In this document: positions 1-64,000 of the stretch, one piece after another
How the letters are laid out: the number at the start of each line of letters is the position of its first letter
How positions within the stretch are numbered: position 1 is the first letter of the stretch
Assembly (NCBI RefSeq): GCF_000372725.1
Contig: NW_005201154.1
Coordinates: 118,843-182,842, forward strand
Length of the DNA: 64,000 nt
Reading direction: 5' to 3'
From: Emiliania huxleyi CCMP1516
Taxonomy: Eukaryota
Program-made: the position numbers and the translations under genes
Notes under the pieces: generated by a model
Seen by the model: only the letters and a program-made list of their open reading frames with translations
Database searches by the model: none
Told to the model about the DNA's origin: nothing

Positions 1-1164
1 CTCGGGGAGCCATTGCGGCGACGAGGCCAGAGGGTGCGCGTCCTCTGTGCTATACGGGCTAGAGTGCTCTCGCTCCTTTGCTGCGACGAGGCCGGAGATG
101 TGCGCCATGTCTGCGAGCAGGACCGCCCCGACCTGGCGAGATCACGCACGCGGTGAGGCGCGGGGGGGGGAGCGAAGAGGGGAGCGGCGCCCCCCCTCGG
201 CCGGGCAGGAGGCGAGGGGCGGCGCCTTGTCGCAGATCTGGCGCATCCGCGCGTAGTCGATGTGGCGCGAGTACGCAGACGTGCCTGCAGGCGCGGCAGC
301 GGAAGAGGGCTGAGACGCCGACGGCCGGCGCTGCTGTTGCGGCGTTGCGGCCGGGGGCGGGCGTCGGCGATGATGAGCTTGGGCCGGAAGATGGTGGCCG
401 ACTCCTCCAGCTTGTCGTAGTCGATGATCCCAGTCGCCTGTGCGAGACACGCAACACGCTTCAGCGCCCGGCTGCCCGGCTCTCTGCGTGCGGCGGTCTC
501 GGAGGGTCCTCGTTGAGGCGGTACGGCATCGAGGTGAAGTAGCGCGAGACCATCGAGATGGAGCGGCCAGTCTCGGTCTGGAAGCCGTGCGACAGGTGGC
601 CGCCTACGCCAACCTCCCGACCAGCCTCAAGGCAAGGGCGCCGCCTCCTCGCCTCGGCGCAGGGCGGCGGCCGATGCCGTGCGGGAGGTCGAGGCCCATC
701 AGCCTGTCGTGCGGCTGCAGCAGGGCGGAGAAGACGGCGAAGTTGGCCGGCGAGCCCGAGTGCGGCTGCACGTTGACGCCCCACGCGTCGGGCGTCACCC
801 CAAACGCCTCCAGCGCACGCGAGCGGCAGAGGTCCTCCGCCATGTCAATGTACTCGTTGCCGCCGTAGTAGCGCGCGTGCGGGTAGCCCTCCGAGTACTT
901 GTTCTGCATCACCGACCCCAGCGCGTCGAGCACCGACTGCGACGCGAAGTTCTCCGACGGGATAAGCACAAGCGAGCAGCGCTGCCGCCGCTTCTCCTGC
1001 TCGACAATGTCAAAGAGCTGCGGATCCGTCTCGGCGAGGCTCGCGTTGAGGCTGGTCGCGAACGGGACGTTCGAGTCGGCCCGCGCCGGCGCTGCTAGCC
1101 GGCGCGCGGCGCCGCGGAGCAGCGCGGGCGCGGCCCGCGGAAGCCTTTTTGCTGTGGCAAGCAT
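1..1164 (-). CDS. SHMT: Serine hydroxymethyltransferase, mitochondrial type; multi-exon, 3' part beyond window start
   Basis: [85 protein letters not shown] across exons. Arg/Ala-rich presequence [14 protein letters not shown] intron 604-677 and GA-AG intron 438-508. Confidence 0.95.
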
Positions 1165-3883
1165 GTGCTGTCCTGATCCTCGGTGTGGTCGCCTCTGCGG
1201 AACAGCCGAGACCGAGACCTCGATACTGTTCAGTCTCGAGGTGTTTTTGGCGGCCGACCGTCAGTGCACGGAGTTGCCCCTTCTCCGACTGCCCCGGCTA
1301 GTTCCCGAGGTCGTCGGAGTGACCCCTTCGCCGCCCGAGACCTAGCGCGGGTGGGTTGGAGGGGACTCGCTGCGGGGAAGGGGGCTGTGGAAGAAGCCGA
1401 TCCCCGTAGTCCGTCCCGCTCCTCCCCATCGGGCCGCATAAGCGGCCGCGCCTCGCAGATTCGTTTCTCGCGACTGGGTCAGGCGCGCGGGGCATCCCCC
1501 GGGTCGCTCGACCAGCGTTCCGAAGAGTGGCCGCTATTCGAAGGAAAGAGTGGGGCCCTCGGGGTACGCCTCGTCCGGCCCCCTCCGAGGGGGGAAGGGA
1601 ATTGCGGGGTCCCCACGGGCGCCTCTCTTCGGCCCTCCCGAGGGGTGTGTGTGTGTGAGTGAGCACTCACACTCACACCGAGGGGGGGAGGGAAGCAAGG
1701 GGGTGGGGGGATCGGGGCGGTGGGGAGGGCGGTCTCGATTTCGTGAGGCTAATACTCGAGTACTTGCCTTTCGGGGAGGGGCCTCAGCCTGGCGAGTCCA
1801 GCTCAACCTGACGTCTTCCCCTCCTCCCCAGAGGCAGCGAGTAGGCAGCGAGAGGAGGTCTCGAGCGCCTATAAGTCAATGCGCGAAGGGCGGTGGCCAG
1901 TGCGCGGGCGAGGGGGGCGGGGCGGGCGGGCAGGCGGGCGGGGAGGAGGGGAGGGGAGCGGTGGCTTAGCCATCAGTCTCTAAGTTTGGCCGCTCCATGC
2001 TCGCCCTCGGGCGGGCGGCTGCGCGGCCGGTCGAGGCCGGCCGCGGGCTGGCTTGCGACGGCTGGCCGCCGCCGCGCGCGCGCGCGCTGCTCGTCGCTGC
2101 TTCGCTTGCTGTGGCGGCGGCTGCGCCGCAGTGCGGCGCGGCTGGCGGCGCAGATGCGCAAAGGATCTGGCTGCTGCCAGAGCTGCACCACCTTGCTGTC
2201 CACCCTCGTGTGCAGCGCCCCTCGACGTCTCCTCCTCCCTCTTCCTCTGCGTCCGCGCAGCGCACGCTCCTAGTTTGTCAGCGCACCTCTACGGCCTCCC
2301 TGTGGCTTTTGGGCGCACCTCTGGTGGTGTTGCGCGCTCTGCGCGGCGCCACCGGCGGCGCGTCGGAGTGGCGGCCGCCACTCGCGTGGTGCCAAGAGGT
2401 TCTCCGGAACCCTTACGCGCACCACGGCGGCCGCCTTCAACTCCCCGAGCGCCCTAGGACCAAGGGCGCGCTCGGCAAAATTCCTGCGCTCTGCGCAAGG
2501 CCACAACCCCTGGGCCAGCTCTTGGTGGAACCACCTCAAGGCCAGCGCGCATGCGTGGGCGATGGACTGACTCCAACAGCTCAAGGGCTCGCACTCTCCT
2601 CACCACCGCGCGCGCGTTGCAGCAGGAGTGCCGCAAACCGCAATGCGGCTTGTGTGCGACTACCGCACTGTGCCGCAGCTGCACCGCTTCTCCTCGGACA
2701 TCATCGTGCACTCGGTGATCCGCTGCGAGGACGCGGTCAGCACCGCGCCGGATCTCTTCTGAGAGCCGGCGCGGATCGCGGACGTGCGGCTTCAAGGCTC
2801 TGCCGGCGGATCTATACTATGGCGTGGCGTATGCCAGGCTGCGGGTCCAAAGTGTCCCGGCGCGGCGCGCGCCACCGCCCCCGGCGCGGGGCGGGATGTC
2901 AGTACGTGAGTACGGTGTCCCTGTCCCTGTGCCCCACTTTCTTCTCCTGCGTCGGTCCCCGCGAACCCCACTATATAGCGCCACCTCGTGAGCTGTCTGT
3001 GAGCTATGTGTAGTGCGTCCAGCAGTCCGGACCCAGTGCTACGGCCGATGACAGCGTGCCTCGTGTCGGCTCCCGAGCCAATCGTGTGCAGCGTGTGTGT
3101 GCGTGTGGGCCCGTCCTCCCCATGCTAGGAGGTGTGTAAGACTGACTGACTGACCTCTACGGCCTGACCATGGCTCGCGCGGCAAAACGGAGATGCAACT
3201 GTGCGCGCGCAGAGGGTGGTCAGGAGGATGGCGCGAGCGGCGTGCGCGCGGGCGTGGCCGGCAGGGTGGCGGCGGCGCTGGCGGCTGCTGGCCCGGCGGG
3301 CGGGCTTCCAAGGCCGGCGCTCCTTGCGGGCACCGGTGGGCACCGCGGCGGCACCTCTCCGCCACACCTTTGTGGCGACCCCCCCTGTCTGGCGCTTTTT
3401 TAAGCGCCTGAGCTCCTCCCAAGGCCGAGCTCCTCCCTGCATCTCTGCAGAATGTCCCTTGTAACGTGAGAGACTGCGAAGTAGTGTTCTTGTTTTGTGT
3501 CCGCTTTCTCTTGTGAGCAGCGTGTCGGCGGTGTGTCGCTCGAGCGTGCCGTCGTCTTCTGAGAGAGATTTTTAGCAATACCAAACAACTCTAACACGCA
3601 CACGTCATTTGGGGCCTGGAGCCCTGTTCACGCGCGCGCAAGACGTGCAGACAGGGTTGCCAGGTGAGAGTGTGTCGTCTTCTGTCCCGCGTCCACCCTT
3701 ACCGCGCTGGTGTGGCCAGGGGCTGAGTGTTCTTCCTGTCCATCTTTTTCTCTCGAGTGTTCTTCGCCTTCCTGTCTATCTGTTTCTCTCGATTTATCTG
3801 GGATGAGATGGGTTGTAAAATTCTTCGCCTCCAAAAATTCTTCTTCTTCGGCACTGCTGGACGCGTCCGAACGGCGCACACAC

Positions 3884-4444
3884 ATGCTCTCGCCTCCGCC
3901 GCTGGTGGTCAGCCCGCCGCCGCCACCGCGACATTCTGTGTTCCCACCTGCTCCATCGCCGGCGTCCGACACGCCAGCTCGATGGTCCTGCTTCCCCGCG
4001 GACCCCAGCCTCGGTGTCGAGCTGTCGGAAGATGCGCTGCTGTGCGTCCTTTCCAAGCTGACGGCCGTGGACGCGCTGCGGCGAGCCAAGGCGGTCTCCA
4101 TGGCGTGGAGACGGGCCGCTCGCGACACGCTCTGCTCTCTTGACTGGCTCGTCTCCAGCGGCGTGACGCTGCTCTCCCTCCTCAAAGTCGGCAGCCCCTC
4201 GCCCGCTCTCGCGGTGTCGCTGGCTGAGGCGAGGCCTAGCCTGCTCAATGAACGGGACGTCGAGGGGATGTTGCCGCTCCAGTTCGCCGCCGCCTACCGG
4301 AAGGGGAGGCCGCTCGTCCTCGCCCTCCGCGAGGTGACCGCTGGGAGAGTGCCGGGCGGCGTGCCGGCCCTGTCAGCGGAGCTCTGCAGGCTCAGGCTCC
4401 GCCCAGTCCACACGCGGGTGAGGGAGGCGCCCGTCGCGGCGTGA
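3884..4444 (+). CDS. Small F-box-like protein with one ankyrin-like motif
   Basis: ELSEDALLCVLSKL...AKAVSMAWRRAA (F-box pattern); LLNERDVEGMLPLQFAAA (ankyrin-like). ATG at 3884 is in frame with ORF 3710..4444. Confidence 0.55.
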   Translation: MLSPPPLVVSPPPPPRHSVFPPAPSPASDTPARWSCFPADPSLGVELSEDALLCVLSKLTAVDALRRAKAVSMAWRRAARDTLCSLDWLVSSGVTLLSLLKVGSPSPALAVSLAEARPSLLNERDVEGMLPLQFAAAYRKGRPLVLALREVTAGRVPGGVPALSAELCRLRLRPVHTRVREAPVAA

Positions 4445-4851
4445 GTGACGCCGGGCGAGTGGTCCCGTCAGATGGTCGGAACTAATCCCGGCAGGTCACC
4501 CGGTCGAGGCGATCGCGGCGTGACTCAGGACCGCGGTTTGATTGATGATGTGTGACCGCGTTTGCGCAGCGCGTCCTGACAGAACACAGAAGCGTTGTTT
4601 GCATGTGCACATGTGCATGTGCATTGCAATACTCCCAGACGACGCACCCAGCGGATCGACCACACACAGAAAAGTGCTCCTTTTGTCGGGTTGCGAGCCT
4701 CTCTCAAAAAAGAGAAAAGTCGGGTGGGGCGGATCCCTGCGGGCTGCGGCGGCCACCTGCCCCCTTTTTGAAAAAATCGAAACGCACGATTTCTTCTTTA
4801 TAGCGCCGGCGGGCAGTCCCCGCCTCTTTTGGAGCGAGCGCGTGGGCGGCA

Positions 4852-5409
4852 ATGCAGCAAATGCAGGTGACCGTGCCGCCTGGGGTCTACGCGGGCATGT
4901 CGTTTCAGGTCAACACGCCGGCAGGTCCTATGGAGGTGGTCGCGCCCGTCGGCGAGGGGCAGCAGATGATCGTTAATGTGCCGGTAGCGCCAGTGGTCAT
5001 GGCGACTGTGATCCCTGATGGCGGTGCGCCGATGATGATGGCAACGTCGGCAGCACCGCAGATGGCACCAGTGCAGCAGTCCATGCATCGCACTGTGCCC
5101 ATCGGCTCGATCCCTGCTGGTGGGAGCCAGCCGCTGTGGTCGGCGCAGGAGCTCACTGGCACGTGGATCTGTTGCTGTCTACCTGGTGGGTGTGGCATCA
5201 CTACGCTCACGGCGGAGGGCGACGACGTGAAGATAGAAAACGGAGTCTGCTGCTTTCTCGGCCTGCCTTGTCCGATCAGCAACGAGAGGTGGATCCGCAA
5301 GGGCGACACCAACGGGTTCTACAAGGACGATGAGCCTTCCAGTGTCGACGTGTTCACCTCCAGGACGTCGATTTGCAACGGGCCCTCGTGCTCGAGGAGG
5401 CTCTGCTAG
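4852..5409 (+). CDS. Hypothetical 185-aa protein: N-terminal VTVPPG-type beta module, Met/Pro linker, Cys-rich C-terminal domain
   Basis: Clean ATG-to-TAG ORF with protein-like composition: MQVTVPPGVYAGMSFQVNTPAGPMEVVAP; GTWICCCLPGGC...GVCCFLGLPCP. Confidence 0.65.
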   Translation: MQQMQVTVPPGVYAGMSFQVNTPAGPMEVVAPVGEGQQMIVNVPVAPVVMATVIPDGGAPMMMATSAAPQMAPVQQSMHRTVPIGSIPAGGSQPLWSAQELTGTWICCCLPGGCGITTLTAEGDDVKIENGVCCFLGLPCPISNERWIRKGDTNGFYKDDEPSSVDVFTSRTSICNGPSCSRRLC

Positions 5410-6125
5410 CTGTCGGCAGCGTGTCTGAGTCACTGAGTGTCAGGCGGCGTGCCCGCCGCGGCTGTCTGCCGAGCCCTCTGCAGGAGTAAAGCTCCACATT
5501 ACCACGCGCGGCGCGGAGCGCCTCTCCGACTCCCCCCCAGGCGCGCCCAGCTCTCGGTAACGGTATCGCGTACTGCACGAGGCTACCGTGGGCCCCGCCT
5601 GCGCGCTGGGGGTTCCCTGCCCTGTCGGGAAGCCTAGCTCTTAACCTGGGGTCGCTACCTAATGCGGGGCTCGTCCTGTGGACGGGCGATGAAGTTCGCC
5701 TTGAATCTCTCGTCTGTCGTCTCGCTTTCCCCCCGACTGTGCGACTCGCGTCCGTCGGGGGTACTCCCTGTCTTGGCTCTCTGATCTCCCCCCCCCCCCC
5801 CCCCCCTCCTTCCCTCTCCGGGAACAGGGATGCGCACTGCTATCCCTACTGAGGGAGGGTGTAGAGGATGTAGCGAGTGATGAGTAATGTAGTGGTGGTG
5901 TGTCGCTTGCATCATAAAATTGCTCCCTCCTCGCGGTGAGCGCCGAGATGCTCCGCGGTACGTTGTGCATAGCTGGTTACGGATAGTTCAGTAAGGTCAC
6001 ACTCTCTCCGATGTGTGAAATAAATTTTGACTTCCTTAGGTCGAGTGCACCCCTCCTAGGACCAAGCGAAATGTTGACCCACCGGCTGAGAGCCTCTTGC
6101 TGCGTGTGGCGGCGCGGGGACGATC

Positions 6126-6391
6126 CCTGGTGTGGACGGTTTTTTTCGCGGTATCCGCGGCGGGATATGGCGGGATATGGCGGGATATGGCGGGATATGG
6201 CGGGATACCGGGAGATACCGGGAGATACCGGGAGATACCAGGATATTACGAGATACGGGCAGATACGGGCAGATACGGGCAGATACGGGCAGATACGGGC
6301 AGATGCGAGGAGATGCAAGGAGATACGGGGAGATACAGTCAGATATTGGAGAGATACATCAAGATACCGCAAAAAAACCGTCCACACTAGG
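6126..6391. mobile_element. MITE-like element: about 30-bp terminal inverted repeats around a decamer array
   Basis: Left CCTGGTGTGGACGGTTTTTTTCGCGGTATC versus reverse complement of right CCTAGTGTGGACGGTTTTTTTGCGGTATC. Interior is (GGCGGGATAT)n, (GGGAGATACC)n, (GGGCAGATAC)n. No TSD seen. Confidence 0.65.
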
Positions 6392-6584
6392 ACTGGGACG
6401 CGCGGCGGCGGTGGCGAGCAGGCGAGCGATCCGTGCGCGGTGGAGGTGGCCGGGCGAGGGGGCGGCGGGTGACGGGGCAAGGCAGCAGCCCACACCCGAC
6501 GCGTCGCACCCGAACGCCATCGTCCATCGATTGCGACGCCTGCGCAGGGGCCGCAGGGCGGTCAGTGGTGAGGCGAGGCGGTGC

Positions 6585-6732
6585 AGGCTGCTCACCCACG
6601 TGCACCGGGCCAGTGCTTGCACTTTGAATGCAGTGGGGCTCCTGCCCGTGTCCGGGTGTGGAGATGCGAGGGTCGCCCCCCCTTGCCCCACCACTTTGTG
6701 TGTGTGGAGAAATTACCTTACCTTACCTTACC
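6585..6732 (+). mobile_element. SINE-like or non-LTR 3'-end repeat with (TTACC)4 tail, copy 1
   Basis: Near-identical inverted copy at 61403-61554 with the same 5' boundary (AGGCTGCTCACCCACG) and the same tail. Confidence 0.7.
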
Positions 6733-6876
6733 GGCCGCGGGCCGGGTGCAAGGCGCGCCGGCCTGCCTGCCCTCGGCGCCGCCTCGGCGCGCCGCACGAG
6801 CGAGGAGTCGAGGTTAGACAACGGTGGGTGGGCGGGTGGGACGGAGGACGTCGAGGTCCCGAGGTGGATGTCCTTA

Positions 6877-8746
6877 CTCGCAGAGTGTGGGTAAACGAAA
6901 GTACCGTATTCGGTACTATCAAGAAAGACACCGAAAAAAGTCGCCGCGGCAGTCCACGACGAGCCAGCCTGCTGCCGGCTCGCACGGCAGCCTCTTCCTA
7001 TGGACCAGCCTCGACTTCCATACAGTCAACATTTTGTCGCTGCGTGCTCGTGGTGAGCTGTGGCGGCGGTCGAAGTTCGCCCAGATTCGGTGACGAGCGC
7101 CGGACGATAGTACCGCCTCTGTTCGCCCTGTGCATGTCAGGCCAGGCTGCAGCAGGGCACTACCAACGTGCTGCCCTGTTGCAGCCTGACTTTGCCCACT
7201 GTGCACAGTCGCCAGAGCACCACCACCGCCCGGCATCGTGTCACGGCGAGCTCCTTCTGCGCCCGCTCGCGAGGCTCTCGCGCTGGCACACTTTGGCCAT
7301 CTGCTGCTCGCGTTCGGCGAGCTCTTCTCCGCACTCCTGCCACGGTGCCGTCACCACACACCTTCTGGCTGGCCTGAGCCGCGCGGGGTCGCCGGCGGGG
7401 GCAACGCGTCGACCTCTCTCTCTGGCGCACCACGGGCCGCAACGGCCTGCGAGCAGCGTCACTGTGTGGAACGCGGGAGCGATGGGTCCCAAAAAAGGTA
7501 CCAGCAGAATGGCGCGTCTCCGCCCCCTTTCCTGTACGCGTGGGTCTCACAGAACGATTGCGCATTGGACCTTCGAGGGCATCAAAGTCGGCCGCGCCCC
7601 ACGGCCATCCCGCCGGCTCTCGAGTGTCGCAGCGCGACGCGCTTCACCCCTCGACTCCGCGCTGCGAGTCGATCGGGAGACGACGCTCGGCCACCGCCAA
7701 CTCCACCCTGACGTGTCGCACATGCGCCGAGTGTCCCCCCCGAGGGTGTCCTTATATAGTATACTTGGTTGCGAGTTAAAAAAAGCCCATTCTGCGCCCG
7801 CAGCCAGCAGCAGAACACATGCCGTTCTGGTGCCCCTCGGCTGGCCAGAGGACGACTCACAATACAAAATCGGAAAGACATCACGAGGGGCCGTATAAAC
7901 GGTGCCGCAGCGGCCCGGGACACTAACAATGAGTTGCCGCCATTCGCCCGGCCTCCTCCCCCTCGGGGTCGCCCGGAAAGTGGGCTTGCGCACCGGCGCC
8001 CCCCCAGCACGCCGACCCGAGGTGTACCCTCCGGCCACCTGGGAGGGGCGCTCCCTCCATTTTTGGCCCATTGGCTTCACCATGATGGATACGGAGATGG
8101 CCAGCCCTTGGTTGTGCACCTGCGACGCGAAGAGGAGGTGATCTTGGCGGACGACGGCCATGCCGAGAGCGGGCGCAGCGCGGAAGAGGGTGCGCAGCGC
8201 GTCGCGGCCGCGCACTTGGGAGCCGGGGGGGATGGCCGGAGGGGGCGGGACGCCTGCATGTCCTCGAAGCTCCCAACCGCATACGCAAGCCGAGCCGCGA
8301 ACGGCGGCGAGAGAGTTTGGCAGGGTCAGCGAGGACCGCGCATGGCGAAGGAACCTTTTTTAGGACCCAGCGCAAACACCGTCTCCCATCGTGGTGCGCG
8401 AGGAGGCAGTGTGCCGGCACAGTCGAGCCGGAGCATCGGGTTCTTGATGCTTCTGGGGTCAAGTTTGACCTTATGTGGTATAATATGCAACAATAATGCT
8501 ATGCTCTCACCCAGCCTTTTGAGATATGATCCCTCAAAGTCGAATTTTCGTTTACTGGTGACCATAGTACCGTTTGTCTTGTTTGCGTTTCTTCAAACGA
8601 ATCCTTTAAAGTCTCGACAATCACTCAGCTGCTTATGTGGCACCGCAGAGGCTCCCTTGGGGATGCCTGAGGCCACCCCAACCACACACTAAGCCGTACG
8701 TAGACGAATTGGGCGCTACTTTTTTCGTTTACCCACATTATGCGAG
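6877..8746. mobile_element. Non-autonomous TA-flanked TIR element (Tc1/mariner-like), 1.87 kb
   Basis: TA|CTCGCAGAGTGTGGGTAAACGAAA ... TTTCGTTTACCCACATTATGCGAG|TA; 22/24 TIR match. No transposase recognised inside. Confidence 0.7.
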
Positions 8747-8825
8747 TAGATGACGAAAAAAAACCCAGCGCCGGTCTCGCCTCTCGCTCGCCCAAGCCCG
8801 CCACGCTCGAGCGACCAACAGGAAC

Positions 8826-11299
8826 ATGCTCGCCGCCGTCCTACCCCTCCTCCGCTACGCGCCGCGGGTGGGCGGCCGCCCCTCGCTGCACCGCTCCTCG
8901 CTGCACCGCGCGGTGTGCTCGTCGGCCGACGGCGGCTCCTTTGCGGAGCTCGGTGTGTCCGAGCCGCTGCTGGCGGGCCTGCAGGGGTTGGGGTTCGAGG
9001 CGCCGACCGAGATCCAGCGGCAGGCGTGGCCGTTCGTGCGCGGCGGCGGCGACGTGGTGCTGCTCGACGAGACCGGGTCGGGCAAGACGATCGCCTACGC
9101 GCTGCCGGTGCTGCAGGCGATGCTCGAGGAGAGGGAGGAGCTGGTCGCAGAGGCGAGGAGGGCGCGCGGCGAGGAGGGCGGCGGCGAGGAGGGGCGGCTG
9201 GTGCTGCCGCGCGTGCCGTCGCAGGCGCTGCTGCTCGCGCCCAACCGCGAGCTCGTCGTGCAGGTCCACGCGACGGTGCGAGCGCTGCTCGCCGGCCTGC
9301 CTCCGTCGCTGCAGCTGCGCTCGTCGGCGCTGACCGAGGACAGAGGGGTCTCCGCGCCGCGCCGTGGCTGCCGCGCCCGCGTCCCGAGGCGTGCGGGCTG
9401 CGTGCCTAGGCGGACGCCGACGGCGAGGCGGACGTCCTCTGCGCCACCCCCGCCGTCGCCCTGCGCTCGTGGCGCGGCTCGCGGGGCGGGCGGTTGCGTG
9501 GGCCGGGGAGAGTGAGGTTCGGGGGTGGGTGGTGGGAGGGCGGGGAGGGTGCGGCGGCGCTGCTCACGCGCTCCGGCCTGCGAGCAGGTGGGCTGTGCTC
9601 GACGAGGCCGACCAGCTCCTCGCGGGCTCCTTCAAGCCGGCGAGCCGCGAGCCGGGTCGCGCGGCGGCGGCTCTTTGCCGTCCTTGCCGGACGGCGCGTG
9701 GCCAGCCTCCCTTGTAGGCGATCCGAGACCGGTACGAGGTGGAGCAGATCTGCGCCGAGCTCAAGCGGGCGGCCAAGGCGTCGGCGGCCGAGGAGGGCTC
9801 GATGGCGGGGAGGGACCTCGCACGCGCTCGCATCGGATTGCACCGCGTCGGCAGCGACGCGGAGCGGCAGGCGGTGAGGGACGCGGCACGCGTGGCTCTC
9901 ATTGTGAAGTGAGCACTATGGATGAATGAATGTGCGGCAGGCGGCGAGGGACGCGGTACGCATGGCTCGCGCAAAGACGTGCGGGCGCCGGGCGGCCCCG
10001 CGCCGCACGCAGTGTCCGGCTCGGAGGCGCGTCTCTGGGCGTTGGTCTGTAGGTGGGCGGGCCTCAAGCAGTTTATGCTGGTGGGCGCCACCATGCCGAA
10101 CGCTGGCACGAAGAACGTCCACCTGCACGTCGAGCGGAGCTGGCCGGTGAGCGAGCGGGAGGCGGAGCGCCCGTCGTTGTTCGGAGCGTCTTCCCCCCTG
10201 CACCGCCTCGGAGCCTGCCTGCAGGCGGCGGCGTGGGTGCGCACCGGCCGCGAGCACCACTCGATCGGCCCTCGGCTGCGTCAGTTCTTCGTGCGGGTGC
10301 GCCGAGACATCGCCGAGATGTCGCCGAGACATCGCCGAGATGTCGCCGGGATGTCGCCGAGATGTCGCCGAGATGTCGCCGAGATGTCGCCGAGATGTCG
10401 CCGGGATATCCCCTGTTTGCGTCAGTTCTTCGTGCGGGTGTGCGGGCCGAGACCGAGCGCCGCGCAAGCCGCCGGCCGTGCCTCGGAGGCCGTGAGAGCC
10501 GTCTCGGAGCCGTCTGGGATAGGTGGGCGAGGAGAGCCGCGCCGCCGCGCTCCGCGCCGCAGTGCAGCAGGGGCCGCAGGGCCGCACTCTGGTGTTCGCA
10601 AACACGCTCGCCACGGCGGAGGCGGCCGAGGCGGAGCTGCAGGGCGTCCGCACTTGCGCCGCCTTCCACAACGGCCCGCCAACCCCCCCCCCCCCCCTCT
10701 CCCTCCCTCCCTCCGCTCCGCCCCTGCCCCCGCCTCTCGCCCGCGCGGCGCAATCGGCGCGGTATGTGGATCGGCACACTGAGCCCGGCCGGCTGTGCGC
10801 GCGTCTCGAGCAGGCGTGGGTCCGGAGGAGCGGCGGGAGCACCTCGCAGCCTTCCAGCAGGGGGAGCTGCCCGTCCTCGTCTGCACCGGCCTCGCCTCGC
10901 GCGGGATCGACTTCACCGACGTGAGCCCGCCCGTGCGAGAGGGGAGGGGGGGGGAGGGAGGGAGAGAAAGGGGGCGAGAGCGGCGGCACCCCCCTCACTC
11001 CCTCCCCGCTCTGCGGCGCTGTGCAGGTTGCCCACGTGGTGCAGTACGAGATGGCGGCCAACGCGGTCGAGTACATCCACCGCGTGGGCCGCACCGCGCG
11101 CGCCGGCCGCTCCGGCGTCGCCACCGCCCTCTACACCGACCTCAGCGCCCCGCTCGTCGACGCGCTGCGCTCCGCGTCCGAGCGGGGCGACCCGATCGAC
11201 GCCCTCTTCTCGCGCCGGCGGCTCTTTCGGAAAAAGTTCAACAAGGCGAGGGAGTATGAGCTCGGCCAGCGTGCAAGTCAGGCGGGCAGGCAGTCCTAG
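8826..11299 (+). CDS. DEAD-box RNA helicase, RH22-like, probably organellar; multi-exon
   Basis: Q motif FAELGV..GFEAPTEIQ, DETGSGKT, LAPNRELVVQ, VLDEADQLL, FMLVGATMP, LVFANT, VLVCTGLASRGIDF, YIHRVGRTARAG. Confidence 0.9.
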
Positions 11300-11348
11300 G
11301 GGCTTTGTCACGAGTTCAGAGCTGGGGTGAGAGACTGCAGACTCTCGT

Positions 11349-11805
11349 CAGAGCTCTGCGCGGACGGGGCGCCCGGGCTGGTCCTTTTCGAAGGTAAATA
11401 AATAAAGAATTAACAGCGCCCTGCGGGGCCGGCGCGGCCCGGCTCTCGCGGGCCCGCTCGCTGCCGCACACTCCGGAGTGGCACGACTCGCTGTCGCTCG
11501 GCGGCGACTCGGCGGGCGCTCGGGGCCGGCCTGCGCGGCCGGCGGACGTGCGGGTCGCGCTCACCTCTCGCGGGTGAGTCTCTCGCCTCTCGGGGGTGGC
11601 AGGGGGTCCGTCTCGCGTCGGTCGCGTCTCGGGCGCGTTTCGCGGTCTCCGCGCGTGCGGTCTGCGGAGATTTTCATGTGTTGTGGCTTGTGTGCCCCCC
11701 GCTGCCCCGGAAGAGAGGGGGAAACATTTCTCACTCATGACAACCCCCCCGCTCCCCCCATGCTCCTCCCTGCGCACGTATAGAGCCGTCCGAATAAGAG
11801 CCCTG
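11349..11805. mobile_element. Possible hAT-like MITE
   Basis: Termini CAGAGCTCTGCGCGGACGG and (reverse complement) CAGGGCTCTTATTCGGACGG. Flanking 8-mers ACTCTCGT and ACTCTCTC match 6/8. Confidence 0.45.
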
Positions 11806-11971
11806 ACTCTCTCCTACCTGCACGCGCCGCGGCGACACGGAACATACACCCATCTCGCTCTCTGGCGTCTGGGTCCCTGCAGTTTCTTAGCCGGTCCCAG
11901 CACTCGCGGTCCGCCGATGCCGGAGCCTCGCCCCCTCCTGCCCGCACTGTCTGCTGGGCTTCGCCAAGCCC

Positions 11972-13861
11972 TCAGGCCATGGCCTTTGCGGAGGCGTTGG
12001 AGCCCTGCCGTTCCGAGAACGGAGCCTTGGAGATGCGGCCCGACGCCCTCGCGCTGCGGATCGAGTTTTGGATCTGCGACTTCTTCGTCTCGTCCGCGTC
12101 GCCAACCTCGTCGACGATCGGTGGGTCGACGAGGCCGCAGCACTGGCCCATCCAGAGGAAGATGGCCATCACCGCCACGGTGCCGTACGCAGCAGAGAAG
12201 CGCCATTTCACCGTCTTGGTGAAGAACTCCGGCGGCTCCGGTGAACCAGGGGCGCAATTCTCTTCGCAGTACAACATGCCGGACGGTTCCAGCCATAACT
12301 CCCAGGCCTCTTTGCTGGCTGCCACACCGTCCTGGTGCAGGAGGCCCACGGCGGAGAGGATCGCCGCCATGATGCACCACGCCATGGCGGCGCTGTACTT
12401 GCGGTCGATGAAGTGTATCGAGATGGCGCACAGGAAGGTCGACAGCAAGATGGCGCCCGGCTTGAGGGCCGCGAGGCCGAAGTAGGCGTTGGTGCCGATG
12501 CCGCCGTGGTTGACGCCGCTCGTGATGGCCCAGTCGAGGGTGGAGGGGAAGAGTCCGATGATGAAGGCCGGGTACTGGCGCGTGGGCATGCTGGCCATTG
12601 CCTCCTGGCAAATCATCATGCCCACGAAGAAGATGAGCGGGCAGACGGCGGGCAGCGGCACCGCCGCCGCGATGACGGCGAAGACGCTGAAGAGCGCGAA
12701 AACCATGAAGAGCGTGCAGTTGAGAAGCGCGTAGCAGACGCCCGCGTTGATCTTCTTGTACGCCGGGTGGCCGATGTAGACGCTGGTGCCGAACGGCGTG
12801 CCCAGAAAGGCGGCGATGCAGGCGCCAAAGCCGTCGCTGCACATCACCTCGATCACGTTGTACGAGTCACCGGCCTCCGCCGCTGAGAGGACATTCATGA
12901 GCGAGTTGGCCGACGCCGCAAAGGCGACCGGGATCAGCGTGCCGAGATACTCAGTGGCGTGCGTCCAGTCGGTCCACGCATCGTACCCCCAAGAGACGCC
13001 GCGCCACTTGACCTCTGAGCTCGCCGCCTTGATGCCGTCGACGTTTGCGATGCCGTCGGCCCACCCGAGCGCGATACCAGTCAGTGCAATCATGAGCGCC
13101 TGCGGGAAGCACCCCGTGTTGACGTTGCCGTAGAAGAGCGCGATGCACATGAAGAACGGAAGGAAGCCGGCGAGCGGCTCCGAAAAGTTGTTGGCTGCCT
13201 GCGCAAAGCCGAGGAAGGCGAAGCCGATGCCGGCGAGCGAGGTGAGCATGGCCGAGGTGGGCGTGAGGAGCACGATCAGGGAGCCGAATAGGCCGAGCAC
13301 TATGCAGATGCAGCCGCACATCAGGTTGCTCAGCACGCCGGCCTTCCAGCCCTCGGTCGCCGCTTCAGTCCAGCACGTCACATACTCCTCGTCTGTGAGG
13401 GTAATCCCGAGGTCCTCGGGTGGCGAGCAGCCATTGGGGAAAGTTGGGGATCCGAATGAGCATGCCATGGTGGCCGGCGATAAGACGCCGAAGATGAATG
13501 CGAACGCGCCGGGCGTGTTGATTCCAAAGGGGAGTGCCGTCACCTCGCCGTTGCGGTCCTCCTTCATGCCCAGCCGGATGGCCATCAGGGCGTAGTACAG
13601 GTTGCCATAGCACATGGTGCAGGCGAGACCCGGGACGGTCTTGGTGTAAATCAAGTCGTTCACCGCGTCGTAGTAGGGGGCTTTCACAGGATCAAGCCTG
13701 CCGACGTCCTCTGGCGGCATGCCGTCGTAAAAGCCGGAAAGCACGAGCTTGATGCTGCCAATCACGGCGAGCAGCGTCGCGAGATTGTCGAAGAAGAGCT
13801 GCGCCCAGCCCGCAATATCCCCCATCCGGGGCTTGATCTGCGCGCAAAAACTCCCCCCCAT
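11972..13861 (-). CDS. Intronless NCS2/AzgA-like (xanthine/uracil/vitamin C) permease, about 629 aa
   Basis: Many hydrophobic segments; GDIAGWAQLFFDNL, TALPFGINTP, SAAEAGDSY, GTSVYIGHPAYK. Start assigned to ATG at 13861. Confidence 0.85.
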   Translation of the reverse strand: MGGSFCAQIKPRMGDIAGWAQLFFDNLATLLAVIGSIKLVLSGFYDGMPPEDVGRLDPVKAPYYDAVNDLIYTKTVPGLACTMCYGNLYYALMAIRLGMKEDRNGEVTALPFGINTPGAFAFIFGVLSPATMACSFGSPTFPNGCSPPEDLGITLTDEEYVTCWTEAATEGWKAGVLSNLMCGCICIVLGLFGSLIVLLTPTSAMLTSLAGIGFAFLGFAQAANNFSEPLAGFLPFFMCIALFYGNVNTGCFPQALMIALTGIALGWADGIANVDGIKAASSEVKWRGVSWGYDAWTDWTHATEYLGTLIPVAFAASANSLMNVLSAAEAGDSYNVIEVMCSDGFGACIAAFLGTPFGTSVYIGHPAYKKINAGVCYALLNCTLFMVFALFSVFAVIAAAVPLPAVCPLIFFVGMMICQEAMASMPTRQYPAFIIGLFPSTLDWAITSGVNHGGIGTNAYFGLAALKPGAILLSTFLCAISIHFIDRKYSAAMAWCIMAAILSAVGLLHQDGVAASKEAWELWLEPSGMLYCEENCAPGSPEPPEFFTKTVKWRFSAAYGTVAVMAIFLWMGQCCGLVDPPIVDEVGDADETKKSQIQNSIRSARASGRISKAPFSERQGSNASAKAMA

Positions 13862-14729
13862 GGCTGCGGCGTCGGCTGCGGCGGCGGCTATCGAGGGGGG
13901 GATAGCGTCGATCGGTCCGTCGGGGGACTGCCTGATTGGATTATAAGCGGGATCTTCACGATCGGAACACAGAAAAACCAACCTCAGTAAGTGCTCCAAG
14001 TGCTCAGTGCTAGAAGTGTTCCGCCGGGCTGCGCCAGCACAAGAGAGAAGAAGAACCTCGACAGCTCACTGCCGGGCGCGTATGCTATGCATGGAGGCGG
14101 CGTCATTGTCCTGGGCCGAAGCAGGCGCCACATTGCGTCCCCGGTGACCAAAACAGCACTCACGGAGCAGCCCCGCGATCGCCCCCCCGCCTTCCTATTC
14201 TTTTTTTCTAAAATTCCGGCTGAGAGTTGCTGGAAATTCACTTTGTTTTTTTTTTTGAGCTTAGCCTTCGATGTTATGAAACAAACGCAAGGCGGACATG
14301 GCATATCGCTCTCGGGCCCACAGACATCCCGCACACCCGCCGCCCCCGCGCGCGCCCCACCTCGGCCGGGAGAAAGGGGAGTGACAGTTTGGGATGGACA
14401 GCCCGAGTATGTTGAGTCCTGGCTCAACAACGCAGGGAACAAGAGGGGGTGGTCCGGCTCACAAGTCCAGCTCACGCGCCTCGAGCTTAACATCTACCGC
14501 ACTGGTCACTTCCGCCCCCTCGCTCCCAACCCATCCACCTCGCCCCGGGCCGCGCCGCGCGATCTCGGGCGATCTCGCGCGATCTCGGGCGATCTCGCGC
14601 TATCTCAGGCGATCTCGGGGCCGCGCCGCGCTATCTCGGGCGATCTCGGAGCGTCGCTCGCGCGGCGTCACACCTGCTCAAAAAAGGAAGGAGGTTGGAG
14701 GCAGGAGGTCGCCCCTTTGTTTTTTTGCG

Positions 14730-17281
14730 ATGTCAACCCTCTTCGCTCCGCTGCTCTTCGCGCCACTGGCGCTGTTGCTCGCGCTCCTCTCCGCGTGCCT
14801 GCTGTCTCTGCGCCTGCGTGTCGTCAGGGCTCGCCGCGTGCTCGGCGTGCTCCACCCATACGCCAACGACGGCGGCGGCGGCGAGCGCGTCTTGTGGGTC
14901 GCGCTCCGAGAGCTGCTTGCGCGGCACCAGCTGCAGGGCTGGCGTGTGGTGGTCTACACGGGCGACGCGGCCAGCGACGACGAGATCCGCGCGGCCACGC
15001 TGTCGCGCTTCGGCGTCGACGTGCCCGAGAGCGTCGAGTTTGTCCGCCTCCGCAGCCGGAGGGTGGTCGAGCCGTCCAGCTACCCGGTGGCGACGCTGCT
15101 CGGGCAGGCGGTGGGCTCGCTGCTGCTGCTGCTGGAGGCGCTGGCGCGGGCGCCGCCGAGCGTGCTGCTCGACACGACCGGCTATGGCTACTGCTACGCC
15201 GCCGCCAAGGCGCTCGGCGTGCGGCGGGTCGGCTGCTACGTCCACTACCCGATCCTCTCCTCTGAGATGGCGCGAGATGATGCGAGATGATGCGAGATGG
15301 CCCGAGATGGCGCGAGATGATGCGAGATGACGCGAGATGATCCGCCGGCTGCGTCCACCGCCTGGCACTCTCCTCTGGGATGGCGAGGGCGCTGGCGAGG
15401 AGGAGCTGGCGCCAGAGAGCTGGCGCCGGAGAGCGGGCGCATGACACGCTCCAGGACACGGCAGAGTGCCGACAGGTGGACCTGTCCTGGACCTGTCCTG
15501 GACTAGCCTCCAAAGGTGGGCGCAGTCGAGCGGCGCGCCGGCGCGCACAACAACGCGGCGCGCATCGCCAGCTCCCCCGCCCTCACCTCGCTCAAGCTCG
15601 CCTACTACCGCGCCCTCGCCGCTGCGTACGGCGCCTCTGGCGCCGCTGCGGACGTCGTCGTCGCAAACGGCGAGAGCGGCGCGCGGCCTCAGATGCAGCG
15701 AGCGAGACTTGAGGCCTGGCCTCCTCCCCCCCCCTCCGCCAGGCTCGTGGACGGCGGGCCACCTCCGCTCGCTCTGGCGCGGTGCGGCCCGCCGGCCGCG
15801 GAGGTCGCTTACCGCCATGAATGACTGGTCAATGAGTCATGTAGCTGTTGATTGTACAGGCGCGGCCGGCCGCGTGGCGGTCGCCTTCCCTCCGTGCGAC
15901 TCGGCGGCTCTCCTTGTCCATCCTCCTTCTTCATGATTGATGAGAGGAGTGATGAGTGATAGGTGCGATACGGCGGCTCTCCGCGCGCTGCCGCTCGAGC
16001 GCCGCGCCGCGCCCCTCCTCCTCCTCTCCGTCGCGCAGTTCCGTCCCGAGAAGGAGACGCTCGCCCTCCCCGATAGAGCGGGCTGTGCTGCCGGGACGCC
16101 ATGGGCCTGAGACGCCCCCTCCTCCCCTCCACCCCTCCCTCCCCTGCCCCGAAGGACCACGCACTCCAGCTGAAGGCTTTCGCCGCCCTGCTCCGCCGCG
16201 CCTCCGCCTCCGCCGGCGACACGCCGCCGCCGCGCCTCCTGCTGGTGCTCGCAGGCGCCGCCGCCCCCTCTCCCGCTGCCCCCTACCTGTCTCTGGCCGC
16301 CCCTCCCCCCCTCCCTCCCGCCGCCCCCCTCTNNNNNNNNNNNNNNNNNNNNNNNNNNNNNNNNNNNNNNNNNNNNNNNNNNNNNNNNNNNNNNNNNNNN
16401 NNNNNNNNNNNNNNNNNNNNNNNNNNNNNNNNGGTCGTGGCCGAGGACCGCCATGTACCGAGGTTTTTTTTTTCCATAAATTGTATCTCCCCGAGTTGTT
16501 TGTTTTTTTGGTTCTGGCACAGTTTTTCTCCCGAAAAAAAAATGGGGGGGGGAAACGGGGGGGGGGGTGTTTTGTGTCGGAGCCCCCCCCCAAAGGGGTT
16601 TTTTCCCCCCCCCCCCCTGAAAAGGTGGGTCTCCCCCCGAATTGGGAAGTCCCCTTTGGCATCGGGTTGGTGGAATTTATGGCCCGAGGGGGGGGGCTTT
16701 TTCCACCCCTCTTTCCCCGGGGGGGAGTTTTTGCGCGCAGATCAACCACCCGACCGCTGGCCCTTTTCCCTGGTTTTTCTTCGCCTTTGACTGGGGGGGG
16801 GCCCCCCCCCCCCCCCCCCGCGCCGCGCGCCTCTTCCCACAGGCGTCCCTCCCGTCGCGCACGCCTCCGGAGGCCCGCTGCTCGACATCGTCAAGCCGCG
16901 CGGAGAGGCTGCCGAGCCGTAGCCGAGATTCAGCCGTGATACCCGAGATGTGCCCCGAGATGCAGCCCAGATGCAGCCCCAGATGCAGCCCCAGATGCAG
17001 CCCCAGATGCAGCCCCAGATGCAGCCGGAGAGGGGCGGAGAGGGAGGGGCCGCCCCGCAGCCAGCCCAACAGGAACCCCCCCTCCCCGCGGCAAGGTTGG
17101 GCTGCTCGCGGCGACAGAACGCGAGTACACCGAGGCCCTCGCGCAGCTGACGCTCGCGCCGCGCGCCGCGCAGCGCCGCGCCGCCATGGCGGCCGCGGCG
17201 CGCGAGTCGGTGGCGACCCGCTTCTCCGACGAAGCCTTTGCGCAGGCCTTCTGCGCGGAGGCTGGCCGGCTGTTGGCCTGA
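14730..17281 (+). CDS. ALG11: GDP-Man:Man3GlcNAc2-PP-dolichol alpha-1,2-mannosyltransferase; multi-exon, interrupted by an assembly gap
   Basis: N-terminal TM helix; HPYANDGGGGERVLW, DTTGYGY, YVHYPIL, KLAYY, SWTAGHL, VAFPPCD, AQFRPEK|DHALQL, C-terminal RFSDEAF. Confidence 0.9.
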
Positions 17282-17625
17282 GGCTGCCGTGGCTCGCTGC
17301 TGCTGCGCCACCGGTGCACGCACCGGCGCACCGGCCGCACCGGCAAGACCCCCCAAAGCTTGCCAAGTCGCGAGTGCAATGCCGCCCTCGCGCTCGTGTG
17401 GGTGTTTTTTTATCAAATTGATCATCTCGACGCCCCCCTTCCCGCACAGCGCTACGTCGTACGTGGTGTTCGCCCTTCCCATTGGCCCCCATGTGCAAAA
17501 CGCCACACCCTTTGTGGCTTTGCATCTGGAGCTGCCTTCGCGAGATTCATGCGAGGACGGCGAGCCCCCCCCCGCCCACCCACCCAGGACAGGCTCATTG
17601 ACAACCTGCTCTGCTCCCCCTTCGC

Positions 17626-18604
17626 TCACTGCCCCAGCCCCCACGCCTCGATCTTCTTGGGCAGCAGCTGGTTCTGCTGGTCGCCGTGGCCCAGCTTGCC
17701 ATGGTATCCATGGCCCCAGCTCCAGACACCGCCGTCGGCGGTGATGGCGAGGCTGTGCGCGGGTCGGCGGTGATGGCGAAGCTGTCGTGCGCTCCAGCCG
17801 ACACGGCGACGACGCGCCGGGCAGTCAAGGCCTCAATCTTCTTCGGCAGCAGCTGGTTCTGCTGGTCACGTGGCCCAGCTTGCCATCCTCGCCATCGCCC
17901 CAGCTCCAGACAGCGCCGTCGGCGGTGATGGCGAAGCTGTCGTGCGCTCCAGCCGAGACAGCGACGACGCGCCGCCCAGCAAAGGCCTCGACCTTCCTCG
18001 GCAGCAGCTGGCCCTGCTCGTCGCCGTGGCCCAGCCTGCCAAAGCTTCCATGGCCCCAGCTCCAGACAGCGCCGTCGGCGGTGAAGGCGAGGCTGTGGCC
18101 GCCTCCAGCCGACACACTCACGGCGCACTCGTCACCCAGCGTCGACGGGAGGCGGGTCAGCGTGTTGAGCCGGGTCACGCCCTCGCCGTGGCCGAGGAGC
18201 CCTGGCGTCCAGTCCTCGGCCTTCCCACACGACGACAGCCGCCCCTCGCCGTCGATGAAGAGGCTGTGCCGAGCGCCTCCCGCAGCCCTTGCCGGCGCGT
18301 TGGACTCGCGCAAGAGCGCGGCAAAGCACAGCCAGCGCACGGCGCAGCCCTCGCCCTCTGGTTGCGCCGGCAGCTCGAAGCCGCGCTCTTGCGCCCACAA
18401 GCGGATGCCCTCCTCCGCAAGCGAGGCGTGGAAGAGGAGCGAGACGGCCGCGACGCGAGCGATGTCGATGGGGCTGTCGAAGCGAGAGAGGGCGCGCTCG
18501 AGGAGCTCCCTGGGGAGGTCGAGGAGGCGGGCGGGCGGCGGCGCGTCCGGCGAGGGGGCGGCGGTGGAGGAGGAGGCGAGGCGGCGCGAGCGGCGGGTGG
18601 ACAT
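17626..18604 (-). pseudogene. F-box-like + RCC1-repeat gene, frameshifted and shortened paralog of 54566-55843
   Basis: LLDLPRELLERAL; repeats VSAG..HS..TADGAVWSWG.G..G.LGHGD. 1-bp loss near 17868 (CTGGTCACGTGG versus CTGGTCGCCGTGG) and a short internal duplication at about 17730-17790. Confidence 0.7.
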
Positions 18605-18697
18605 ACACACACATACAAGGGAAAACGATCACTTCGCGCGCCGGCGTTGCGGGCAGTAACGACCTTCTTCTTGGCCCCGAGCGGGCTGCCGCCTCTA

Positions 18698-20134
18698 ATG
18701 CAGAGCGAGTTCGACACCGCCGCCCGCGCCGCCGTCGCCGCCGCGCTGCGCGGCGAGATGAGCCTCCTCTCTGCGATTGGCGAGCTCGCATCGTTGGCGC
18801 GGGTGCTCGAGGCTCCGCTCCCGGAGGTGCTTTCTGCGCTCAGCTTCGCTGGCCGGGCCATGCCCCTGGCGTCGGCCAGCGAGACGGACCTCTGCGAGCT
18901 GCTCGCCTCCTTGCGAGGCCTCCCTCTCTGCCTTGCAGACACGGGCGAGGGCGCGCTCCACGCTCTACGCCATTCCCTCGAGCGGCGCGTCGCCGAGTCG
19001 GTCGAGGACGGCGGGCAGGCGCTGGAGCTGGCGGCGCTGTGCACGCTGATGCCGCGCTGGGCACAGGCTCTGCCGCAGACTGGCGCGCACCGCGCCAAGC
19101 AGCTGCGCGCCGTCGCCGAGAACCTCTGCGCCATCCACCGCTCTGCTGTGCCGCCACTTTGCCGGCTGGCGGCACTCACCTCTCTGACCCCAGTCGCGCT
19201 TCTGGACGTGGGCAGCGGGCCGGCGCCGGCCGTTGTCTTCGACCACATGCTCTCCACCCTCGAGCGGGCGGTGCTGCACGCGGAGGGGAGGGCGGGTGCG
19301 AAGAGGGCGGAGGCGTCGGAGGAGGAGGCGGCGGTGAGGGAGGAGGCGGCGGGGGAGGGGGCGCTCGAGGCGGCTGTCGCAGCGGCCGAGGCTCAAGCTG
19401 CCGCCCTCGAGGAGGCGCAGCGCGGCGGCTCGGCCGGCGGCTCTGCCCTCGAGGAGGCCGCTGCCGGGGGAGGTGGGGCGCAGCGCCGTGCCGCGCTCAA
19501 GTCGTTTGTCCACCTGTACATCGGGGAGGGGGTCGGGGAGGGGGTCGGGGAGGGGGTCGGGGAGGGGGTCGGGGAGGGGGGCGGGGAGGGGGGCGGGGAG
19601 GCGCTGGAGGCCCTGGAGGGAGAGTACGCGGGAGGACAGGAGGGGTGCGGCGCGGGAGCGGAGGCCGCGGACGCGGACCCGCCGTGCGAGGGAGAGATGG
19701 GCAGGTTGGCGTGCGAGGGAGAGATGGGCAGGTTGGCGTGCGAGGAGCCCTCCATCGGCACCGACACCGCCGCCACAAACGCTGGTGCGGGCACGGCTGC
19801 CGATCCGAGGGCAGCGACGCCCACCGAGCTGTGCGCTGCGCTCGGCGTCGCGCGGCTGGTGCGGGCCGGCTCCCTCCCTCAAGGAGCCGAGGCGCGGCTC
19901 CTCTCCCTCGTCGCAACTTGCTCGCGCGAGGGCGCCGCGGGCGCGCAGGCGCCTGCCTCCGTCGCCGCCCTAATCCTCGCCGCCCTCATCGGCCCGCCGT
20001 GGGCCCGTCTCGCCAAGGCGCGCCCCGCCTGTCTCGCGCCGGTCGTCTCGGCGCTCGAGAGAAGCGTCGCCGCCAAGATCAACGGCGAGCACCCGACAGA
20101 GCTGCAGCTGGTCGCCGCAAAGTGTCTGGAGTGA
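18698..20134 (+). CDS. Hypothetical Ala/Leu-rich helical protein with Glu/Gly low-complexity centre (478 aa)
   Basis: ATG at 18698 in frame to TGA 20134; protein-like composition; divergent from the RCC1 gene. Confidence 0.55.
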   Translation: MQSEFDTAARAAVAAALRGEMSLLSAIGELASLARVLEAPLPEVLSALSFAGRAMPLASASETDLCELLASLRGLPLCLADTGEGALHALRHSLERRVAESVEDGGQALELAALCTLMPRWAQALPQTGAHRAKQLRAVAENLCAIHRSAVPPLCRLAALTSLTPVALLDVGSGPAPAVVFDHMLSTLERAVLHAEGRAGAKRAEASEEEAAVREEAAGEGALEAAVAAAEAQAAALEEAQRGGSAGGSALEEAAAGGGGAQRRAALKSFVHLYIGEGVGEGVGEGVGEGVGEGGGEGGGEALEALEGEYAGGQEGCGAGAEAADADPPCEGEMGRLACEGEMGRLACEEPSIGTDTAATNAGAGTAADPRAATPTELCAALGVARLVRAGSLPQGAEARLLSLVATCSREGAAGAQAPASVAALILAALIGPPWARLAKARPACLAPVVSALERSVAAKINGEHPTELQLVAAKCLE

Positions 20135-20545
20135 AGCCCTCCCACAAACAATGTGTGCTCATCCACAGTGAGACGATGAGATCTCATCTGCATACCAAAA
20201 CTGTTCTGAGTTAGAGCTAATCTGAGTCGTTGCTTTCGCCGGGACGCGCGCGGCCCGCCAGACCCACGCACGCGCAATGCGCAGGTTGCCGTGCGGGCAG
20301 CGCGGCGGCGGCGGGCGGGCCGCGTGAAAAGCTCGCCCGGGGCCGCACGTGAGAGAGGCGAAACTGAATCTGACATCTCTGCTGCTGGGGGGTAGTCGGG
20401 TAGAGGGGTAGTCTCACCTCTCACGTTGCCGCAGTAGGGGCACAGCGTGGCGTGGGCGGCGCCTTTGCCGCCCTCTCGTTTAATGCCCCCCCCCCCCCCC
20501 GCGCACACACACCCCACGTGACGATAGAGCCGTACCTCAGCTGTC

Positions 20546-22851
20546 TCAACTGCAGCCCACAAAGGATGCCTCGCCGTCGAAGCGTCGCAAGACCTCGCCT
20601 CGCTGCTTCCCGGCCATCATGTGCGCCCACAACCACAGCGAGTTGTCGAGGCCGTTCTTCAGCGCCGCCATTTTTGAGCCTTGCGTCAGCCCCGCCGAGT
20701 CCGTTAGTCTCCGCAGCAACCGCTCCGCGGGGTCACTGTCGAGAAGCAGTTGCCGCCGCCGCCCTGTGACGTCCGCGTCGTGCTCTGAGAACCGCTTCTC
20801 GTAGCGTACGCCCGCCGTCTCCTCCGCCAAGTGGTCCGGCACGCCCATCCGGCGAGCGAGATGGACGTACATATCGTCGAGGCACTCGGTGAAGCCGACG
20901 ACCCAGGAGAAGCCTTGCAGCTGCCGCCCGTCGGAGAGCTCGTACCTCGAGGACAGCAGCGCCTGCTTGGCTAGCTCGAGGTGCGCAGGGTTGAGCATCA
21001 CGTCCGGGTGCGGCAGGGACGACAGGGCCCCGACCAGCGCGTTGTTAACCCGCAGGCCCTGCTTGGGCCTGCCGGACCTGCGCATCGCCTGCGAATCGCG
21101 CTCGAGGAAGAGGAGCAGCGACTCGTCGTCCCATCGTGGCGTCTCGGGCATCGGAATCATGCCGAGTGTGCAGCGCCGGCTTCCGTCATTCACGACGACC
21201 GGTGGCTGCAGCGTGCAGTGCGCCCAGTGAGACATCGCACGCGACTTGCCGTCCCTCAGCGCCGTCACAAAGACGATTTTCGGCTCCGGGGATATATGCC
21301 ACGGCGTGAGCGCCTTCTGCATGTTGGCACCGCGCAGCGCAATGGCATCTAGCCCCGCGTGCTCCTCTCGCTTCATGCCTTCAATCTCGGCCACGACCGG
21401 CCACGAGAGCTCCGTGTCCAGCATCGTGTTGACGCAAGCGCGGGTCCCTCGCAATTCCCACGGCTCAAGGCCCTCCGGCATGGCGCCCATAGTGGGGCCG
21501 CAAAGCATGTTTGTCAGCGCAAACGAGAGCGAGGTCCCGCCCGTCTTTGCGACGTGCAAGTGCTCCCACAGGATATGAGCCGACGCGGGCCGGCAGACGC
21601 CATCTCCCGCACAGACGTACTCTGGCGGAATCGGTGCGCTGGTAGGGCGCGGGCTGTTGAAGTAGGCGGGCTGGGGGGCATCCGTGGTGTTGCCCTTGAA
21701 TAGCTCCTCGTCGATGCGGCTGAGCGGGCTCTCCTCCCGCCGCTGCGTGATGATCGGCGGCCACAGGCTGTACGAGTCGCGTACCGCCGCCGACTCGATC
21801 GCCTCCGCCACCTTTGCATCGACAGTGTTGTCGAGGGGCACCAGCTTGCGGACCAAGGTCGAACTTGCCTGAGGCGCGAGGGTCGAGCGGTTCCTGAGTC
21901 CGCTGTCCTGCTCCGACTCGCTGCTCGCATGCTAACGCGCCTCGCGGGTGGTTGCGTAGCCATGCAGGCACTTTGGCGAGAAGGAGGGCAGGTAGACCAG
22001 GCCCCTCTCGCCTTTGATGAACTGTTCCTGCGCAAGCGGGAATTCATAGCAGTACCCGAGGAAGAGCATTTTCCACGGCGCCGGTGCATGAACCTGGGCG
22101 GGCAGGGTGGGGAGGCGATTAGGTAGAGGCTATAGAGCCAGTAATGGCGTTGTATGTATGTAAAGATGTAACACATCTACAGCATGAGCCAGCGAATTGT
22201 AGACGATCCGGCTCGTGAAGACATGCTCGCCCTTGTACCTCCACCTTGTTGACAGGGTGGCGTCATCCTCGAAGACGACGCCGATGCTGAAGGGCGACTC
22301 GAGGAAGACATGGTGTGCACGGAGATGCGACAGACCCACGGCTCCGCGTGTGGTGGTGAAGGTCTGGTACCAGCGGCCAGTGAAGTTGTTGACCCATGAC
22401 CATTTGATGCTACCGTTCTGGATGCACGCTGCGAGGACGTCGGGCTTCTCAAGCTCTGCGCTCTGCACCGCCGGCACGATCACTTGTCTCGTGGGCGGAA
22501 GCTTCAGCTCGTCTGTGAGGAAGGCGCGCACCTGCTCGAGAATGGCAAGTCAGACGGGGGCTGCGTTTAACCATTGCCGAAGCGCTGCACTTACCTGCTC
22601 GTACCGCTCCGGCATCGTCACGACAAAGGCACCGGCCTGACGCGAGGAGGGTGACGTGCCCGCTAGTGTGCGTGCGGCTCGCTGGTCTTATCGTCGGCAT
22701 CTACCGGCAAGCTCACATTGATCCGTTCAAATGCATTGGCGACCGTCTCTATCTCGGGTCCGCCATTCAGAGCATCGTCTGCGACTGCCAGGCGCGTGGC
22801 CGCGACGATCATGCACGCATTTGAGAAGAGATAACTCCACTGACGCGACAT
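20546..22851 (-). CDS. Glycosyltransferase family 25-like domain fused to a sulfotransferase-like domain; multi-exon
   Basis: GT25-like: GAVGLSHLRAH, GVVFEDDA, WKMLFLGYCYE, PKCLHGYA, PLDNTVD, WPPIITQ. Then in the same exon HLHVAKTGGTSL and VTALRDGKSRAMSHW (PAPS-binding-type motifs), and WVVGFTE. Confidence 0.75.
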
Positions 22852-23429
22852 CAGCGCGGTTGAGTGGTGCCGGCGCAACACCCTACCCAGGACTCGTTCC
22901 CCGGCGCGCTGTTGGTGCATGTTGCACTTTGTGACATATATCATGGACTGGAGGATTGAGCGCGCGCAAGTATGTTTTGAGCACTGGATAGGGCCGATTC
23001 CGCATGGTACGGGAACCCTGATCGTCTCGCCCTCCCTCACTGGTGTAGTATGTTTGAGTGAGTAGCAAGTCTCATTTACTATTGCAAAATGCCTCATTCG
23101 CAACTACAGCGTGTGCCCCGGCGTCGACAGCGCGCGCGAAGACGTGTGTGCAATAACTCTCATCCGTGAAGAGAGCGCAAGGGGTTGCAATGGGCAGGGG
23201 GGTACTCGTACGTTCACCTCTCGTAAACAGCTAAACAAAAGGGGCACGGGATTTTCTTCTCTTTTGCGCCAGTCAGTGTTTAGTCGTGTGTGTCTTGTTG
23301 TCGGCTTTCAAACCCACGTCAAAGGCTCGGAGGTCGAGAACCGCGGGGACATGGCAAGGGCTCGCAGTGCGTCAGCCGGTCAGCCATCTCGGCACGCCCT
23401 TACCACTGGCCCACTTCGCGCCCCCGCAG

Positions 23430-24010
23430 GCGGGCTGGGTGCGCAAGGTGAGGAGCAACTTGAACCGCTTCGCCGCGCTCGGCCTCAAGCTCACCCTCTC
23501 GGAGATCGACATGCGTGTGCGCGACTGGCCCGAGGAAAGCAGAGCAACACGGCAGCGCATCGCCTACCGCGCGCTGCTCGCCGTCGCGCTGTCGCACCCG
23601 GCGATGGAGGGGATCACCTTTTGGGGCTTCACCGACAAGTACTCCTGGATCCACTACCGGTGCCGCCCCTCTGCCGTCGCCAGACACCAGCCCGCTCCAA
23701 GACACTCTCGGACGCAATGCCACCCTCAAGGTTCGGCGCCGACGAGCCGCTGCTCCTCGACAACGAGTACGGCCTCAAGCCGGCGTATATGGGCTGCAGC
23801 GACGGCGCGCTCGACGCGCTGCTCGCCGTTCGGTGCTTTGACGGGTGCGCACAACAACTTTGGCGCGGGATACACGAGACATGCAGCGACCCGAGGTGCC
23901 AGGGCTGCGCGGCTTGCTCGCCTCCCTCCGCGCCCTCCACTCCTCCGCCGCCCACACCCCCTCCGAGTACCTCGCCGCGCTGGGTCGTCACCTATATCGG
24001 ATGCTTCGTC
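23430..24010 (+). pseudogene. C-terminal fragment of a GH10 xylanase-like gene followed by a Cys-rich module and Pro-rich linker
   Basis: NLNRFAALGLKLTLSEIDMR, GITFWGFTDKYSWI, PLLLDNEYGLKPAY. The N-terminal two-thirds of the barrel is not found upstream. Confidence 0.7.
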
Positions 24011-25434
24011 AACGAGGGCGCGCGGCCGTGCCCGGGGCTGCCACCAGGAACACCATGGCGGGTGTGCCGCCTCCCGCCGTTGGGCCGAGGACAGCGCCAT
24101 TGCCGCCGAGCCGGGGTGTCCTAGCTTGTTTTTCCCGAGTTCTTTTGAAGTACCTGGCGCTAGTGATGAATAAAACGTACCCCTAGCTAGCTTCCGCTCA
24201 AAAAAGAATTTTACCCCCCGAACGGTGCACGCCCCCGGGCCACTGCTGTGAGTGCCCCAGAGTCCCACCCGCCACAGCCTTACCTGCTGGTCCACGCACT
24301 CCCGGGCTCACGGAGGGGCGATGGCGGCGTCGCCGCACGCGTGAGGGCGGCGCGAGAGCGCTGTCGTTGGGGCCGTAGGTGATGAGCGCGCTCCGCGTGG
24401 CGACGACTTGCCTACGAGGCTGACGGCGTACAGAAAGGTACTCCCCTGAGCGGCGCCGCCGGGTAGTCGTGAAGTCACAGCCCTGCACCTCGGCCGGCGG
24501 CTAGTGCGAGCGCGAGTGGTGCTACGTCGACCGGCGGCTCTACACGGGCGCGAGTGGTGCTGCACCCGGCTGGTGGGCTAACCGGTGGGCAGTGCCCTCG
24601 CCGCCGCCACCCTCGCCTCCCTCGCCGCCACCACCCTCGCCTCCGCCGCCCTCGCCACCCCCACTTGCCGCCGCCTCCGAACTCTCCTCTGCCGCATAGT
24701 CCACCGCCACCCTCAAGGCCGCCGCCGCCGTCTCCGCCGCCCAGACCTCCACCTCAAAGCCCGCCGTTACCCTTGGCGCGACAGCCCTCTCCGCCGCTCA
24801 GCTCACCTCCGCCCCCAGCCCTACTCCACCCTCGCCGCGACAGCCATCTCCGCCGCCACACAGCCCGCCGCCGCCCTGGCTGCCGCCAGCCGCGCCGCCG
24901 TCGCCCTCGCCGCCGCCCTCGCCGCCTCCACACCCGCCACCACCTCAGAGTCCTCTGCCGCCCTTGCCGCCCCCGGCGAGCACACCGCCACCCAGCCACC
25001 TTCACCGAGTCTGCGGCCGCCGCCGCCGCCGCCGCCGCCGCCGCCTCCTTTGCCACCGCCGTCTCCGCCGCCGTCTCGCCGCCACAGCTTCCACCGCCCC
25101 CCGCTCCCCTTCGGTGGTTAGGGTCGACGCCGGTGGTAGTTCCCCACTCCCGCGATGCCGTGGATGTAGTATCTATTTTCTGCACGGCCTCTTACTTAAG
25201 TCCTCGGGTTCCACATGCAACCTTCTAGGCTATTGCCTTCGAGTCCTTAGGAAGCGACCTATTTCTCTCCCTGGGATTTTCGGATCCAATAGTATACCCC
25301 TCTCCCCGGGACTGCCTCTTTTTTGAATTTCTCANNNNNNNNNNNNNNNNNNNNNNNNNNNNNNNNNNNNNNNNNNNNNNNNNNNNNNNNNNNNNNNNNN
25401 NNNNNNNNNNNNNNNNNNNNNNNNNNNNNNNNNN

Positions 25435-26178
25435 AAGCTGAACGTGTCGTACAAGCCGCAGAAGATCGCGCCCTCCTTCGACGGCACGGTGCGCGAGCTG
25501 CTGCACAAGAAGATCCGCGAGGCCTTCATCCACCCGCAGTTCAACACGGACGTGATGAAGCCGATGCTCATCGAGCGGTTGCTCGACCAGGAGGTGGGTG
25601 GAGCCGCCGCCCCCCCCCCCCCCCCACCCCCTCCGCGGGTGGAGAGCTGTGAAGGTCGGCCCCTTCTGAGTCCCCTCCTCACACCGAGTGGCGCGTCACG
25701 GACAGGTCAAGTACCTCTCGGGCGGGGAGCTGCAGCGCGTCGCGCTCGTGCTCGCGCTCGGCGCGCCGAGAGTCGCCGAGAGTCGCCGAGAGTCGCCGAG
25801 AGTCGCCGAGAGTCGCCGAGAGTCGCCGAGAGTCGCCCCGTGCCCGCGCTCGGCACTGCCTCCTCCCCTCCCCGGCACTGCCTCCTCTACCTCTTCTGCA
25901 GTGGCGAGTTGCTGGCTGGTGTGGCCAGGGAAGCCCGTGTGCAATGCCCCGTGTGTGGTGTGTCCCGCGAGTGCGGTGTGCCCCGTCGTCCGTGCCAGGA
26001 CCGTGTGTCCCAGCGACTGACTGGTGTGTGCAGGGAAGCCCGCCGACCTGCACCTGATCTCCCCGTATCTCCCCCACACCTCCCCGCATCTCCCCTGCAG
26101 GGAAGCCCGCCGACCTGTACCTGATCGACGAGCCGTCCGCCTACCTCGACTCAGAGCAGCGCATCTCCGCCTCAAAGG
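25435..26178 (+). CDS. ABCE1: ABCE1/RLI1 internal fragment on a small contig between two gaps
   Basis: [65 protein letters not shown]. Confidence 0.9.
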
Positions 26179-26637
26179 TGTGCAGAGTGGACCCGTGGGT
26201 TCGGGTACTGTGGGGGTAGGGAGGGGGGGTTCGGGTACCGTGGGGTGGGGGAGGGTGGGTTCGGGTACCGTGGGGGTAGGGGAGGGTGGGCTCGGGGACC
26301 GTGGGGGTAGGGGAGGGTGGGTTTGGGTANNNNNNNNNNNNNNNNNNNNNNNNNNNNNNNNNNNNNNNNNNNNNNNNNNNNNNNNNNNNNNNNNNNNNNN
26401 NNNNNNNNNNNNNNNNNNNNNNNNNNNNNNNNNNNNNNNNNNNNNNNNNNNNNNNNNNNNNNNNNNNNNNNNNNNNNNNNNNNNNNNNNNNNNNNNNNNN
26501 NNNNNNNNNNNNNNNNNNNNNNNNNNNNNNNNNNNNNNNNNNNNNNNNNNNNNNNNNNNNNNNNNNNNNNNNNNNNNNNNNNNNNNNNNNNNNNNNNNNN
26601 NNNNNNNNNNNNNNNNNNNNNNNNNNNNNNNNNNNNN

Positions 26638-26795
26638 CGCGACTGGCCCGAGGAAAGCAGAGCAACACGGCAGCGCATCGCCTACCGCGCGCTGCTTGCC
26701 GTCGCGCTGTCGCACCCGGCGATGGAGGGGATCACCTTTGGGGCTTCACCGACAAGTACTCCTGGATCCACTACCGGTGCCGCCCCTCTGCTGTC
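26638..26795 (+). pseudogene. Second near-identical copy of the GH10 fragment exon, with a 1-bp frameshift
   Basis: Matches about 23520-23680; ACCTTTGGGG versus ACCTTTTGGGG. Confidence 0.7.
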
Positions 26796-27723
26796 GCCTC
26801 CACCGCTGGCCTCGGCAACACTGTCGGCGCCCCCGACTCTCTCCGCAGCCGTTGCCGCCGCCGCCATCACCGCCACCCCCGAGCCCGCCTCCTCCAACAC
26901 CTCCACCGCCCTCGGCGAGCCACCGTCCGCACCGCCACCAGCGCAGCCAACACCCACAGCGCCGCCAGCGCAGCCCGCGGCGCCGACGGCTCGGCCGCCG
27001 CCGCCGCCACCCGCTCGATTGCCACTGAGCCCACCGCCACGTGGATGTACATCAAGGGCAAGGAGGAGCTCGTGCTGCTGCTCCGCATCCACGGGCTGCC
27101 TCGAACGGGGGAGCCGCAGGCCCCGTTGCGGATCGAGCGCGGACATGTGGCGGCAGCACAGAGCCGACCCGCAGTTGTGCGGCGACGTTGAGGCGGCGGT
27201 CCACCGGGTGACCACTGCTGGCACGGGCCCCTTCCGGACGCCGGAGATGATGTGGGCCAAGTTTGGCCTGGGCCGTACCCCTTTGGTGCCCCGTGAGGTG
27301 GCGCAACGCCCCTCCGGCTGTGCCCACTGCACTCGGTCGCACTCGCGTGCCCTCCCCGAGTGCTGCCTCTGCGGTTGTGATGCCACCACTGCTGCTGCCA
27401 ATCCCACTTCGTGCCGTCTGTACAGGACGTTGGTGAGGGGGGGGGAGGGGGGGAGCACAGCAAGAGGCCGGCTATAGGCAGTAGACGCGCTGTCCTCGGT
27501 TGTTCTTCCATTTTAGTTGCTCCCCGTCCCGAACCGTCACGCCAGCGCATGTCCGCGGCCAGCGAAACATGGACTACGAATCCACAAACACACAGGCTAC
27601 GAGCACGGTGCGTACGCGGCTGCAATACCGGCTGAATACAAGGAGGTGCGGGCGTTTTTCTTTATGCCACCCCGCCCTCTTGCCGCCCTCTAGCCTCTAG
27701 CCGCGCTAGCGCCCTCCAGCACC

Positions 27724-28770
27724 ATGCAGCAGATGTGCCTGGACTTCTCGATCTCCCTGCCGCCGCGCCCCGAGGCCATGGATGAGGACCAGGTGTGCCC
27801 AGCCCACCCGCCCCGCCAACGTCTGGCCTGCCGGTTACCCGTCGACGCCTCCTGCGGTCTGCGCGTCTGCGCCCTGACCGCCCGCGCTCGCCCCCCCCAC
27901 AGGGGCACATGCTGTTTCAGTCGCCAACCGACGGCCACCCACTGGTTGCGTCTGGGAGCTCCTCGCGCGACCTTGGGCAGCTCGTCGTGGACGACGGCGA
28001 GGCCTCCGTCCTCGGGGCAGACTTCTTCCCTCGCGCCGCACCTTCCTCTTCAACGGAGCGGCGCTTCGCTCACCGGATTTAGGTCTTCGACATCATCAAC
28101 GAGTACATGGGGCCGGATTCGGAGCTGGTGCGCGAGCTCCTCTCCATCGAGAGCCGGCGCGTCTTTGCGGACCTTGTGAAGGAGGCCGAGAGCGTCGACA
28201 TGCCGCTGCAGCGCTTCATGGGTTCAGACGAGACCACGCTCGGCTGGTGGCAAGGACGGAGCACTTCCCCCTCTTGGATTCATCAAGCATCCTCTTTGGG
28301 ATCGCGTGCGTCGCCGACAAGTTCCGCGCCAACCAGCGGCAGACCTACATGCACCTGACGTCGCAATCGATGCCCGCGCACGTCGACCGGCCCTCCCAGC
28401 AGCTCGACAACGACGACATGGTGCAGGTGCTCTTCAGGCTGTACGTGGGCGGCGATGCCAAGTCTGTAGGCACCCTCTTTGGCCCACACCCCAACGGCCA
28501 GTATGACTACGAGCGGGCATCAAAGGACGTGGGCAAGTTTGCCGTCGACCGCTTCGCCGAGTGCCAGCTCGTCATCACAGGACCGCTGCAGGTGCTGGTT
28601 GGCCCGGTGACGGACTTCACCGCACGTGGCCAGCAGCACCACGGGATGATGCACCTCGCCTCGGAGCCCTACCTCCCTGCCGGCCGCGTGCTCTGCTTCG
28701 ACGACATGTCGCAGCTCCAGAGCTTTGCGAAGGAGCAAGAGTGCAGCCTCCCTGAGTCCATCCTGCTCGA
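27724..28770 (+). CDS. Hypothetical multi-exon gene or pseudogene; frame change near 28255; runs into a gap
   Basis: Coding-like segments VFDIINEYMGPDSELVRELL... and ILFGIACVADKFRANQRQTYMHL...GRVLCFDD. No family recognised. Confidence 0.4.
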
Positions 28771-28987
28771 NNNNNNNNNNNNNNNNNNNNNNNNNNNNNN
28801 NNNNNNNNNNNNNNNNNNNNNNNNNNNNNNNNNNNNNNNNNNNNNNNNNNNNNNNNNNNNNNNNNNNNNNGTGTGTTGCCTCAATGTTCTTTTAATGCGC
28901 GCCCCCGCCGAAATACACTGCAAATACACCATACACGCGAGATGCGTCGGCAGCGACGCGCACGACCTCTTAAGAAGCACCGTGTCG

Positions 28988-29205
28988 TTAGGATTAGGGT
29001 TAGGGTTAGAATTAGGGTTAGGGTTAGGGTTAGGGTCAGAGAGCGTTCAAGCCGTTGTGCAGCTCCTAAGAGAATGGTCCGGTTTGGGCCGAAACCAAAT
29101 GGAGGAATCAGCGGTCCATCGACACGAGCTCTCGGTGAATGCTTTGGGTTCTTCGGGCTAGGGTTAGGGTTAGGGTTAGGGTTAGGGTTAGGATTAGGGT
29201 AAGGG
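28988..29205 (+). repeat. Two short interstitial telomeric (TTAGGG)n tracts separated by about 120 bp of unique sequence
   Basis: TTAGGG units with TTAGGA/TTAGAA variants at about 28988-29035 and 29158-29205. Confidence 0.9.
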
Positions 29206-29295
29206 GTTGGTTGTCGTCGCGCGCTCTCGATATCTGGCTAGACAGAGACACAGCAGCAGAGGCGACCCAAGCGACACATCAGAGCATGGATGCTT

Positions 29296-29814
29296 GGGGG
29301 CGCGAGCCGCCATCTTGGACTGTGAGGCGAGTATTTGCAACCGGGAGCTCGCCGCCGCCCCTACACCGCCGCCGCCGCCCTCCCGGTGGCAAATAATAGC
29401 CCAAGTCGAAGAGTGCGCCCCGCCCTCGGTATCTGGGCGGCAGGCGGGACTAGAGTGGCACGCTGGTGCACGGATGGGGGCGCGAGCCGCCATCTTGGAC
29501 TGTGAGGCGAGTATTTGCAACCGGGAGCTCGCCGCCGCCCCTACACCGCCGCCGCCGCCCTCCCGGTGGCAAATAATAGAGCCCAAGTCGAAGAGTGCGC
29601 CCCGCCCTCGGTATCTGGGCGGCAGGCGGGACTAGAGTAGCACACTGGTGCGCGGATGGGGGCGCGAGCCGCCATCTTGGACTGTGAGGCGAGTATTTGC
29701 AACCGGGAGCTCGCCGCCGCCCCTACACCGCCGCCGCCGCCCTCCCGGTGGCAAATAATAGCCCAAGTCGAAGAGTGCGCCCCGCCCTCGGTATCTGGGC
29801 GGCAGGCGGGACTA
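29296..29814. repeat. Tandem array of about 2.9 copies of a 180-182-bp unit, each a long imperfect hairpin
   Basis: Units start at 29296, 29476 and 29658 and are almost identical. Confidence 0.95.
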
Positions 29815-30334
29815 AAAAAAAATATTCTTAGCTTCAAGCCCCCCTCCGAGACTAGAGACAGAACCACACCAGTATCGGACCAGAGGGACTGCCCCCCGCC
29901 CCCACTTGCCCTGACTGCACAGGCCGGGTGTGTTCGATTGTAAAAAATCGGCCATAGGGCGCCCAGGGGCCGCCCCCGGCCGCCCGCGCGCACAAAAAAA
30001 TACTCCTCCGCCCCGGACGCCCTCAGAAAACAACATACTAGCCCCACAAGCGTCACGAGTTTACGAGAGTACTCAAAATAAATTCCTGGAGTGCCCGGCC
30101 GCGCCGGCAGCAGGCCGCCGTACGCGTGCGGAAAACGAGCCGCCGCCGTCGATCGCTCTCGAAGAGCGTGGCGCAGCTGCCCATTCCCGGTGACCATAGC
30201 ACGAGTTGAGTCGCCAGGGCCTCACCTGAAGGGGGGCCCTCACCTGAAGGGGGGCGGGGCAGGGGCGAGGGGATGAGGACGAAACCAAGCGTCCGGGGCC
30301 CTGCCGGAAGGTGGTGGGCGAGGCGTGGACGCAC

Positions 30335-31483
30335 CTAAAATACGAGCAAGTAGCGGCGACGGCGAGGGGGAGGCGACGGCGAGGCGGATGGAGGCGGTGG
30401 CGGCGGCGAGGCGGAGGATGGCGGCGGCGAGGACGAGGTTGACGGCGGCGGCGGAGACGGCGAGGACGACGGCGGCAGCGGTGAGGGCGAGGCCGACGGC
30501 GGCGGTGGCGGGGGTGAGACGGAGGGCGGCGGCAGCAACGGCGAGACGGACGGCGGCGGTGGCGAGGGGGGGGCGGACGGCGGAGGCGGTGACGGCGACT
30601 CGGACAGCGGCGGCGGCGGTGGCGACGCGGAGGGAGGCGGCGGCGACGCGGAGGGAGGTGGCGNNNNNNNNNNNNNNNNNNNNNNNNNNNNNNNNNNNNN
30701 NNNNNNNNNNNNNNNNNNNNNNNNNNNNNNNNNNNNNNNNNNNNNNNNNNNNNNNNNNNNNNNNNNNNNNNNNNNNNNNNNNNNNNNNNNNNNNNNNNNN
30801 NNNNNNNNNNNNNNNNNNNNNNNNNNNNNNNNNNNNNNNNNNNNNNNNNNNNNNNNNNNNNNNNNNNNNNNNNNNNNNNNNNNNNNNNNNNNNNNNNNNN
30901 NNNNNNNNNNNNNNNNNNNNNNNNNNNNNNNNNNNNNNNNNNNNNNNNNNNNNNNNNNNNNNNNNNNNNNNNNNNNNNNNNNNNNNNNNNNNNNNNNNNN
31001 NNNNNNNNNNNNNGAGGGAGGCGGAGCGAAATTGGAGGTCGACCGCGGCGGCAGTGGCGGCGAGGCGGGCGGGAGGTTGCGGCGGGGGCGAGGCGGAGGG
31101 CGGCGGCAGCGGCGGCGAACGGAAGGGCGGCAGTGGCGAGGGTGGCGGGCGGCGGCGTCGGCGTCGGCGAGTCGGAGGGCGGCGGCGGTGACGGCGGGCG
31201 GCGATGGCGAGTCGGAGGGCGGCGGTGGCACCGGCGAGGCGGAGGGCCACGGCGGCGAGGGCGAGGCGGAGGGAGGCGGCGGCGAGGGCGAGGCCGACAG
31301 GGGCGGCGGCGAGGCGAGACGGACGGCGGCAGCGGTGACGGCGAGGCCGACGGCGGCGGCGGCTGAGGGAAGCGGCGGCGAGGGCGAGGCGGAGGGAGGC
31401 GGAGGCGAGGGCGAGGCGGAGGGGGGCGGAGGCGAGGGCGAGGCGGAGGGAGGCGGCGGAGAGGGCGAGGCGGAGCCGCTCAT
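30335..31483 (-). repeat. Low-complexity tract that would encode extensin-like (SASPSPPPP)n; spans a gap; coding status uncertain
   Basis: 27-bp periodic GC-rich repeats; ORF MSGSASPSPPPP... Confidence 0.5.
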
Positions 31484-34005
31484 GGCGGCGGCGGCGGCGG
31501 CGGGGCGGAGGGCGGCGGTGGTGGGGATGTTGACACGGAGCAGCGCCGTAAACTCGTCGTGACGTCACCTATTGAGCCACCTGACAGTTGCGAAGTCGTC
31601 TAAACCGTAGTTGCGTGCTCGTGGCGCTTGCCACGCGACCTAAAGACGGCGCTATTTGTCCTCCGACCATTGCCTAACGCCGGAGGAGTGGCAAGCGGTG
31701 AGGACGGGGCCGTGGCGCGGGAGGCGGATGTGCGAGGGGCGCCACAGACGCCTCAGCGGGCGCGCCCGGGCGCATCAAGACCGCCGCCGCGGGGCGCGCG
31801 GCGATGGGCGTGCTGGGCGCGCTGGGCGCGCTTCCGGCCGACGTGGACGTCTCCGTGGGGTCGGTGCTGCCGGAAGCACGCGCGCTCAAGGGCCGCCTAG
31901 AGAGCTCAACTCTCAATGCCTCTCTGAGGCCACCCTGGGCGGAGCGCACGCCACTCATCGCCCCAGCGGTCCTGTATATCGCTGGAGGGATGCGGAGTGA
32001 GCTCTCGAGGGCGCGAAGGGGGGGAAAGGAGGTGGAACGGGGCCGGTTGGGATGGTGCAGCGGCGGCTGCCGCGGCAGCGTGGGAGAGGCCCGCGTGGGA
32101 GAGGCCCTTACGGGTCGTATATCCCGCTTCAACGGCGAAAGAGATCTCTTCCGCCGCCTCCCGGGCCGTCTTGAAGGGCCGTGCAGCACCACGCACCGAG
32201 GCGCTGCTGGCGGGAGCCAAGAAGGACTCGTAAAGGCATCAGAGTGCCATCTGAAGCGGGCGGCACTGGTGGGGCTAGAGGGGCTGACTGAGCGCCGGTG
32301 GGGTGGCTGAAGCTTGCCTGGCACGGGTTCTCGCGGCGCGTCCGTGTACCACGCGTCCAGGGCGCTGTTCCCACACCGCTCTGAGCGACAAGGGTGTGCG
32401 TGGCGCGGTGGAGGAGCGTGAGATGATCTATAGCGAGCCTCTCGCACGTCCTGTGAGCGGCAGAACCGGCCATCCCGCACGACGAGGGCGACGCGTGAAG
32501 GTGCGCACGCCATAAGGCAGCTGCGGGCCAGCACGTTGCATGGGATGATAGCGGCTGAGGCAACCTGAGGATCGACGCGCCGCCGACAATGCTCCTGAGG
32601 CCGCAAACGGCCAGGAGCGCGTCAGCTTCGGAAAAGTGGAACCACGCGATGACGAGCGGGGATGGAGTGGCAGTTTTTGCGCAGCGGCGCCGCCAGGCGC
32701 CCGCCCCGGCGGTGAGCGACGCGTAGCGAGCGAACCGCCGGGGCGGGCGCCTGGCGGCTCCGCGGAGCACCTTTGGCTCGGCGGGCGGGGGTGCGAGTAA
32801 AAAGAAATTTCCCGTAGTTTGGCCCTACCCAGGCCTGCGCTCGGCGAAGGCCGCGAAAGAGCGAACCCGCGAAATCGCTGCTGCGTCGGGATGCGGGCAC
32901 CTCGCGAGAAGCCGTTCAAGCCCGGCCATCCTCACCCCCCCAAGCAGCTGCGGCCGCAATTTCAGCCGGTCTCGTGACCGCCCCGACCCGGCAGGTGCGC
33001 GTTTGAGCGAGATCGTCGTGCAGCGCACCGAGAAGGGGCCGGTCGCGCGCAGCGCCACGCCGCAGGCGTCCGCCGGAGGCCCGCCGGAGGCTGTACGCGG
33101 CGGCCACTTCCCCTCGGTCTTTCGCCGCGCTCCGGCCGCACCTTGGCTCCTGGCCGTCTCCTCCGAGCGGCTTTGCGCGCCCCCAGCGCGCTGTCGAGGC
33201 TGGCAAAGGGGAAGACGCGTGCAGCGCCGCGCAGGCGCTCCGCCGATCAGCGCCCGGCCGCAGCGCGCAGCGCAAGGCTGGGCGCTGGCCGGCGGATACC
33301 CCGTAGGGCCGCCGGAGGCTCTTTGGGCCGACACAGTCATGCCGCCTTTTTCCCGCAGGGCTCATCTCCGGCCCGCGGACAACAGCGCGCTCTCGCCGGC
33401 GCGCTCTCGGCCATACGCGAGCAGGCCCCCCTCGCTCACGACCCCCCTTGCAATCACACGCAGGTGAAGCTCGGCCGGCGGGCATGGGAGGGGCGAAGCA
33501 GTGGGCGTGCCACAGCGATGCAGGGGCTGGCTGTGGGCCTCCGGGCTCCGTCGGGCTCGCGTCTCCTCGGCCATCACGTGCCTACTTTGCGCCGCAGCGT
33601 GTCTGTCCGGCCCCTGTTCGTCCTCACCCCTCTCCTTCTCGTGGCCCGACGCTCATCACACATCTCGGCATCGCCGACCCCCCAGCCCCCTGCCGCCGCC
33701 GCCGCCGTCCCTGTCGCCCCCGCTTCCATCCACTTGCTTTACTGCCGACTCCAAGCGGGAGGCAACAAAAGCACGCAGGCAGAACCCTGAGAACGTCGCC
33801 ATCGTGTAGCAGGCAGGCCTGGCTAGCCGCGTGTTGGGGAGTAGTGTTTGTGTGTGTGGTGTACTATCTCTCCACTCAGTGTACATGTATAGTGAGTGAG
33901 CAGCGCACGATAAAAACCACAGAAAAAGCCCTGGCCGCCCTCCCCCTACTGTTTAAAGAAAAGCCACACGAAGAAAGTCCAACCGGCTCGTGCACCTCTT
34001 ACGGG

Positions 34006-35012
34006 ATGCACGACGACACCGATCAAAACGGAGCCAGGCTGCGTCCGACGGTGCCGACGCCGGACCATGTCGACCGCATGGTCCGGCCGGGCGTCCGTAG
34101 CATCGTGAGATATCTGGGCGATCGTCTGGGCGGGAGCCAGGCGATTGCAGTTTGGCGCGCTCTGGAAAAGGAGAGCGCGAACCATTCTTCCCTGGGCCGG
34201 CAGCTTCTGCAGGTGCTCGGAAAGCGGCTGCGAGGCAGCCCTGCCGAGGCGCAAGCGAGGCTAATGGACTATGCCCGAGCGCTCATCGACCCACAATTTT
34301 CAGGGTTGCGCGCCGTTGCGGAGCGCCTTCACGCCTCTGACAAGTCTACGGCGCGAGCATTGTGCGCCGCCATGACACCTCACGCACGTGTCCACACCTC
34401 GCCCTTTCACACCTGCCACCCACGCACAGGGAAGAAAGGGCCGCCAAGCTGGACACGGAATATGTCGAACTGCTCCTTCTCGACCTCCTCGACACGGCAT
34501 TGGCGGCGGCAGTAGCAAAGGACGGGCCGTTCAAGCTCCCAGGCGAGAGGCCGGTGGCTTTGTGTGCCATATGCCTCGGGACGCACTCGAACAGTGCGGC
34601 TCCCCGGCCGAGTGGCTCAGGGAGCGCTCCGACGTGTACCACACCCGCAAAGGGCTCACTCGCGCCGGTCGGCTCGCGGCTCGAGGCTCGCGGCTTTCAC
34701 GGTCCGGCCGGCACAGGGACGTCATCTGCTCCCACCGGGGCACCCAACGCTAACTCTCCCACCACCTGTGCTGTCGACAACAAGGCAGCCACCTCTTCCT
34801 CCAATGTCGCCTCTGCCTCGGAGGACCCCGAAGCCGCCGCCGCGCCAGAGCGGGCTATGTGTGAGTGGGTGCAGATGCGCTGTTGTGAGCAGTGGGTGTG
34901 CGAGCCATGCTTTCGCCGCTGGAGGTGTGCTGGGTGTGCGGCATGCCTGTACTGCCACAGTGCAGGCCAGGGCTTCACCCTGGCGAGGGTTCCGGGCCAC
35001 GTCGTGAGATGA
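34006..35012 (+). CDS. Two-exon protein with a C-terminal RING-finger-like domain
   Basis: A GT-AG intron at about 34305-34429 joins ...DPQFSG to EERAAKLDTEY. CAIC...QMRCCEQWVCEPCFRRW...CLYC. Confidence 0.6.
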
Positions 35013-35374
35013 ATATTTTATGGCGGCCCTTGGTTTCTTTTCACTGGTGTTTTCTCCCTTGTCTCTCTCCATCAGCAACCAGAAGAGTAGCCGCCACCGA
35101 ATCGCTACTCGTGTCGTGCTGCTACAAACTCTTCTCGTGCTGTCGTGCAATTTCGGGCCCGGGGTACTGCCTGAGGGTTGTGCTTTTGCGGAGAGAGAGA
35201 GAGATTTTTGAAAACCAACTCTTCTCTCCTGCTTTTGTGTGCATGAGACTTGAGAGTGATGAGAGATGAGTCGCACAATTTAAAGAGACAAACAAATCTC
35301 CCCCCCCCCCCCCCCCCCCCTTTGTTTCTCTCTCTCTATCTCTCTGGGGCATGCTCCCTTATGGGGACTTACCA

Positions 35375-36157
35375 TCAGGCCGCCTGTGTGAGGCGTGCTC
35401 TCACCACCTCCATCGCCTCTGCTTGCGGCATGCAGCGCCACCACCCCTCCTTGAGCACCTTCCCTGTGGCTGCGGCGCGCGCCTCGAGCGCCTCCTTGAT
35501 GCGGTCAACCTCTCCGGAATACCTGTCATGGACCGTCGCAGCAGGCACATTCTTGACAGCTCCACTGTCATGCTCACGTCCACGTGCTTCAAACGCCGCA
35601 ATTGCCTCCGCACGCGGCTTGGTGAGCTGCAGCACCTCAAATCGCGGCGACTCGAGCAGGGCGGCGAGCACGTCCATCTTGACAACTTTGGCCACGGTGC
35701 ACGCCTCCATGATGACCAGGCTCGGTGGCTCTTCTATGCCGTGCTCCTTGAGCACACACGGATCGCCACGCAGCAGCGCGGCCAGGAACTCACAGCACTG
35801 CGGAAGGAGGAGGTCCGTCCCTCCGGTGGGCGGGACCGTGTTGCGCCACCGGCGCCACTGCGGATTGTCATCGCAGGCATAGAGTCCCGGCACCGCAACG
35901 GTGTTGAGGCCGTTGATGTGAAACGTGACCTGCGAGCTGACACCTCTGCCTACTAGTTTCGTCGAGCGGCAGAGCCGCCACCGGTCAAGTACCTCTTTGA
36001 TGTCCGCCGGTGCCTTGCCCTTCAGCTCGAGAACCTCCTTCTGCATTAGATAAGTCTTGCCCGTACCTGAGGCACCAGTGATGACAAGCACGTCCGGTCT
36101 CTCACTCAAGGCTGGCGGGCGCCGCCTCGTCCCTCGCCCCTTTCGCGCTTTCGGCAT
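35375..36157 (-). CDS. Intronless P-loop nucleotide kinase-like protein (260 aa)
   Basis: VLVITGASGTGKT, VAVPGLY...GGTDLL, LVIMEA, lid-like AIAAFEARG; basic N-terminal tail. Confidence 0.7.
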   Translation of the reverse strand: MPKARKGRGTRRRPPALSERPDVLVITGASGTGKTYLMQKEVLELKGKAPADIKEVLDRWRLCRSTKLVGRGVSSQVTFHINGLNTVAVPGLYACDDNPQWRRWRNTVPPTGGTDLLLPQCCEFLAALLRGDPCVLKEHGIEEPPSLVIMEACTVAKVVKMDVLAALLESPRFEVLQLTKPRAEAIAAFEARGREHDSGAVKNVPAATVHDRYSGEVDRIKEALEARAAATGKVLKEGWWRCMPQAEAMEVVRARLTQAA

Positions 36158-36410
36158 GTGTGGTGCCTTGCTGCTTGCATGTATGATGTAAGCCGTTCCG
36201 TCCAAACTTGTTTTCGCAAATTCTTCTTCTTCTGACGTGCGAGGCCGACACTACGGTGACACAAAAGAAAGGAAGGATTCGCGCTGCGCCTAGGCTGCTG
36301 CTCGATCGAACCTGGGCAACCCGTCGATCCGCATCCGGCTCAACAACTAGGGCGAGTATTGGCAGTTGGCTAGGGTGCCCACAGGATCCAAAAGAAAATG
36401 GCTTTCCGCC

Positions 36411-37325
36411 TCAAAATTTGCGAAAACAAGTTTGGAGTGAGGCCTCTTCCGTTGGGGGACCGAGTTCATAGGAAACGAGGGTTCCCCATTGCCGCGCCAG
36501 TGCGTGGCAGATGATGCATGGGTCGTTGTATCCGAGCTCCTTTGCGCGGGCGCGCTTCCACGCGAGCATCGCCTCGTAGGCCGGCAGCTCTTGCGGCCGC
36601 AGATCGTCGCGCGTCTTGGGGAGGTCGTCCTCAACCTCGAGCACCTCCTCCTCGCCCTCGGCCCCTGCAGCCTCCCCTGCAGCCTCCGTCGCCCCCGCAG
36701 CCTCCTGCCTGTCCGCCGCCCTCCCGCGCCTGGCCTCCCGAAGAGCCGCGGCGTGCGGCTCCAGCGTCGCGAGGAGGCGCGCGCCGTGAGATCTCGCCTT
36801 TGCCTCGCCCCAACCCCAGCAGCTGAGCAGCGCCTCGACTGAGCGAGGCACGCACCGCACCATCGCCATGAGAGCGCGGTTCTGCGCGACGTGGTAGGCG
36901 GCGCAATCGTTCTCGCGGGCGATCCTGTTCTTCTCGTCGCGCAAGAGGCCGTACACGAGCGCCTCGTTTGGGAAGAGCTCCGCCTCCGATGCCGGGGCCG
37001 GGTCCTCGTCCAGCGGAGCCGCGGCCGACGCAGCCTCCTCCTCCGTTTTCTCGGCGGCCGCCTTTGCGGCCTTTGCGTCCACACCACCCAGCACGACCTT
37101 GCCGTTGGAATGCTCAGCGTCTATGAAGACCGAGGGGGCGGGCAACGCAGCGATGCGGCCGCTCTTCCGGCTCGGCTCTGTCGGCGGGCGCTGCACCTTT
37201 GGCTTGCGGACGACGGTGGGCTTTGGAGGCGCGAGCGCCTCGAGGCCGAGCTGAGCGAGGACAGCCTGGTTGCGCTCGATGTTTTTAAGCCGCTCGATCT
37301 CGTAGGCGGAGAGGGGCGTGGACAT
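36411..37325 (-). CDS. HRDC-domain protein with N-terminal LSAYE..R..NI.RN..L..LGL motif; second HRDC incomplete
   Basis: YGLLRDEKNRIARENDCAAYHVAQNRALMAMVRCVPRSVEALLSCWGWGEAKARSHG fits HRDC. A second copy YEAMLAWKRARAKELG..PCIICH breaks off at about 36505. Confidence 0.75.
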   Translation of the reverse strand: MSTPLSAYEIERLKNIERNQAVLAQLGLEALAPPKPTVVRKPKVQRPPTEPSRKSGRIAALPAPSVFIDAEHSNGKVVLGGVDAKAAKAAAEKTEEEAASAAAPLDEDPAPASEAELFPNEALVYGLLRDEKNRIARENDCAAYHVAQNRALMAMVRCVPRSVEALLSCWGWGEAKARSHGARLLATLEPHAAALREARRGRAADRQEAAGATEAAGEAAGAEGEEEVLEVEDDLPKTRDDLRPQELPAYEAMLAWKRARAKELGYNDPCIICHALARQWGTLVSYELGPPTEEASLQTCFRKF

Positions 37326-37681
37326 GTAGAATTCCTTTCAGTGCAGTTCGCTCTGCAGTCTGCTGGGGCGGCGAGCGGGAAAGTATCCGAGAACCCAAAA
37401 CACTAAAGAAAACAACCAGCGAGAGAGAGAGAGAGAGATCTCTCTCTCCAGCGTGAGTCGCAGCAGACAGGGCGGGCGACGGCTAGCGCACCACACCCCT
37501 CTCCTTAAAATCCCTGTGTGGTGGCGGCGTGCCGTTCTCCCATCCCTCCCTTGGTTGTCCGTTTTCTTTTGTGTTCTTTTAGGCTGGTAACCTTTTTTCT
37601 TTCTTTTCTTGGTGAGCGCGCCCGAGAAGCGCCGCGAGCGCCGATGAGCACTGCCGCCCCGCGCCTTGGCGTGGAGCGGTA

Positions 37682-38177
37682 CAGTGGGTTGCGGGCATTA
37701 AGAAAGCGTCCGATTAAGGTTCCCCGGGCATTAAGAAACCTCCTACCAAGCGATTTCCGCAAAAAAATATAAGAAACCACGGCGCGCCGCAGGCGCGGCC
37801 CCGAGAAAAGGCCAGACGCGAGTGTGGACGGGAGGCCCAGCTCAAAATTTCTCTTCGCCTGCGGCGCGCACTTGTCACTTTTTTCCAAGTCTGCGGTGTT
37901 CTGAGTGGATGGAGTGAACGGAGGCGTGTGTGCGTCTTCCCGTCATCCAGACAGAGAGCCGACTCGGCGGCAGACTCTGGCATCGCCCTCGCGGGCGGAC
38001 CGCAGCTTACCTCTTACCTAAAAATCTTTCGGGCCGGCGCTGGCGCGCTCTGCCTCTGGCTTGAGTGCCCCGGCCGGAGCTAAGAAACCACGGCGTGGGG
38101 TGGATGAGGGCTGTGGAAAGGCTTAGAAACGGCGGCGTGCCGCGGAATCCTGTTTTCTTAATGCCCGCAACCCACTG
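37682..38177. mobile_element. Tc1/mariner-type MITE, 496 bp, perfect 24-bp TIRs, TA target duplication
   Basis: TA|CAGTGGGTTGCGGGCATTAAGAAA ... TTTCTTAATGCCCGCAACCCACTG|TA; internal TAAGAAACC repeats. Confidence 0.9.
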
Positions 38178-38705
38178 TAGTACATGATGCGGCGCCCAGC
38201 ATGCTCTATCATGCGTCGCCCCGCAGTGGCCGAGCCGACCGCCGTTCGACCTGGCGCCGAGTGGCTCCCAGATCGAGCGCGGCAGGCTCAGTCGCACCCT
38301 CGCGGAGCGCGAACGCGAACCGAGCCGTCGCCGTTCGCCGCAGCCGTCACCGTCAGCCGTCAGCCGGCAGCAGCCGGCCGCCGGCAGCCGGCAGCCGGCG
38401 GCCGGGAGCCGGCAGCCGGCAGTCGCCGTCGCTGCCGCCGCCGCAGCAGCAGCGAGCGAGCTCCTGCGTCGCGTTTTGCCGACGCGTGTGGACGCGCGCC
38501 GCCCAGCGGCGAGCGAGCGTGCTCGGAGCTGGGTCGGCGCGCGCGCGGGCGGACGGCGCCTGTAAACAGACAGCCGTGCAGCCCACTCATTCAAAAGCAC
38601 AAGTGGACAGCCAGTTGGTATTAGCGTGAATCGTGTCGTCGACGAGCCTCCGCGTAAAATTCTTTCGGGCAGATCCTCTTTCTGCTCCTCACCGCCCGAC
38701 CACAT

Positions 38706-40957
38706 ATGCTCAGATCTGCAGCGTTGCTCAGCCTTCTCGCTCCCGCGTCGGCGGTGGTGCTCACCGCAGCGCGCGCGCCTCCTCGCGGCGCCGCCGCTTC
38801 GGCCGCCTCAGCGAGCTGCGCTCTGGTGGGTCGGCCGCCGCGGCTGGCAGCGGCGAGCCGTTTGCGGATGCAGGTGCAGCAGGAGGAGGGGTCGAGCGCG
38901 CCGTCGCCTTACGACGAGTTCCTGCTGGCGGACGTGAAGACGGGCGAGCGGAGCCGCATCGGGCTCGACGAGAAGGAGAAGCTCTACCTCGACTGCCTCG
39001 ACGCCTTTTACAACGACGAGAAGCCGGTGCTGGGCGATTCCGAGTACGAGACGCTCAAGACGGACCTGCAGTTCGAGGGGTCTCGGATCGCGGCCTTCTC
39101 GAAGGACGAGATCAAGTACCTCATCGCCAACAAGCGCTTCGTCATGGGCAAGCCCTTCCTCTCTGACAGCGAGTACGACTCGCTCCGTCGCAAGCTCAAG
39201 ACAGCGGGCTCGCCGGTGGTGCTGCACGAGGCGCCTTCGTGCAAGGTGGACGGGACGTGCCGGTTCGACATGAAGGTGGACGAGGGCAAGCAGCGGCTCC
39301 TCTACCTGCCCGGCACGCTCGGTGAGCCCCCCTCCCCTCCCCCTCGCCGGCTGGGCCTGTCGCGAGCCGGTGCGCGGACGGCTGACGGCCGGCGGCGGGC
39401 TGCGATGCAGGCGGACTGATCCTGGCGTGCGAGGTGGAGTTCTGGACGCTGCACATCGACCCCCTCCTCTCGATCGTCCTTGGAGCCCTGCCCGCCTACC
39501 TCTTCGGCGTCTGGTTCACCGAGAACATCTTTGCCCAAAAGCCGTGCGCCTCGCCGCCCCCCCCCCCCCCCTCTGCCTCCGCCTCCGCCTCCGCCTCCCG
39601 CCTCCGCGTCTGCGTCCGCGGCCCCGCCCCCGTTGCAGCGCAGCCGCCTCTGCCTTGCGCGAGCCCTCCTCCCTGCCCCGCGGCCCCTCGGCCCCGACCT
39701 TCAGCCCCGACCCCCAGGCTCGTCGCCTCCACCGCTTGCCCGAGCTGCAACTCCTTGCTGACCGTCTACTTTGGCGACCTGTTTGGCGTGCAGGCACCTC
39801 ACCACACACTCCTCACCACACACTCCTCATCACACACTCCTCACCACACACCTCACACCTCACCTCACACCTCACCTCACCACACACCTCCCACACACAC
39901 CTCCCACACACACCTCACCACACACCTCACCACACACCACACACACACACACACACGCACACACGCACACACACCTCCCACACACCTCCCACACGCACAC
40001 ACACCTCACCGCACACCTCCCACACACACCACACACACACCCCGACCGACCTCCCAGTGGACAGCTCTCCGCCCGACCGCCCCAGAGGAGTCGTCAGCCA
40101 CACCTGACGCCACGCCGCCCTCGCCTGCAGCGCGACGGCATCATGGGGCCTGCAAAGCAAAAGGAGGCGGGCTCGAGCCAGGCGCCCCCCCCCCCCCCCC
40201 CTTTCAAAAAAAAGAGAGTCGTGAGATCGCCCGAATCACCCGCCCTCGTCCTGGTGGCTCACCCGCCCTCGTCCTGGTGCCTCACCCGCCCTCGTCCTGG
40301 TGCCTCACCCGCCCTCTTCCTGCTGCCTCGCCGCCGCAGGTGGGGGTCAAATGCCCCGACTGCACGGGCCGTCCCCCCCGCGGTGTGTGGGNNNNNNNNN
40401 NNNNNNNNNNNNNNNNNNNNNNNNNNNNNNNNNNNNNNNNNNNNNNNNNNNNNNNNNNNNNNNNNNNNNNNNNNNNNNNNNNNNNNNNNNNCAAAAACCC
40501 AAAAAAACAACCCGGGGCGGCCTCCCAGGGGAAAATTTTCCCCCCGCCCGCCCCAAAGGGGTTTTAAACCCCCCCGGAGGCCCCGTTGCCCTCCCCTGAA
40601 GGGGGGGGGAAAAAGGGGGCCTGAAAAAAAAAAAGGGGGGGGGGTTGACCCAGGGCCCCCCCCCCCCCCCCCTTTTCACACAAGAAGGAGTGGGGAAATT
40701 CCCCGACTCACCCGCCCTGGTCCGGGTGCCTCCCCCGCCCTCGTCCTGTTGCCTCCCCCCCCCAGGGGGGGGTAAAAAGCCCCGAATGCAGGGTCGGTTT
40801 CCCCCCCCCCCCCCCCCCCGGGGGGGGGGCGCCCCCCGGCCCTCCTCACCGCCCCCGCCACCCCTCACCCCCCCCTCACCCCCCCTCCCCCGGCCAGGCC
40901 AAGCTCATCGCTGACCGGACGACGATGCGCATCGAGTCGAACAAAGTGGCCGCCTAG
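38706..40957 (+). CDS. PGRL1: PGR5-like protein 1 (thylakoid cyclic electron flow); multi-exon, gap inside an intron
   Basis: Signal plus transit leader; EKEKLYLDCLDAFYNDEKPVLGDSEYETLKTDLQFEGS, GKPFLSDSEYDSLRRKLK, CKVDGTC, two TM segments, ACPSC, KCPDC. Confidence 0.88.
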
Positions 40958-41804
40958 GAGAGCGGCGGCACGGCGCGCCGTTCGCCCCTCCGCCTGGAGT
41001 TGCCACTTGCACCCCCCCCTTTGGCTTGCCATTGTCCCTGCGCGTGGCCTGCACACATGTTGTTGTACACATGAACGCCGGGGCGTTTGGGCCGAGCACG
41101 TTTCGCGATCGGATTCACGGCAGTCCAACCATAGTCCAGCTGACAGTCAGCTCCATTTGATTCTTGTGAGTGCTCAATGGAGCAGATCGCGAATTTGAAT
41201 CGCGTGGGAAAACGAACACAGAGGAGGGACGGGTGGCCCTGCGCCTGGCCGCGCCTCGCCCGCGCCTGGGGGGTGGCGGGGGAGGTGCTGAGCGATTCTA
41301 AGAAGTAAGATCAGAGGTCTCTGCACACTGGGCAAATATCGGCCGATTTCCAACCCGCTAAATCATCACGGCCCCGTAACACCCTCCGCGCGTGGTCAAA
41401 GGCTTCCCAGGGCCGGTCCATGACATGAACTCCGATAGACACAAGCAAAAACAACCGCACCTCGAAACTTCTCGGGCACCCCGAGGCCCATATACGGCGC
41501 CCCGGCGGCGGGCCCCGGCGGTCTGGCTCACAGAAAGAAAAGAAACCGAGTGGCGGAAAAAGAATTTTACGGAAAAGAATTTAGAGACCGCATGCTACCC
41601 AAACACTCTCATGAAGGCAACGTAAGCGAGATGGCGAGTGCACACAAAGTGGTGGGGATGTCGCAAGGGAATTCTATGCGAATGAGTGTGACATGCTTCA
41701 CACGTTCTCTATCGTCCCTAAAATCTCTCCTAATCTGCATGTGATGTGCATGTGCATGTGCATGTGAATGTATCTCCATGCGCTAGTACGCAGCCCGGCC
41801 CCGC

Positions 41805-41806
<2 letters not shown>

Positions 41807-41887
<81 letters not shown>
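41807..41887. repeat. (GT)n microsatellite
   Basis: About 40 uninterrupted GT units. Confidence 0.95.
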
Positions 41888-41890
<3 letters not shown>

Positions 41891-42010
41891 ATGCAGGGCA
41901 TTAAAAGAATGTGGCGTCCATCTCGTACACCTCGGTCTGTGAGCGCCCCCGAATTTGGGCGGCGGCGGAGAGGAACTGAACTAAAGGTGGTGCGATCTTG
42001 AAGTAGCAAG

Positions 42011-43930
42011 TCATCCCCGAGGCGTTGACGCCGTCGTACCCATGAGATTGCACCAGAAGCCACTGCGCCACTCAAATGCCGCGCAGCTGGAGGCTGTGGC
42101 GCAGCGCGACTGGCATGCGGCGAGCCGAGGCGACCTTCGGTGCGAAGCTGGGTCCAACTGAAATCGCCGTTGGGTGCATAACGGCAGTCTCCGACTTCCA
42201 ATCGCCACGATCCCAGCGAAGGCAAGGGGAGCGGTGAGGTCGGCGGTGGCGGCGGGGCGATCGCCGGCTTCAAGTGGGCTCGCCCGGCTCCTGGGAGCGC
42301 GCCATGTGCGAGCCAAAGGTTTGCTGGTAGAGCAGCGCGTGCTCTCCGCCGAGGTCGGGCACGGTCAGCTTGAGCGTGGTGCGACCTACACCCGAGCCTG
42401 CCACGCATAAGGAGCGCTGCAGTGGAGGCGTTGCCGAGAGCCACCCGCACCGCTAAAGGGCGGCATCTCCCACCGCTGGAGGATCTCCGCCGAGACGGCG
42501 TCGCTCGACAGCTGCCAGCCGTCAGTGGTGAAGAACTCGCCGTTGATGACCTGGTTGAGGGAGGGCCAGCTCGCTGGCCGCCGCCCCGTCAGCCGGTCGA
42601 GGACCTGCTTGGTCCAGCCCATCTCCGTGTCGAAGATGCCTACTCCACACAGACGGCGCCGTGAGGCGCCGGCCCTGGCACGCCCCGCTCTCGCGCCTCC
42701 GAAGCGGGTGCCAAAGCCGCGCTGGTTGTGCTGGATGCCCGTGTACCACATGGAGCCAATGTCGTTCGCCGCAAAGAGGTCGAGGTGGTAGCGGAGCCAT
42801 CGGTCGAGATCGCCGCTATCGGCCACGCGGCTCTCAAACAGCCAGCAGCCCCACTCCGTCGTGATGACCGGCACGCTGTGGCCATACTTTGCCCGCCACC
42901 GGACCACATACTCCACCTCGCGCGCAATCGGCCTCTGCCACCGCTCCTCGTCCGCCCCGAGCGGGTCGGTCCACATCGCCCAATTTAGCCCCACCCCCAA
43001 GCCTTTCGGTCGGTAGAAGTGGATCGCGACGCCGACGTTGGGGTCTTCCGAGAACCGCACTAAGGCTGGGGGCGCGGGTGGTGGAATGGAGCACTCTGGG
43101 CATGCCCCGCAGCCGCGCCATGTGCACAGGTCCGTCCAACCTCGCGTCTTGCTATCACACCACGACATACAGTTGCCCGAACTAGGGGGAATCGGCTCGT
43201 CGGGGGCTGTGCTGTTTGAAGGGGTGAGGTAGGCGTCGGTCACGTACGGGTCGAGCCATTCCGGATCGTTGTAGCCAGGACTGCTGAGGAGGACCGGTCG
43301 GGTGGCGTCTTGGGAGCGGATGGCCCGCAGCGCCGCCTCGTACAGCGACATGACCGCCTCATTGGCTTCGTGGGTGGGCGCAAAGCCGATCCCCTCCGGC
43401 TCGTTGAGCAGCTCAAAGACGAGCCGGTTGGGGTACTTTATCCACCGGGCGGCGAGGGAGTGCCAGCGCTCTACAATCTGGGAGCGGCCGAGCTCCGGGT
43501 CTTCGGCCCACTCGTTCAAGCCCCACAGGCAGACCACGATGGAGAGACCGGCGGAGAGGGCGTCGTCGATCTGCGCGTCGACTTGCGACAAGTTCGCGTT
43601 GAAGGGTGAAAAGACGCGGACTGACTCGAAGCCGGCCTCCGCAATGGCCTGAGGGGTCGCTCGGGCGGGTGGGGTTGGAAAGCGCATCCCGTGCTGTCCG
43701 GCTGAGAGAGGAGTGAAGGCCCGGCGGCGATCGTAGTGGAGGCGGGCTCACGGCGGAGAGCCAAGGGAGAGGCGCTGGGTTGCGGTGTGGCGGCGGTTGC
43801 ACCTGCATCTGAGCCGCCTCGTATTGCGTCTTGAACCACACCCCAGCGTCCGGAAGCGCGACGTCGAGGTTGATGCCATTGTGCAGTGGGAGGAAGGGGT
43901 CTGGAAGCGGTGCTGCCCGCGGCTGCGGGG
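42011..43930 (-). CDS. Glycoside hydrolase family 5 with an inserted Cys-rich module and a CBM-like C-terminal region; both ends uncertain
   Basis: NGINLD, IAEAGFESVRV, VFELLNEP (acid/base), AIHFY, VITTEWG (nucleophile), INGEFFTTDGW. Confidence 0.8.
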
Positions 43931-43981
43931 CGAGCGGGGGGTGGGGCAGAACCCGAGAGAGCTCGACCTTGTCATGTATGT

Positions 43982-44032
43982 AGGAAGGTGAAGAACAGTC
44001 AGGCTCGGACTGGACACCAACGCGGTATGGGT
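43982..44032 (-). repeat. 51-bp dispersed repeat, copy 1
   Basis: Reverse complement matches 49556-49606 at 50/51. Confidence 0.85.
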
Positions 44033-44512
44033 GGACGCAAGACAGATGATGACGACACGCACGAGCGACACACAGACACAAACAAGCTCACAAGACACAC
44101 AGCCAGCGGGCTGCCACACATCCTGAGTGGGCGTACACATCACTCAGGCCACGTCCCCCCTGTCGCCCCCCCCAGCACTCCAAGGTGCCAAGAGACAAAC
44201 AACAGCACAACAACACAGACAGGCGACAGGGGCGAACGTGTGAGACTAGAGCAGGCTTGCTCCGCCTCTAGCAATCTCGTCGCCGGCCGCAAGGCACGGA
44301 CGAGACCGTGTGTGGGGTCTTGTGAGGTGTCTATGGACGCCCTCCTCACAGGCTATTGGCCTGCCGCTAGCCCTAACTCGCGCTCATGGGTGACGACAGT
44401 TCATTGGATGAGTGGTTGCGAGGGAGACAGGAAGGCTCGCCGTGTGAGTTCTCAATACCGGGTAACAAGGGGGCGGGGGGGCTGTGAGTCGGAGTCGGAA
44501 GAGGGTACAGGG

Positions 44513-47500
44513 ATGCTCCAACGCGCTGCGGCTGCTGCCGCCCCAAAACGCTGGTGGCTTGCAAACAGCGGCTCCGCACCGCTCCTCGCGCCGGCCTACG
44601 CAGCACACCAGCGTTCGGTGCCGCGGCTGCCCATCCCGCCGCTCGGCGAGACGCTCGAGCGCTACCTGCGAGCAGCACAGCCGCTGCAGACGCTGGAGGA
44701 GCACGCAGCCACGCGGGCGGCAGTCGCACAGTTCTTCGATACCGACGGGCCCGGGCTCCAGCGCCTCCTCGAGGAGGCTGACGCCGCACTTCCGCACGAC
44801 TCATCGTACCTCGAGTCGCTGTGGTACCGACTCGCCTACCTCGGGCCCCGCTCTCCGGTGCCGATCCACGCCAACCCGTGCTTCACCCTCGCCCCGCCCT
44901 CGCGCCACACGCCGCCTCTGGAGCGCGCCGCCGGGCTCCTCGCCAAGGCGGCACAGTGGGCGCACGCGCTACGGACCGGCACCCTCACCGCTCCGACTGC
45001 CAAGGGCGGCTCACCGCTGTGCATGGCGCTGCTTCCCGCCGTGCTAGGGACGGCGAGGATCCCCCGCCAAGGCTGCGACGTGCTCCACTCCGCCTCCGCG
45101 CCGGACGCCGCGGCGGTCTGCAGGCGCGGCGAGTGGTACTCCGTCCCGCTCTTCGACGCGACAGGCGCACCGCTCACCTTCGTCTCACCCTCGTCAGAAC
45201 AAGCACCAGGATGCCTCAGCACGAGGGGCATCGTTCTCCGCAGGCGCACCGCTCCCGCCCGCGACTCTCCTCGACTCGCTGAAGCAGCTGCCGCCGGCCG
45301 CGGCGCACGCACCCGCAGTCGGGGCGCTGACGGCGTGGCGGCGCGACGAGTGGGCGGAGGCTCGCGCCGCGCTCTCCAGCTCGCCGCAAAACGAGTCGTC
45401 TCTGAAGGCCATCGACGAGGTCAGGAGTCTCCAGCCCGCCGCTCGCGTATCGCTGCGCTCGCTCGTCCTCTCCACCCCTCACCCCCACCCCTCAACCCCC
45501 ACCCCTCACCCCCACCCCTCACCCCCCACCCCTCACCCCCACCCCTCACCCCCCACCCCTCACCCCCACCCCTCACCCCCACCCCTCAACCCCCACCCCT
45601 CACCCCCACCCCTCAAACCCCCACCCCTCACCCCCCCACCCCATCACACCCCCAGGCTCTGCTCGTCCTCTCACTCGACGACTCCGCGCCAGCCTCGCCG
45701 ACCGAGCTCGCCCGCACGTCCCTCTGCGGCGACGCGACGGCGCCCGACAGCCGCGCACCGCCCAGCTCGCACAGCCCCTCCGCCTCTCCCCTCGCCGCAC
45801 TGAGGCGTGTGTGTGCGCCGCTCGACCACCCCACAGGCGCGGTGGTACGACAAGCTCCAGCTGCTCGTCTTCGCCGACGGACAGGCGGCCATCAACTTCG
45901 AGCACGCGCCGCAGGACCGATCTCTCCCCATATCTCCCCATATCTCCCCATGTATCTCAACTTCGAGCACGCGCCGCAGGACCGAGATCTCTCCCCATAT
46001 CTCCCCATATCTCCCCATATATCTCAACTTTGAGCACGCGCCGCAGGACCGAGATCTCTCCCCATATCTCCCCATATATCTCAACTTCGAGCACGCGCCG
46101 CAGGACCGAGATCTCTCCCCATCTCTCCCCATATCTCCCCATGTATCTCAACTTCGAGCACGCGCCGCAGGACCGAGATCTCTCCCCATATCTCCCCATA
46201 TCTCCCCATATATCTCAACTTCGAGCACGCGCCGCAGGACCGAGATCTCTCCCCATATCTCCCCATATCTCCCCATATCTCCCCATATATCTCAACTTCG
46301 AGCACGCGCCGCAGGACCGAGATCTCTCCCCATATCTCCCCATATCTCCCCATATCTCCCCATATATCTCAACTTCGAGCACGCGCCGCAGGATGGGGCG
46401 CAGGTGGTCTCCCTCGCGTCGCACTTGGCCGAGGCGGGCGAACACGAGGCGGGCGAACACGAGGCGGGTGGGCGAAGGCCGGCGGCTCGAGCGGCGCCGC
46501 CACGCCGGCTGCGCTTCGACGTGTCTCCAGAGCTCGGCGCTAAGGTTGAGGCGGCGCGAGCCTGCGCTGCGGCCGAGGCGGCGGCGGCTCAACTTGGGCG
46601 CCGCCACGCCTCCGCCTCTCGAGCTGGGCACCGGTCGCACACCCCTTGTTCAGGCGGCGGCCCTCGACCTCGACACCGCCACGGTGCGCTCCGTCTCGGC
46701 TAGCTGGGCCAAGGGGCGCGGCGTCTCGCTGGACGGTTGGGTCGTGGCCGCTCTCTCGAGCTGGCGCGCAGAGCCCGCCGAGAGTGGGCGAGATGTGGCG
46801 AGAGTAGGCGTGGTGCAGCTCTCCTTCCAGCTGGCGCACAGGCGGCTGACCGGCGGCCTGTCGAGCACGTACGAGGCTTGCTCCACGCAAAGCTTCTCGC
46901 ACGGCCGCACCGAGGCGGCCGCAGTGCCGTGCTTGCTGTCGCATTTGCCTCGCCACTCCCATTCGCGCTCTTGTTGGCCAAAGGTGATCCGGCCGGTGAC
47001 GCGCGAGTCGGCGGCGCTGCTGCAGCGGCTCGAGGAGGGAGACGCCGACGCGGCGGCGCTGCGAGCGGCGCTCGACGCTCAGCGTCGTCTCGTGGCCGAC
47101 TGCCAGCGAGGGAAGGGGCACGGGCGGGGCACCGCCTCCTTCCTCGACCTTTCCTGGACGTTTCCTGAACGTCTTGCTGTAGGCACGGGCACGAGCGTCA
47201 CCTCCTCGCGCTCCTCGTCCAGGAGCGGGAGGCGGGCTTGCCCGCCCCCTCCTCTAGACCCTCTCCTAGACCTCTCCCGGAGCCGTCCTGTAGGCGGAGG
47301 AGGCGGGGATGCCCACGCCCGGCCTGTTTCGCGACTCCGGCTGGGCCACCGTCACTGCGTCCCTCGTCTCAACTTCGGGGTTGCGCTCCCCCGCGCTCGG
47401 CTGGTTCGCATTCGGCCCGGTGGCGCGGCAAGGGGTCGGCCTCGGCTACTTGCTCTCCCCCGACGGCGTCGCGCTCTGCGCCACTTCCTTCCGCGGCAGC

Positions 47501-47611
47501 GGCGCACCCCGCGCCGCAGACCTCGCCGCGGCCGTCGATGAGGCTTGCACGACGCTGCGCGGCGCGGTTGAGACGCTGATACCCGCGCCGCAGCCCACCT
47601 CAAAGTTGTGA
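44513..47611 (+). CDS. Carnitine/choline O-acyltransferase family protein; multi-exon; ends in SKL
   Basis: QRSVPRLPIPPLGETLERYL, TARIP, RWYDKLQL, INFEHAPQDG (catalytic His), TYEACSTQSFSHGRTE|VIRP, GKG|HERHL, STSGL...FGPVA..GVGLGY. Confidence 0.9.
45892..46393 (+). repeat. Eight copies of a 25-bp exon end separated by (CCCCATATCT)n
   Basis: TCAACTTCGAGCACGCGCCGCAGGA repeated eight times. Confidence 0.95.
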
Positions 47612-47884
47612 GGCCATCCCTCAATCCGTCGGACTCTCGAATCAACCATCACACACACATTATGGCCACACATCAAGGGACCGACCCATGATGCATGAAG
47701 AGTGTGCCCTCAAATAACGCTCAAACACTCATCGCTGAATACTCTGAATATATTGGCAATACTTTCAAAAAACAAATCTTCAAGTCCGTAATGCCGTACT
47801 GTATAGTATATTGCCCTCCTTTTCCCGAGTGTTCCACACTTGTCGTTATGACTTAAAGCCGTATGTGTACTGTGCCACACGCTC

Positions 47885-49408
47885 TCATTTGTGATTTGAC
47901 CCGATTAGCTGTGTGCTTGGTTCCCCTTTAGGCTTTAGCCGAACCCAGCCATTCTCCCGTCGCGCGTTGGCCAACAGCATCTGGTGCCGGCGTAACGCGC
48001 TCCAGGGCAGGTCGGCGTAAAAGCGGCCCAGTCGCCAGTATCCTGGCATGTTGATCCAGTCCGTTCCCCTAAAATTCCACATCCAGTCCCAGCTGTTGTA
48101 CTGGAACCAGGCTTTCCTGTTTCCGCCCCCGCCATTGAAGTGGAGCGCTGCGAACGAGAAGGTGCTGTTGCGATCCATCCCGTGCGCGAGCAGGTGGCCG
48201 TCCCACTCGGAGGAGAGATTGCCAATGAGCGAGGTATTAGTGCTCTCGAGGCCAACCAACAGCTGCTGGTCGTCAATGCCGGCCGGGAACGCGCGACGAG
48301 CTTTCGGCACCATCATCTTTGACTGTCGGACCACTTCGGGCAACAATTTCAGCACCTCTGGCAGCCTCGCTATGTTGAGTAGCATCAGAGCAGCGCAGCG
48401 CGACGGCCCAAGCTGCGCTGCAAATCCCGGCAAACGCTCCTCAAAAAGCATACGCACATCTGAGAGAAAGACCACATCTGTATCCGCGTAGATCACAAAA
48501 GCGTCCTGCACCTTCGTGAGCGGAGGTATCACCTCGTGGAGAAACAAGCGCACGAACGTGCCAAAGGTGTGCCTCCTTGCGAGCCTGAACGGGCTAACAA
48601 CCGCTGAGAGCCGGCGCTCCCAGTTGACCAGCTTTGGTGCACTCACAACCAACACATCAACATCGACCTTGCTCAAAGAGCCGAGAGGCATCTGCAAAGT
48701 GTCGCCAAGCGCGTGTGCGAGCTCCACCCGCACCGCCTCGGAGCCTGGCTGGTCACAAACGACCAAGACACGGACGAGAGAGGACTGAGTCGGAAGCGGA
48801 GGGCCGATGTTGGCCACCATTGACTTGAGTGACACCGACAGCTCGCTCACTTGCCCGCTTGAGTTTGTGAACACAGCATAGACCAGCGTCATCACGTTTC
48901 CAGTAGTGAAGGCATCTGACGGAGGGGCAACAGCGATAAGAGGAGCCACAAGAGCTGGCAGCGGCGGTGGTGGAGCCTGCAGTGGACTGGGGAACCTCTT
49001 GCCAAGGATATCGGTGAATTTCATCTCCATTCCGGCGTCACTGTGCTCGCCGTTGCTGTGCTCGCCACTGCTGCCATCGCCATCGCCTCGGGTGTAGTTG
49101 CTGCTACCCCGCAGGATGCAAGCCACATCCGCCCGTGATTCGCAGACCCGATCCGTACGCAAAATAGCGGGCATGCAGCACTGGCGTGGCCCGCCAGGGC
49201 GACTGGAGCAGCCATGTCCGCCGCACAGCCCGCACGTGGCGTTGCAGCAGACCTGGCGGCTTGGGTGCACGACGCCGGCCGAGCAGTCGGCGAATCGACG
49301 AGAGGAGGCCGTGTGCTCCACGGGCCTGATGGTGAGGTTGAGACGGTGGTGGATTACCAGGCGGTGCGCCTCGGCCGACGGCGAGAAGGACGAGAAGGAC
49401 GAAAACAT
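47885..49408 (-). CDS. Intronless GT8-like glycosyltransferase with an N-terminal Cys-rich module
   Basis: FVRLFLHEVIP, IYADTDVVFLSDV (DxD), DQQLL, ALHFNGG. N-terminal CCNATCGLCGGHGCSSRPGGPRQCC...VC....AC. Confidence 0.7.
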   Translation of the reverse strand: MFSSFSSFSPSAEAHRLVIHHRLNLTIRPVEHTASSRRFADCSAGVVHPSRQVCCNATCGLCGGHGCSSRPGGPRQCCMPAILRTDRVCESRADVACILRGSSNYTRGDGDGSSGEHSNGEHSDAGMEMKFTDILGKRFPSPLQAPPPPLPALVAPLIAVAPPSDAFTTGNVMTLVYAVFTNSSGQVSELSVSLKSMVANIGPPLPTQSSLVRVLVVCDQPGSEAVRVELAHALGDTLQMPLGSLSKVDVDVLVVSAPKLVNWERRLSAVVSPFRLARRHTFGTFVRLFLHEVIPPLTKVQDAFVIYADTDVVFLSDVRMLFEERLPGFAAQLGPSRCAALMLLNIARLPEVLKLLPEVVRQSKMMVPKARRAFPAGIDDQQLLVGLESTNTSLIGNLSSEWDGHLLAHGMDRNSTFSFAALHFNGGGGNRKAWFQYNSWDWMWNFRGTDWINMPGYWRLGRFYADLPWSALRRHQMLLANARRENGWVRLKPKGEPSTQLIGSNHK

Positions 49409-49555
49409 CTCTGGGGCGGGTCGAGGCTGTCACGCGCAAGTTTAGCTAACGGACATCGAAAAAAATCAATGATTTCAATCACCCATGTACCGCGTCCTGT
49501 GCCCCCGAGTTCATTTAATATAAATACCGTCTTGTCTGCCAACAATACACCTAAA

Positions 49556-49606
49556 ACCCATACCGCGTTGGTGTCCAGTCCGAGCCTGACCGTTCTTCAC
49601 CTTCCT
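49556..49606 (+). repeat. 51-bp dispersed repeat, copy 2
   Basis: ACCCATACCGCGTTGGTGTCCAGTCCGAGCCTGACCGTTCTTCACCTTCCT. Confidence 0.85.
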
Positions 49607-50011
49607 TCCTATGTATGTTCGTAGGGAGGTGATGAGGAGTCAGTTAGCGCGGCGGGCGGTTAGACGTTACGAGAGGCTCGGAGGTTGGAGGCTGGAGCGG
49701 AGCGTGTCTCATTGCGTCAGGCAGGCCCACGACCGACACCCACCGGAGCGTGGCGGTGGCGCAGGGCCGGCCGCACACCATGCCGAGTCCGCTCGTGTTC
49801 GTCGACGGGGCCGCGGCGCTGACGGCGAGTTGCAACCATGATGAAAGGCAAGGTGTTCAGGGTAGTGAAGAAATAAGAAGAAGACGACATGGTTCGACCT
49901 CGCGTGCGAGATGTGTGTCGCGAAGAGTTGTGACGGTTGAATTTTTGCCGATTTCTGTAAGCTTCCATTTTTGAAAATAGGTTTGGAAACCACCGAGGGG
50001 TACGATTCCAA

Positions 50012-50887
50012 ATGAGGCGATGGCACCTGGACCTCGAGGGCAGCTTCGAGGAGAAGGTGCGGGAGTTTGAGTTTGCCCTGTCGCACGGCGACGAGGCGGC
50101 CAAGGCGGCCATGTACCGCGCCGCCGCACAGGGCGCCACTAGCATGACGCACGCCATGTCGCGCGAGATCCACGAGGCCCTCGAGAGCGCGGGCGAGGCT
50201 GCCCTCGGCGAGACGCGCGCAGGCCACCTGCAGTGCGCCACTCCCATCGTCAGCGATTCGGTGACGCCGAACTGGTCGTACTGCTGCGACGTGACGGAGG
50301 CGGCTTCGTCGATGTTCGTCTTCGAGCTGTACGACGAGGACACCCTCTACTCCGTCAACGACTTCCTCGGCGCCTCCTACCTCCGCGCCGACGCCGAGGA
50401 CGGCCAGTGGGAGCTGCCCGTGGTTGGCGCGCAGCGATTTGGGGGCGACGCCGAGCAGCACGCGACGCTGCACGTGCTCGTGGCGACCACCGACGAGAAG
50501 CCTCCGCTCGGCCACATCGGAGAGGACTGCTGGGGCACTTGCGGAGCCTCGGGCGTGTGCCCTGAGTTTTGTGGATCCCACGGAGCGTGCTGCCGCGGAG
50601 ACGTGGCGGCGCCAGGCTGCCCGCTGTATGGCTCGGACCCCTTCTGGCACAGCTGCGTCGCCGCCGACATGACGCAGCTTGAGGGCCACGGTTTTGGCGG
50701 ATGGTTCCCCCACCTCTTCCTCCGCGCAGAAGCCGCGCCCGCGCCCGCGCCAAGCGCGACGCCGCCCGATCCGCGGCCGCTCCTGCTGTTGCTTGGTGTC
50801 GCCACCGCTGCCACCATTGCCCACGTCGTGCGATCGAGGCGCTGCCAGCCGGAGGAGCGGGCTGGGCCAGCAGTTGCCATGGTCTGA
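50012..50887 (+). CDS. C2-domain protein with a Cys-rich module and C-terminal membrane anchor; true start uncertain
   Basis: CATPIVSDSVTPNW, FVFELYDEDTLYSVNDFLG; CWGTCGASGVCPEFCGSHGACC; LLLLLGVATAATIAHVV. Confidence 0.65.
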   Translation: MRRWHLDLEGSFEEKVREFEFALSHGDEAAKAAMYRAAAQGATSMTHAMSREIHEALESAGEAALGETRAGHLQCATPIVSDSVTPNWSYCCDVTEAASSMFVFELYDEDTLYSVNDFLGASYLRADAEDGQWELPVVGAQRFGGDAEQHATLHVLVATTDEKPPLGHIGEDCWGTCGASGVCPEFCGSHGACCRGDVAAPGCPLYGSDPFWHSCVAADMTQLEGHGFGGWFPHLFLRAEAAPAPAPSATPPDPRPLLLLLGVATAATIAHVVRSRRCQPEERAGPAVAMV

Positions 50888-51222
50888 AGGCGCGCGGAGC
50901 TTCGAACTGCGTGTCGGGTGCCATTCTGCAGCGTGCGCAGTCTGTAAGCGCGGGGCATGTGGCGCTACGGCTTTATGCGCGCGGTCACGTGCGGTTTACA
51001 GTAGGGGCCAGGGTGCTCTGGGCGTGACCGGCGCCCGGCTCCGGGTATTTATTTGTTGCTTTGCACGTTGAGCGCGAAGAAAAAAGGGAACCACGCACTG
51101 CTCCACAACAGGTAAAAAACAAAAGAGGCGACAAAGCGATCGGTCTCTCTACCTCTTTCCCGAACGCGTCATGGGACGCGCGCCGTCTCCAAACCGACGT
51201 GCGTCGCACAGCTGCGCCCGCG

Positions 51223-54200
51223 TCACTCGCGGCGCCTCTTCTTGGCGGCGGTGGTCCAGCTGCCGTCCACACCGTGCTCCTCCGCCAGCCGCTGCCTCAC
51301 GTCGTCGGGCGAGTGGAGGAAGAAGTGCTGCCGCAACGCGGCCGGCGGCGTGAGCGCGGCGGCGCCGCCCCGGGGAGAGAGCAGCGCCTCCCACACGGGC
51401 GAGACCGGAGCGACCGTGAAGGGCGTCGGCGGCGCGTCGACTGGCTCCGTGGCGGTGGCGGGCGGGCGCGGCGGCGGCTGCAGCAGCGCGGGCCACGTCT
51501 GAGAGCGAGTGACGCGCGGCACGCTCGACTGCGCGCTCAGCCGCGAGCGACGCGCCGCCCCACGCGTGGGCTGGGCGTACCACGCGACCAGCAGCACCAG
51601 CCGCTGCTCGGCGATGCTCTGCCCGCCTAGGACACGTCCGTGACATGTCCGTGACATGTCCCACAGCCGCTGTGCTCGGCGATGCTCTGCCCGCCGCCGC
51701 CCTTCGCCGTGGCTCTGCCCCGCCCACGGCCGCTGCGGGTGCGGTCGGCACGGGAGGCCCGGCTGCGCGCTGCACCGCCGCCACCACAGCCGCGGCCTGC
51801 AGCGCCATACGCCCCGCCGCCAGAGCCGCGGCCCGGAGCCTCTGCGCCGCAGGGTGGGCCGCCGTTGAAGGCGCCCGGCAGGACCCCATGCAGCCGGTCG
51901 CCTGTGGGGCATGTCGTGGACGTGTCGTGGACGTGTCGTGGACGTGTCGTGGACGTGTCGTGGACGTGTCGTGGACGTGTCGTGGACGTGTCGTGGACGT
52001 GTCGTGGACGTGTCGTGGACGTGTCGTGGACGTGGCGGGAGGGCCCGTGCAGCGTGTCGCCTTTGAAGGTGAGGAAAGAGCGGCTTGCGGGGTGGACGAG
52101 GTACGCGCGCGAGCCCGCCTACGACATGTCCGCGACATGTCCACGACATGTCCACGACATGTCCACGACATGTCATGCACGCGCGCGAGCCCGCCTGCCC
52201 GCCGAGCGTCTCGTCGATCACCTGCGCGCCAGGCGCGGCCTCGGTCAGCTCGCTCCTTCGTGGGCCAGCCCAGCCCCGTACCGCCTGCCGCCTGGTCGAG
52301 GACCATATCTCCCCATATCTCCCCACATCTCCCCATATCTCCCCGTACCGCCTGCCGCCTGGTCGAGGACCATATCTCCCCATATCTCCCCACATCTCCC
52401 CACATCTCCCCGTACCGCCTGCCGCCTGGTCGAGGACCATATCTCCCCATATCTCCCCATATCTCCCCATATCTCCCCGTACCGCCTGCCGCCTGGTCGA
52501 GGACCATATCTCCCCATATCTCCCCACATCTCCCCATCTCTCCCCGTACCGCCTGCCGCCTGGTCGAGGACCAAGCTCTCGGGCGCCCCGCCGTCGGAGA
52601 TGGGGGGAGATGTGGGGAGATGGGGGAGATATGGGGAGATGTCGCACCAGGGTCGGGTCCCCGGCGTCAGAGAGGTAGACGACGGAGGAGACGAGCGGGT
52701 GGAGCACCTACTTCGACCACTCTTCCTGTGTGTATGGAGAGGCAGACGACGGAGGAGACGAGGCGGGGGAGAGGACCTCTCCTCCCGCCTCGAGCGCGCC
52801 CTCCTCCACGTCGTAGTGGAGCTCGTGCCCGACGCCTGTTCGCAGCGAGGAGGGGTGAGGGGGCGCGGGCCACACGGGGGCACGCAATCGTGCAGCCCGC
52901 CCCCCCCTCCACGCCTCTCCCCGCCCCGCGGGAGTGCACCCACCACTCGGCGGACTGCGGCGCCACCTCGCCGGCCAGCTCGCCGGCCAGCGGCGCCAGC
53001 CGGCGCACCAGCCGCGTGACCACATCCTCGTGCGGCGACGGCGGCGAGGCGAGGTCGACGTACCACGTGAAGTAGCGCTTCTCTGCCGAGGCCGACGCGT
53101 ACCGCGTCTCGCTCCAGTACGCGGCGCCTACAGGACATGTCTCGGACGTGTCGTGGACGTGTCGTGGCCGTGTCGCCTCGCTCCAGTGCGCGGCGCCAGG
53201 AGCAAAGGCGCGGCGCAGCTGCTCGCACGTCTCTCGAGGGACAGCGTCCGGGTACACGCGGACCTGTACTCTCGGGTGATCTCGGGTAATCTCGGTTAAT
53301 CTCGGGTAATTTCGAGGGACAGCGTCGGGCACACGCGGACCGGGCAGCCGTCGCGCAGCCCCGAGCCGGCTGGAGGCGGCACCTTGCGCGCAGGGACCCT
53401 CGCCGCCCGCCACACGCACGGAGAGAGGCGCCACCGGAAGCCGAAGGAGCGGATCGCGCCCTCCGCCTCGGTGGCGTCCCAGCTGCGAGGCGAGGAGGGC
53501 GGCGTGCATAGTCGCGAGGCCGACGCAGCGGCGGCGCGGCTCGTACACAAACGCGTCCGCCCAGTCATACTCGCCCTCCTCCTCGCCCTCCTCCTCGCCC
53601 TCCTCCGCCTCCGCCTCCGCCTCCGCCCCCGCCTCCGCCTCCTCCCCGCCCTCCTCCCCGCCCTCCTCCCCGCCCTCCTCCCCGCCCTCCTCCCCGCCCT
53701 CCTCCCCGCCCTCCTCGCAGAGGGACCCTGGGAGCCTCGACACTCTCCGCCACAGAGACAACGCCTCCTCGGCGTCGCCGCCGTCGCGCCGCAGCAGGGC
53801 GAGGCTCATCATCGCGGGCGCGTTCTGCGGCCACGCGGCGAGTGAGGCGCGCAGCAGCGCCTACGGGCAGGGCGAGGGTGGCTCCTCTCGCAGAAGTCCT
53901 CAGCCAGGCAGCCATCCGACCACAAGTCCAGTCCGCCTCTGCCTCTCGTGCTGGTGCCGACGCCCGGGCGAGGAGCGGAAAGCCGAGCGCCGCGGCCTTG
54001 TCCAGCTGGAGCTCGGCGCGGCCGTTGAGCGCGGCGCTCAGGAGCAGGCTCGGAGGAGGCAGCGGGAGTGCCGCGTCCCGTGGCCAGGCGCACGGCGCTG
54101 GGACACGGCCCTCTCCGCCGCCGATGGCGTCGGCAAGAGCCTGCAGTTTCGTGTCTGCCCGAGTGTCGCCAGCCTCGCACGCGTCCTGTGCGTCGAAGAA

Positions 54201-54227
54201 GAGCGCAAGCAGCGAGGCGTCGTCCAT
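51223..54227 (-). CDS. Multi-exon protein with a helical (TPR-like) N-terminus and a 2OG-Fe(II) oxygenase-like domain
   Basis: AEWWVHSR, GHELHYD.EE (HxD), HPLVSSVVYLSDAGDPTL, LHGVLPG, QRLVLLVAWY across exons; acidic EEGG repeat. Confidence 0.6.
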
Positions 54228-54565
54228 TCGCAGCGGCTCTCCGAGGCGCGAATTCTTTTCCTCTGAAGAAAAAAGACGAGAGAGGGGTTGGGAGGCGGGA
54301 AAAGCAAAGACAAGGACCCACGGACGACTGCAAGGGAGGAGCTGCGATCGTCTCGGTCGCTACCTACTTGCCCCCGGCCGGATCTGTGCTACTGAATCTA
54401 GATACAAGATACGCTGATGAGTGATGTGTGATGATATCAATCAGAGAGGGAGAGAGAGAGAGAGATTTTTAGGAGCCAACAAGTTCAATCAGAGACCCGA
54501 GACCGCTGAGATCTAAGTATGGGGCTTAAGGCTGAGGTGGCAGCCGAGGTAGGTACGCCCTTCAC

Positions 54566-55843
54566 TCACAGCCCCGGCGCCCACGCCTCGACCTTCTTGG
54601 GCAGCGGCTGGTTCGACAGGTCCTCTCCGTGGCCAAGGCAGCCGCTTTCGCCCAGACCCCAAGCATAAACAGCGCCATCGGCCGTGGTGGCGAGGCTGTG
54701 GAATGCTCCAGCCGACACAGCGACGACGCGCTGGCCAGCCAAGGCCTCGACCTTCTTGGGCAGCAGCTGCTCCTGCGTGTCGCCGTGGCCCAACTCGCCC
54801 CAGTCTCCAACGCCCCAGCTCCAGACGCTGCCGTCGGCGGTGAGGGTGAGGCTGTGGTAGCCTCCGGCCGACACAGCGACGACGCGCTGGCCAGCCAAGG
54901 CCTCGACTTTCTTCGGCAGCAGCTGGCGCTGCTTGTCGCCGTGGCCCAGCCGGCCACCGCCTCCAGCGCCCCAGCTCCAGACGGCGCCATCGGCAGTGAT
55001 GGCGAAGCTGTGGAATGCTCCAGCCGACACAGCAAGGGCGCGCTGCCCAGCCAAGGCCTCGACCTTCTTCGGCAGCAGCTGCGTCTCCTCGTCGCCGTGG
55101 CCCAGCTCGCCGTTCCCTCCCCAACCCCAGCTCCAGACGGCGCCATCAGCGGTGAGGGCGAGGTTGTGGTACTCTCCGACCGACACAGCGACGACGCGCC
55201 GCCCAGCAAAGGCCTCGATCTTCTTGGGCTGCCACTGGTTCTGCTGGTCGCCGTGGCCAAGCTTGCCGCAGCCTCCGTCGCCCCAGCTCCAGGCGGCGCC
55301 GTCGGCGGTGATGGCGAAGCTGTGATAGGCTCCAGCCGACACGCTCACAGCGCGCTCGCCGCCCAGCGTCGACAGGAGGCGCGTCGGCGTGTTGAGCTGC
55401 GTCACGCCCTCGCCGTGGCCAAGCAGCGCGGGCATTGGATTGTAGTCCGGAGCCGAGCCGCACGACGAGAGCTGCCCCTCGCCGTCGATGAAGAGGCTGT
55501 GCCGTTCGCCTGCGGACACCCTCGCCGGCGGGTTGGCCTTGCGCAGGAGCGCGGCAAAGCACAGCCACCGCACGGCGCAGCTCTCGCCCTCTGGCAGCGC
55601 CGGCAGCTCGAAGCCGCGCCGTTGCGCCCACAAGCGGATGCCCTCCTCCGCAAGCGAGGCGTGGAAGAGCAGCGAGACGGCTGCGACGCGAGCGATGTCG
55701 ATGGGGCTGTCGCAGCGAGAGAGGACGCGCTCGAGGAGCTCCCTGGGGAGGTCGAGCAGGCGGGCGGGCGGCGGCGCGACTGGCGAGGGGGCGGCGGCGG
55801 CGGCGGAGGAGAGGCGGCGCGGGCGGCGGTGCGGCATGGACAT
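54566..55843 (-). CDS. Intronless F-box-like + RCC1-repeat (beta-propeller) protein, 425 aa
   Basis: LLDLPRELLERVL; six-seven VSAG..HS.A.TADG.VWSWG.G..G.LGHGD repeats. Confidence 0.9.
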   Translation of the reverse strand: MSMPHRRPRRLSSAAAAAPSPVAPPPARLLDLPRELLERVLSRCDSPIDIARVAAVSLLFHASLAEEGIRLWAQRRGFELPALPEGESCAVRWLCFAALLRKANPPARVSAGERHSLFIDGEGQLSSCGSAPDYNPMPALLGHGEGVTQLNTPTRLLSTLGGERAVSVSAGAYHSFAITADGAAWSWGDGGCGKLGHGDQQNQWQPKKIEAFAGRRVVAVSVGEYHNLALTADGAVWSWGWGGNGELGHGDEETQLLPKKVEALAGQRALAVSAGAFHSFAITADGAVWSWGAGGGGRLGHGDKQRQLLPKKVEALAGQRVVAVSAGGYHSLTLTADGSVWSWGVGDWGELGHGDTQEQLLPKKVEALAGQRVVAVSAGAFHSLATTADGAVYAWGLGESGCLGHGEDLSNQPLPKKVEAWAPGL

Positions 55844-55993
55844 CGCGAAGAAAAAAGAAAATGCACTCGCATGAACAGCTCAGGAGCAACTGCAACCTTA
55901 AACTCTCCCTCACACGGGCTCGAAAATAAAGAAAGCTTAGTGCTGGTCGGCAGCGCCGCCTGGGCTCCGTCGAGCTCTGCTAGCTGTCGCCTA

Positions 55994-58900
55994 ATGGAGT
56001 GCCGCCGCGTCACGCTCTGGGCCACGCTCGCCCTCGACCTCGCCGCCGCGCTGCTCCTCGGCACCGCCACCGATCCGGCCCGATTCTTTCGCGACGTCTG
56101 GCCTCACCAGCGAGCGCTTTTTGGCGAGACCACCCTCGACCTCATCGCCCTCGCCCTGCTGCGCGTGGTGGTGGTCGTCGCGCTGCTGCTCGCCACTGCA
56201 GGCCGGGCCGCCAGAGTGGCCTCCTCGGCGGCTGCCGCCTCGCCGCCGCTGCTCGAGCCGCTCCAGCTCAACGGCACTAGCGAGCCGCAGCACCCGGTTG
56301 GCGACAAAGGTGGGTGGTGGAGGGCTGCCGTGACGCCCGTGCGGTGCAGCGGCGCGCTCCTCGCGCTGACGGTCGGCTACAGCGCGCTCAAGGCCCTCTT
56401 CCGCATGCTCCAGTCCGGCCTCGGCGACGGCTCTTCCTCGGGCTCTCTCCCGACCGGTGGGACGGAGCCGGCCGAAGTCTGGTTCTGGCTCCTAGAAGCA
56501 GAATACGTGTTCTTGTATCCCAACTAAGCCCGAGAGGGCCACGTATTCAGCCGTCTTCGGCCGTGTTCCGCTGTATTCACTGTATTCTTCTCCGTTGTAC
56601 TCACGCGGTGCTCTGAACACGCTGCACAATACCGCATTCCCGCCCTGATGTTGGCGTATTCAGCACGTAGGTTCTGGCTCACGCTGGCGGCGGGGTGCGT
56701 GTCGTCGAGCGGAGAGCACGTCCTCTGCAGGCGGCTGCTCCGCCGCGCCGCGGCCGCCGGCGAGGGGGGGGCGGCGGCCCGGGCGGGCGGCAAGCAGAAG
56801 AAGAGCGACGACCCCGCCGAGGCTGCCAAGAAGGCGGGAGCCCAGCGGGAGATATGGGGAGATATGGGGAGATATGGGGAGATACGCCAAGAAGGCGAGA
56901 GCCCAGTGGGCCCGGAGGCGGGTCGGTGGCGGGTCGGTGACGCGCGGCGGGTGACATGTGCACATGCGCGACGTGTGCCGCAGGCGTACCTCGAGCGGAC
57001 TGGAGATATGGGGAGATATGGGGAGATATGGGGAGCATGCGACGTGAGCCGCAGGCGTACCTCGAGCGGACTGGGCCGAGGCAGGTCCAGTCCGTGCGCG
57101 CCATCTTCGCAATGGTGAGAAGAGAAGAGAAGAGAAGAGAAGAGAAGAGAAGGTCCAGTCCGTGCGCGCCATCTTCGCAATGGTGAGAAGAGAAGAGAAG
57201 AGAAGAGAGTGCGCGCCATCTTCGCAATGGCGAGAAGCAGCACTGGCGCCGGAGGAGGGCCGTGCTGGAATAGCAACCCATGCGGAGTCACAATTGCTCA
57301 GGTGAAGCCGGACTGGCACCTGATGGCTTTCGCGTACGCGTCACTCGCCATCGCCGCCGCCGGGGACACGTCGATCCCCTTCCTGTACGGCCAACTCATC
57401 GACGCGATCGCAATCTCGCGCGACGTGGGCAAGTTCCAGCAGTACATGCTGCTGCTCGTCGGCACCGCCCTCGTCACCGGCGTCTTCACCGGATTCCGAG
57501 GCTCCACCTTCATCGTCATCGGCGGCCGCTTCTCAGTGCGGCTGAGGCAGCGCCTGTTCGCCTCGCTGCTGCGGCAGGAGCTCGACTTCTTCTCCGCCGT
57601 CCGCACGGGCGACATCACCTCGCGCCTCTCTGCAGACTGCCAAAAGGTGGGCGACCAGGTGCAACTCAACGTCAACGTCTTCCTGCGCTCCGTCATCCAG
57701 GCCCTCTCCCTCCCCTCCTCCTCTCCCTCGCCTCCTCCCGCCACCCCACCATCGACCCGCCACACCCTAACGAGCGCACGGCGGCTAATCCCCTCCTCGA
57801 GCGCCCGTGCTCCCCCTCTCACCACAAGCTCCCCGAAAAGGGGGCCGTCGCAGCTTTCTTTTCTGTCTCGTCACCGCCCGCTCTCCCGCAGGTGCTGCTC
57901 GATGACGTGCCCATCTCTCGGCTCGACCCGGGCTGGTTCCACCGGCAAGTTGCGCTGGTGGGGCAGGAGCCCGTCCTCTTCGCCCGCTCGATCGAGGACA
58001 ACATCTGCTACGGCCTCGGCGAGCGCGGGGAGGGGCGGCCCTCGACAGAGGAGGTGCACGCCGCCGCGCAGCTCGCCAGGACATGTCCTGGACAGGTCCG
58101 TGACATGAACATGCACATGTACATGTACATGTCGCAGGTGCACGCCGCCGCGCAGCTCGCCAACGCGCACGACTTCGTCTCCGGCTTTGACCTCGGCTGC
58201 GGCGCGCCGGCTGGCACGAGGAGCGCCCCTTCACCACTGAGCGGCGTGAGCAGGCTTCGAGCTCGGCTACGCCACGCCCGTCGGCGAGCGGGGCGCGCAG
58301 TTGAGCGGCGGGCAGAAGCAGCGCATCGCGATCGCGCGCGCGCTGGTGCGGCACCCGTGTGTCGCGTGCTCTCTCCCCGCCATCTCCCCGCATCTCCCCG
58401 CATCTCCCCGCATCTCCCCGCATCTCCCCGCATCTCCCCGCATCTCCCCGCAGGTGCGGCACCCGTGCGTGCTGCTGCTCGACGAGGCGCCGAGAAGAGA
58501 AGAGAAGAGAAGAAAAGAGCGTGCTGCTGCTTGCGAGGCACCGAGCTGCAGCTATCTCCCCGTATTCCCCATATCTCCCCCTATCTCCCCTATCTCCCCG
58601 TATCTCCCCACATCTCCCGTGCTGCTGCTCGACGAGGCGCCGAGCTGCGGCGCGGGCGCGGGCGCGGAGTTGCGCCGCAGCCTCACCGCGGCCCTTTGCC
58701 GTCCGCTCAGGCGACGAGCGCGCTCGACGCGGAGAGCGAGGCGGTGGTGCAGGCGGCGATCGACTCCATGATTGCGCAGGGCGGGATGACGGTGGTCGTC
58801 ATCGCGCACCGGCTGTCGACCATCCGGAACGCCGACCGCATCTGCGTCGTCAAGGGGGGGAGGGTCGCCGAGGAGGGCCCGCACCACGAGCTCATGACAA

Positions 58901-59025
58901 GGCCGGCGGGCGTCTACGCGAAGCTCGTCTCGAAGCAGATGGCGCTCCACTCGGGCTCGACCGGCTCCCTCTCCGGCGCCGGTGGCAGCGCGGCAAACCT
59001 GGACGCGGGAGGGCAGGAGGCATGA
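55994..59025 (+). CDS. ABCB (TAP/ABCB9-like) half transporter; multi-exon; central part apparently missing
   Basis: Extra N-terminal TM region; [84 protein letters not shown]. No Walker A found. Confidence 0.85.
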
Positions 59026-59899
59026 CGGAGGCTTGCGCCGCGAGCCAGCCGCGAGCCAGTATTGTAGCGAACGCGCTCTTTCTCCCCACGTTTCCTGAAA
59101 GAGCGGCCCGGAGTTGACGCTCTCTCGCAGCTCGGCCCGCCGCCCCTTGCCGGTTGGCCCGCGTTTTGGCCGCAGATAGCACACGGCGGCTTGTCTCGTT
59201 GTTGTGCAGACTGTGCGGGGAGAAGCAGAGGCCACGCGAAATCCTTTATTGCGCTCACTCGCACCGCGCGAACACCTGTGGCTGTGCGCTGCAGTGGGTG
59301 CACGGGCCTCGCACGCTTGACGCTGGCGGCGCGGGGCGGCCGGCGCGCGCCGCCGTAGATCCACTTGGAGCACTTGGAGTGCAGTCATCAACCTGCGAAC
59401 CTCATTTTTTACGAGCTAAGAAGGGGCACAAGCTAAGTTCCATTTCACTGTGGCACAGCTCGCGTTACAAACCTTGATTGTGACCATTTGCGCCATTTCG
59501 TACCTCTCGGTGCCTTCCAGAGGCGAGCCGTGAGAGGGTGCAGGCCGAAACCACAGCCGCTAACGTCCGTGTGGCCGAACGGGACCAAACTTTCGCCGCC
59601 GGGTCCCGGGCCACGGGTAATGGGGCCGATCCCGCATTTTCCCCGCAGCTTACTCGACGCTCTTGTGCCCCGAACTTTCCTCCCCCCGTCCCGAGCACGA
59701 CCAGAGCTGCTCCGGCGTGGTTTGGAGCGAGGTACGGGTGGCGGCGGGTTCGAGTAAGCTGCGGGGGAAATGCGGGATCCTCCCCATTTCATAGGTGCTC
59801 CAACGCCCTAGCCGGCTCGGGAGCACTGTCCTGCCCGTTATATGCGCACCCGCTTACGCTTTTAGGCTCTCCGGCGGCCTCAGGGGCCTTGCCGAGGGC

Positions 59900-60660
59900 T
59901 GCTCCAGCGAGGTCACAGTGCCGTGGAGCCGGCCAGCGTGCTCGCAGCCATGCCGCTGGTGGACCATGCCCGCCTCCCGCCCGGCGGCTCCAACCACAGC
60001 CCGCCTCACCGTCGGCGAAGCACCTCGGGGCCTTCGCGGCTGCATCGTCTGTCCGGCTCCACGAGGCCTTTGATTCCGAGACACTTCCGCGCGGGCCGAG
60101 GGACTCATCGGCCCCTCACATCCCGGAGGGACGGCGCACGCGCTGCCCAGTGACCGGGCGGGTCGGACCCGACTAGGAGCGGCCCCAGCCGGGCGGAGAA
60201 GACCATCCCACTCGCGGTGCGTCGCACCGGCCGGTCCGGTTTTCGTCTCGAGCGGGTGGGTCGCGAGACGGCCGCGAGAGCGAGCACCGCGGTCACAGTG
60301 CCGTGGAGGCCACGGACGTCGCCGGAGCGGCACTCCCGGGGCGCCACTCCCTCACCCGGTCGGGGGGGGCAACCACAGCCCGCCTCACCGTCCGTGGAGC
60401 TTCCGTGGTCCGCTGTTCCGGCTTCGATTTTCGACCCTCCCGAGGCTGCTAGAGCAGCCCCGCGGAGCCTCCCGGATGCACCAGCACACCGTCGTCCAGG
60501 ACGACGGCGCAAGCGCTGCCCAGTGACCGGGCGGGTCGGCCCCGACTAGGGTCGGGCCCAGCCGCGCGGAGAAGACCACCGAGCTCGAAACACGTCGCCA
60601 CGGCCGGCCGTTTTGCAAGCCTGAGCGGGTCGCCAGACACCCGCGAGAGGCAGCAGCTAG
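59900..60660. repeat. Two diverged tandem copies of a unit of about 380 bp
   Basis: GGTCACAGTGCCGTGGAG at 59911 and 60291; CAACCACAGCCCGCCTCACCGTC at 59990 and 60370; GCGCTGCCCAGTGACCGGGCGGGTCGG at about 60140 and 60513. Confidence 0.8.
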
Positions 60661-61402
60661 AGCGCCGTCGTAGCCGCATGTCGAGTCGAGGGGCTTGATG
60701 TCCACGGTAGCAGTTGTGGAGAGCGGTGGGGCGGTGCGTGTAGAGGGGTCGATCGAGGGCTCTTTTTCGAAACGCGACGGGTACGGCTTGACAACTGCCA
60801 GCACAGTTTTACGCCGGCCAGCGTGAGAGCAAAACAGGGAGCCGGCGACCCGTACGCTTTGCGCGTGGCGACCGGTGGCTGTCTGGAGCTCGTGCGAGCT
60901 GGTCCAACGCGTGGCCGAGCCGAGAGGACCAGCGAGCGACCACATTGGCGATGAAAGGTTGGCGGCCAGCGCCTCGTCGCCAGACGTCACAGCGGCGTGG
61001 ACGCAGGAGTGTGCGGCGACGAGTGCCGGCAAATCCGGCCCGGTGTGGCCGGCAGCTGCCTAGCGCTGGCCTGTGGCCGGCGCCGCGGTGGCGGAAGAGG
61101 CGTCTCGCCGCCGTGGCGGCGGTCGGCAGGTGCGAGCGTGATGGCCATCGTGCGGCAGAGTCCGGCCACAGATTTCTCAAGAACCACCTTTGGACACGTA
61201 CCCCCCGGCCGGCCCCGGAAAATTGTCCCCAGGCGCAGTTATTGTTATGGTGTTATGGCTCTCGGGGCATAGCAGCCCATAACATGTTATGGGCTGCTAT
61301 GAGAGAGCCGTCCCGGATCCACGGTGTTATGGCCCGAGACGCAAGCGAGGCCACACCGAACTGCTCGCATAAAGCCGTACCGCGGCTCCGGGCCACTCGA
61401 AC

Positions 61403-61554
61403 TAAGGTAAGGTAAGGTAAGGTAAATTTCTCCACACACACAAGTGGTGGGGGCAAGGGATGGCGAGCCTCGCATCTCCACACCTGGACACGGGCAGGAG
61501 CCCCACGGCATTCAAAGTGCAAGCACTGGCCCGGTGCACGTGGGTGAGCAGCCT
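61403..61554 (-). mobile_element. SINE-like or non-LTR 3'-end repeat with (TTACC)n tail, copy 2
   Basis: Inverted near-identical copy of 6585-6732. Confidence 0.7.
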
Positions 61555-61988
61555 TAATAAGTGTATCGGTAAGAATCTAAGGGCGATGCGAACACACACT
61601 AACTATTCGGCTGACAACCCTTGCCGGGTTGCGTCGGGTGCGTCCGACTCCAGCGCTGCATTGAGCGCCGCCATGGACAAGAGCATCGCCTGCTTCCTCG
61701 GCCGTTGGCACATGGCTGCCGAGGAGAGTGTTGAAGCTTGGCCTTCAGCGCCTCCATCTTCTGGTTGCACTTCCGAATCATGGCAAGCTCTTCAGGCAAT
61801 AACGCGCTGTCGTCCTCCGAGCGGTCGGGCAGCGGCAGCGGAGTAAACTCTGAAGAACCCCGCCCTCGGTGGCTGACCTTTCTCTTCTCCACACCCGCAT
61901 CAAGAGGCACCGCAGGGGTAGCCGCGACCAGGCTTCGCTCCTCGATCGCATTGTACAGCAGGACGACGTAGGTCGTGATTGAACGGCC

Positions 61989-63524
61989 GTCGGGGCCGAG
62001 CGTTTTTGATCTCTGGGTCAGTGGGCGCCCGCCCGCCGCCTCTGAGGGGGTCGGGCCCCCTAGACTGAAAACAAAAACAAAATGCAGAAACAGTCACAAA
62101 CAGCCTGCGAGAGCGGCGCTGCGCGCCGCCTACCTCGTGCGGGTGTGAGTGACCCCAAACGGTCGTCTGCATCCAAAAACGGTCGTCTGCATCCAAAAAA
62201 CAAGCACATGCACAACAACAACATGTACATGTGCATACGTCCTATGGCGCTTTGCGCTGGTCTATGAAAGGTTTGAGGTGCGAGCGCCCTGGAGGCCCTG
62301 GGGATGGGGGGAGACTACCCGCGGGCCTAGAAGGCCCGCGCGCAGGGGGGGTGGGGCGGCGGAGGTGGAGGTGGCGGAGGCTCGGCGAGCACGGCTGGGA
62401 GCGGCAGAGGGTTCAGGATCCGGGCAAGCGCGGATCTGAGAAGAGGGGTGGCTTTGGTTGGTCACGATCGGGACGGATGACACGTCTGCGGTCATCCTCG
62501 ATTCCTGTTTGTTGAAAAAACATGTGTTGGTTGCGGCGATGGTCACGCACCCGCGCAGCGCCGGCTTTGAGCCACGCGCCTCGACCTTCAGAGGCGCGTG
62601 CCCCTTCCGGCATGGCGCCGAAGGTGCCCGTCGTCGTTCGCGTCGAGCTTGGCAAGAAGCATCACCGATCGGGCCGCATGCACGAGGCGGAGGTGGCTCT
62701 CTCCCTTGTCGTCAGCGACGCACTCGAGAGAGCCGAGCCGGAGATTGCTGCTGGCAAGCTCACGGCCAGCACCGTCAAGTGCTTTCGGACGACGGAGTTT
62801 TCCGGCACCGTCCTCGACAACAGTCGGCATTCTGCGAGACATGTTTGGCTGCAACATCAAAGTGCTGGCGACCGCCGAGGATTCCCCTGCTACCCCCGGC
62901 ATGCGTCCAAATGCGATGACGCGACTCATGCAAACCCAGGCCGAGACGCCGAGGGCGCTGCCGCCTGCGCCCGACGGCGACCGCTACGATTGCCGCCTCC
63001 TTCGCGCGCTGCTGTCGAACTTGCAGCGAGACGGCTTGAGCTTTCCAGTCCTCGATGCGAATGCCTCGGGCCAGCGCATTCTCTCTGCAATCGCGGCGGG
63101 TCTGCAATACGTGCTTCCGTTTGACGACTCCGATCCGAGCCCGCTGCGACTGGCAGGCCGCGTCCACCTCGTCGTGCCACGCCGCTTCAAGACGGAGGCG
63201 CTCAACAATGAGACTCCTTCGGAGGACCACCACGGCGCAAAGCCATTGGACTCGCGCCTCTCGGCCAAGAAGCTGCGCTCGTACGGCGAGGCCATTGCGG
63301 GCTTCATTGGCTGCGCAACGGCTCCTCCCCCCCCCCCTTCTCCGCTGAACTGCTTGCTGCTGCTGCTCGCTTTGTCCCAGGAGCCTGGTGCTTGTGTCTA
63401 ATCGTAGTGGGGGCCCTGGCCCCCCTCTGTTTTCTGTTTTCTGTTTTTCAAAACGCCCGCCCGCCCGCCACCCCGAGGTGGCTCGGCCCCCCACTGACCC
63501 AGAGATCAAAAAACGTCGGCCCGG
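61989..63524. mobile_element. Inverted-repeat-bounded 1.5-kb element carrying a frameshifted ORF (about 62613-63401, + strand)
   Basis: GGCCGAGCGTTTTTGATCTCTGGGTCAGTGGG pairs with CCCACTGACCCAGAGATCAAAAAACGTCGGCC; looser pairing continues about 100 bp inward (AAAACA/TGTTTT runs). Confidence 0.55.
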
Positions 63525-64000
63525 GCGTGGGTATGTGGCCATCATGTCCTCCACATCAAAGAGCCGCTCGACCTCGAGCCTCCTCTCAGCGACCCCAAAG
63601 GAGAGCTCAAGGAACAAAGTTGCGTGTGCGAGCGCAGCTCTGTGGCGTCGCACCGTTGATTGAGAGATCCAAAGCGGATATCGCGGCAACCGCCAACCCC
63701 CGTCTACGAAAATGCAACGTTTGCACGTCCCTCGCAGTCGCGCACACACACCGCACACTTTCACAACTGCTCTCCTACACACGTGCTGTAGAGCCGTACT
63801 GGTCATCGGGTACAGACCATGCCGCGGCTGAGCGCCCGGGCACAAGAGGAGGGCGCAAGGGGAGGGGAGGGCAACGCGGGGAGGAGCGTCACAACGCAGC
63901 AGTGGCTGCTGCGCCGAGACGAGAGCGGAGGGCAGTAAGGGCGTCTGCGCCCTTACCGGGAAGAGGGCGACAGAGGGGGGAGGGAGGGGAGGGAGGGGAG

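Follow-up and report, generated by a model that had tools for sequence, protein, structure and literature searches.

Many introns in a 64,000-nucleotide stretch of the Emiliania huxleyi genome (the whole stretch is hereafter the window) are accompanied by a duplicated piece of exon-boundary sequence, and the two copies are commonly parted by an array of short tandem repeats. These echo introns were probably made by staggered-break repair with templated repeat synthesis, in which free DNA ends are extended, filled in and joined. Among the mechanisms weighed here staggered-break repair fits best, in agreement with the first-pass annotation of this DNA.

Echo introns in the window

Direct repeats around simple-repeat arrays occur at all five genes for which a copy-filler-copy layout had been claimed earlier, and ALG11 is a further gene of this kind. 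Gene names follow Pfam (DEAD, ALG11, Carn_acyltransf and ABC_membrane) or PDB (ABCE1). The minus-strand gene, a single open frame with hand-set boundaries, is one that we take to be 2OG-like from its motifs; its putative introns include echoes, but its earlier label of 2OG oxygenase found no Pfam match with four exon pieces. The features are as follows.

9864..9968, plus strand: DEAD-box intron 9871-9940 (GC..AG), a whole-intron echo with copies of 35 bp at 9864-9898 and 9934-9968; insert A/T-rich and non-array
10277..10522, plus strand: DEAD-box donor-spanning duplication of 23 bp; copies 10277-10299 and 10418-10440, 11-mer array 10300-10417
14547..14630, no strand assigned: 10-mer array lying upstream of ALG11 between direct repeats of 14 bp, read from sequence
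15240..15515, plus strand: ALG11 diverged donor-spanning duplication; 10-mer and 11-mer arrays, intron 15270-15515
15779..15859, plus strand: ALG11 older intron with a diverged echo
15894..15982, plus strand: ALG11 intron 15894-15962 (GT..AG), a whole-intron echo with copies of 20 bp; its acceptor AG comes from the insert
25745..26126, plus strand: ABCE1 intron 25761-26100, boundaries read from the letters; donor-spanning duplication with 10-mer array 25764-25837, acceptor-spanning copies 26029-26059 and 26096-26126
45162..45254, plus strand: carnitine acyltransferase intron 45165-45243, a whole-intron echo with copies of 14 bp around a non-repeat insert
45892..46393, plus strand: carnitine acyltransferase, 25-bp coding piece in eight copies (as assembled) with 10-mer arrays between them; intron 45915-46391 (GA..AG)
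46578..47310, plus strand: carnitine acyltransferase diverged echoes; introns 46578-46653, 46736-46807, 47112-47182 (GA) and 47223-47293 (GA)
51605..53419, minus strand: minus-strand gene; echo introns 53196-53128, 52776-52708, 52194-52119, 52060-51902 and 51694-51627; five-copy array (as assembled) 52274-52573 within intron 52647-52222; further direct-repeat sites at 51605, 52670 and 53234
56481..56680, plus strand: ABCB intron 56482-56670, Introner-like; 179-bp element 56492-56670, 11-bp duplication
56825..57301, plus strand: ABCB introns 56834-57054 and 57115-57301; duplications across donors and acceptors, 10-mer and GAGAA arrays
58052..58162, plus strand: ABCB intron 58054-58137 (GT..AG), a whole-intron echo with perfect 27-bp copies
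58184..58272, plus strand: ABCB intron 58184-58253 (GC..AG), a whole-intron echo with diverged copies
58345..58467, plus strand: ABCB perfect 15-bp whole-intron echo; 10-mer array, intron 58346-58453
58468..58710, plus strand: ABCB intron 58487-58710; donor-spanning duplications, GAGAA and 10-mer arrays, boundaries set by the open frame

A copy of flanking exon sequence is found in 18 of 33 introns from five genes (p ≤ 0.02 each), and a significant echo is absent in 15. A copy placed exactly at both splice points (score ≥8 on the splice-point diagonal) occurs in 10 of the 33, against 0 of 1,056 mismatched donor/acceptor pairs. The copies range from identical to diverged, which bears out the age series proposed earlier. 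Donors among the 33 introns are GC (15), GT (13) and GA (5), where the GA donors are supported by protein homology and not by reads. Splicing is evidenced by RNA for ABCB, and by homology or open frames for the DEAD-box, ALG11, ABCE1, acyltransferase and minus-strand genes. The DEAD-box junction at 9871-9940 is joined in protein P0076 (98% identical). Reading frames of homologues, which run into introns of their own, read across several echo-intron positions, including ALG11 15894-15962; these homologues could be partly spliced transcripts. The position of the older ALG11 intron at 15779..15859 is apparently common to homologues P0002 and P0014.

Both splice sites lie within the duplicate, with its AG, in 5 of the 10 whole-intron echoes, as expected from duplication of an AGGT-containing segment; in the other 5 the acceptor is completed by the end of the insert, so the AGGT model alone is insufficient. 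Several whole-intron echoes (9871, 45165 and 58184) have non-array inserts. Other events lie at an existing boundary (10277, ~15240, 25750, 26029, 56825, 56968, 57083 and 58468) and copy a splice boundary that was already present, so that an older intron is merely lengthened; the DEAD-box duplication at 10277, for example, overlies an older, diverged echo intron at 10297-10522. Equating an echo with intron gain thus suits the whole-intron echoes but not the many window events that only lengthen older introns. The arrays favour genes: 23 of 27 sit in spliced genes, which make up 24% of the window, and the array at 14547..14630 is the sole repeat-flanked one seen outside the six genes. This bias is not accounted for by random breaks. 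Six N gaps are present in the window.

RNA and DNA support at ABCB

Direct-repeat sites in ABCB are located at 56825, 56968, 57083, 58052, 58345 and 58468. RNA contigs X11 and X14, from two studies, show ABCB echo introns spliced precisely to one copy; at intron 58054-58137 the RNA retains one of the two copies. Unbroken contigs of the independent DNA runs X2 and X6 pass from exon through first copy to insert at five ABCB junctions, which, for ABCB, counts against the assembly artefact that the first-pass annotation had named as a possible refutation. Its description of the mechanism as active fared less well, in that neither an empty allele nor polymorphism was seen at the tested introns of this one gene in the two DNA runs, among the matches listed. 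Joints of ABC paralogues lacking intron 58346 are found in DNA, with a short side of only 21-23 letters. The ABCB mRNA contains 781 nt that are missing from the assembly between 57701 and 57888, and a homologue search with an ABCB exon gave no match at 1e-30.

Repeat-flanked arrays in marine metagenomes

The architecture recurs in a metagenome sample of at least 122 loci chosen by one filler pattern; no two of these loci span one site among the matches listed. Here, 78 of 112 10-mer arrays have direct-repeat flanks (median 23 bp) versus 1.9% in the control, and direct repeats of 12-44 bp abut the array in 73 of the 112, of which 30 are perfect (all among the matches listed). Together with the window alignments these arrays support the target-site-duplication geometry suggested earlier. 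Inserts of the 73 events measure 26-131 nt in this filler-selected sample, among the matches listed. By repeat class, again among the matches listed, flanking repeats accompany 106/158 10-mer, 49/131 telomere-like, 21/44 other GAGAT-type and 11/18 11-mer arrays, 1/83 GC-rich triplet arrays and 0/11 mono- and dinucleotide arrays, where the flank controls gave 0-3 matches in 77-776 pairs. Viral contigs searched with the 10-mer filler pattern gave no match. In run X2 the 10-mer depth is 638,016, compared with about 67 for single-copy sequence; the figure is summed contig depth and not copy number.

Junction microhomology of at least 2 nt is found at 56% and 52% of the two 10-mer joins versus a null of 10-11%, among the matches listed; two microhomology values of 15 are boundary artefacts. 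The motif AGG[TC] is present in 88 of 112 duplicates against a null of 41-46%, where the null draws on a single window but the test on both copies (among the matches listed). The 10-mer units fall into 61 variants, with a likeness of 35% within arrays and 18% in the pool among the matches listed, a pattern consistent with a variety of donor arrays as templates.

By rough arithmetic about three quarters of metagenome flanks are coding-like among the matches listed. When both flanks look coding, excision of one copy together with the insert brings them back into frame in 9 of 11 events (null 16%), and where the length is not a multiple of three the frame is open in 6 of 7 after excision and in 0 of 7 if the insert is retained, both among the matches listed. 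Three ideas were rejected on the matches listed: breaks at methylated CpG clusters (the duplicates have an observed/expected ratio of 0.90 versus 1.07 in the flanks and are not CpG-rich), duplicate starts fixed at splice sites (AGG positions range across the first ~8 nt and further in), and frame-preserving selection (lengths modulo 3 are 25/23/25).

Telomeric filler

TTAGGG, the haptophyte telomere repeat (PMC3622300), serves as filler in metagenome groups B-E and others, among the matches listed. These contigs probably come from an organism other than that of the window; no telomeric insert is found in the 48 loci of group A, whose repeats the window shares, among the matches listed. The window's own inserts are 10-, 11- and 5-mers rather than the telomere repeat, and neither of its two clear TTAGGG arrays is repeat-flanked. 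Telomeric inserts have microhomology of at least 1 nt at 62% and 90% of joins against a null of 26-32%, and head-to-head TTAGGG joins are G-strand-first in 19 cases and C-first in 1, at 13 loci outside group A (both among the matches listed). Within the 44 repeat-flanked telomeric inserts G-first joins number 8 and C-first joins 0, among the matches listed. The 19:1 polarity is as telomerase predicts, since telomerase adds the G-strand to 3′ ends. The earlier suggestion of telomerase-like or reverse-transcriptase-like addition thereby gains support from those other contigs but not from the window's 10-mer filler, which is without polarity (head-to-head joins of G-first type 0 and of C-first type 0, among the matches listed). 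As microhomology exists on both sides, telomerase is not singled out.

An Introner-like element in ABCB

One window intron, 56482-56670, has a different origin and is an Introner-like transposon. The ends of its 179-bp element pair as an inverted repeat (12/16), the donor comes from the duplication and the acceptor from the element, and relatives of 71-96% identity occur in at least 17 metagenome loci. The duplication matches at 11/11 positions in the window; among the matches listed, nine other copies average 6.8/11 versus a null of 5.0, and three of the nine reach at least 8/11 versus a null of 1.4%. The element thus has the marks by which Introners are recognized, namely dispersed similar copies, inverted ends and a locus-specific duplication. 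The earlier statement that echo introns are distinct from Introners has to exempt this intron; it stands for the repeat-filled inserts, in which neither inverted ends nor a fixed duplication length was seen among the matches listed (12-44 bp). A second inverted-repeat element, filled with the 10-mer family, lies near 6126-6390, and filler recurs at the 5′ end of copies of the 179-bp element. Restriction of events to the ends of this element was considered and ruled out, as locus L036 has one inside it.

Mechanism and alternatives

Staggered-break repair would begin with nicks about 23 bp apart, leaving 3′ overhangs that become the duplicated piece. One or both 3′ ends would then prime on a repeat template, as microhomology and polarity suggest; the template may be that of telomerase for TTAGGG inserts, while for the 10-, 11- and 5-mers it would more likely be existing genomic arrays, with an end-joining polymerase doing the copying. 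Fill-in and ligation, for which CST/Pol alpha-primase provides a precedent, would yield copy-insert-copy. Where the event lands in an exon, splicing from a GT or GC donor of the first copy to an AG that either lies in the second copy or closes the insert removes exactly the insert and one copy, as ABCB RNA shows, with GA donors assigned by homology only. An event on an existing boundary only lengthens the intron, as sequence in the window shows. Slippage may later expand the arrays while the copies degenerate, which would produce the age series.

A simple tandem duplication arising from slippage or unequal crossing-over, of the 'mirage' type and with minisatellites growing later between the copies, is unlikely. 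It would suit the eight-copy and five-copy arrays, which amplify one copy-plus-filler unit, and 10-mer units that are more alike within than between arrays, and boundary minisatellites are known in amphioxus (PMC3087553). Against it, the filler bears no relation to the piece that is duplicated, filler families are common to several loci, filler abuts both copies in those 73 of 112 arrays (among the matches listed) with microhomology at both joins, TTAGGG inserts have a 19:1 polarity (among the matches listed), and ordinary microsatellites lack flanking repeats. Variable duplication length and junction microhomology fit target priming. Both are seen here, and the fillers might on that account be short non-LTR or SINE-like tails laid down by target-primed reverse transcription, with the copies as long target-site duplications; one small E. 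huxleyi family has a match to Novosib-1_EmiHux in the 2025 Introner table (PMC12130899). We nevertheless regard this as quite unlikely, in view of five or more mutually unrelated families of filler, head-to-head telomeric inserts that require synthesis from both ends, and inspected inserts in which we noticed neither a poly(A) nor an element body in common.

That every echo intron is a decayed DNA-transposon Introner or its footprint is very improbable, and already excluded for most events: the repeat-filled inserts are without inverted ends and their duplications of 12-44 bp are not fixed, whereas Introner duplications are given as 3-9 bp (PMC9860276). Such an origin does hold for intron 56482-56670, E. 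huxleyi has listed Introners, and the element at 6126-6390 joins inverted ends to the 10-mer family. Assembly artefact at low-complexity arrays is hardly credible. The N gaps and the missing ABCB segment between 57701 and 57888 speak for it; against it are the same ABCB junctions in two independent DNA runs, the same architecture in separately assembled metagenomes and the divergence of many copies.

Staggered-break repair thus remains our preferred account. It is possible, yet doubtful, that haptophyte telomerase, with telomerase-like reverse transcriptases using other RNA templates in the window's lineage, operates as a routine genome-wide intron factory that aims staggered breaks at spliced gene bodies, supplies splice signals from the repeats and has built most lineage-specific introns.

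Relation to known systems

Break-repair gain in Daphnia pulex (PMC4202315) likewise produces new introns in which the end of the neighbouring exon is directly repeated, and secondary events recur in young introns there as they do here. The Daphnia repeats are 4-12 bp long (33 cases) with inserts of mostly unknown source according to that text, in contrast to 12-44 bp and few simple-repeat families here, where over half of the introns examined (18/33) carry an echo. The tandem-duplication model of Rogers (PMC3443670) shares the derivation of splice sites from duplicated exon and an unchanged coding sequence, but here the copies are parted by a foreign insert, whose end finishes the acceptor in 5 of the 10 whole-intron echoes, and GC and GA donors are used. 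Amphioxus 'mirage' minisatellites, a proposed route to new introns, also consist of tandem exon-intron boundary copies ignored by splicing; the available text gives few loci and an unknown mechanism and describes no foreign filler, whereas filler is present here (PMC3087553).

Mammalian interstitial telomeric sequences resemble the telomeric inserts in having TTAGGG at a break, in-register microhomology and sometimes a target duplication (PMC2246262). Duplication is a minority outcome in mammals (6/130 rodent and 4/25 primate loci), whereas 49 of 131 telomere-like arrays listed here, from a total of at least 131, are repeat-flanked; the available text describes no intron creation, and some inserts here, probably from another organism, are head-to-head. 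Duplications made by CST/Pol alpha-primase at 3′-overhang breaks explain how a staggered break yields a direct repeat, in mammalian cells and, in the available text, with no mention of repeat inserts or splicing (PMC8355091). Introners (PMC9860276, PMC12130899) resemble intron 56482-56670 in taking the donor from the duplication and carrying the acceptor, and differ from filler inserts, which are without inverted ends or a fixed duplication. For E. huxleyi 653 Introner elements were listed in 2022 (PMC9860276) and three families in 2025 (PMC12130899), with means of 37-70 nt and mostly unclassified; some of these may be filler introns.

Significance

Reviewed intron gains are small in number, with 5 break-repair and 188 duplication events (PMC3443670); here a single algal group of global importance seems to harbour many such events with a readable age series. 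Copied splice sites can mislead gene models and Introner calls in such genomes. If staggered-break repair is the correct reading, insertion bias, splice-site recruitment and decay become measurable. Intronic repeats of 10-11 bp were reportedly described in E. huxleyi by Read et al. in 2013, and the same process would account for them. It would perhaps also account for the TTAGGG tracts at interstitial sites in Calcidiscus (PMC13518057), and it would constitute a large natural source of new introns.

Echo introns and their geometries

Duplicated exon-boundary segments had been reported from several genes by the first-pass annotation, and these cases were recovered by a scan for nearby direct repeats. 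In such echo introns a piece of the flanking exon is copied within the intron, often with simple-repeat filler between the copies. The window has a G+C content of 65% and six N gaps. Boundaries were set for 33 introns in five genes, relying on RNA contigs for most of ABCB, on spliced alignment against homologous proteins for DEAD-box (DEAD), ALG11 (which has a homologue in Prymnesium) and carnitine acyltransferase, and on inspection for ABCE1; the DEAD, acyltransferase and ABCB models gave open frames. As set, GC donors (15) outnumber GT donors (13), five are GA, and plain introns are mostly 69-81 nt long. Other features of the window are as follows.

57701-57888: 781 nt of ABCB coding sequence, present in RNA contigs X11 and X14, missing from the window
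40230-40365 and 40702-40790: the same sequence twice, one copy just past an N gap and of low quality
about 23525-23665 and 26640-26790: the same sequence twice, one copy just past an N gap
17645-18116 and 54585-55424 (minus strand): paralogous gene pair with 155-156-bp coding repeats, which we take to be RCC1-like

The missing ABCB sequence has either collapsed in assembly or been deleted from the window's haplotype, and the doubled sequences are likely assembly duplications.

A comparison of intron ends with flanking exons, proposed by the first-pass annotation on a genome-wide scale, came out in its favour in these five genes: on a diagonal through both splice points, with consensus bases excluded, 10 of the 33 introns score at least 8, against 0 of 1,056 mismatched pairs. 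A gapped test allowing any intron position finds a flanking-exon copy at p<=0.02 in 18 of the 33 and none at that level in the other 15. The minus-strand, putatively 2OG-like gene adds five echo introns, its hand-set boundaries yielding one open frame. Spliced genes are favoured: these six make up 24% of the window but hold 23 of its 27 arrays.

Geometries of echo introns
A (whole-intron echo): duplicate entirely exon; splicing takes out the insert and one copy
B or C: duplicate crosses an existing donor (B) or acceptor (C); the spare copy lies inside the intron

The AG lies within the duplicate in five of ten A cases and is completed by the insert in the other five. Several B cases overlie older A cases: the next-exon match recurs past the last donor copy in the introns starting at 10297 (p 0.025) and 57115 (p 0.021).

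Splicing and DNA support in ABCB

RNA contigs from two studies (X11, X14) join ABCB exons with one copy kept at 56482, 58054, 58184 and 58346; the 3′ boundary of intron 58487 is left unbridged. From 61 letters between aligned X11 pieces we infer a short exon between 56834 and 57301. The path from exon through first copy into insert is unbroken in DNA contigs of X2, an isolate with substitutions relative to the window, and X6, a marine metagenome, which argues against an assembly artefact at ABCB among the matches listed. An empty allele should break these contigs; therefore none is apparent at the ABCB junctions among the matches listed (eight pieces per run).

Repeat-flanked arrays in metagenomes

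The metagenome sample comprises at least 122 loci picked by one filler pattern, and the matches listed contain 140 unique arrays, 112 with 60-nt flanks. Among these, direct repeats scoring at least 10 flank 84 arrays (control 3.7% of 1,113 pairs), whereas inverted repeats flank six; direct repeats scoring at least 12 flank 78 (control 1.9%). The direct repeats abut the array in 73 of the 112 listed, measuring 12-44 bp (median 23; the minimum follows from the score threshold), with 69 mismatches in 1,789 nt between abutting copies.

Repeat-flanked arrays by filler class, in the window and 121 loci among the matches listed (L023, a subset of L024, left out)
10-mer: 106 of 158
Telomere-like: 49 of 131
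Other GAGAT-type: 21 of 44
11-mer: 11 of 18
GAGAA: 2 of 3
Unclassified: 24 of 231
GC-rich triplets: 1 of 83, not marked
Mono/dinucleotides: 0 of 11, not marked

A/T-rich TTAATTAAT-type filler also lies between direct repeats (loci L020, L103, L004, L079). Chains of overlapping duplications at one site, varying in end points and filler orientation (L038, L048, L061, L071), suggest repeated breakage.

Intron creation and age

Of 180 held-out windows, a coding model placed 152 on the correct strand and in the correct frame, and 6 of 94 non-coding windows exceeded its cut-off. Among the matches listed, 52 events with filler-free flanks were called coding on both sides in 11 cases, on one in 25 and on neither in 16; for 9 of the 11 both-flank-coding events the frame is restored once the insert and a single copy are taken out (null 16%). 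The earlier proposal of an intron-generating mechanism holds for intron creation in part; as to the break, the polymerase and the timing, these are our inference.

Homologous ORFs that visibly continue into introns of their own (ALG11 P0002, P0014, P0017 and P0018; DEAD P0078 and P0083) pass through the window's intron positions for as long as they last, except in ALG11 at 15779 and 16054; they could be partly spliced transcripts. At 15779, P0002 has 52 extra residues and P0014 drops out of homology; at 16054, P0002 is out of homology by eye and scored as read-through by the script. On this evidence the echo at 15894, which is sharp, looks young, and the one at 15779, which has decayed, looks older. 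P0017 and P0018, from another organism, have TPTP/PEPEPE tails, as expected of translated telomere-like intron filler.

Origin of the inserts

Both joins show microhomology to the repeat register. Strand-switching telomeric inserts place the G-strand first in 19 joins versus 1 overall, and in 8 versus 0 within 44 repeat-flanked telomeric inserts (both among the matches listed). This polarity would be expected if TTAGGG extends both 3′ ends, copying of a G-rich overhang or RNA giving the reverse, and it fits telomerase acting at a break with 3′ overhangs. Fill-in would follow, as PMC8355091 describes for CST/Pol alpha-primase. This argument is seriously limited: none of the 48 loci of sample group A, which has repeats common to the window, contains telomeric doublets, as against 12 of 17 loci in group C, 7 of 8 in group D and 6 of 12 in group E (among the matches listed), so the telomere evidence probably comes from another organism using the same 10-mer alongside. 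Since arrays among the matches listed contain no head-to-head joins of the 10-mer, and since its units, of which there are 61 variants, resemble one another more closely inside an array than across arrays, we read this filler as existing arrays copied with local slippage rather than one RNA template. The telomerase/RT-like origin first suggested agrees with the telomeric polarity and less well with the 10-mer. Interstitial TTAGGG arrays at 28987-29036 and 29155-29205 are without flanking direct repeats and adjoin a 182-bp tandem repeat (29295-29814).

The supposed distinctness from Introners gives way at ABCB intron 56482-56670. This is a 179-bp element whose ends form an imperfect inverted repeat; it carries an 11-bp duplication and has relatives in 17 metagenome loci among the matches listed. 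As a second process, it works like an Introner whose donor is drawn from the duplication; its length does not fit the listed E. huxleyi Introner families, which average 37-70 nt. Its 5′ end is often duplicated across filler (L019, L026, L035, L041, L049, L058, L064, L081, L094, L098, L118), which goes back to a single inherited event or else marks a hot spot. An inverted-repeat element at about 6126-6390, with nearly perfect arms of about 29 bp, an interior GGGAGATAC-type 10-mer array and no direct repeat on its flanks, may connect this family of fillers with a transposon.

Relation to known intron gains

Break-repair gains in Daphnia (PMC4202315), the duplication model (PMC3443670), mammalian telomeric insertions (PMC2246262), mirages (PMC3087553) and Introners (PMC9860276, PMC12130899) are known singly. 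That haptophyte introns are commonly built of long duplications enclosing a simple-repeat insert is not described in the full-text literature covered, which includes neither the 2013 genome paper nor most subscription titles; the available part of a haplotype-aware G. huxleyi preprint has 'intron' once and neither 'tandem' nor 'splice'. The window-wide echo architecture first proposed is borne out by its geometry and statistics and, in ABCB, by splicing: it is real, widespread and partly intron-creating, and we read it as a variant of break-repair intron gain.

What the first reader, a model, noticed from the sequence alone, without database searches (positions are those of the whole stretch)
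45892..46393. Catalytic-His motif of the carnitine acyltransferase repeated eight times; GA-AG intron or in-frame insertion
Seen: the 25 bp encoding (I)NFEHAPQD is repeated eight times with (CCCCATATCT)n spacers. Removing 45915-46391 (GA...CAG) restores EHAPQDG; every copy offers another CAG acceptor and another GA donor. The 477-bp segment is also a multiple of three and stop-free (ORF 45807..46703), so retention would insert 159 aa at the active site. Inference: an iterated echo event that might be spliced recursively or alternatively.
Basis: partly seen in the sequence, partly recalled or inferred. Interest (0 to 1): 0.7.

Follow-up and report, generated by a model that had tools for sequence, protein, structure and literature searches.

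The report
Echo-built intron expanded into eight copies
In a marine alga's fat-handling enzyme gene, a 25-base piece of coding sequence is repeated eight times with a simple filler between copies, and the whole block is cut out of the messenger RNA so the protein stays normal; the same copy-plus-filler pattern recurs across this DNA, mostly at likely splice points, and likely shows how this alga makes new introns.

Summary
In detail: 8 copies of a 25-bp coding piece, 7 units of 57-77 nt, 477 nt in all. RNA contigs of 4 of 6 studies laid skip the whole block and restore one EHAPQDG; the spliced model is an open 616-aa choline/carnitine acyltransferase. GA-AG is ordinary here: 3 of 9 introns of this gene, and 4% of curated donors in Emiliania huxleyi (PMC4028052). 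The 159-aa insertion is most likely chance: 3 of 9 introns are 3n, 3108 of 5040 unit orders are stop-free, only 4 of 8 copies are in frame. Recursive splicing is possible by anatomy but untested. The larger finding: exon echo plus 10/11-mer filler is a window-wide class (19 of 44 short-period arrays above the null's 99th percentile; 15 of 19 cleanly spliceable, 8.3 expected), and iterated arrays recur at 52274 and in an E. huxleyi gene model. Likely intron gain by duplication with filler, then slippage. Not found in 8 answered paper searches, nor earlier in this scan.

The parts
44513..47611 (+). Choline/carnitine O-acyltransferase family gene, 10 exons (44513-45164, 45244-45419, 45656-45739, 45837-45914, 46392-46577, 46654-46735, 46808-46914, 46984-47111, 47183-47222, 47294-47611), 616 aa, ends SKL
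   Evidence: PF00755 above cut-off on 5 of 6 pieces; open model, blastp E 1e-66 to 1e-122 to P0001-P0005; 7 of 9 introns seen in RNA contigs, first two inferred from frame
45915..46391 (+). 477-nt phase-0 GA-AG intron made of 7 tandem units (65, 67, 57, 67, 67, 77, 77 nt), each filler + echo, each bounded GA...CAG
   Evidence: skipped whole in X5, X6, X7, X9
45892..45916 (+). First copy of the 25-bp echo; holds the codons of the catalytic-His motif and the GA donor
   Evidence: aligns to the FEH motif of CPT2, ChAT and CrAT chains
46369..46393 (+). Last copy of the echo; supplies the final CAG acceptor
45917..46368 (+). Filler: 2-4 copies per unit of the 10-mer CCCCATATCT, opened by the palindrome GAGATCTC in units 2-7; six internal echo copies
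45165..45243 (+). 79-nt GC-AG intron of the same gene with a 14-bp echo
45740..45836 (+).
   Evidence: joint in 4 of 4 runs
46578..46653 (+). 76-nt GC-AG intron with a 10-bp echo, often read through
   Evidence: joint in 1 of 4 runs, read-through contigs in X1, X6, X7, X10
47112..47182 (+). Second GA-AG intron of the gene (71 nt)
   Evidence: deduced from the joint 47126-47292 with 23 letters between and 3 other letters, 4 of 4 runs
47223..47293 (+). Third GA-AG intron of the gene (71 nt)
52274..52573 (-). Second iterated echo array: 5 copies of a 32-bp piece, 67-bp period, same 10-mer filler; straddles an inferred acceptor of a minus-strand gene
   Evidence: frame only, no RNA laid
58054..58137 (+). 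84-nt GT-AG echo intron (27-bp echo) in an ABC transporter gene
   Evidence: frame and motif, no RNA laid
58346..58453 (+). 108-nt GT-AG echo intron (15-bp echo) between the ABC signature and Walker B
   Evidence: frame and motif, no RNA laid
25761..26100 (+). Inferred 340-nt GC-AG intron of an ABCE1/RLI gene with echoes at both ends; the acceptor 12-mer occurs three times and only the last copy continues in frame
   Evidence: no RNA laid

Best explanation
This is a GA-AG intron that is cut out whole in the mature RNA, leaving a normal acyltransferase, and it likely arose when a 25-base coding piece was duplicated around a simple-repeat filler and the resulting unit then likely multiplied by slippage. 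Steps: (1, shown) the mature RNA has one motif copy. (2, inferred) A repair or template-switch event copied 25 bp of exon and put a 10-mer filler between the copies; because the copied piece holds CAG|GA and this lineage accepts GA donors, the first copy gives the donor, the second the acceptor, and the coding sequence is unchanged. (3, inferred) Direct repeats 57-77 bp apart let the unit expand to seven by slippage or unequal exchange, neutral because any number of units splices to the same mRNA. (4, inferred) Units seen in RNA are unspliced or partly spliced molecules, as for the other introns of this gene. The same process likely made many short introns in this genome.
For: Skip of all 477 nt: loose ends in X5 and X9, one 548-nt contig on both sides in X6, loose end in X7; the X6 and X9 contigs also skip the upstream intron, so they are spliced RNA. 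An environmental protein P0006 (JGI, 1337-nt contig) has the single motif. Open 616-aa model. 3 of 9 introns are GA-AG; GA donors 11 of 241 curated junctions in E. huxleyi, one checked by Sanger (PMC4028052, passages). The intron holds only echo and filler, no remnant of an older intron. Units share both junctions, differ by whole 10-mers and point changes (6 distinct of 7), with a 191-bp higher-order period at 97%. Class-wide: 9 of the 44 other short-period arrays have exact flanking repeats of 15 bp or more against 1 of 2292 and 2 of 2000 in nulls; allowing mismatches 19 of 44, of which 15 allow a clean cut against 8.3 expected, p = 0.002. EMIHUDRAFT_107479 ends in four echo copies parted by the same filler peptide.
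Against: No intron-less allele or orthologous genomic DNA was seen, so 'gain' is inferred from anatomy only (no genome held; the metagenome scan gave no answer). In 2 of 6 runs (X1, X10) contigs break at the junction and no bridging piece is listed (tables are cut). Internal-unit contigs are deep relative to exon contigs in X10, X6 and X1 (169.8, 47.8, 55.5 against about 65-89, 19, 33), which may mean poor splicing. 5 of 6 runs are only guessed to be RNA. Several echoes straddle donors or acceptors of larger introns instead of forming new ones, so echo does not equal gain in every case. At 57085-57230 and 58468-58644 iterated copies have different ends or fillers, which fits repeated events rather than slippage. 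Junction calls outside this gene rest on frame only. Direct repeats also flank old introns in other species (PMC3443670, section 9).
Confidence: 0.72

Rival explanations
1. The array is removed stepwise: each 57-77-nt unit is a mini-intron and each CAG|GA is a zero-length ratchet point (recursive splicing). Same final mRNA as the best explanation; differs in route.
For: Every unit is bounded GA...CAG and removal of one regenerates the donor; unit lengths are close to the 69-97 nt of 7 of the 8 other introns; internal-unit contigs occur in 5 of 6 runs; in X1 the contig leaving the upstream exon differs from the window at 45921, as use of acceptors 2-7 would give (record 4). The second array also repeats an AG|GC site.
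Against: Contigs cannot tell intermediates from unspliced RNA. X1 carries other letters at 5 places, so record 4 is as well explained by an allele. In the ABCE1-like gene the frame needs the third of three identical AG|GG acceptors, a site not among the donors counted in PMC4028052, so one-step skipping of upstream copies seems possible here (inferred). A 236-nt intron in the same gene has no such sites.
Confidence: 0.2
2. Retention or in-frame alternative acceptors make a functional or regulatory isoform with up to 159 extra residues at the active site.
For: 477 is 3n and stop-free; acceptors 3 and 4 keep the frame; unit-bearing RNA exists.
Against: 3 of 9 introns are 3n; the block has no TAA or TAG and one TGA in any frame; 3108 of 5040 unit orders are stop-free; 4 of 6 partial choices shift the frame; the insert is Pro/Ser/Ile-rich filler; none of the 6 family proteins aligned has an insertion there; read-through is general (PMC4028052).
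Confidence: 0.04
3. The echo is the target-site duplication of a mobile element (Introner, or a retroelement that left only a simple-repeat tail), not of repair synthesis.
For: Direct repeat flanking an insert; shared filler motifs across loci; Introners recruit splice sites from their target duplications, also in Chrysochromulina (PMC9860276, passages). Retroelement duplications of 7-20 bp or more are recalled, not tested.
Against: Introner duplications are 3-9 bp, here 14-34; no terminal inverted repeat; fillers differ in motif, length and orientation from locus to locus; no poly(A) or element body; the 30-nt filler pattern has 0 matches in viral and prokaryote contigs.
Confidence: 0.12
4. 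The array, or its copy number, is an assembly artefact.
For: The window is a gapped draft (6 N runs); no DNA reads were laid; exact number 8 is unchecked.
Against: 6 of 7 units differ from each other; filler-echo-filler contigs of 60-93 nt occur in 5 of 6 independent runs, so three or more copies exist in real molecules; both unspliced junction contigs are in X1.
Confidence: 0.06

Closest known systems
GA-AG and GC-AG introns and pervasive intron retention of Emiliania huxleyi (Feldmesser et al. 2014, PMC4028052; passages read)
   Same: Donor mix (here GC 4, GA 3, GT 2 of 9), AG acceptor, read-through of many introns
   Different: The passages seen say nothing on direct repeats, fillers or iterated units
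Intron gain by tandem genomic duplication (reviewed in PMC3443670; passages read)
   Same: A duplicated exon piece holding an AG|G site gives donor and acceptor with no change to the protein
   Different: Site is CAG|GA, not AGGT; most of the intron is simple-repeat filler, not duplicated exon; unit is then iterated
[quoted passage not shown]
   Same: Insert flanked by direct repeats
   Different: Repeats here are 14-34 bp, inserts are 10/11-mer arrays of shared families, and many sit across existing splice sites
Introners (PMC9860276; passages read)
   Same: Splice sites recruited from the duplicated target; many introns of one build in one genome
   Different: Duplication far longer than 3-9 bp, no terminal inverted repeats, no fixed element sequence; Emiliania not named in the main text
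Recursive splicing at ratchet points (recalled; paper not held)
   Same: AG directly followed by a donor, zero-length exon
   Different: Recalled cases are very long animal introns with AG|GT; here 57-77-nt units with AG|GA, no intermediates shown
10-11-bp tandem repeats enriched in E. huxleyi introns (Read et al. 2013; recalled, paper not held)
   Same: Period and intronic place of the filler
   Different: I do not recall flanking echoes being reported; its text and supplement were not seen

Membership tests
Choline/carnitine O-acyltransferase (PF00755) | Pfam match along the protein | tested here: met
   5 of 6 pieces above the curated cut-off, profile positions 1-572 in order
Choline/carnitine O-acyltransferase (PF00755) | His motif of the active site | tested here: met
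   Aligns to FEH of CPT2, ChAT, CrAT chains; that this His is catalytic is recalled
Choline/carnitine O-acyltransferase (PF00755) | Substrate and compartment | not testable with these tools
   C-terminal SKL seen; peroxisomal reading recalled
E. huxleyi-type GA-AG spliceosomal intron | Removed from RNA with GA...AG ends | tested here: met
   4 of 6 studies skip 477 nt; ends fixed by the only AG|G cut in the repeat
E. huxleyi-type GA-AG spliceosomal intron | Lariat and branch point | tested here: inconclusive
   A YNYYRAY heptamer at -20 in each unit, but 7 of the 8 other introns have none
E. huxleyi-type GA-AG spliceosomal intron | Host is E. huxleyi or a close haptophyte | tested here: inconclusive
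   Best named relative from Diacronema; filler peptide in two E. huxleyi models; GC about 0.65; species not fixed
Tandem-duplication intron gain | Duplicated exon piece supplies both splice sites | tested here: met
Tandem-duplication intron gain | Intron consists of duplicated exon only | tested here: not met
   32-52 nt of each unit is filler
Tandem-duplication intron gain | Orthologue or allele without the intron | not testable with these tools
   No genome, metagenome scan unanswered
Break-repair intron gain | Direct repeats flank the insert above background | tested here: met
   background is non-array DNA, not conserved introns
Break-repair intron gain | Insert traceable to captured (e.g. 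mitochondrial) DNA | tested here: not met
   Insert is a 10-mer array
Introner | 3-9-bp target duplication | tested here: not met
   25 bp here, 14-34 bp in the class
Introner | Terminal inverted repeats | tested here: not met
   Only the internal palindrome GAGATCTC
Introner | Family of end-to-end similar introns | tested here: inconclusive
   Motifs are shared but lengths, ends and orientation differ; one window only
Recursive splicing | Acceptor directly followed by a usable donor | tested here: met
   CAG|GA at 8 of 8 copies
Recursive splicing | Intermediates or internal lariats | not testable with these tools
   All runs are contigs
Stem-closed non-conventional introns (euglenozoan type) | Ends pair in a stable stem | tested here: not met
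   z -0.85, 18 of 100 shuffles fold as well

The most novel reading that the evidence does not exclude
This haptophyte runs an undescribed, still active intron factory: a process that copies 15-35 bp at or near splice junctions and fills the gap with 10/11-mer repeats. Where the copy holds AG|G it makes a finished intron in one step; units can be amplified into arrays of self-contained mini-introns that are spliced recursively through AG|GA or AG|GC points, and can be lost again precisely by slippage, so introns should be polymorphic among strains.
Probability: 0.3. Interest if true: 0.78.

Novelty: new variant of a known kind. Interest (0 to 1): 0.55.

Why it matters
How spliceosomal introns are gained is a long-open question, and most gained introns show no trace of their origin (PMC3443670). 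Here the trace is plain in many introns of one 64-kb window, in a lineage with public strain genomes and transcriptomes, so gain, expansion and precise loss can be tested by comparing alleles. It may also explain the origin of the 10-11-bp intronic repeats recalled for E. huxleyi, and it warns that gene models there contain false peptides of the filler (P0008, P0017). The focal enzyme itself is ordinary.

Tried and rejected
Whole-genome census: no genome held. Alleles in metagenomes: scan gave no answer. Copy number from contig depth: internal unit 55.5 against junction contigs 30.8 and 10.7 in X1 would give about 2-5 copies, but contig depth is no copy number, so not used. Branch-point argument for mini-introns: rejected, since the heptamer is absent from 7 of 8 other introns. 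RNA structure: none. Viral or prokaryotic source of the filler: 0 matches in each. X1 record 4 as proof of alternative acceptors: rejected as undecidable from an allele. The split of arrays into a GAGAT/GACAT-core family (17 of 24 with echo, against 2 of 20 others) was defined after seeing the data and is only a lead. Own annotated protein of this gene not found in 3 homologue searches. Papers on Calcidiscus, Gephyrocapsa haplotypes, Isochrysis and intron taxonomy: passages seen, nothing on echoes. No structure or complex was predicted.

Full report
Observation. The window has eight copies of a 24-25-bp coding piece at 45893-46393 with periods 65, 67, 57, 67, 67, 77 and 77. The block 45915-46391 is 477 nt, starts GA, ends CAG, and its removal restores one EHAPQDG. 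All 8 copies carry CAG|GA. TRF gives periods 10, 67 and a higher-order 191 at 97%. Six of the seven units differ from each other.

Gene. Five of six translated pieces match PF00755 above its cut-off, in profile order. A ten-exon model is open for 616 aa and ends SKL; it matches P0001-P0005 at E 1e-66 to 1e-122. The motif aligns to the FEH of CPT2, ChAT and CrAT chains; its catalytic role is recalled. The host is likely an Emiliania-like haptophyte: GC about 0.65, best named relative from Diacronema, the filler peptide in two E. huxleyi gene models. No genome was held.

RNA. Eleven runs of six studies hold half or more of the words; one is on record as RNA, the rest are guessed. I laid 6 of the 11, one per study, on the two flanks, so the skip is read from loose ends and record coordinates, not from a joint row. 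X5 and X9 run from 45916 into the exon at 46394; one 548-nt contig of X6 lies on both sides; X7 has the upstream exon before 46369. That is 4 of 6. In X1 and X10 contigs break at the junction and no bridge is listed; the tables are cut. The X6 and X9 contigs also skip 45740-45836, so they are spliced. P0006, from a 1337-nt JGI contig, has one motif copy and lacks four downstream introns. Because the repeat is direct, the cut can slide over 25 nt; CAG|GA is its only AG|G register. Contigs holding filler-echo-filler occur in 5 of 6 runs (X1 55.5, X5 33.9, X6 47.8, X9 24.6, X10 169.8), and X1 has both unspliced junctions, so the array is real and partly read through. Other introns are read through as well: 45740-45836 in X1, 46578-46653 in four runs, 46736-46807 in X1 and X6.

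GA donors are ordinary here. The joint 47126-47292 with 23 letters between and 3 other letters, seen in 4 of 4 runs, resolves to two more GA-AG introns. The gene has GC 4, GA 3, GT 2 donors. Feldmesser et al. (PMC4028052, passages read) count GC 56%, GT 40%, GA 4% of 241 curated junctions and reads through 89% of 535 introns.

The 159-aa insertion. Three of nine introns are 3n. The block has no TAA or TAG and one TGA; 3108 of 5040 orders of the units are stop-free. Only 4 of 8 copies are in frame, and 4 of 6 partial acceptor choices shift the frame. None of the six family proteins aligned has an insertion here. I read it as chance.

A class, not a one-off. Of 50 short-period arrays, 15 have an exact flanking direct repeat of 15 bp or more; 6 belong to this locus, leaving 9 of 44; nulls give 1 of 2292 and 2 of 2000. 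With mismatches, this locus counted once and one array at the window end dropped, 19 of 44 exceed the null's 99th percentile, and 15 of 19 allow a clean AG|G[TCA] cut on either strand against 8.3 expected (p = 0.002). By frame and motif (no RNA laid) some echoes form whole introns (58054, 58346, 52194, 52060, 51694) and others straddle donors or acceptors of larger introns (56825, 56977, 57085, 58468, 25761-26100, 52274). A second iterated array has five copies at 67-bp spacing with the same filler. EMIHUDRAFT_107479 ends in four copies of a 12-residue piece parted by the filler peptide, and unnamed proteins P0009, P0010, P0018 look alike.

Mechanism. Shown: whole removal, one motif in the mRNA, units in some RNA. 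Inferred: one event duplicated 25 bp around a filler; CAG|GA made it an intron at once; the unit then expanded by slippage or unequal exchange, as the shared junctions, steps of 10 nt and the 191-bp period suggest. The intron holds only echo and filler, which favours gain over reworking of an old intron, but no intron-less allele was seen. Selection alone could explain why surviving echoes in genes are spliceable. Whether the array is cut in one step or seven is open: each unit is a mini-intron by anatomy, but the ABCE1-like gene appears to skip two identical upstream acceptors, and the branch-point and X1 hints did not hold up.

Comparison. It works like tandem-duplication and break-repair intron gain (PMC3443670, passages and section 9 read) but has longer repeats and a 10/11-mer filler. 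It fails the Introner tests of 3-9-bp duplication and terminal inverted repeats (PMC9860276, passages) and shows no closing stem. The 10-11-bp intronic repeats of E. huxleyi and recursive splicing are recalled; those papers were not held, and their text or supplements may already mention echoes. Eight answered searches (and, as the last, 56 makes nine listed; 20 and 21 timed out) showed no description in the listings or in the passages read. The scan's own notes had nothing on this genome, its relatives or this pattern.

Verdict. Real, spliced, and harmless to the enzyme; the active-site location and the 3n length are incidental. The interest lies in the class: a visible and testable route of intron gain and expansion. 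New variant of a known kind, interest 0.55.

Noticed in passing
window 52274-52573: Second iterated echo array, five copies, same filler, across an inferred acceptor of a minus-strand gene whose frame stays open over four inferred introns.
   Followed up: partly
window 55996-59025: ABC transporter gene with at least six echo structures at its junctions; about half of the membrane domain and the Walker A region seem absent between 57700 and 57892 (Pfam covers profile 6-127 of 274), so it may be broken or mis-assembled.
   Followed up: partly
window 25700-26177: ABCE1/RLI gene; one intron has echoes at both ends and three copies of the acceptor 12-mer (25926, 26031, 26098).
   Followed up: partly
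window 47112-47182: RNA uses a GA donor although a GC donor with a 9-bp echo lies 6 nt downstream; P0006 reads through a version of this intron in frame.
   Followed up: partly
window 45984-45991 and later units: The filler opens with the palindrome GAGATCTC, where the two orientations of the motif meet; a possible fold-back mark.
   Followed up: no
window 47600-47611: The protein ends SKL, and relatives P0001, P0003, P0004 end KL or RL; possibly peroxisomal (recalled signal).
   Followed up: no
window 28987-29205: Two short (TTAGGG)n tracts inside the window next to an N gap, followed by a 182-bp repeat at 29295-29814.
   Followed up: no
window 17660-18116 and 54585-55342: Related 155-156-bp coding repeats at two places, probably RCC1-like blades.
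   Followed up: no
P0008, P0017: E. huxleyi gene models carry filler peptides, likely unspliced echo introns read as exon.
   Followed up: partly

Follow-up and report, generated by a model that had tools for sequence, protein, structure and literature searches.

Introns opening with a copy of the next exon in an ABC half-transporter gene of Emiliania huxleyi, and their probable origin in exon duplication with simple-repeat filler

The window analysed here is a GC-rich stretch of 64 kb from Emiliania huxleyi CCMP1516, with six N gaps in its assembly, in which we have followed an ABCB9/TAP-like half-transporter gene on the forward strand. Membership among the ABCB half-transporters is indicated by an ABC_membrane domain (Pfam PF00664, E 3e-22) together with a nucleotide-binding domain (NBD) in which the signature, Walker B and H-loop motifs can be read; Pfam returned no match to the single NBD exons. 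ABCB9 is the JGI name of the orthologues, which are 860 aa long, and the last exon is 95% identical to the Emiliania huxleyi CCMP1516 model P0076. Several introns of this gene begin with a copy of the start of the next exon, hereafter an echo, that is in most cases separated from the exon by filler. The parts of the gene are:

55994-59026 (+): ABCB9/TAP-like half-transporter gene, with N-terminal membrane part, ABC_membrane and nucleotide-binding domain
56482-56670 (+): further echo intron, GT-AG, 10-nt exact echo, seen as a 189-nt skip in 3/4 RNA runs
57701-57891 (+): joint of the 5' part of one intron with the 3' part of another, the exons between being missing from the window
57892-58053 (+): exon with the Q-loop region, before intron 1 (RNA, spliced alignment)
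58054-58137 (+): intron 1, GT-AG, 84 nt, phase 0, a 25-nt exact echo (58054-58078) plus 59 nt of ACATG-type filler
58138-58183 (+): 46-nt exon, its first 25 nt echoed in intron 1 (RNA contigs)
58184-58253 (+): intron 2, GC-AG, 70 nt, phase 1, recognizable throughout as a decayed duplicate of the 68 nt of exon that follow
58254-58345 (+): exon with the ABC signature motif
58346-58453 (+): intron 3, GT-AG, 108 nt, phase 0, a 14-nt exact echo plus C-rich filler of 10-nt period
58454-58486 (+): 33-nt exon with Walker B
58487-58710 (+): intron 4, GC-AG, 224 nt, phase 0, weak echo only
58711-59026 (+): last exon, D-loop and H-loop, to the stop codon

Walker A and the complete membrane domain are missing from the window copy and are present in P0076 and, in terms of length, in RNA: 786 nt (262 codons) including Walker A, absent from the window, are carried by the X10 and X12 RNA contigs between 57700 and 57892. 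The two leftover intron halves at 57701-57891 would join the flanking exons in frame, and DNA contigs break at a CT-rich repeat near 57702-57738; the middle of the gene was probably lost by deletion or by assembly collapse at this repeat. Both read depth and proteins suggest that the 3' part of the gene exists in several copies.

Removal of 58054-58137, 58184-58253, 58346-58453 and 58487-58710 leaves the nucleotide-binding domain uninterrupted; the same four introns were picked when the gene was aligned blind, with splicing allowed, to the orthologue P0056. In the public model P0076 both GC introns are mis-spliced. The end of intron 2 coincides with a Gln codon of the ABC signature. The expectation of the initial annotation that these junctions can be read with some confidence is borne out for three of the four introns by RNA, from which introns 1 and 2 (contigs of 4/4 runs) and intron 3 (3/4) are removed at GT or GC..AG, as spliceosomal introns are. 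The X15 contig joins 58051 to 58136 and continues with exactly the five differences of the second echo; in the X10, X12 and X14 contigs the joint from 58078 to 58253 carries the remainder of the 46-nt exon between, and 58359 is joined to a copy of the Walker B exon. Support for the splicing of intron 4 is indirect and comes from the X10 contig, which fits the copy at 58618 in 28 of its last 32 letters, and from the X12 contig, with 10 unaligned letters before 58709. Eight of 15 matching sequencing runs were aligned, X16-X19 being left out as they contained almost none of the query words. Three JGI proteins (P0001, P0122, P0123) read through all four junctions as predicted. Their JGI contigs of about 1 kb lack the four introns and in two cases clearly keep the upstream one; they are either retained-intron transcripts or an intronless gene copy.

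Introns 1 to 3 bear the echoes first described for them. An exact 27-nt repeat (58052-58078 and 58136-58162) frames intron 1, which carries AG|GT in both copies and in which a perfect 25-nt copy gives way abruptly to filler; the first 25 bases of intron 2 match the next exon in 20 positions, and intron 3 combines its 14-nt exact echo with eight copies of a 10-nt filler. All three echoes beat every null draw (P<=0.0025), the null being exon positions that start with the same two bases, and each exact repeat occurs only twice within the 64 kb. Since the intron 1 copy matches at 25/25 positions against an exon identity of 81-84% to orthologues, this copy must be young. Intron 2 can be aligned from end to end with the 68 nt of exon that follow it (33 tails tested; P 0.011 uncorrected), and the likeness persists after its first 25 nt are dropped (P 0.007 uncorrected); it looks like a plain, filler-free 68-nt tandem duplication. 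Introns 1, 3 and 4 are not exon-derived along their length.

The description of four consecutive echo introns therefore holds for three of them, as the start of intron 4 matches the next exon in only 7/10 bases (P 0.02-0.03, same null). The repeat noted for it is real, with exact 27-nt copies at 58468-58494 and 58618-58644, but it does not have the geometry of the other three: the 27-mer spans the exon end and the donor, so that a duplicated donor junction lies inside the intron. A reading of this repeat as an intron 58469-58618 was rejected, for its removal alone causes a frameshift and its ends would be GT..CC. The first reading had missed a third, diverged copy at 58520-58545; intron 4 thus holds two extra copies of exon end plus donor, one diverged and one exact (58618-58644), and the copies are separated by AGAAG-type and C-rich fillers. 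An origin of intron 4 by duplication over its whole length was not significant (P 0.25).

That the echoes might be assembly artefacts, or chance likeness arising from splice consensus in GC-rich DNA, was considered in view of the six N gaps, the probable collapse at 57702-57738 and filler lengths that differ between the window and other samples. Contigs of all four DNA runs contain introns 1 and 2 (whole; introns 3 and 4 are covered in part only), an independent assembly, P0004, has introns 3 and 4 with shorter filler, and the echoes exceed all null draws; this explanation is hardly credible, is refuted for the echoes and could apply only to the missing middle of the gene. One of the four DNA runs may be the source of the window sequence. 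All four have 12 nt less filler in intron 1 than the window has, and in another allele the echo of intron 3 extends to 20 nt. The contigs of the four runs, which drop rare variants, contain no intronless allele of introns 1 or 2, nor any echo-free one; the presence/absence polymorphism looked for in introns gained by break repair was thus not found for introns 1 and 2, both present in all four runs.

The comparison of intron positions with other haptophytes, suggested with the initial annotation, found all four positions absent from the four genomic homologues compared (L001, L002, L006 and L012), as expected of introns gained by break repair. Thirteen homologous loci were found, of which nine were splice-aligned; L007-L009 were left out, L013 is a distant match, and L011 repeats L010 and was counted once. 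Rows in poorly aligned parts were dropped (L012 1/8, L006 4/5, L005 6/7, L003 1/1 and the neighbouring gene of the window 4/11). L001, a multi-gene contig, and L002, which starts at an intron end, are nearly intron-free over this region, and L012 is intron-rich. In a quick tree L001/P0020 and L002/L010/P0091 grouped with the window (98), and the wider clade around this group includes a Chrysochromulina protein; on this ground we take L001, L002 and L010 to be haptophytes. L001 and L002 could have lost introns here. The available text of a study of Phaeocystis strains reports 7, 10, 3 or 0 introns in rhodopsin genes (PMC11347835), which agrees with fast intron turnover in haptophytes.

The orthologue L010/L011 (region 1875-3630 of L010, its splicing read from sequence) has seven introns filled with telomere repeat, six of them at sites empty in L002; five of these six have echoes of 12-21 nt. 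L002, 88% identical to L010 in nucleotides, shares only its echo-free intron and lacks the other six. L010 thus shows what characterizes interstitial telomeric insertions, that is, repeats with a target duplication at a site empty in the orthologue. The telomere C-strand adjoins the acceptor in 7/7 introns, preceded by the G-strand in 2/7; only five of the seven have a CTRAY motif no more than 20 nt from the acceptor. The CTAAC of the telomere unit resembles the consensus of branch sites. One apparent GA donor was seen in L010 (intron 3265-3374), where the alternative of a GC donor, with one extra codon, is compatible too. Near its end P0153, closely related to L002, passes into what reads like telomere repeat (VRVRVR), and its start lies at another apparent intron, which suggests further private introns in the L002 clade. 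In L004, a homologue from another haptophyte, one of the introns at 521-598 and 703-793 has a 7-nt left match (mirror type) and the other a 9-nt echo with a short CTA repeat.

Echoes occur in 8/14 homology-fixed introns of the window (two genes), 5/7 of L010, 1/3 of L004 and 0/9 of L012, L006 and L005, the window and L010 differing from the last three with a Fisher P of 0.003. Put as a comparison of flanking repeats, this is 13/21 against 0/9 in distant homologues, with positions 180.0 and 384.0 as the only shared controls from the same genomes. Over residues 173-384 the window and L010 share 1 of 4 positions each. Position 180.0 is shared and has no echo; 384.0 is common to the window, L010 and the distant L012 and in L010 bears an echo, an argument against taking echoes strictly as marks of birth unless this intron was gained in parallel at CAG|GT.

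The second gene of the window used in these counts lies on the reverse strand. Its junctions were placed by homology (alignment to two homologues).

51229-54227 (-): neighbour gene, function unassigned, with 4 echo introns among 7 homology-fixed ones
53196-53128, 52776-52708, 52194-52119 and 52060-51902 (-): its homology-fixed echo introns
53340-53264 and 51694-51627 (-): extra echo introns in poorly conserved parts

Its intron 52222-52647 (minus strand) contains a diverged copy that seems to span an exon-exon junction and is closer to a homologue's residues than to the present exon; this is perhaps a displaced old echo. Arrays of splice-junction copies with 10-nt or 5-nt fillers lie at 56834-57054, 57085-57235, 52274-52573 and 45892-46355, with as many as seven repeats of a 67-nt unit, and would, from their sequence, be the work of the same process as inside intron 4. 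A blind scan of the window, based on sequence only, gave candidate echo introns of 66-70 nt at 15894-15962 (+), 26054-26120 (-) and 9805-9940 (+), the one at 26120 with a 6-nt left match. As statistics these scans say little: 10/362 YAG|GY sites (2.8%) scored against 0.4-2.6% of control triplets, and in a second scan 7/17 with filler against 71/299 controls, repeats matching themselves in both. Interstitial TTAGGG tracts (28987-29036, 29155-29205) adjoin a 182-nt tandem repeat (29295-29814), and at 54530-55845 (-) and 17700-18120 there are intronless genes with tandem units of 155-156 nt, which we take to read like RCC1 repeats.

The claim that did not survive is that of a textbook AG|GT duplication. 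Under this scheme a segment containing AG|GT is duplicated in all four introns, both splice sites come from it and microsatellites grow later. Intron 1, with AG|GT in both copies, agrees with it in part, and a filler-free tandem duplication such as intron 2 is what it predicts. In 9/15 echo introns, introns 2 and 3 included, the upstream exon does not end in AG; the match to the left of the junction measures only 1-4 nt in 15/15, where 60-73% internal junctions are expected, and in intron 1 the change from copy to filler is abrupt. In every case the donor marks the beginning of the echo, and it is mostly the insert that supplies the AG. As a general mechanism the scheme is largely refuted, and for the four introns together we find it very improbable.

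This one-sided geometry is also what the duplication reading explains least easily. Simulated random duplications of 10-35 nt with the real fillers were spliceable on minimal signals in 6% of draws, and among those that passed (the filter being only G|GY and YAG) 73% had the junction inside the repeat, against 0/10 in the window; the chance of 0/8 internal junctions under the simulation is 3e-5, with the filler-free intron 2 included. The duplication reading therefore needs an extra filter on the acceptor. The geometry would follow without recourse to chance if the introns were older and the echo a later scar, left when a break in the intron was mended with 10-40 nt copied across the junction from spliced RNA or cDNA; the copy would rejoin the 3' part of the old intron, and an exon starting with GT or GC would then furnish a new donor. 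The start of the echo at the junction, the missing left arm (15/15) and the preserved YAG are so accounted for, and the echo in L010 at the shared position 384.0 agrees with it. Retention of only the 5'-most intron is the pattern expected of cDNA-driven intron loss, and L002 retains just that one. Against the scar stand the match of intron 2 to exon sequence up to its 3' end, the absence of an echo-free allele of introns 1 and 2 from the four DNA runs, and above all the positions, which are almost never shared between lineages, so that most introns were gained anyway and a second mechanism of gain would be needed. We regard the scar as unlikely.

The donor dinucleotide equals the first two bases of the next exon in 14/14 fixed introns of the window (8 GC, 6 GT; P 0.0003), a coupling which the six without clear echo do not show significantly alone (P 0.07). 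In these coding sequences G|GC makes up 77-80% of the G|GY sites, and the available text on curated E. huxleyi junctions gives 56-65% GC donors, 4% GA donors and frequent intron retention (PMC4028052); on these figures GT donors are still favoured. The same text attributes the GC-AG majority to base composition, and in its available parts mentions no echo (PMC4028052).

The inserts themselves were compared for any common origin. Seventeen of them matched one another only in repeat units, in both orientations, with no common non-repeat body, and hence are not alike across their length as introners are; nor do they have inverted ends with a short target duplication of fixed size, the duplications measuring 10-39 nt and end matches 3-9/10, high only where the repeat unit is palindromic or head-to-head. 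An 11-nt repeat family is common to five of the inserts, and for i1, g2d and g2f the alignment runs up to their 3' ends. The fillers of the window itself are non-telomeric. The E. huxleyi genome paper reportedly remarks on intronic repeats of 10-11 bp. A retroelement-type insertion of 5'-truncated, acceptor-ended RNA (excised introns or a SINE-like introner made of simple repeat), with target duplications of 10-40 nt and the donor taken from the duplication, might be read from that shared family and its 3' alignment. The layout of target-primed insertion has the 3' end of the RNA at the downstream duplicate with 1-4 nt of overlap, and this fits the geometry. A preprint describes, in its available part, introners that bring a 3' site with them and recruit the 5' site from the duplication (10.1101/2022.06.06.494994). 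The inserts speak against such an origin, as they share only repeat units in either orientation, with neither a common body nor consistent inverted ends; moreover, the same fillers occur in duplications within introns, where they lack YAG ends, and head-to-head telomere tracts and the filler-free intron 2 misfit a single RNA template. Like the scar, it has in our view little probability.

The reading we favour, and hold to be rather more probable than its rivals combined, is that a short duplication and a repeat filler arose together at a repaired staggered break, the exon start, once duplicated, providing the donor and the filler, at its end, the acceptor. The spliced introns that repeat the start of the next exon in their first 10-40 bases would probably have formed recently through duplication of a short stretch of exon, in most cases with simple-repeat filler added between the copies while a staggered break was repaired. 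The duplicated stretch would start at G|GT or G|GC, so that the first copy supplies the donor, and the end of the filler, often with the G of the second copy, would supply the YAG; as splicing restores the protein exactly, the insertion could survive. The weakest step is the filter, by which selection for a branch site and YAG close together would remove insertions with internal junctions. Intron 2 would be the filler-free extreme, a 68-nt tandem duplication, and duplication plus filler may also strike donors and intron interiors, as in intron 4, yielding no new introns. In the lineage of L010 the filler is telomeric and twice head-to-head, as if telomerase had extended both broken 3' ends. 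The idea of intron birth by local duplication, put forward in the initial annotation, thus agrees with the splicing, with the absence of the introns from 4/4 homologues and with echoes above chance; no intronless allele of introns 1 and 2 turned up in the four DNA runs. Our evidence comes from two window genes and one orthologue pair.

Known routes of intron gain come close to this one at several points. Introns attributed to break repair in the available texts are likewise lineage-specific, flanked by direct repeats and filled with inserted DNA that has no genic source; in our case a repeat of 10-40 nt always starts at the donor and supplies it, more than half of the introns examined are marked, and the insert is a simple repeat typical of the lineage. 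The available part of a review gives 43% repeat-flanked introns in Daphnia and no excess in Drosophila. In the AGGT tandem duplication of Rogers and in ATP2A1, exon becomes intron with the protein unchanged, as the accessible passages have it (PMC4974935, PMC3443670), and intron 2 is of this kind; elsewhere in our genes the AG usually lies outside the duplicated exon, filler dominates, GC donors are common and there are many cases per gene. The same passages describe a potato RdRp intron with an exonic donor and an acceptor from elsewhere (PMC4974935, PMC3443670). Introners that take the 5' site from a target-site duplication, one of which is reported in Chrysochromulina, resemble our introns in the roles of duplication (donor) and insert (acceptor) and in the many gains per lineage (available parts of 10.1101/2022.06.06.494994; PMC12130899), whereas the examples in their figures have duplications of 4-8 bp and a shared element body. 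Since the duplications here are long and variable and the inserts share only repeat units, similarity-based introner searches are likely to miss such introns. Interstitial telomeric sequences at breaks, which sometimes come with head-to-head tracts and a target duplication left by a staggered break, resemble L010/L011 in this; in mammals, according to the available text, duplications are rare at such insertions (3/66 horse loci) and none lies in coding exons (PMC7215372), while those of L010 sit in exons as apparent introns. Our literature search, in which most subscription papers fell outside coverage, found no description of such echoes for haptophytes. What sets these introns apart from the known routes of gain is how frequent they are, the recruitment of GC donors from exon sequence and the fillers peculiar to each lineage.

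A search for further filler introns gave 7, 0, 5, 0 and 0 matches in viral contigs, none usable, and two in genome contigs. One of the latter, L021, a eukaryote-like contig filed in an archaeal genome bin, has at 876-962 an apparent GT-AG intron filled with telomere repeat and lacking an exon echo; in L022, a contig of a bacterial bin, telomere repeats stand at the end. In the small viral contigs L020, L023 and L026, runs of CTAACC units lie in an apparent intron of a replication gene.

Outside introner bursts the source of most newly gained introns is described as unknown (PMC4974935). In the genes examined here, from a major bloom-forming alga, it can be read in more than half of the introns, each of which carries its age in the decay of its echo, and the echoes account for wrong gene models and misplaced junction reads. 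As public genomes and RNA exist for this alga, the question can be tested genome-wide at once. It is tempting to speculate, as a possibility that we ourselves rate below even, that exon duplication plus repeat filler, with no transposon involved, has produced most Emiliania introns and continues to produce them, their donors being drawn from GC-rich coding sequence and so producing the GC-AG majority, and that in sister haptophytes telomerase would provide a filler with its own branch-site motif. Exon-recruited donors would thus offer a possible cause for the GC-AG majority published for this species.
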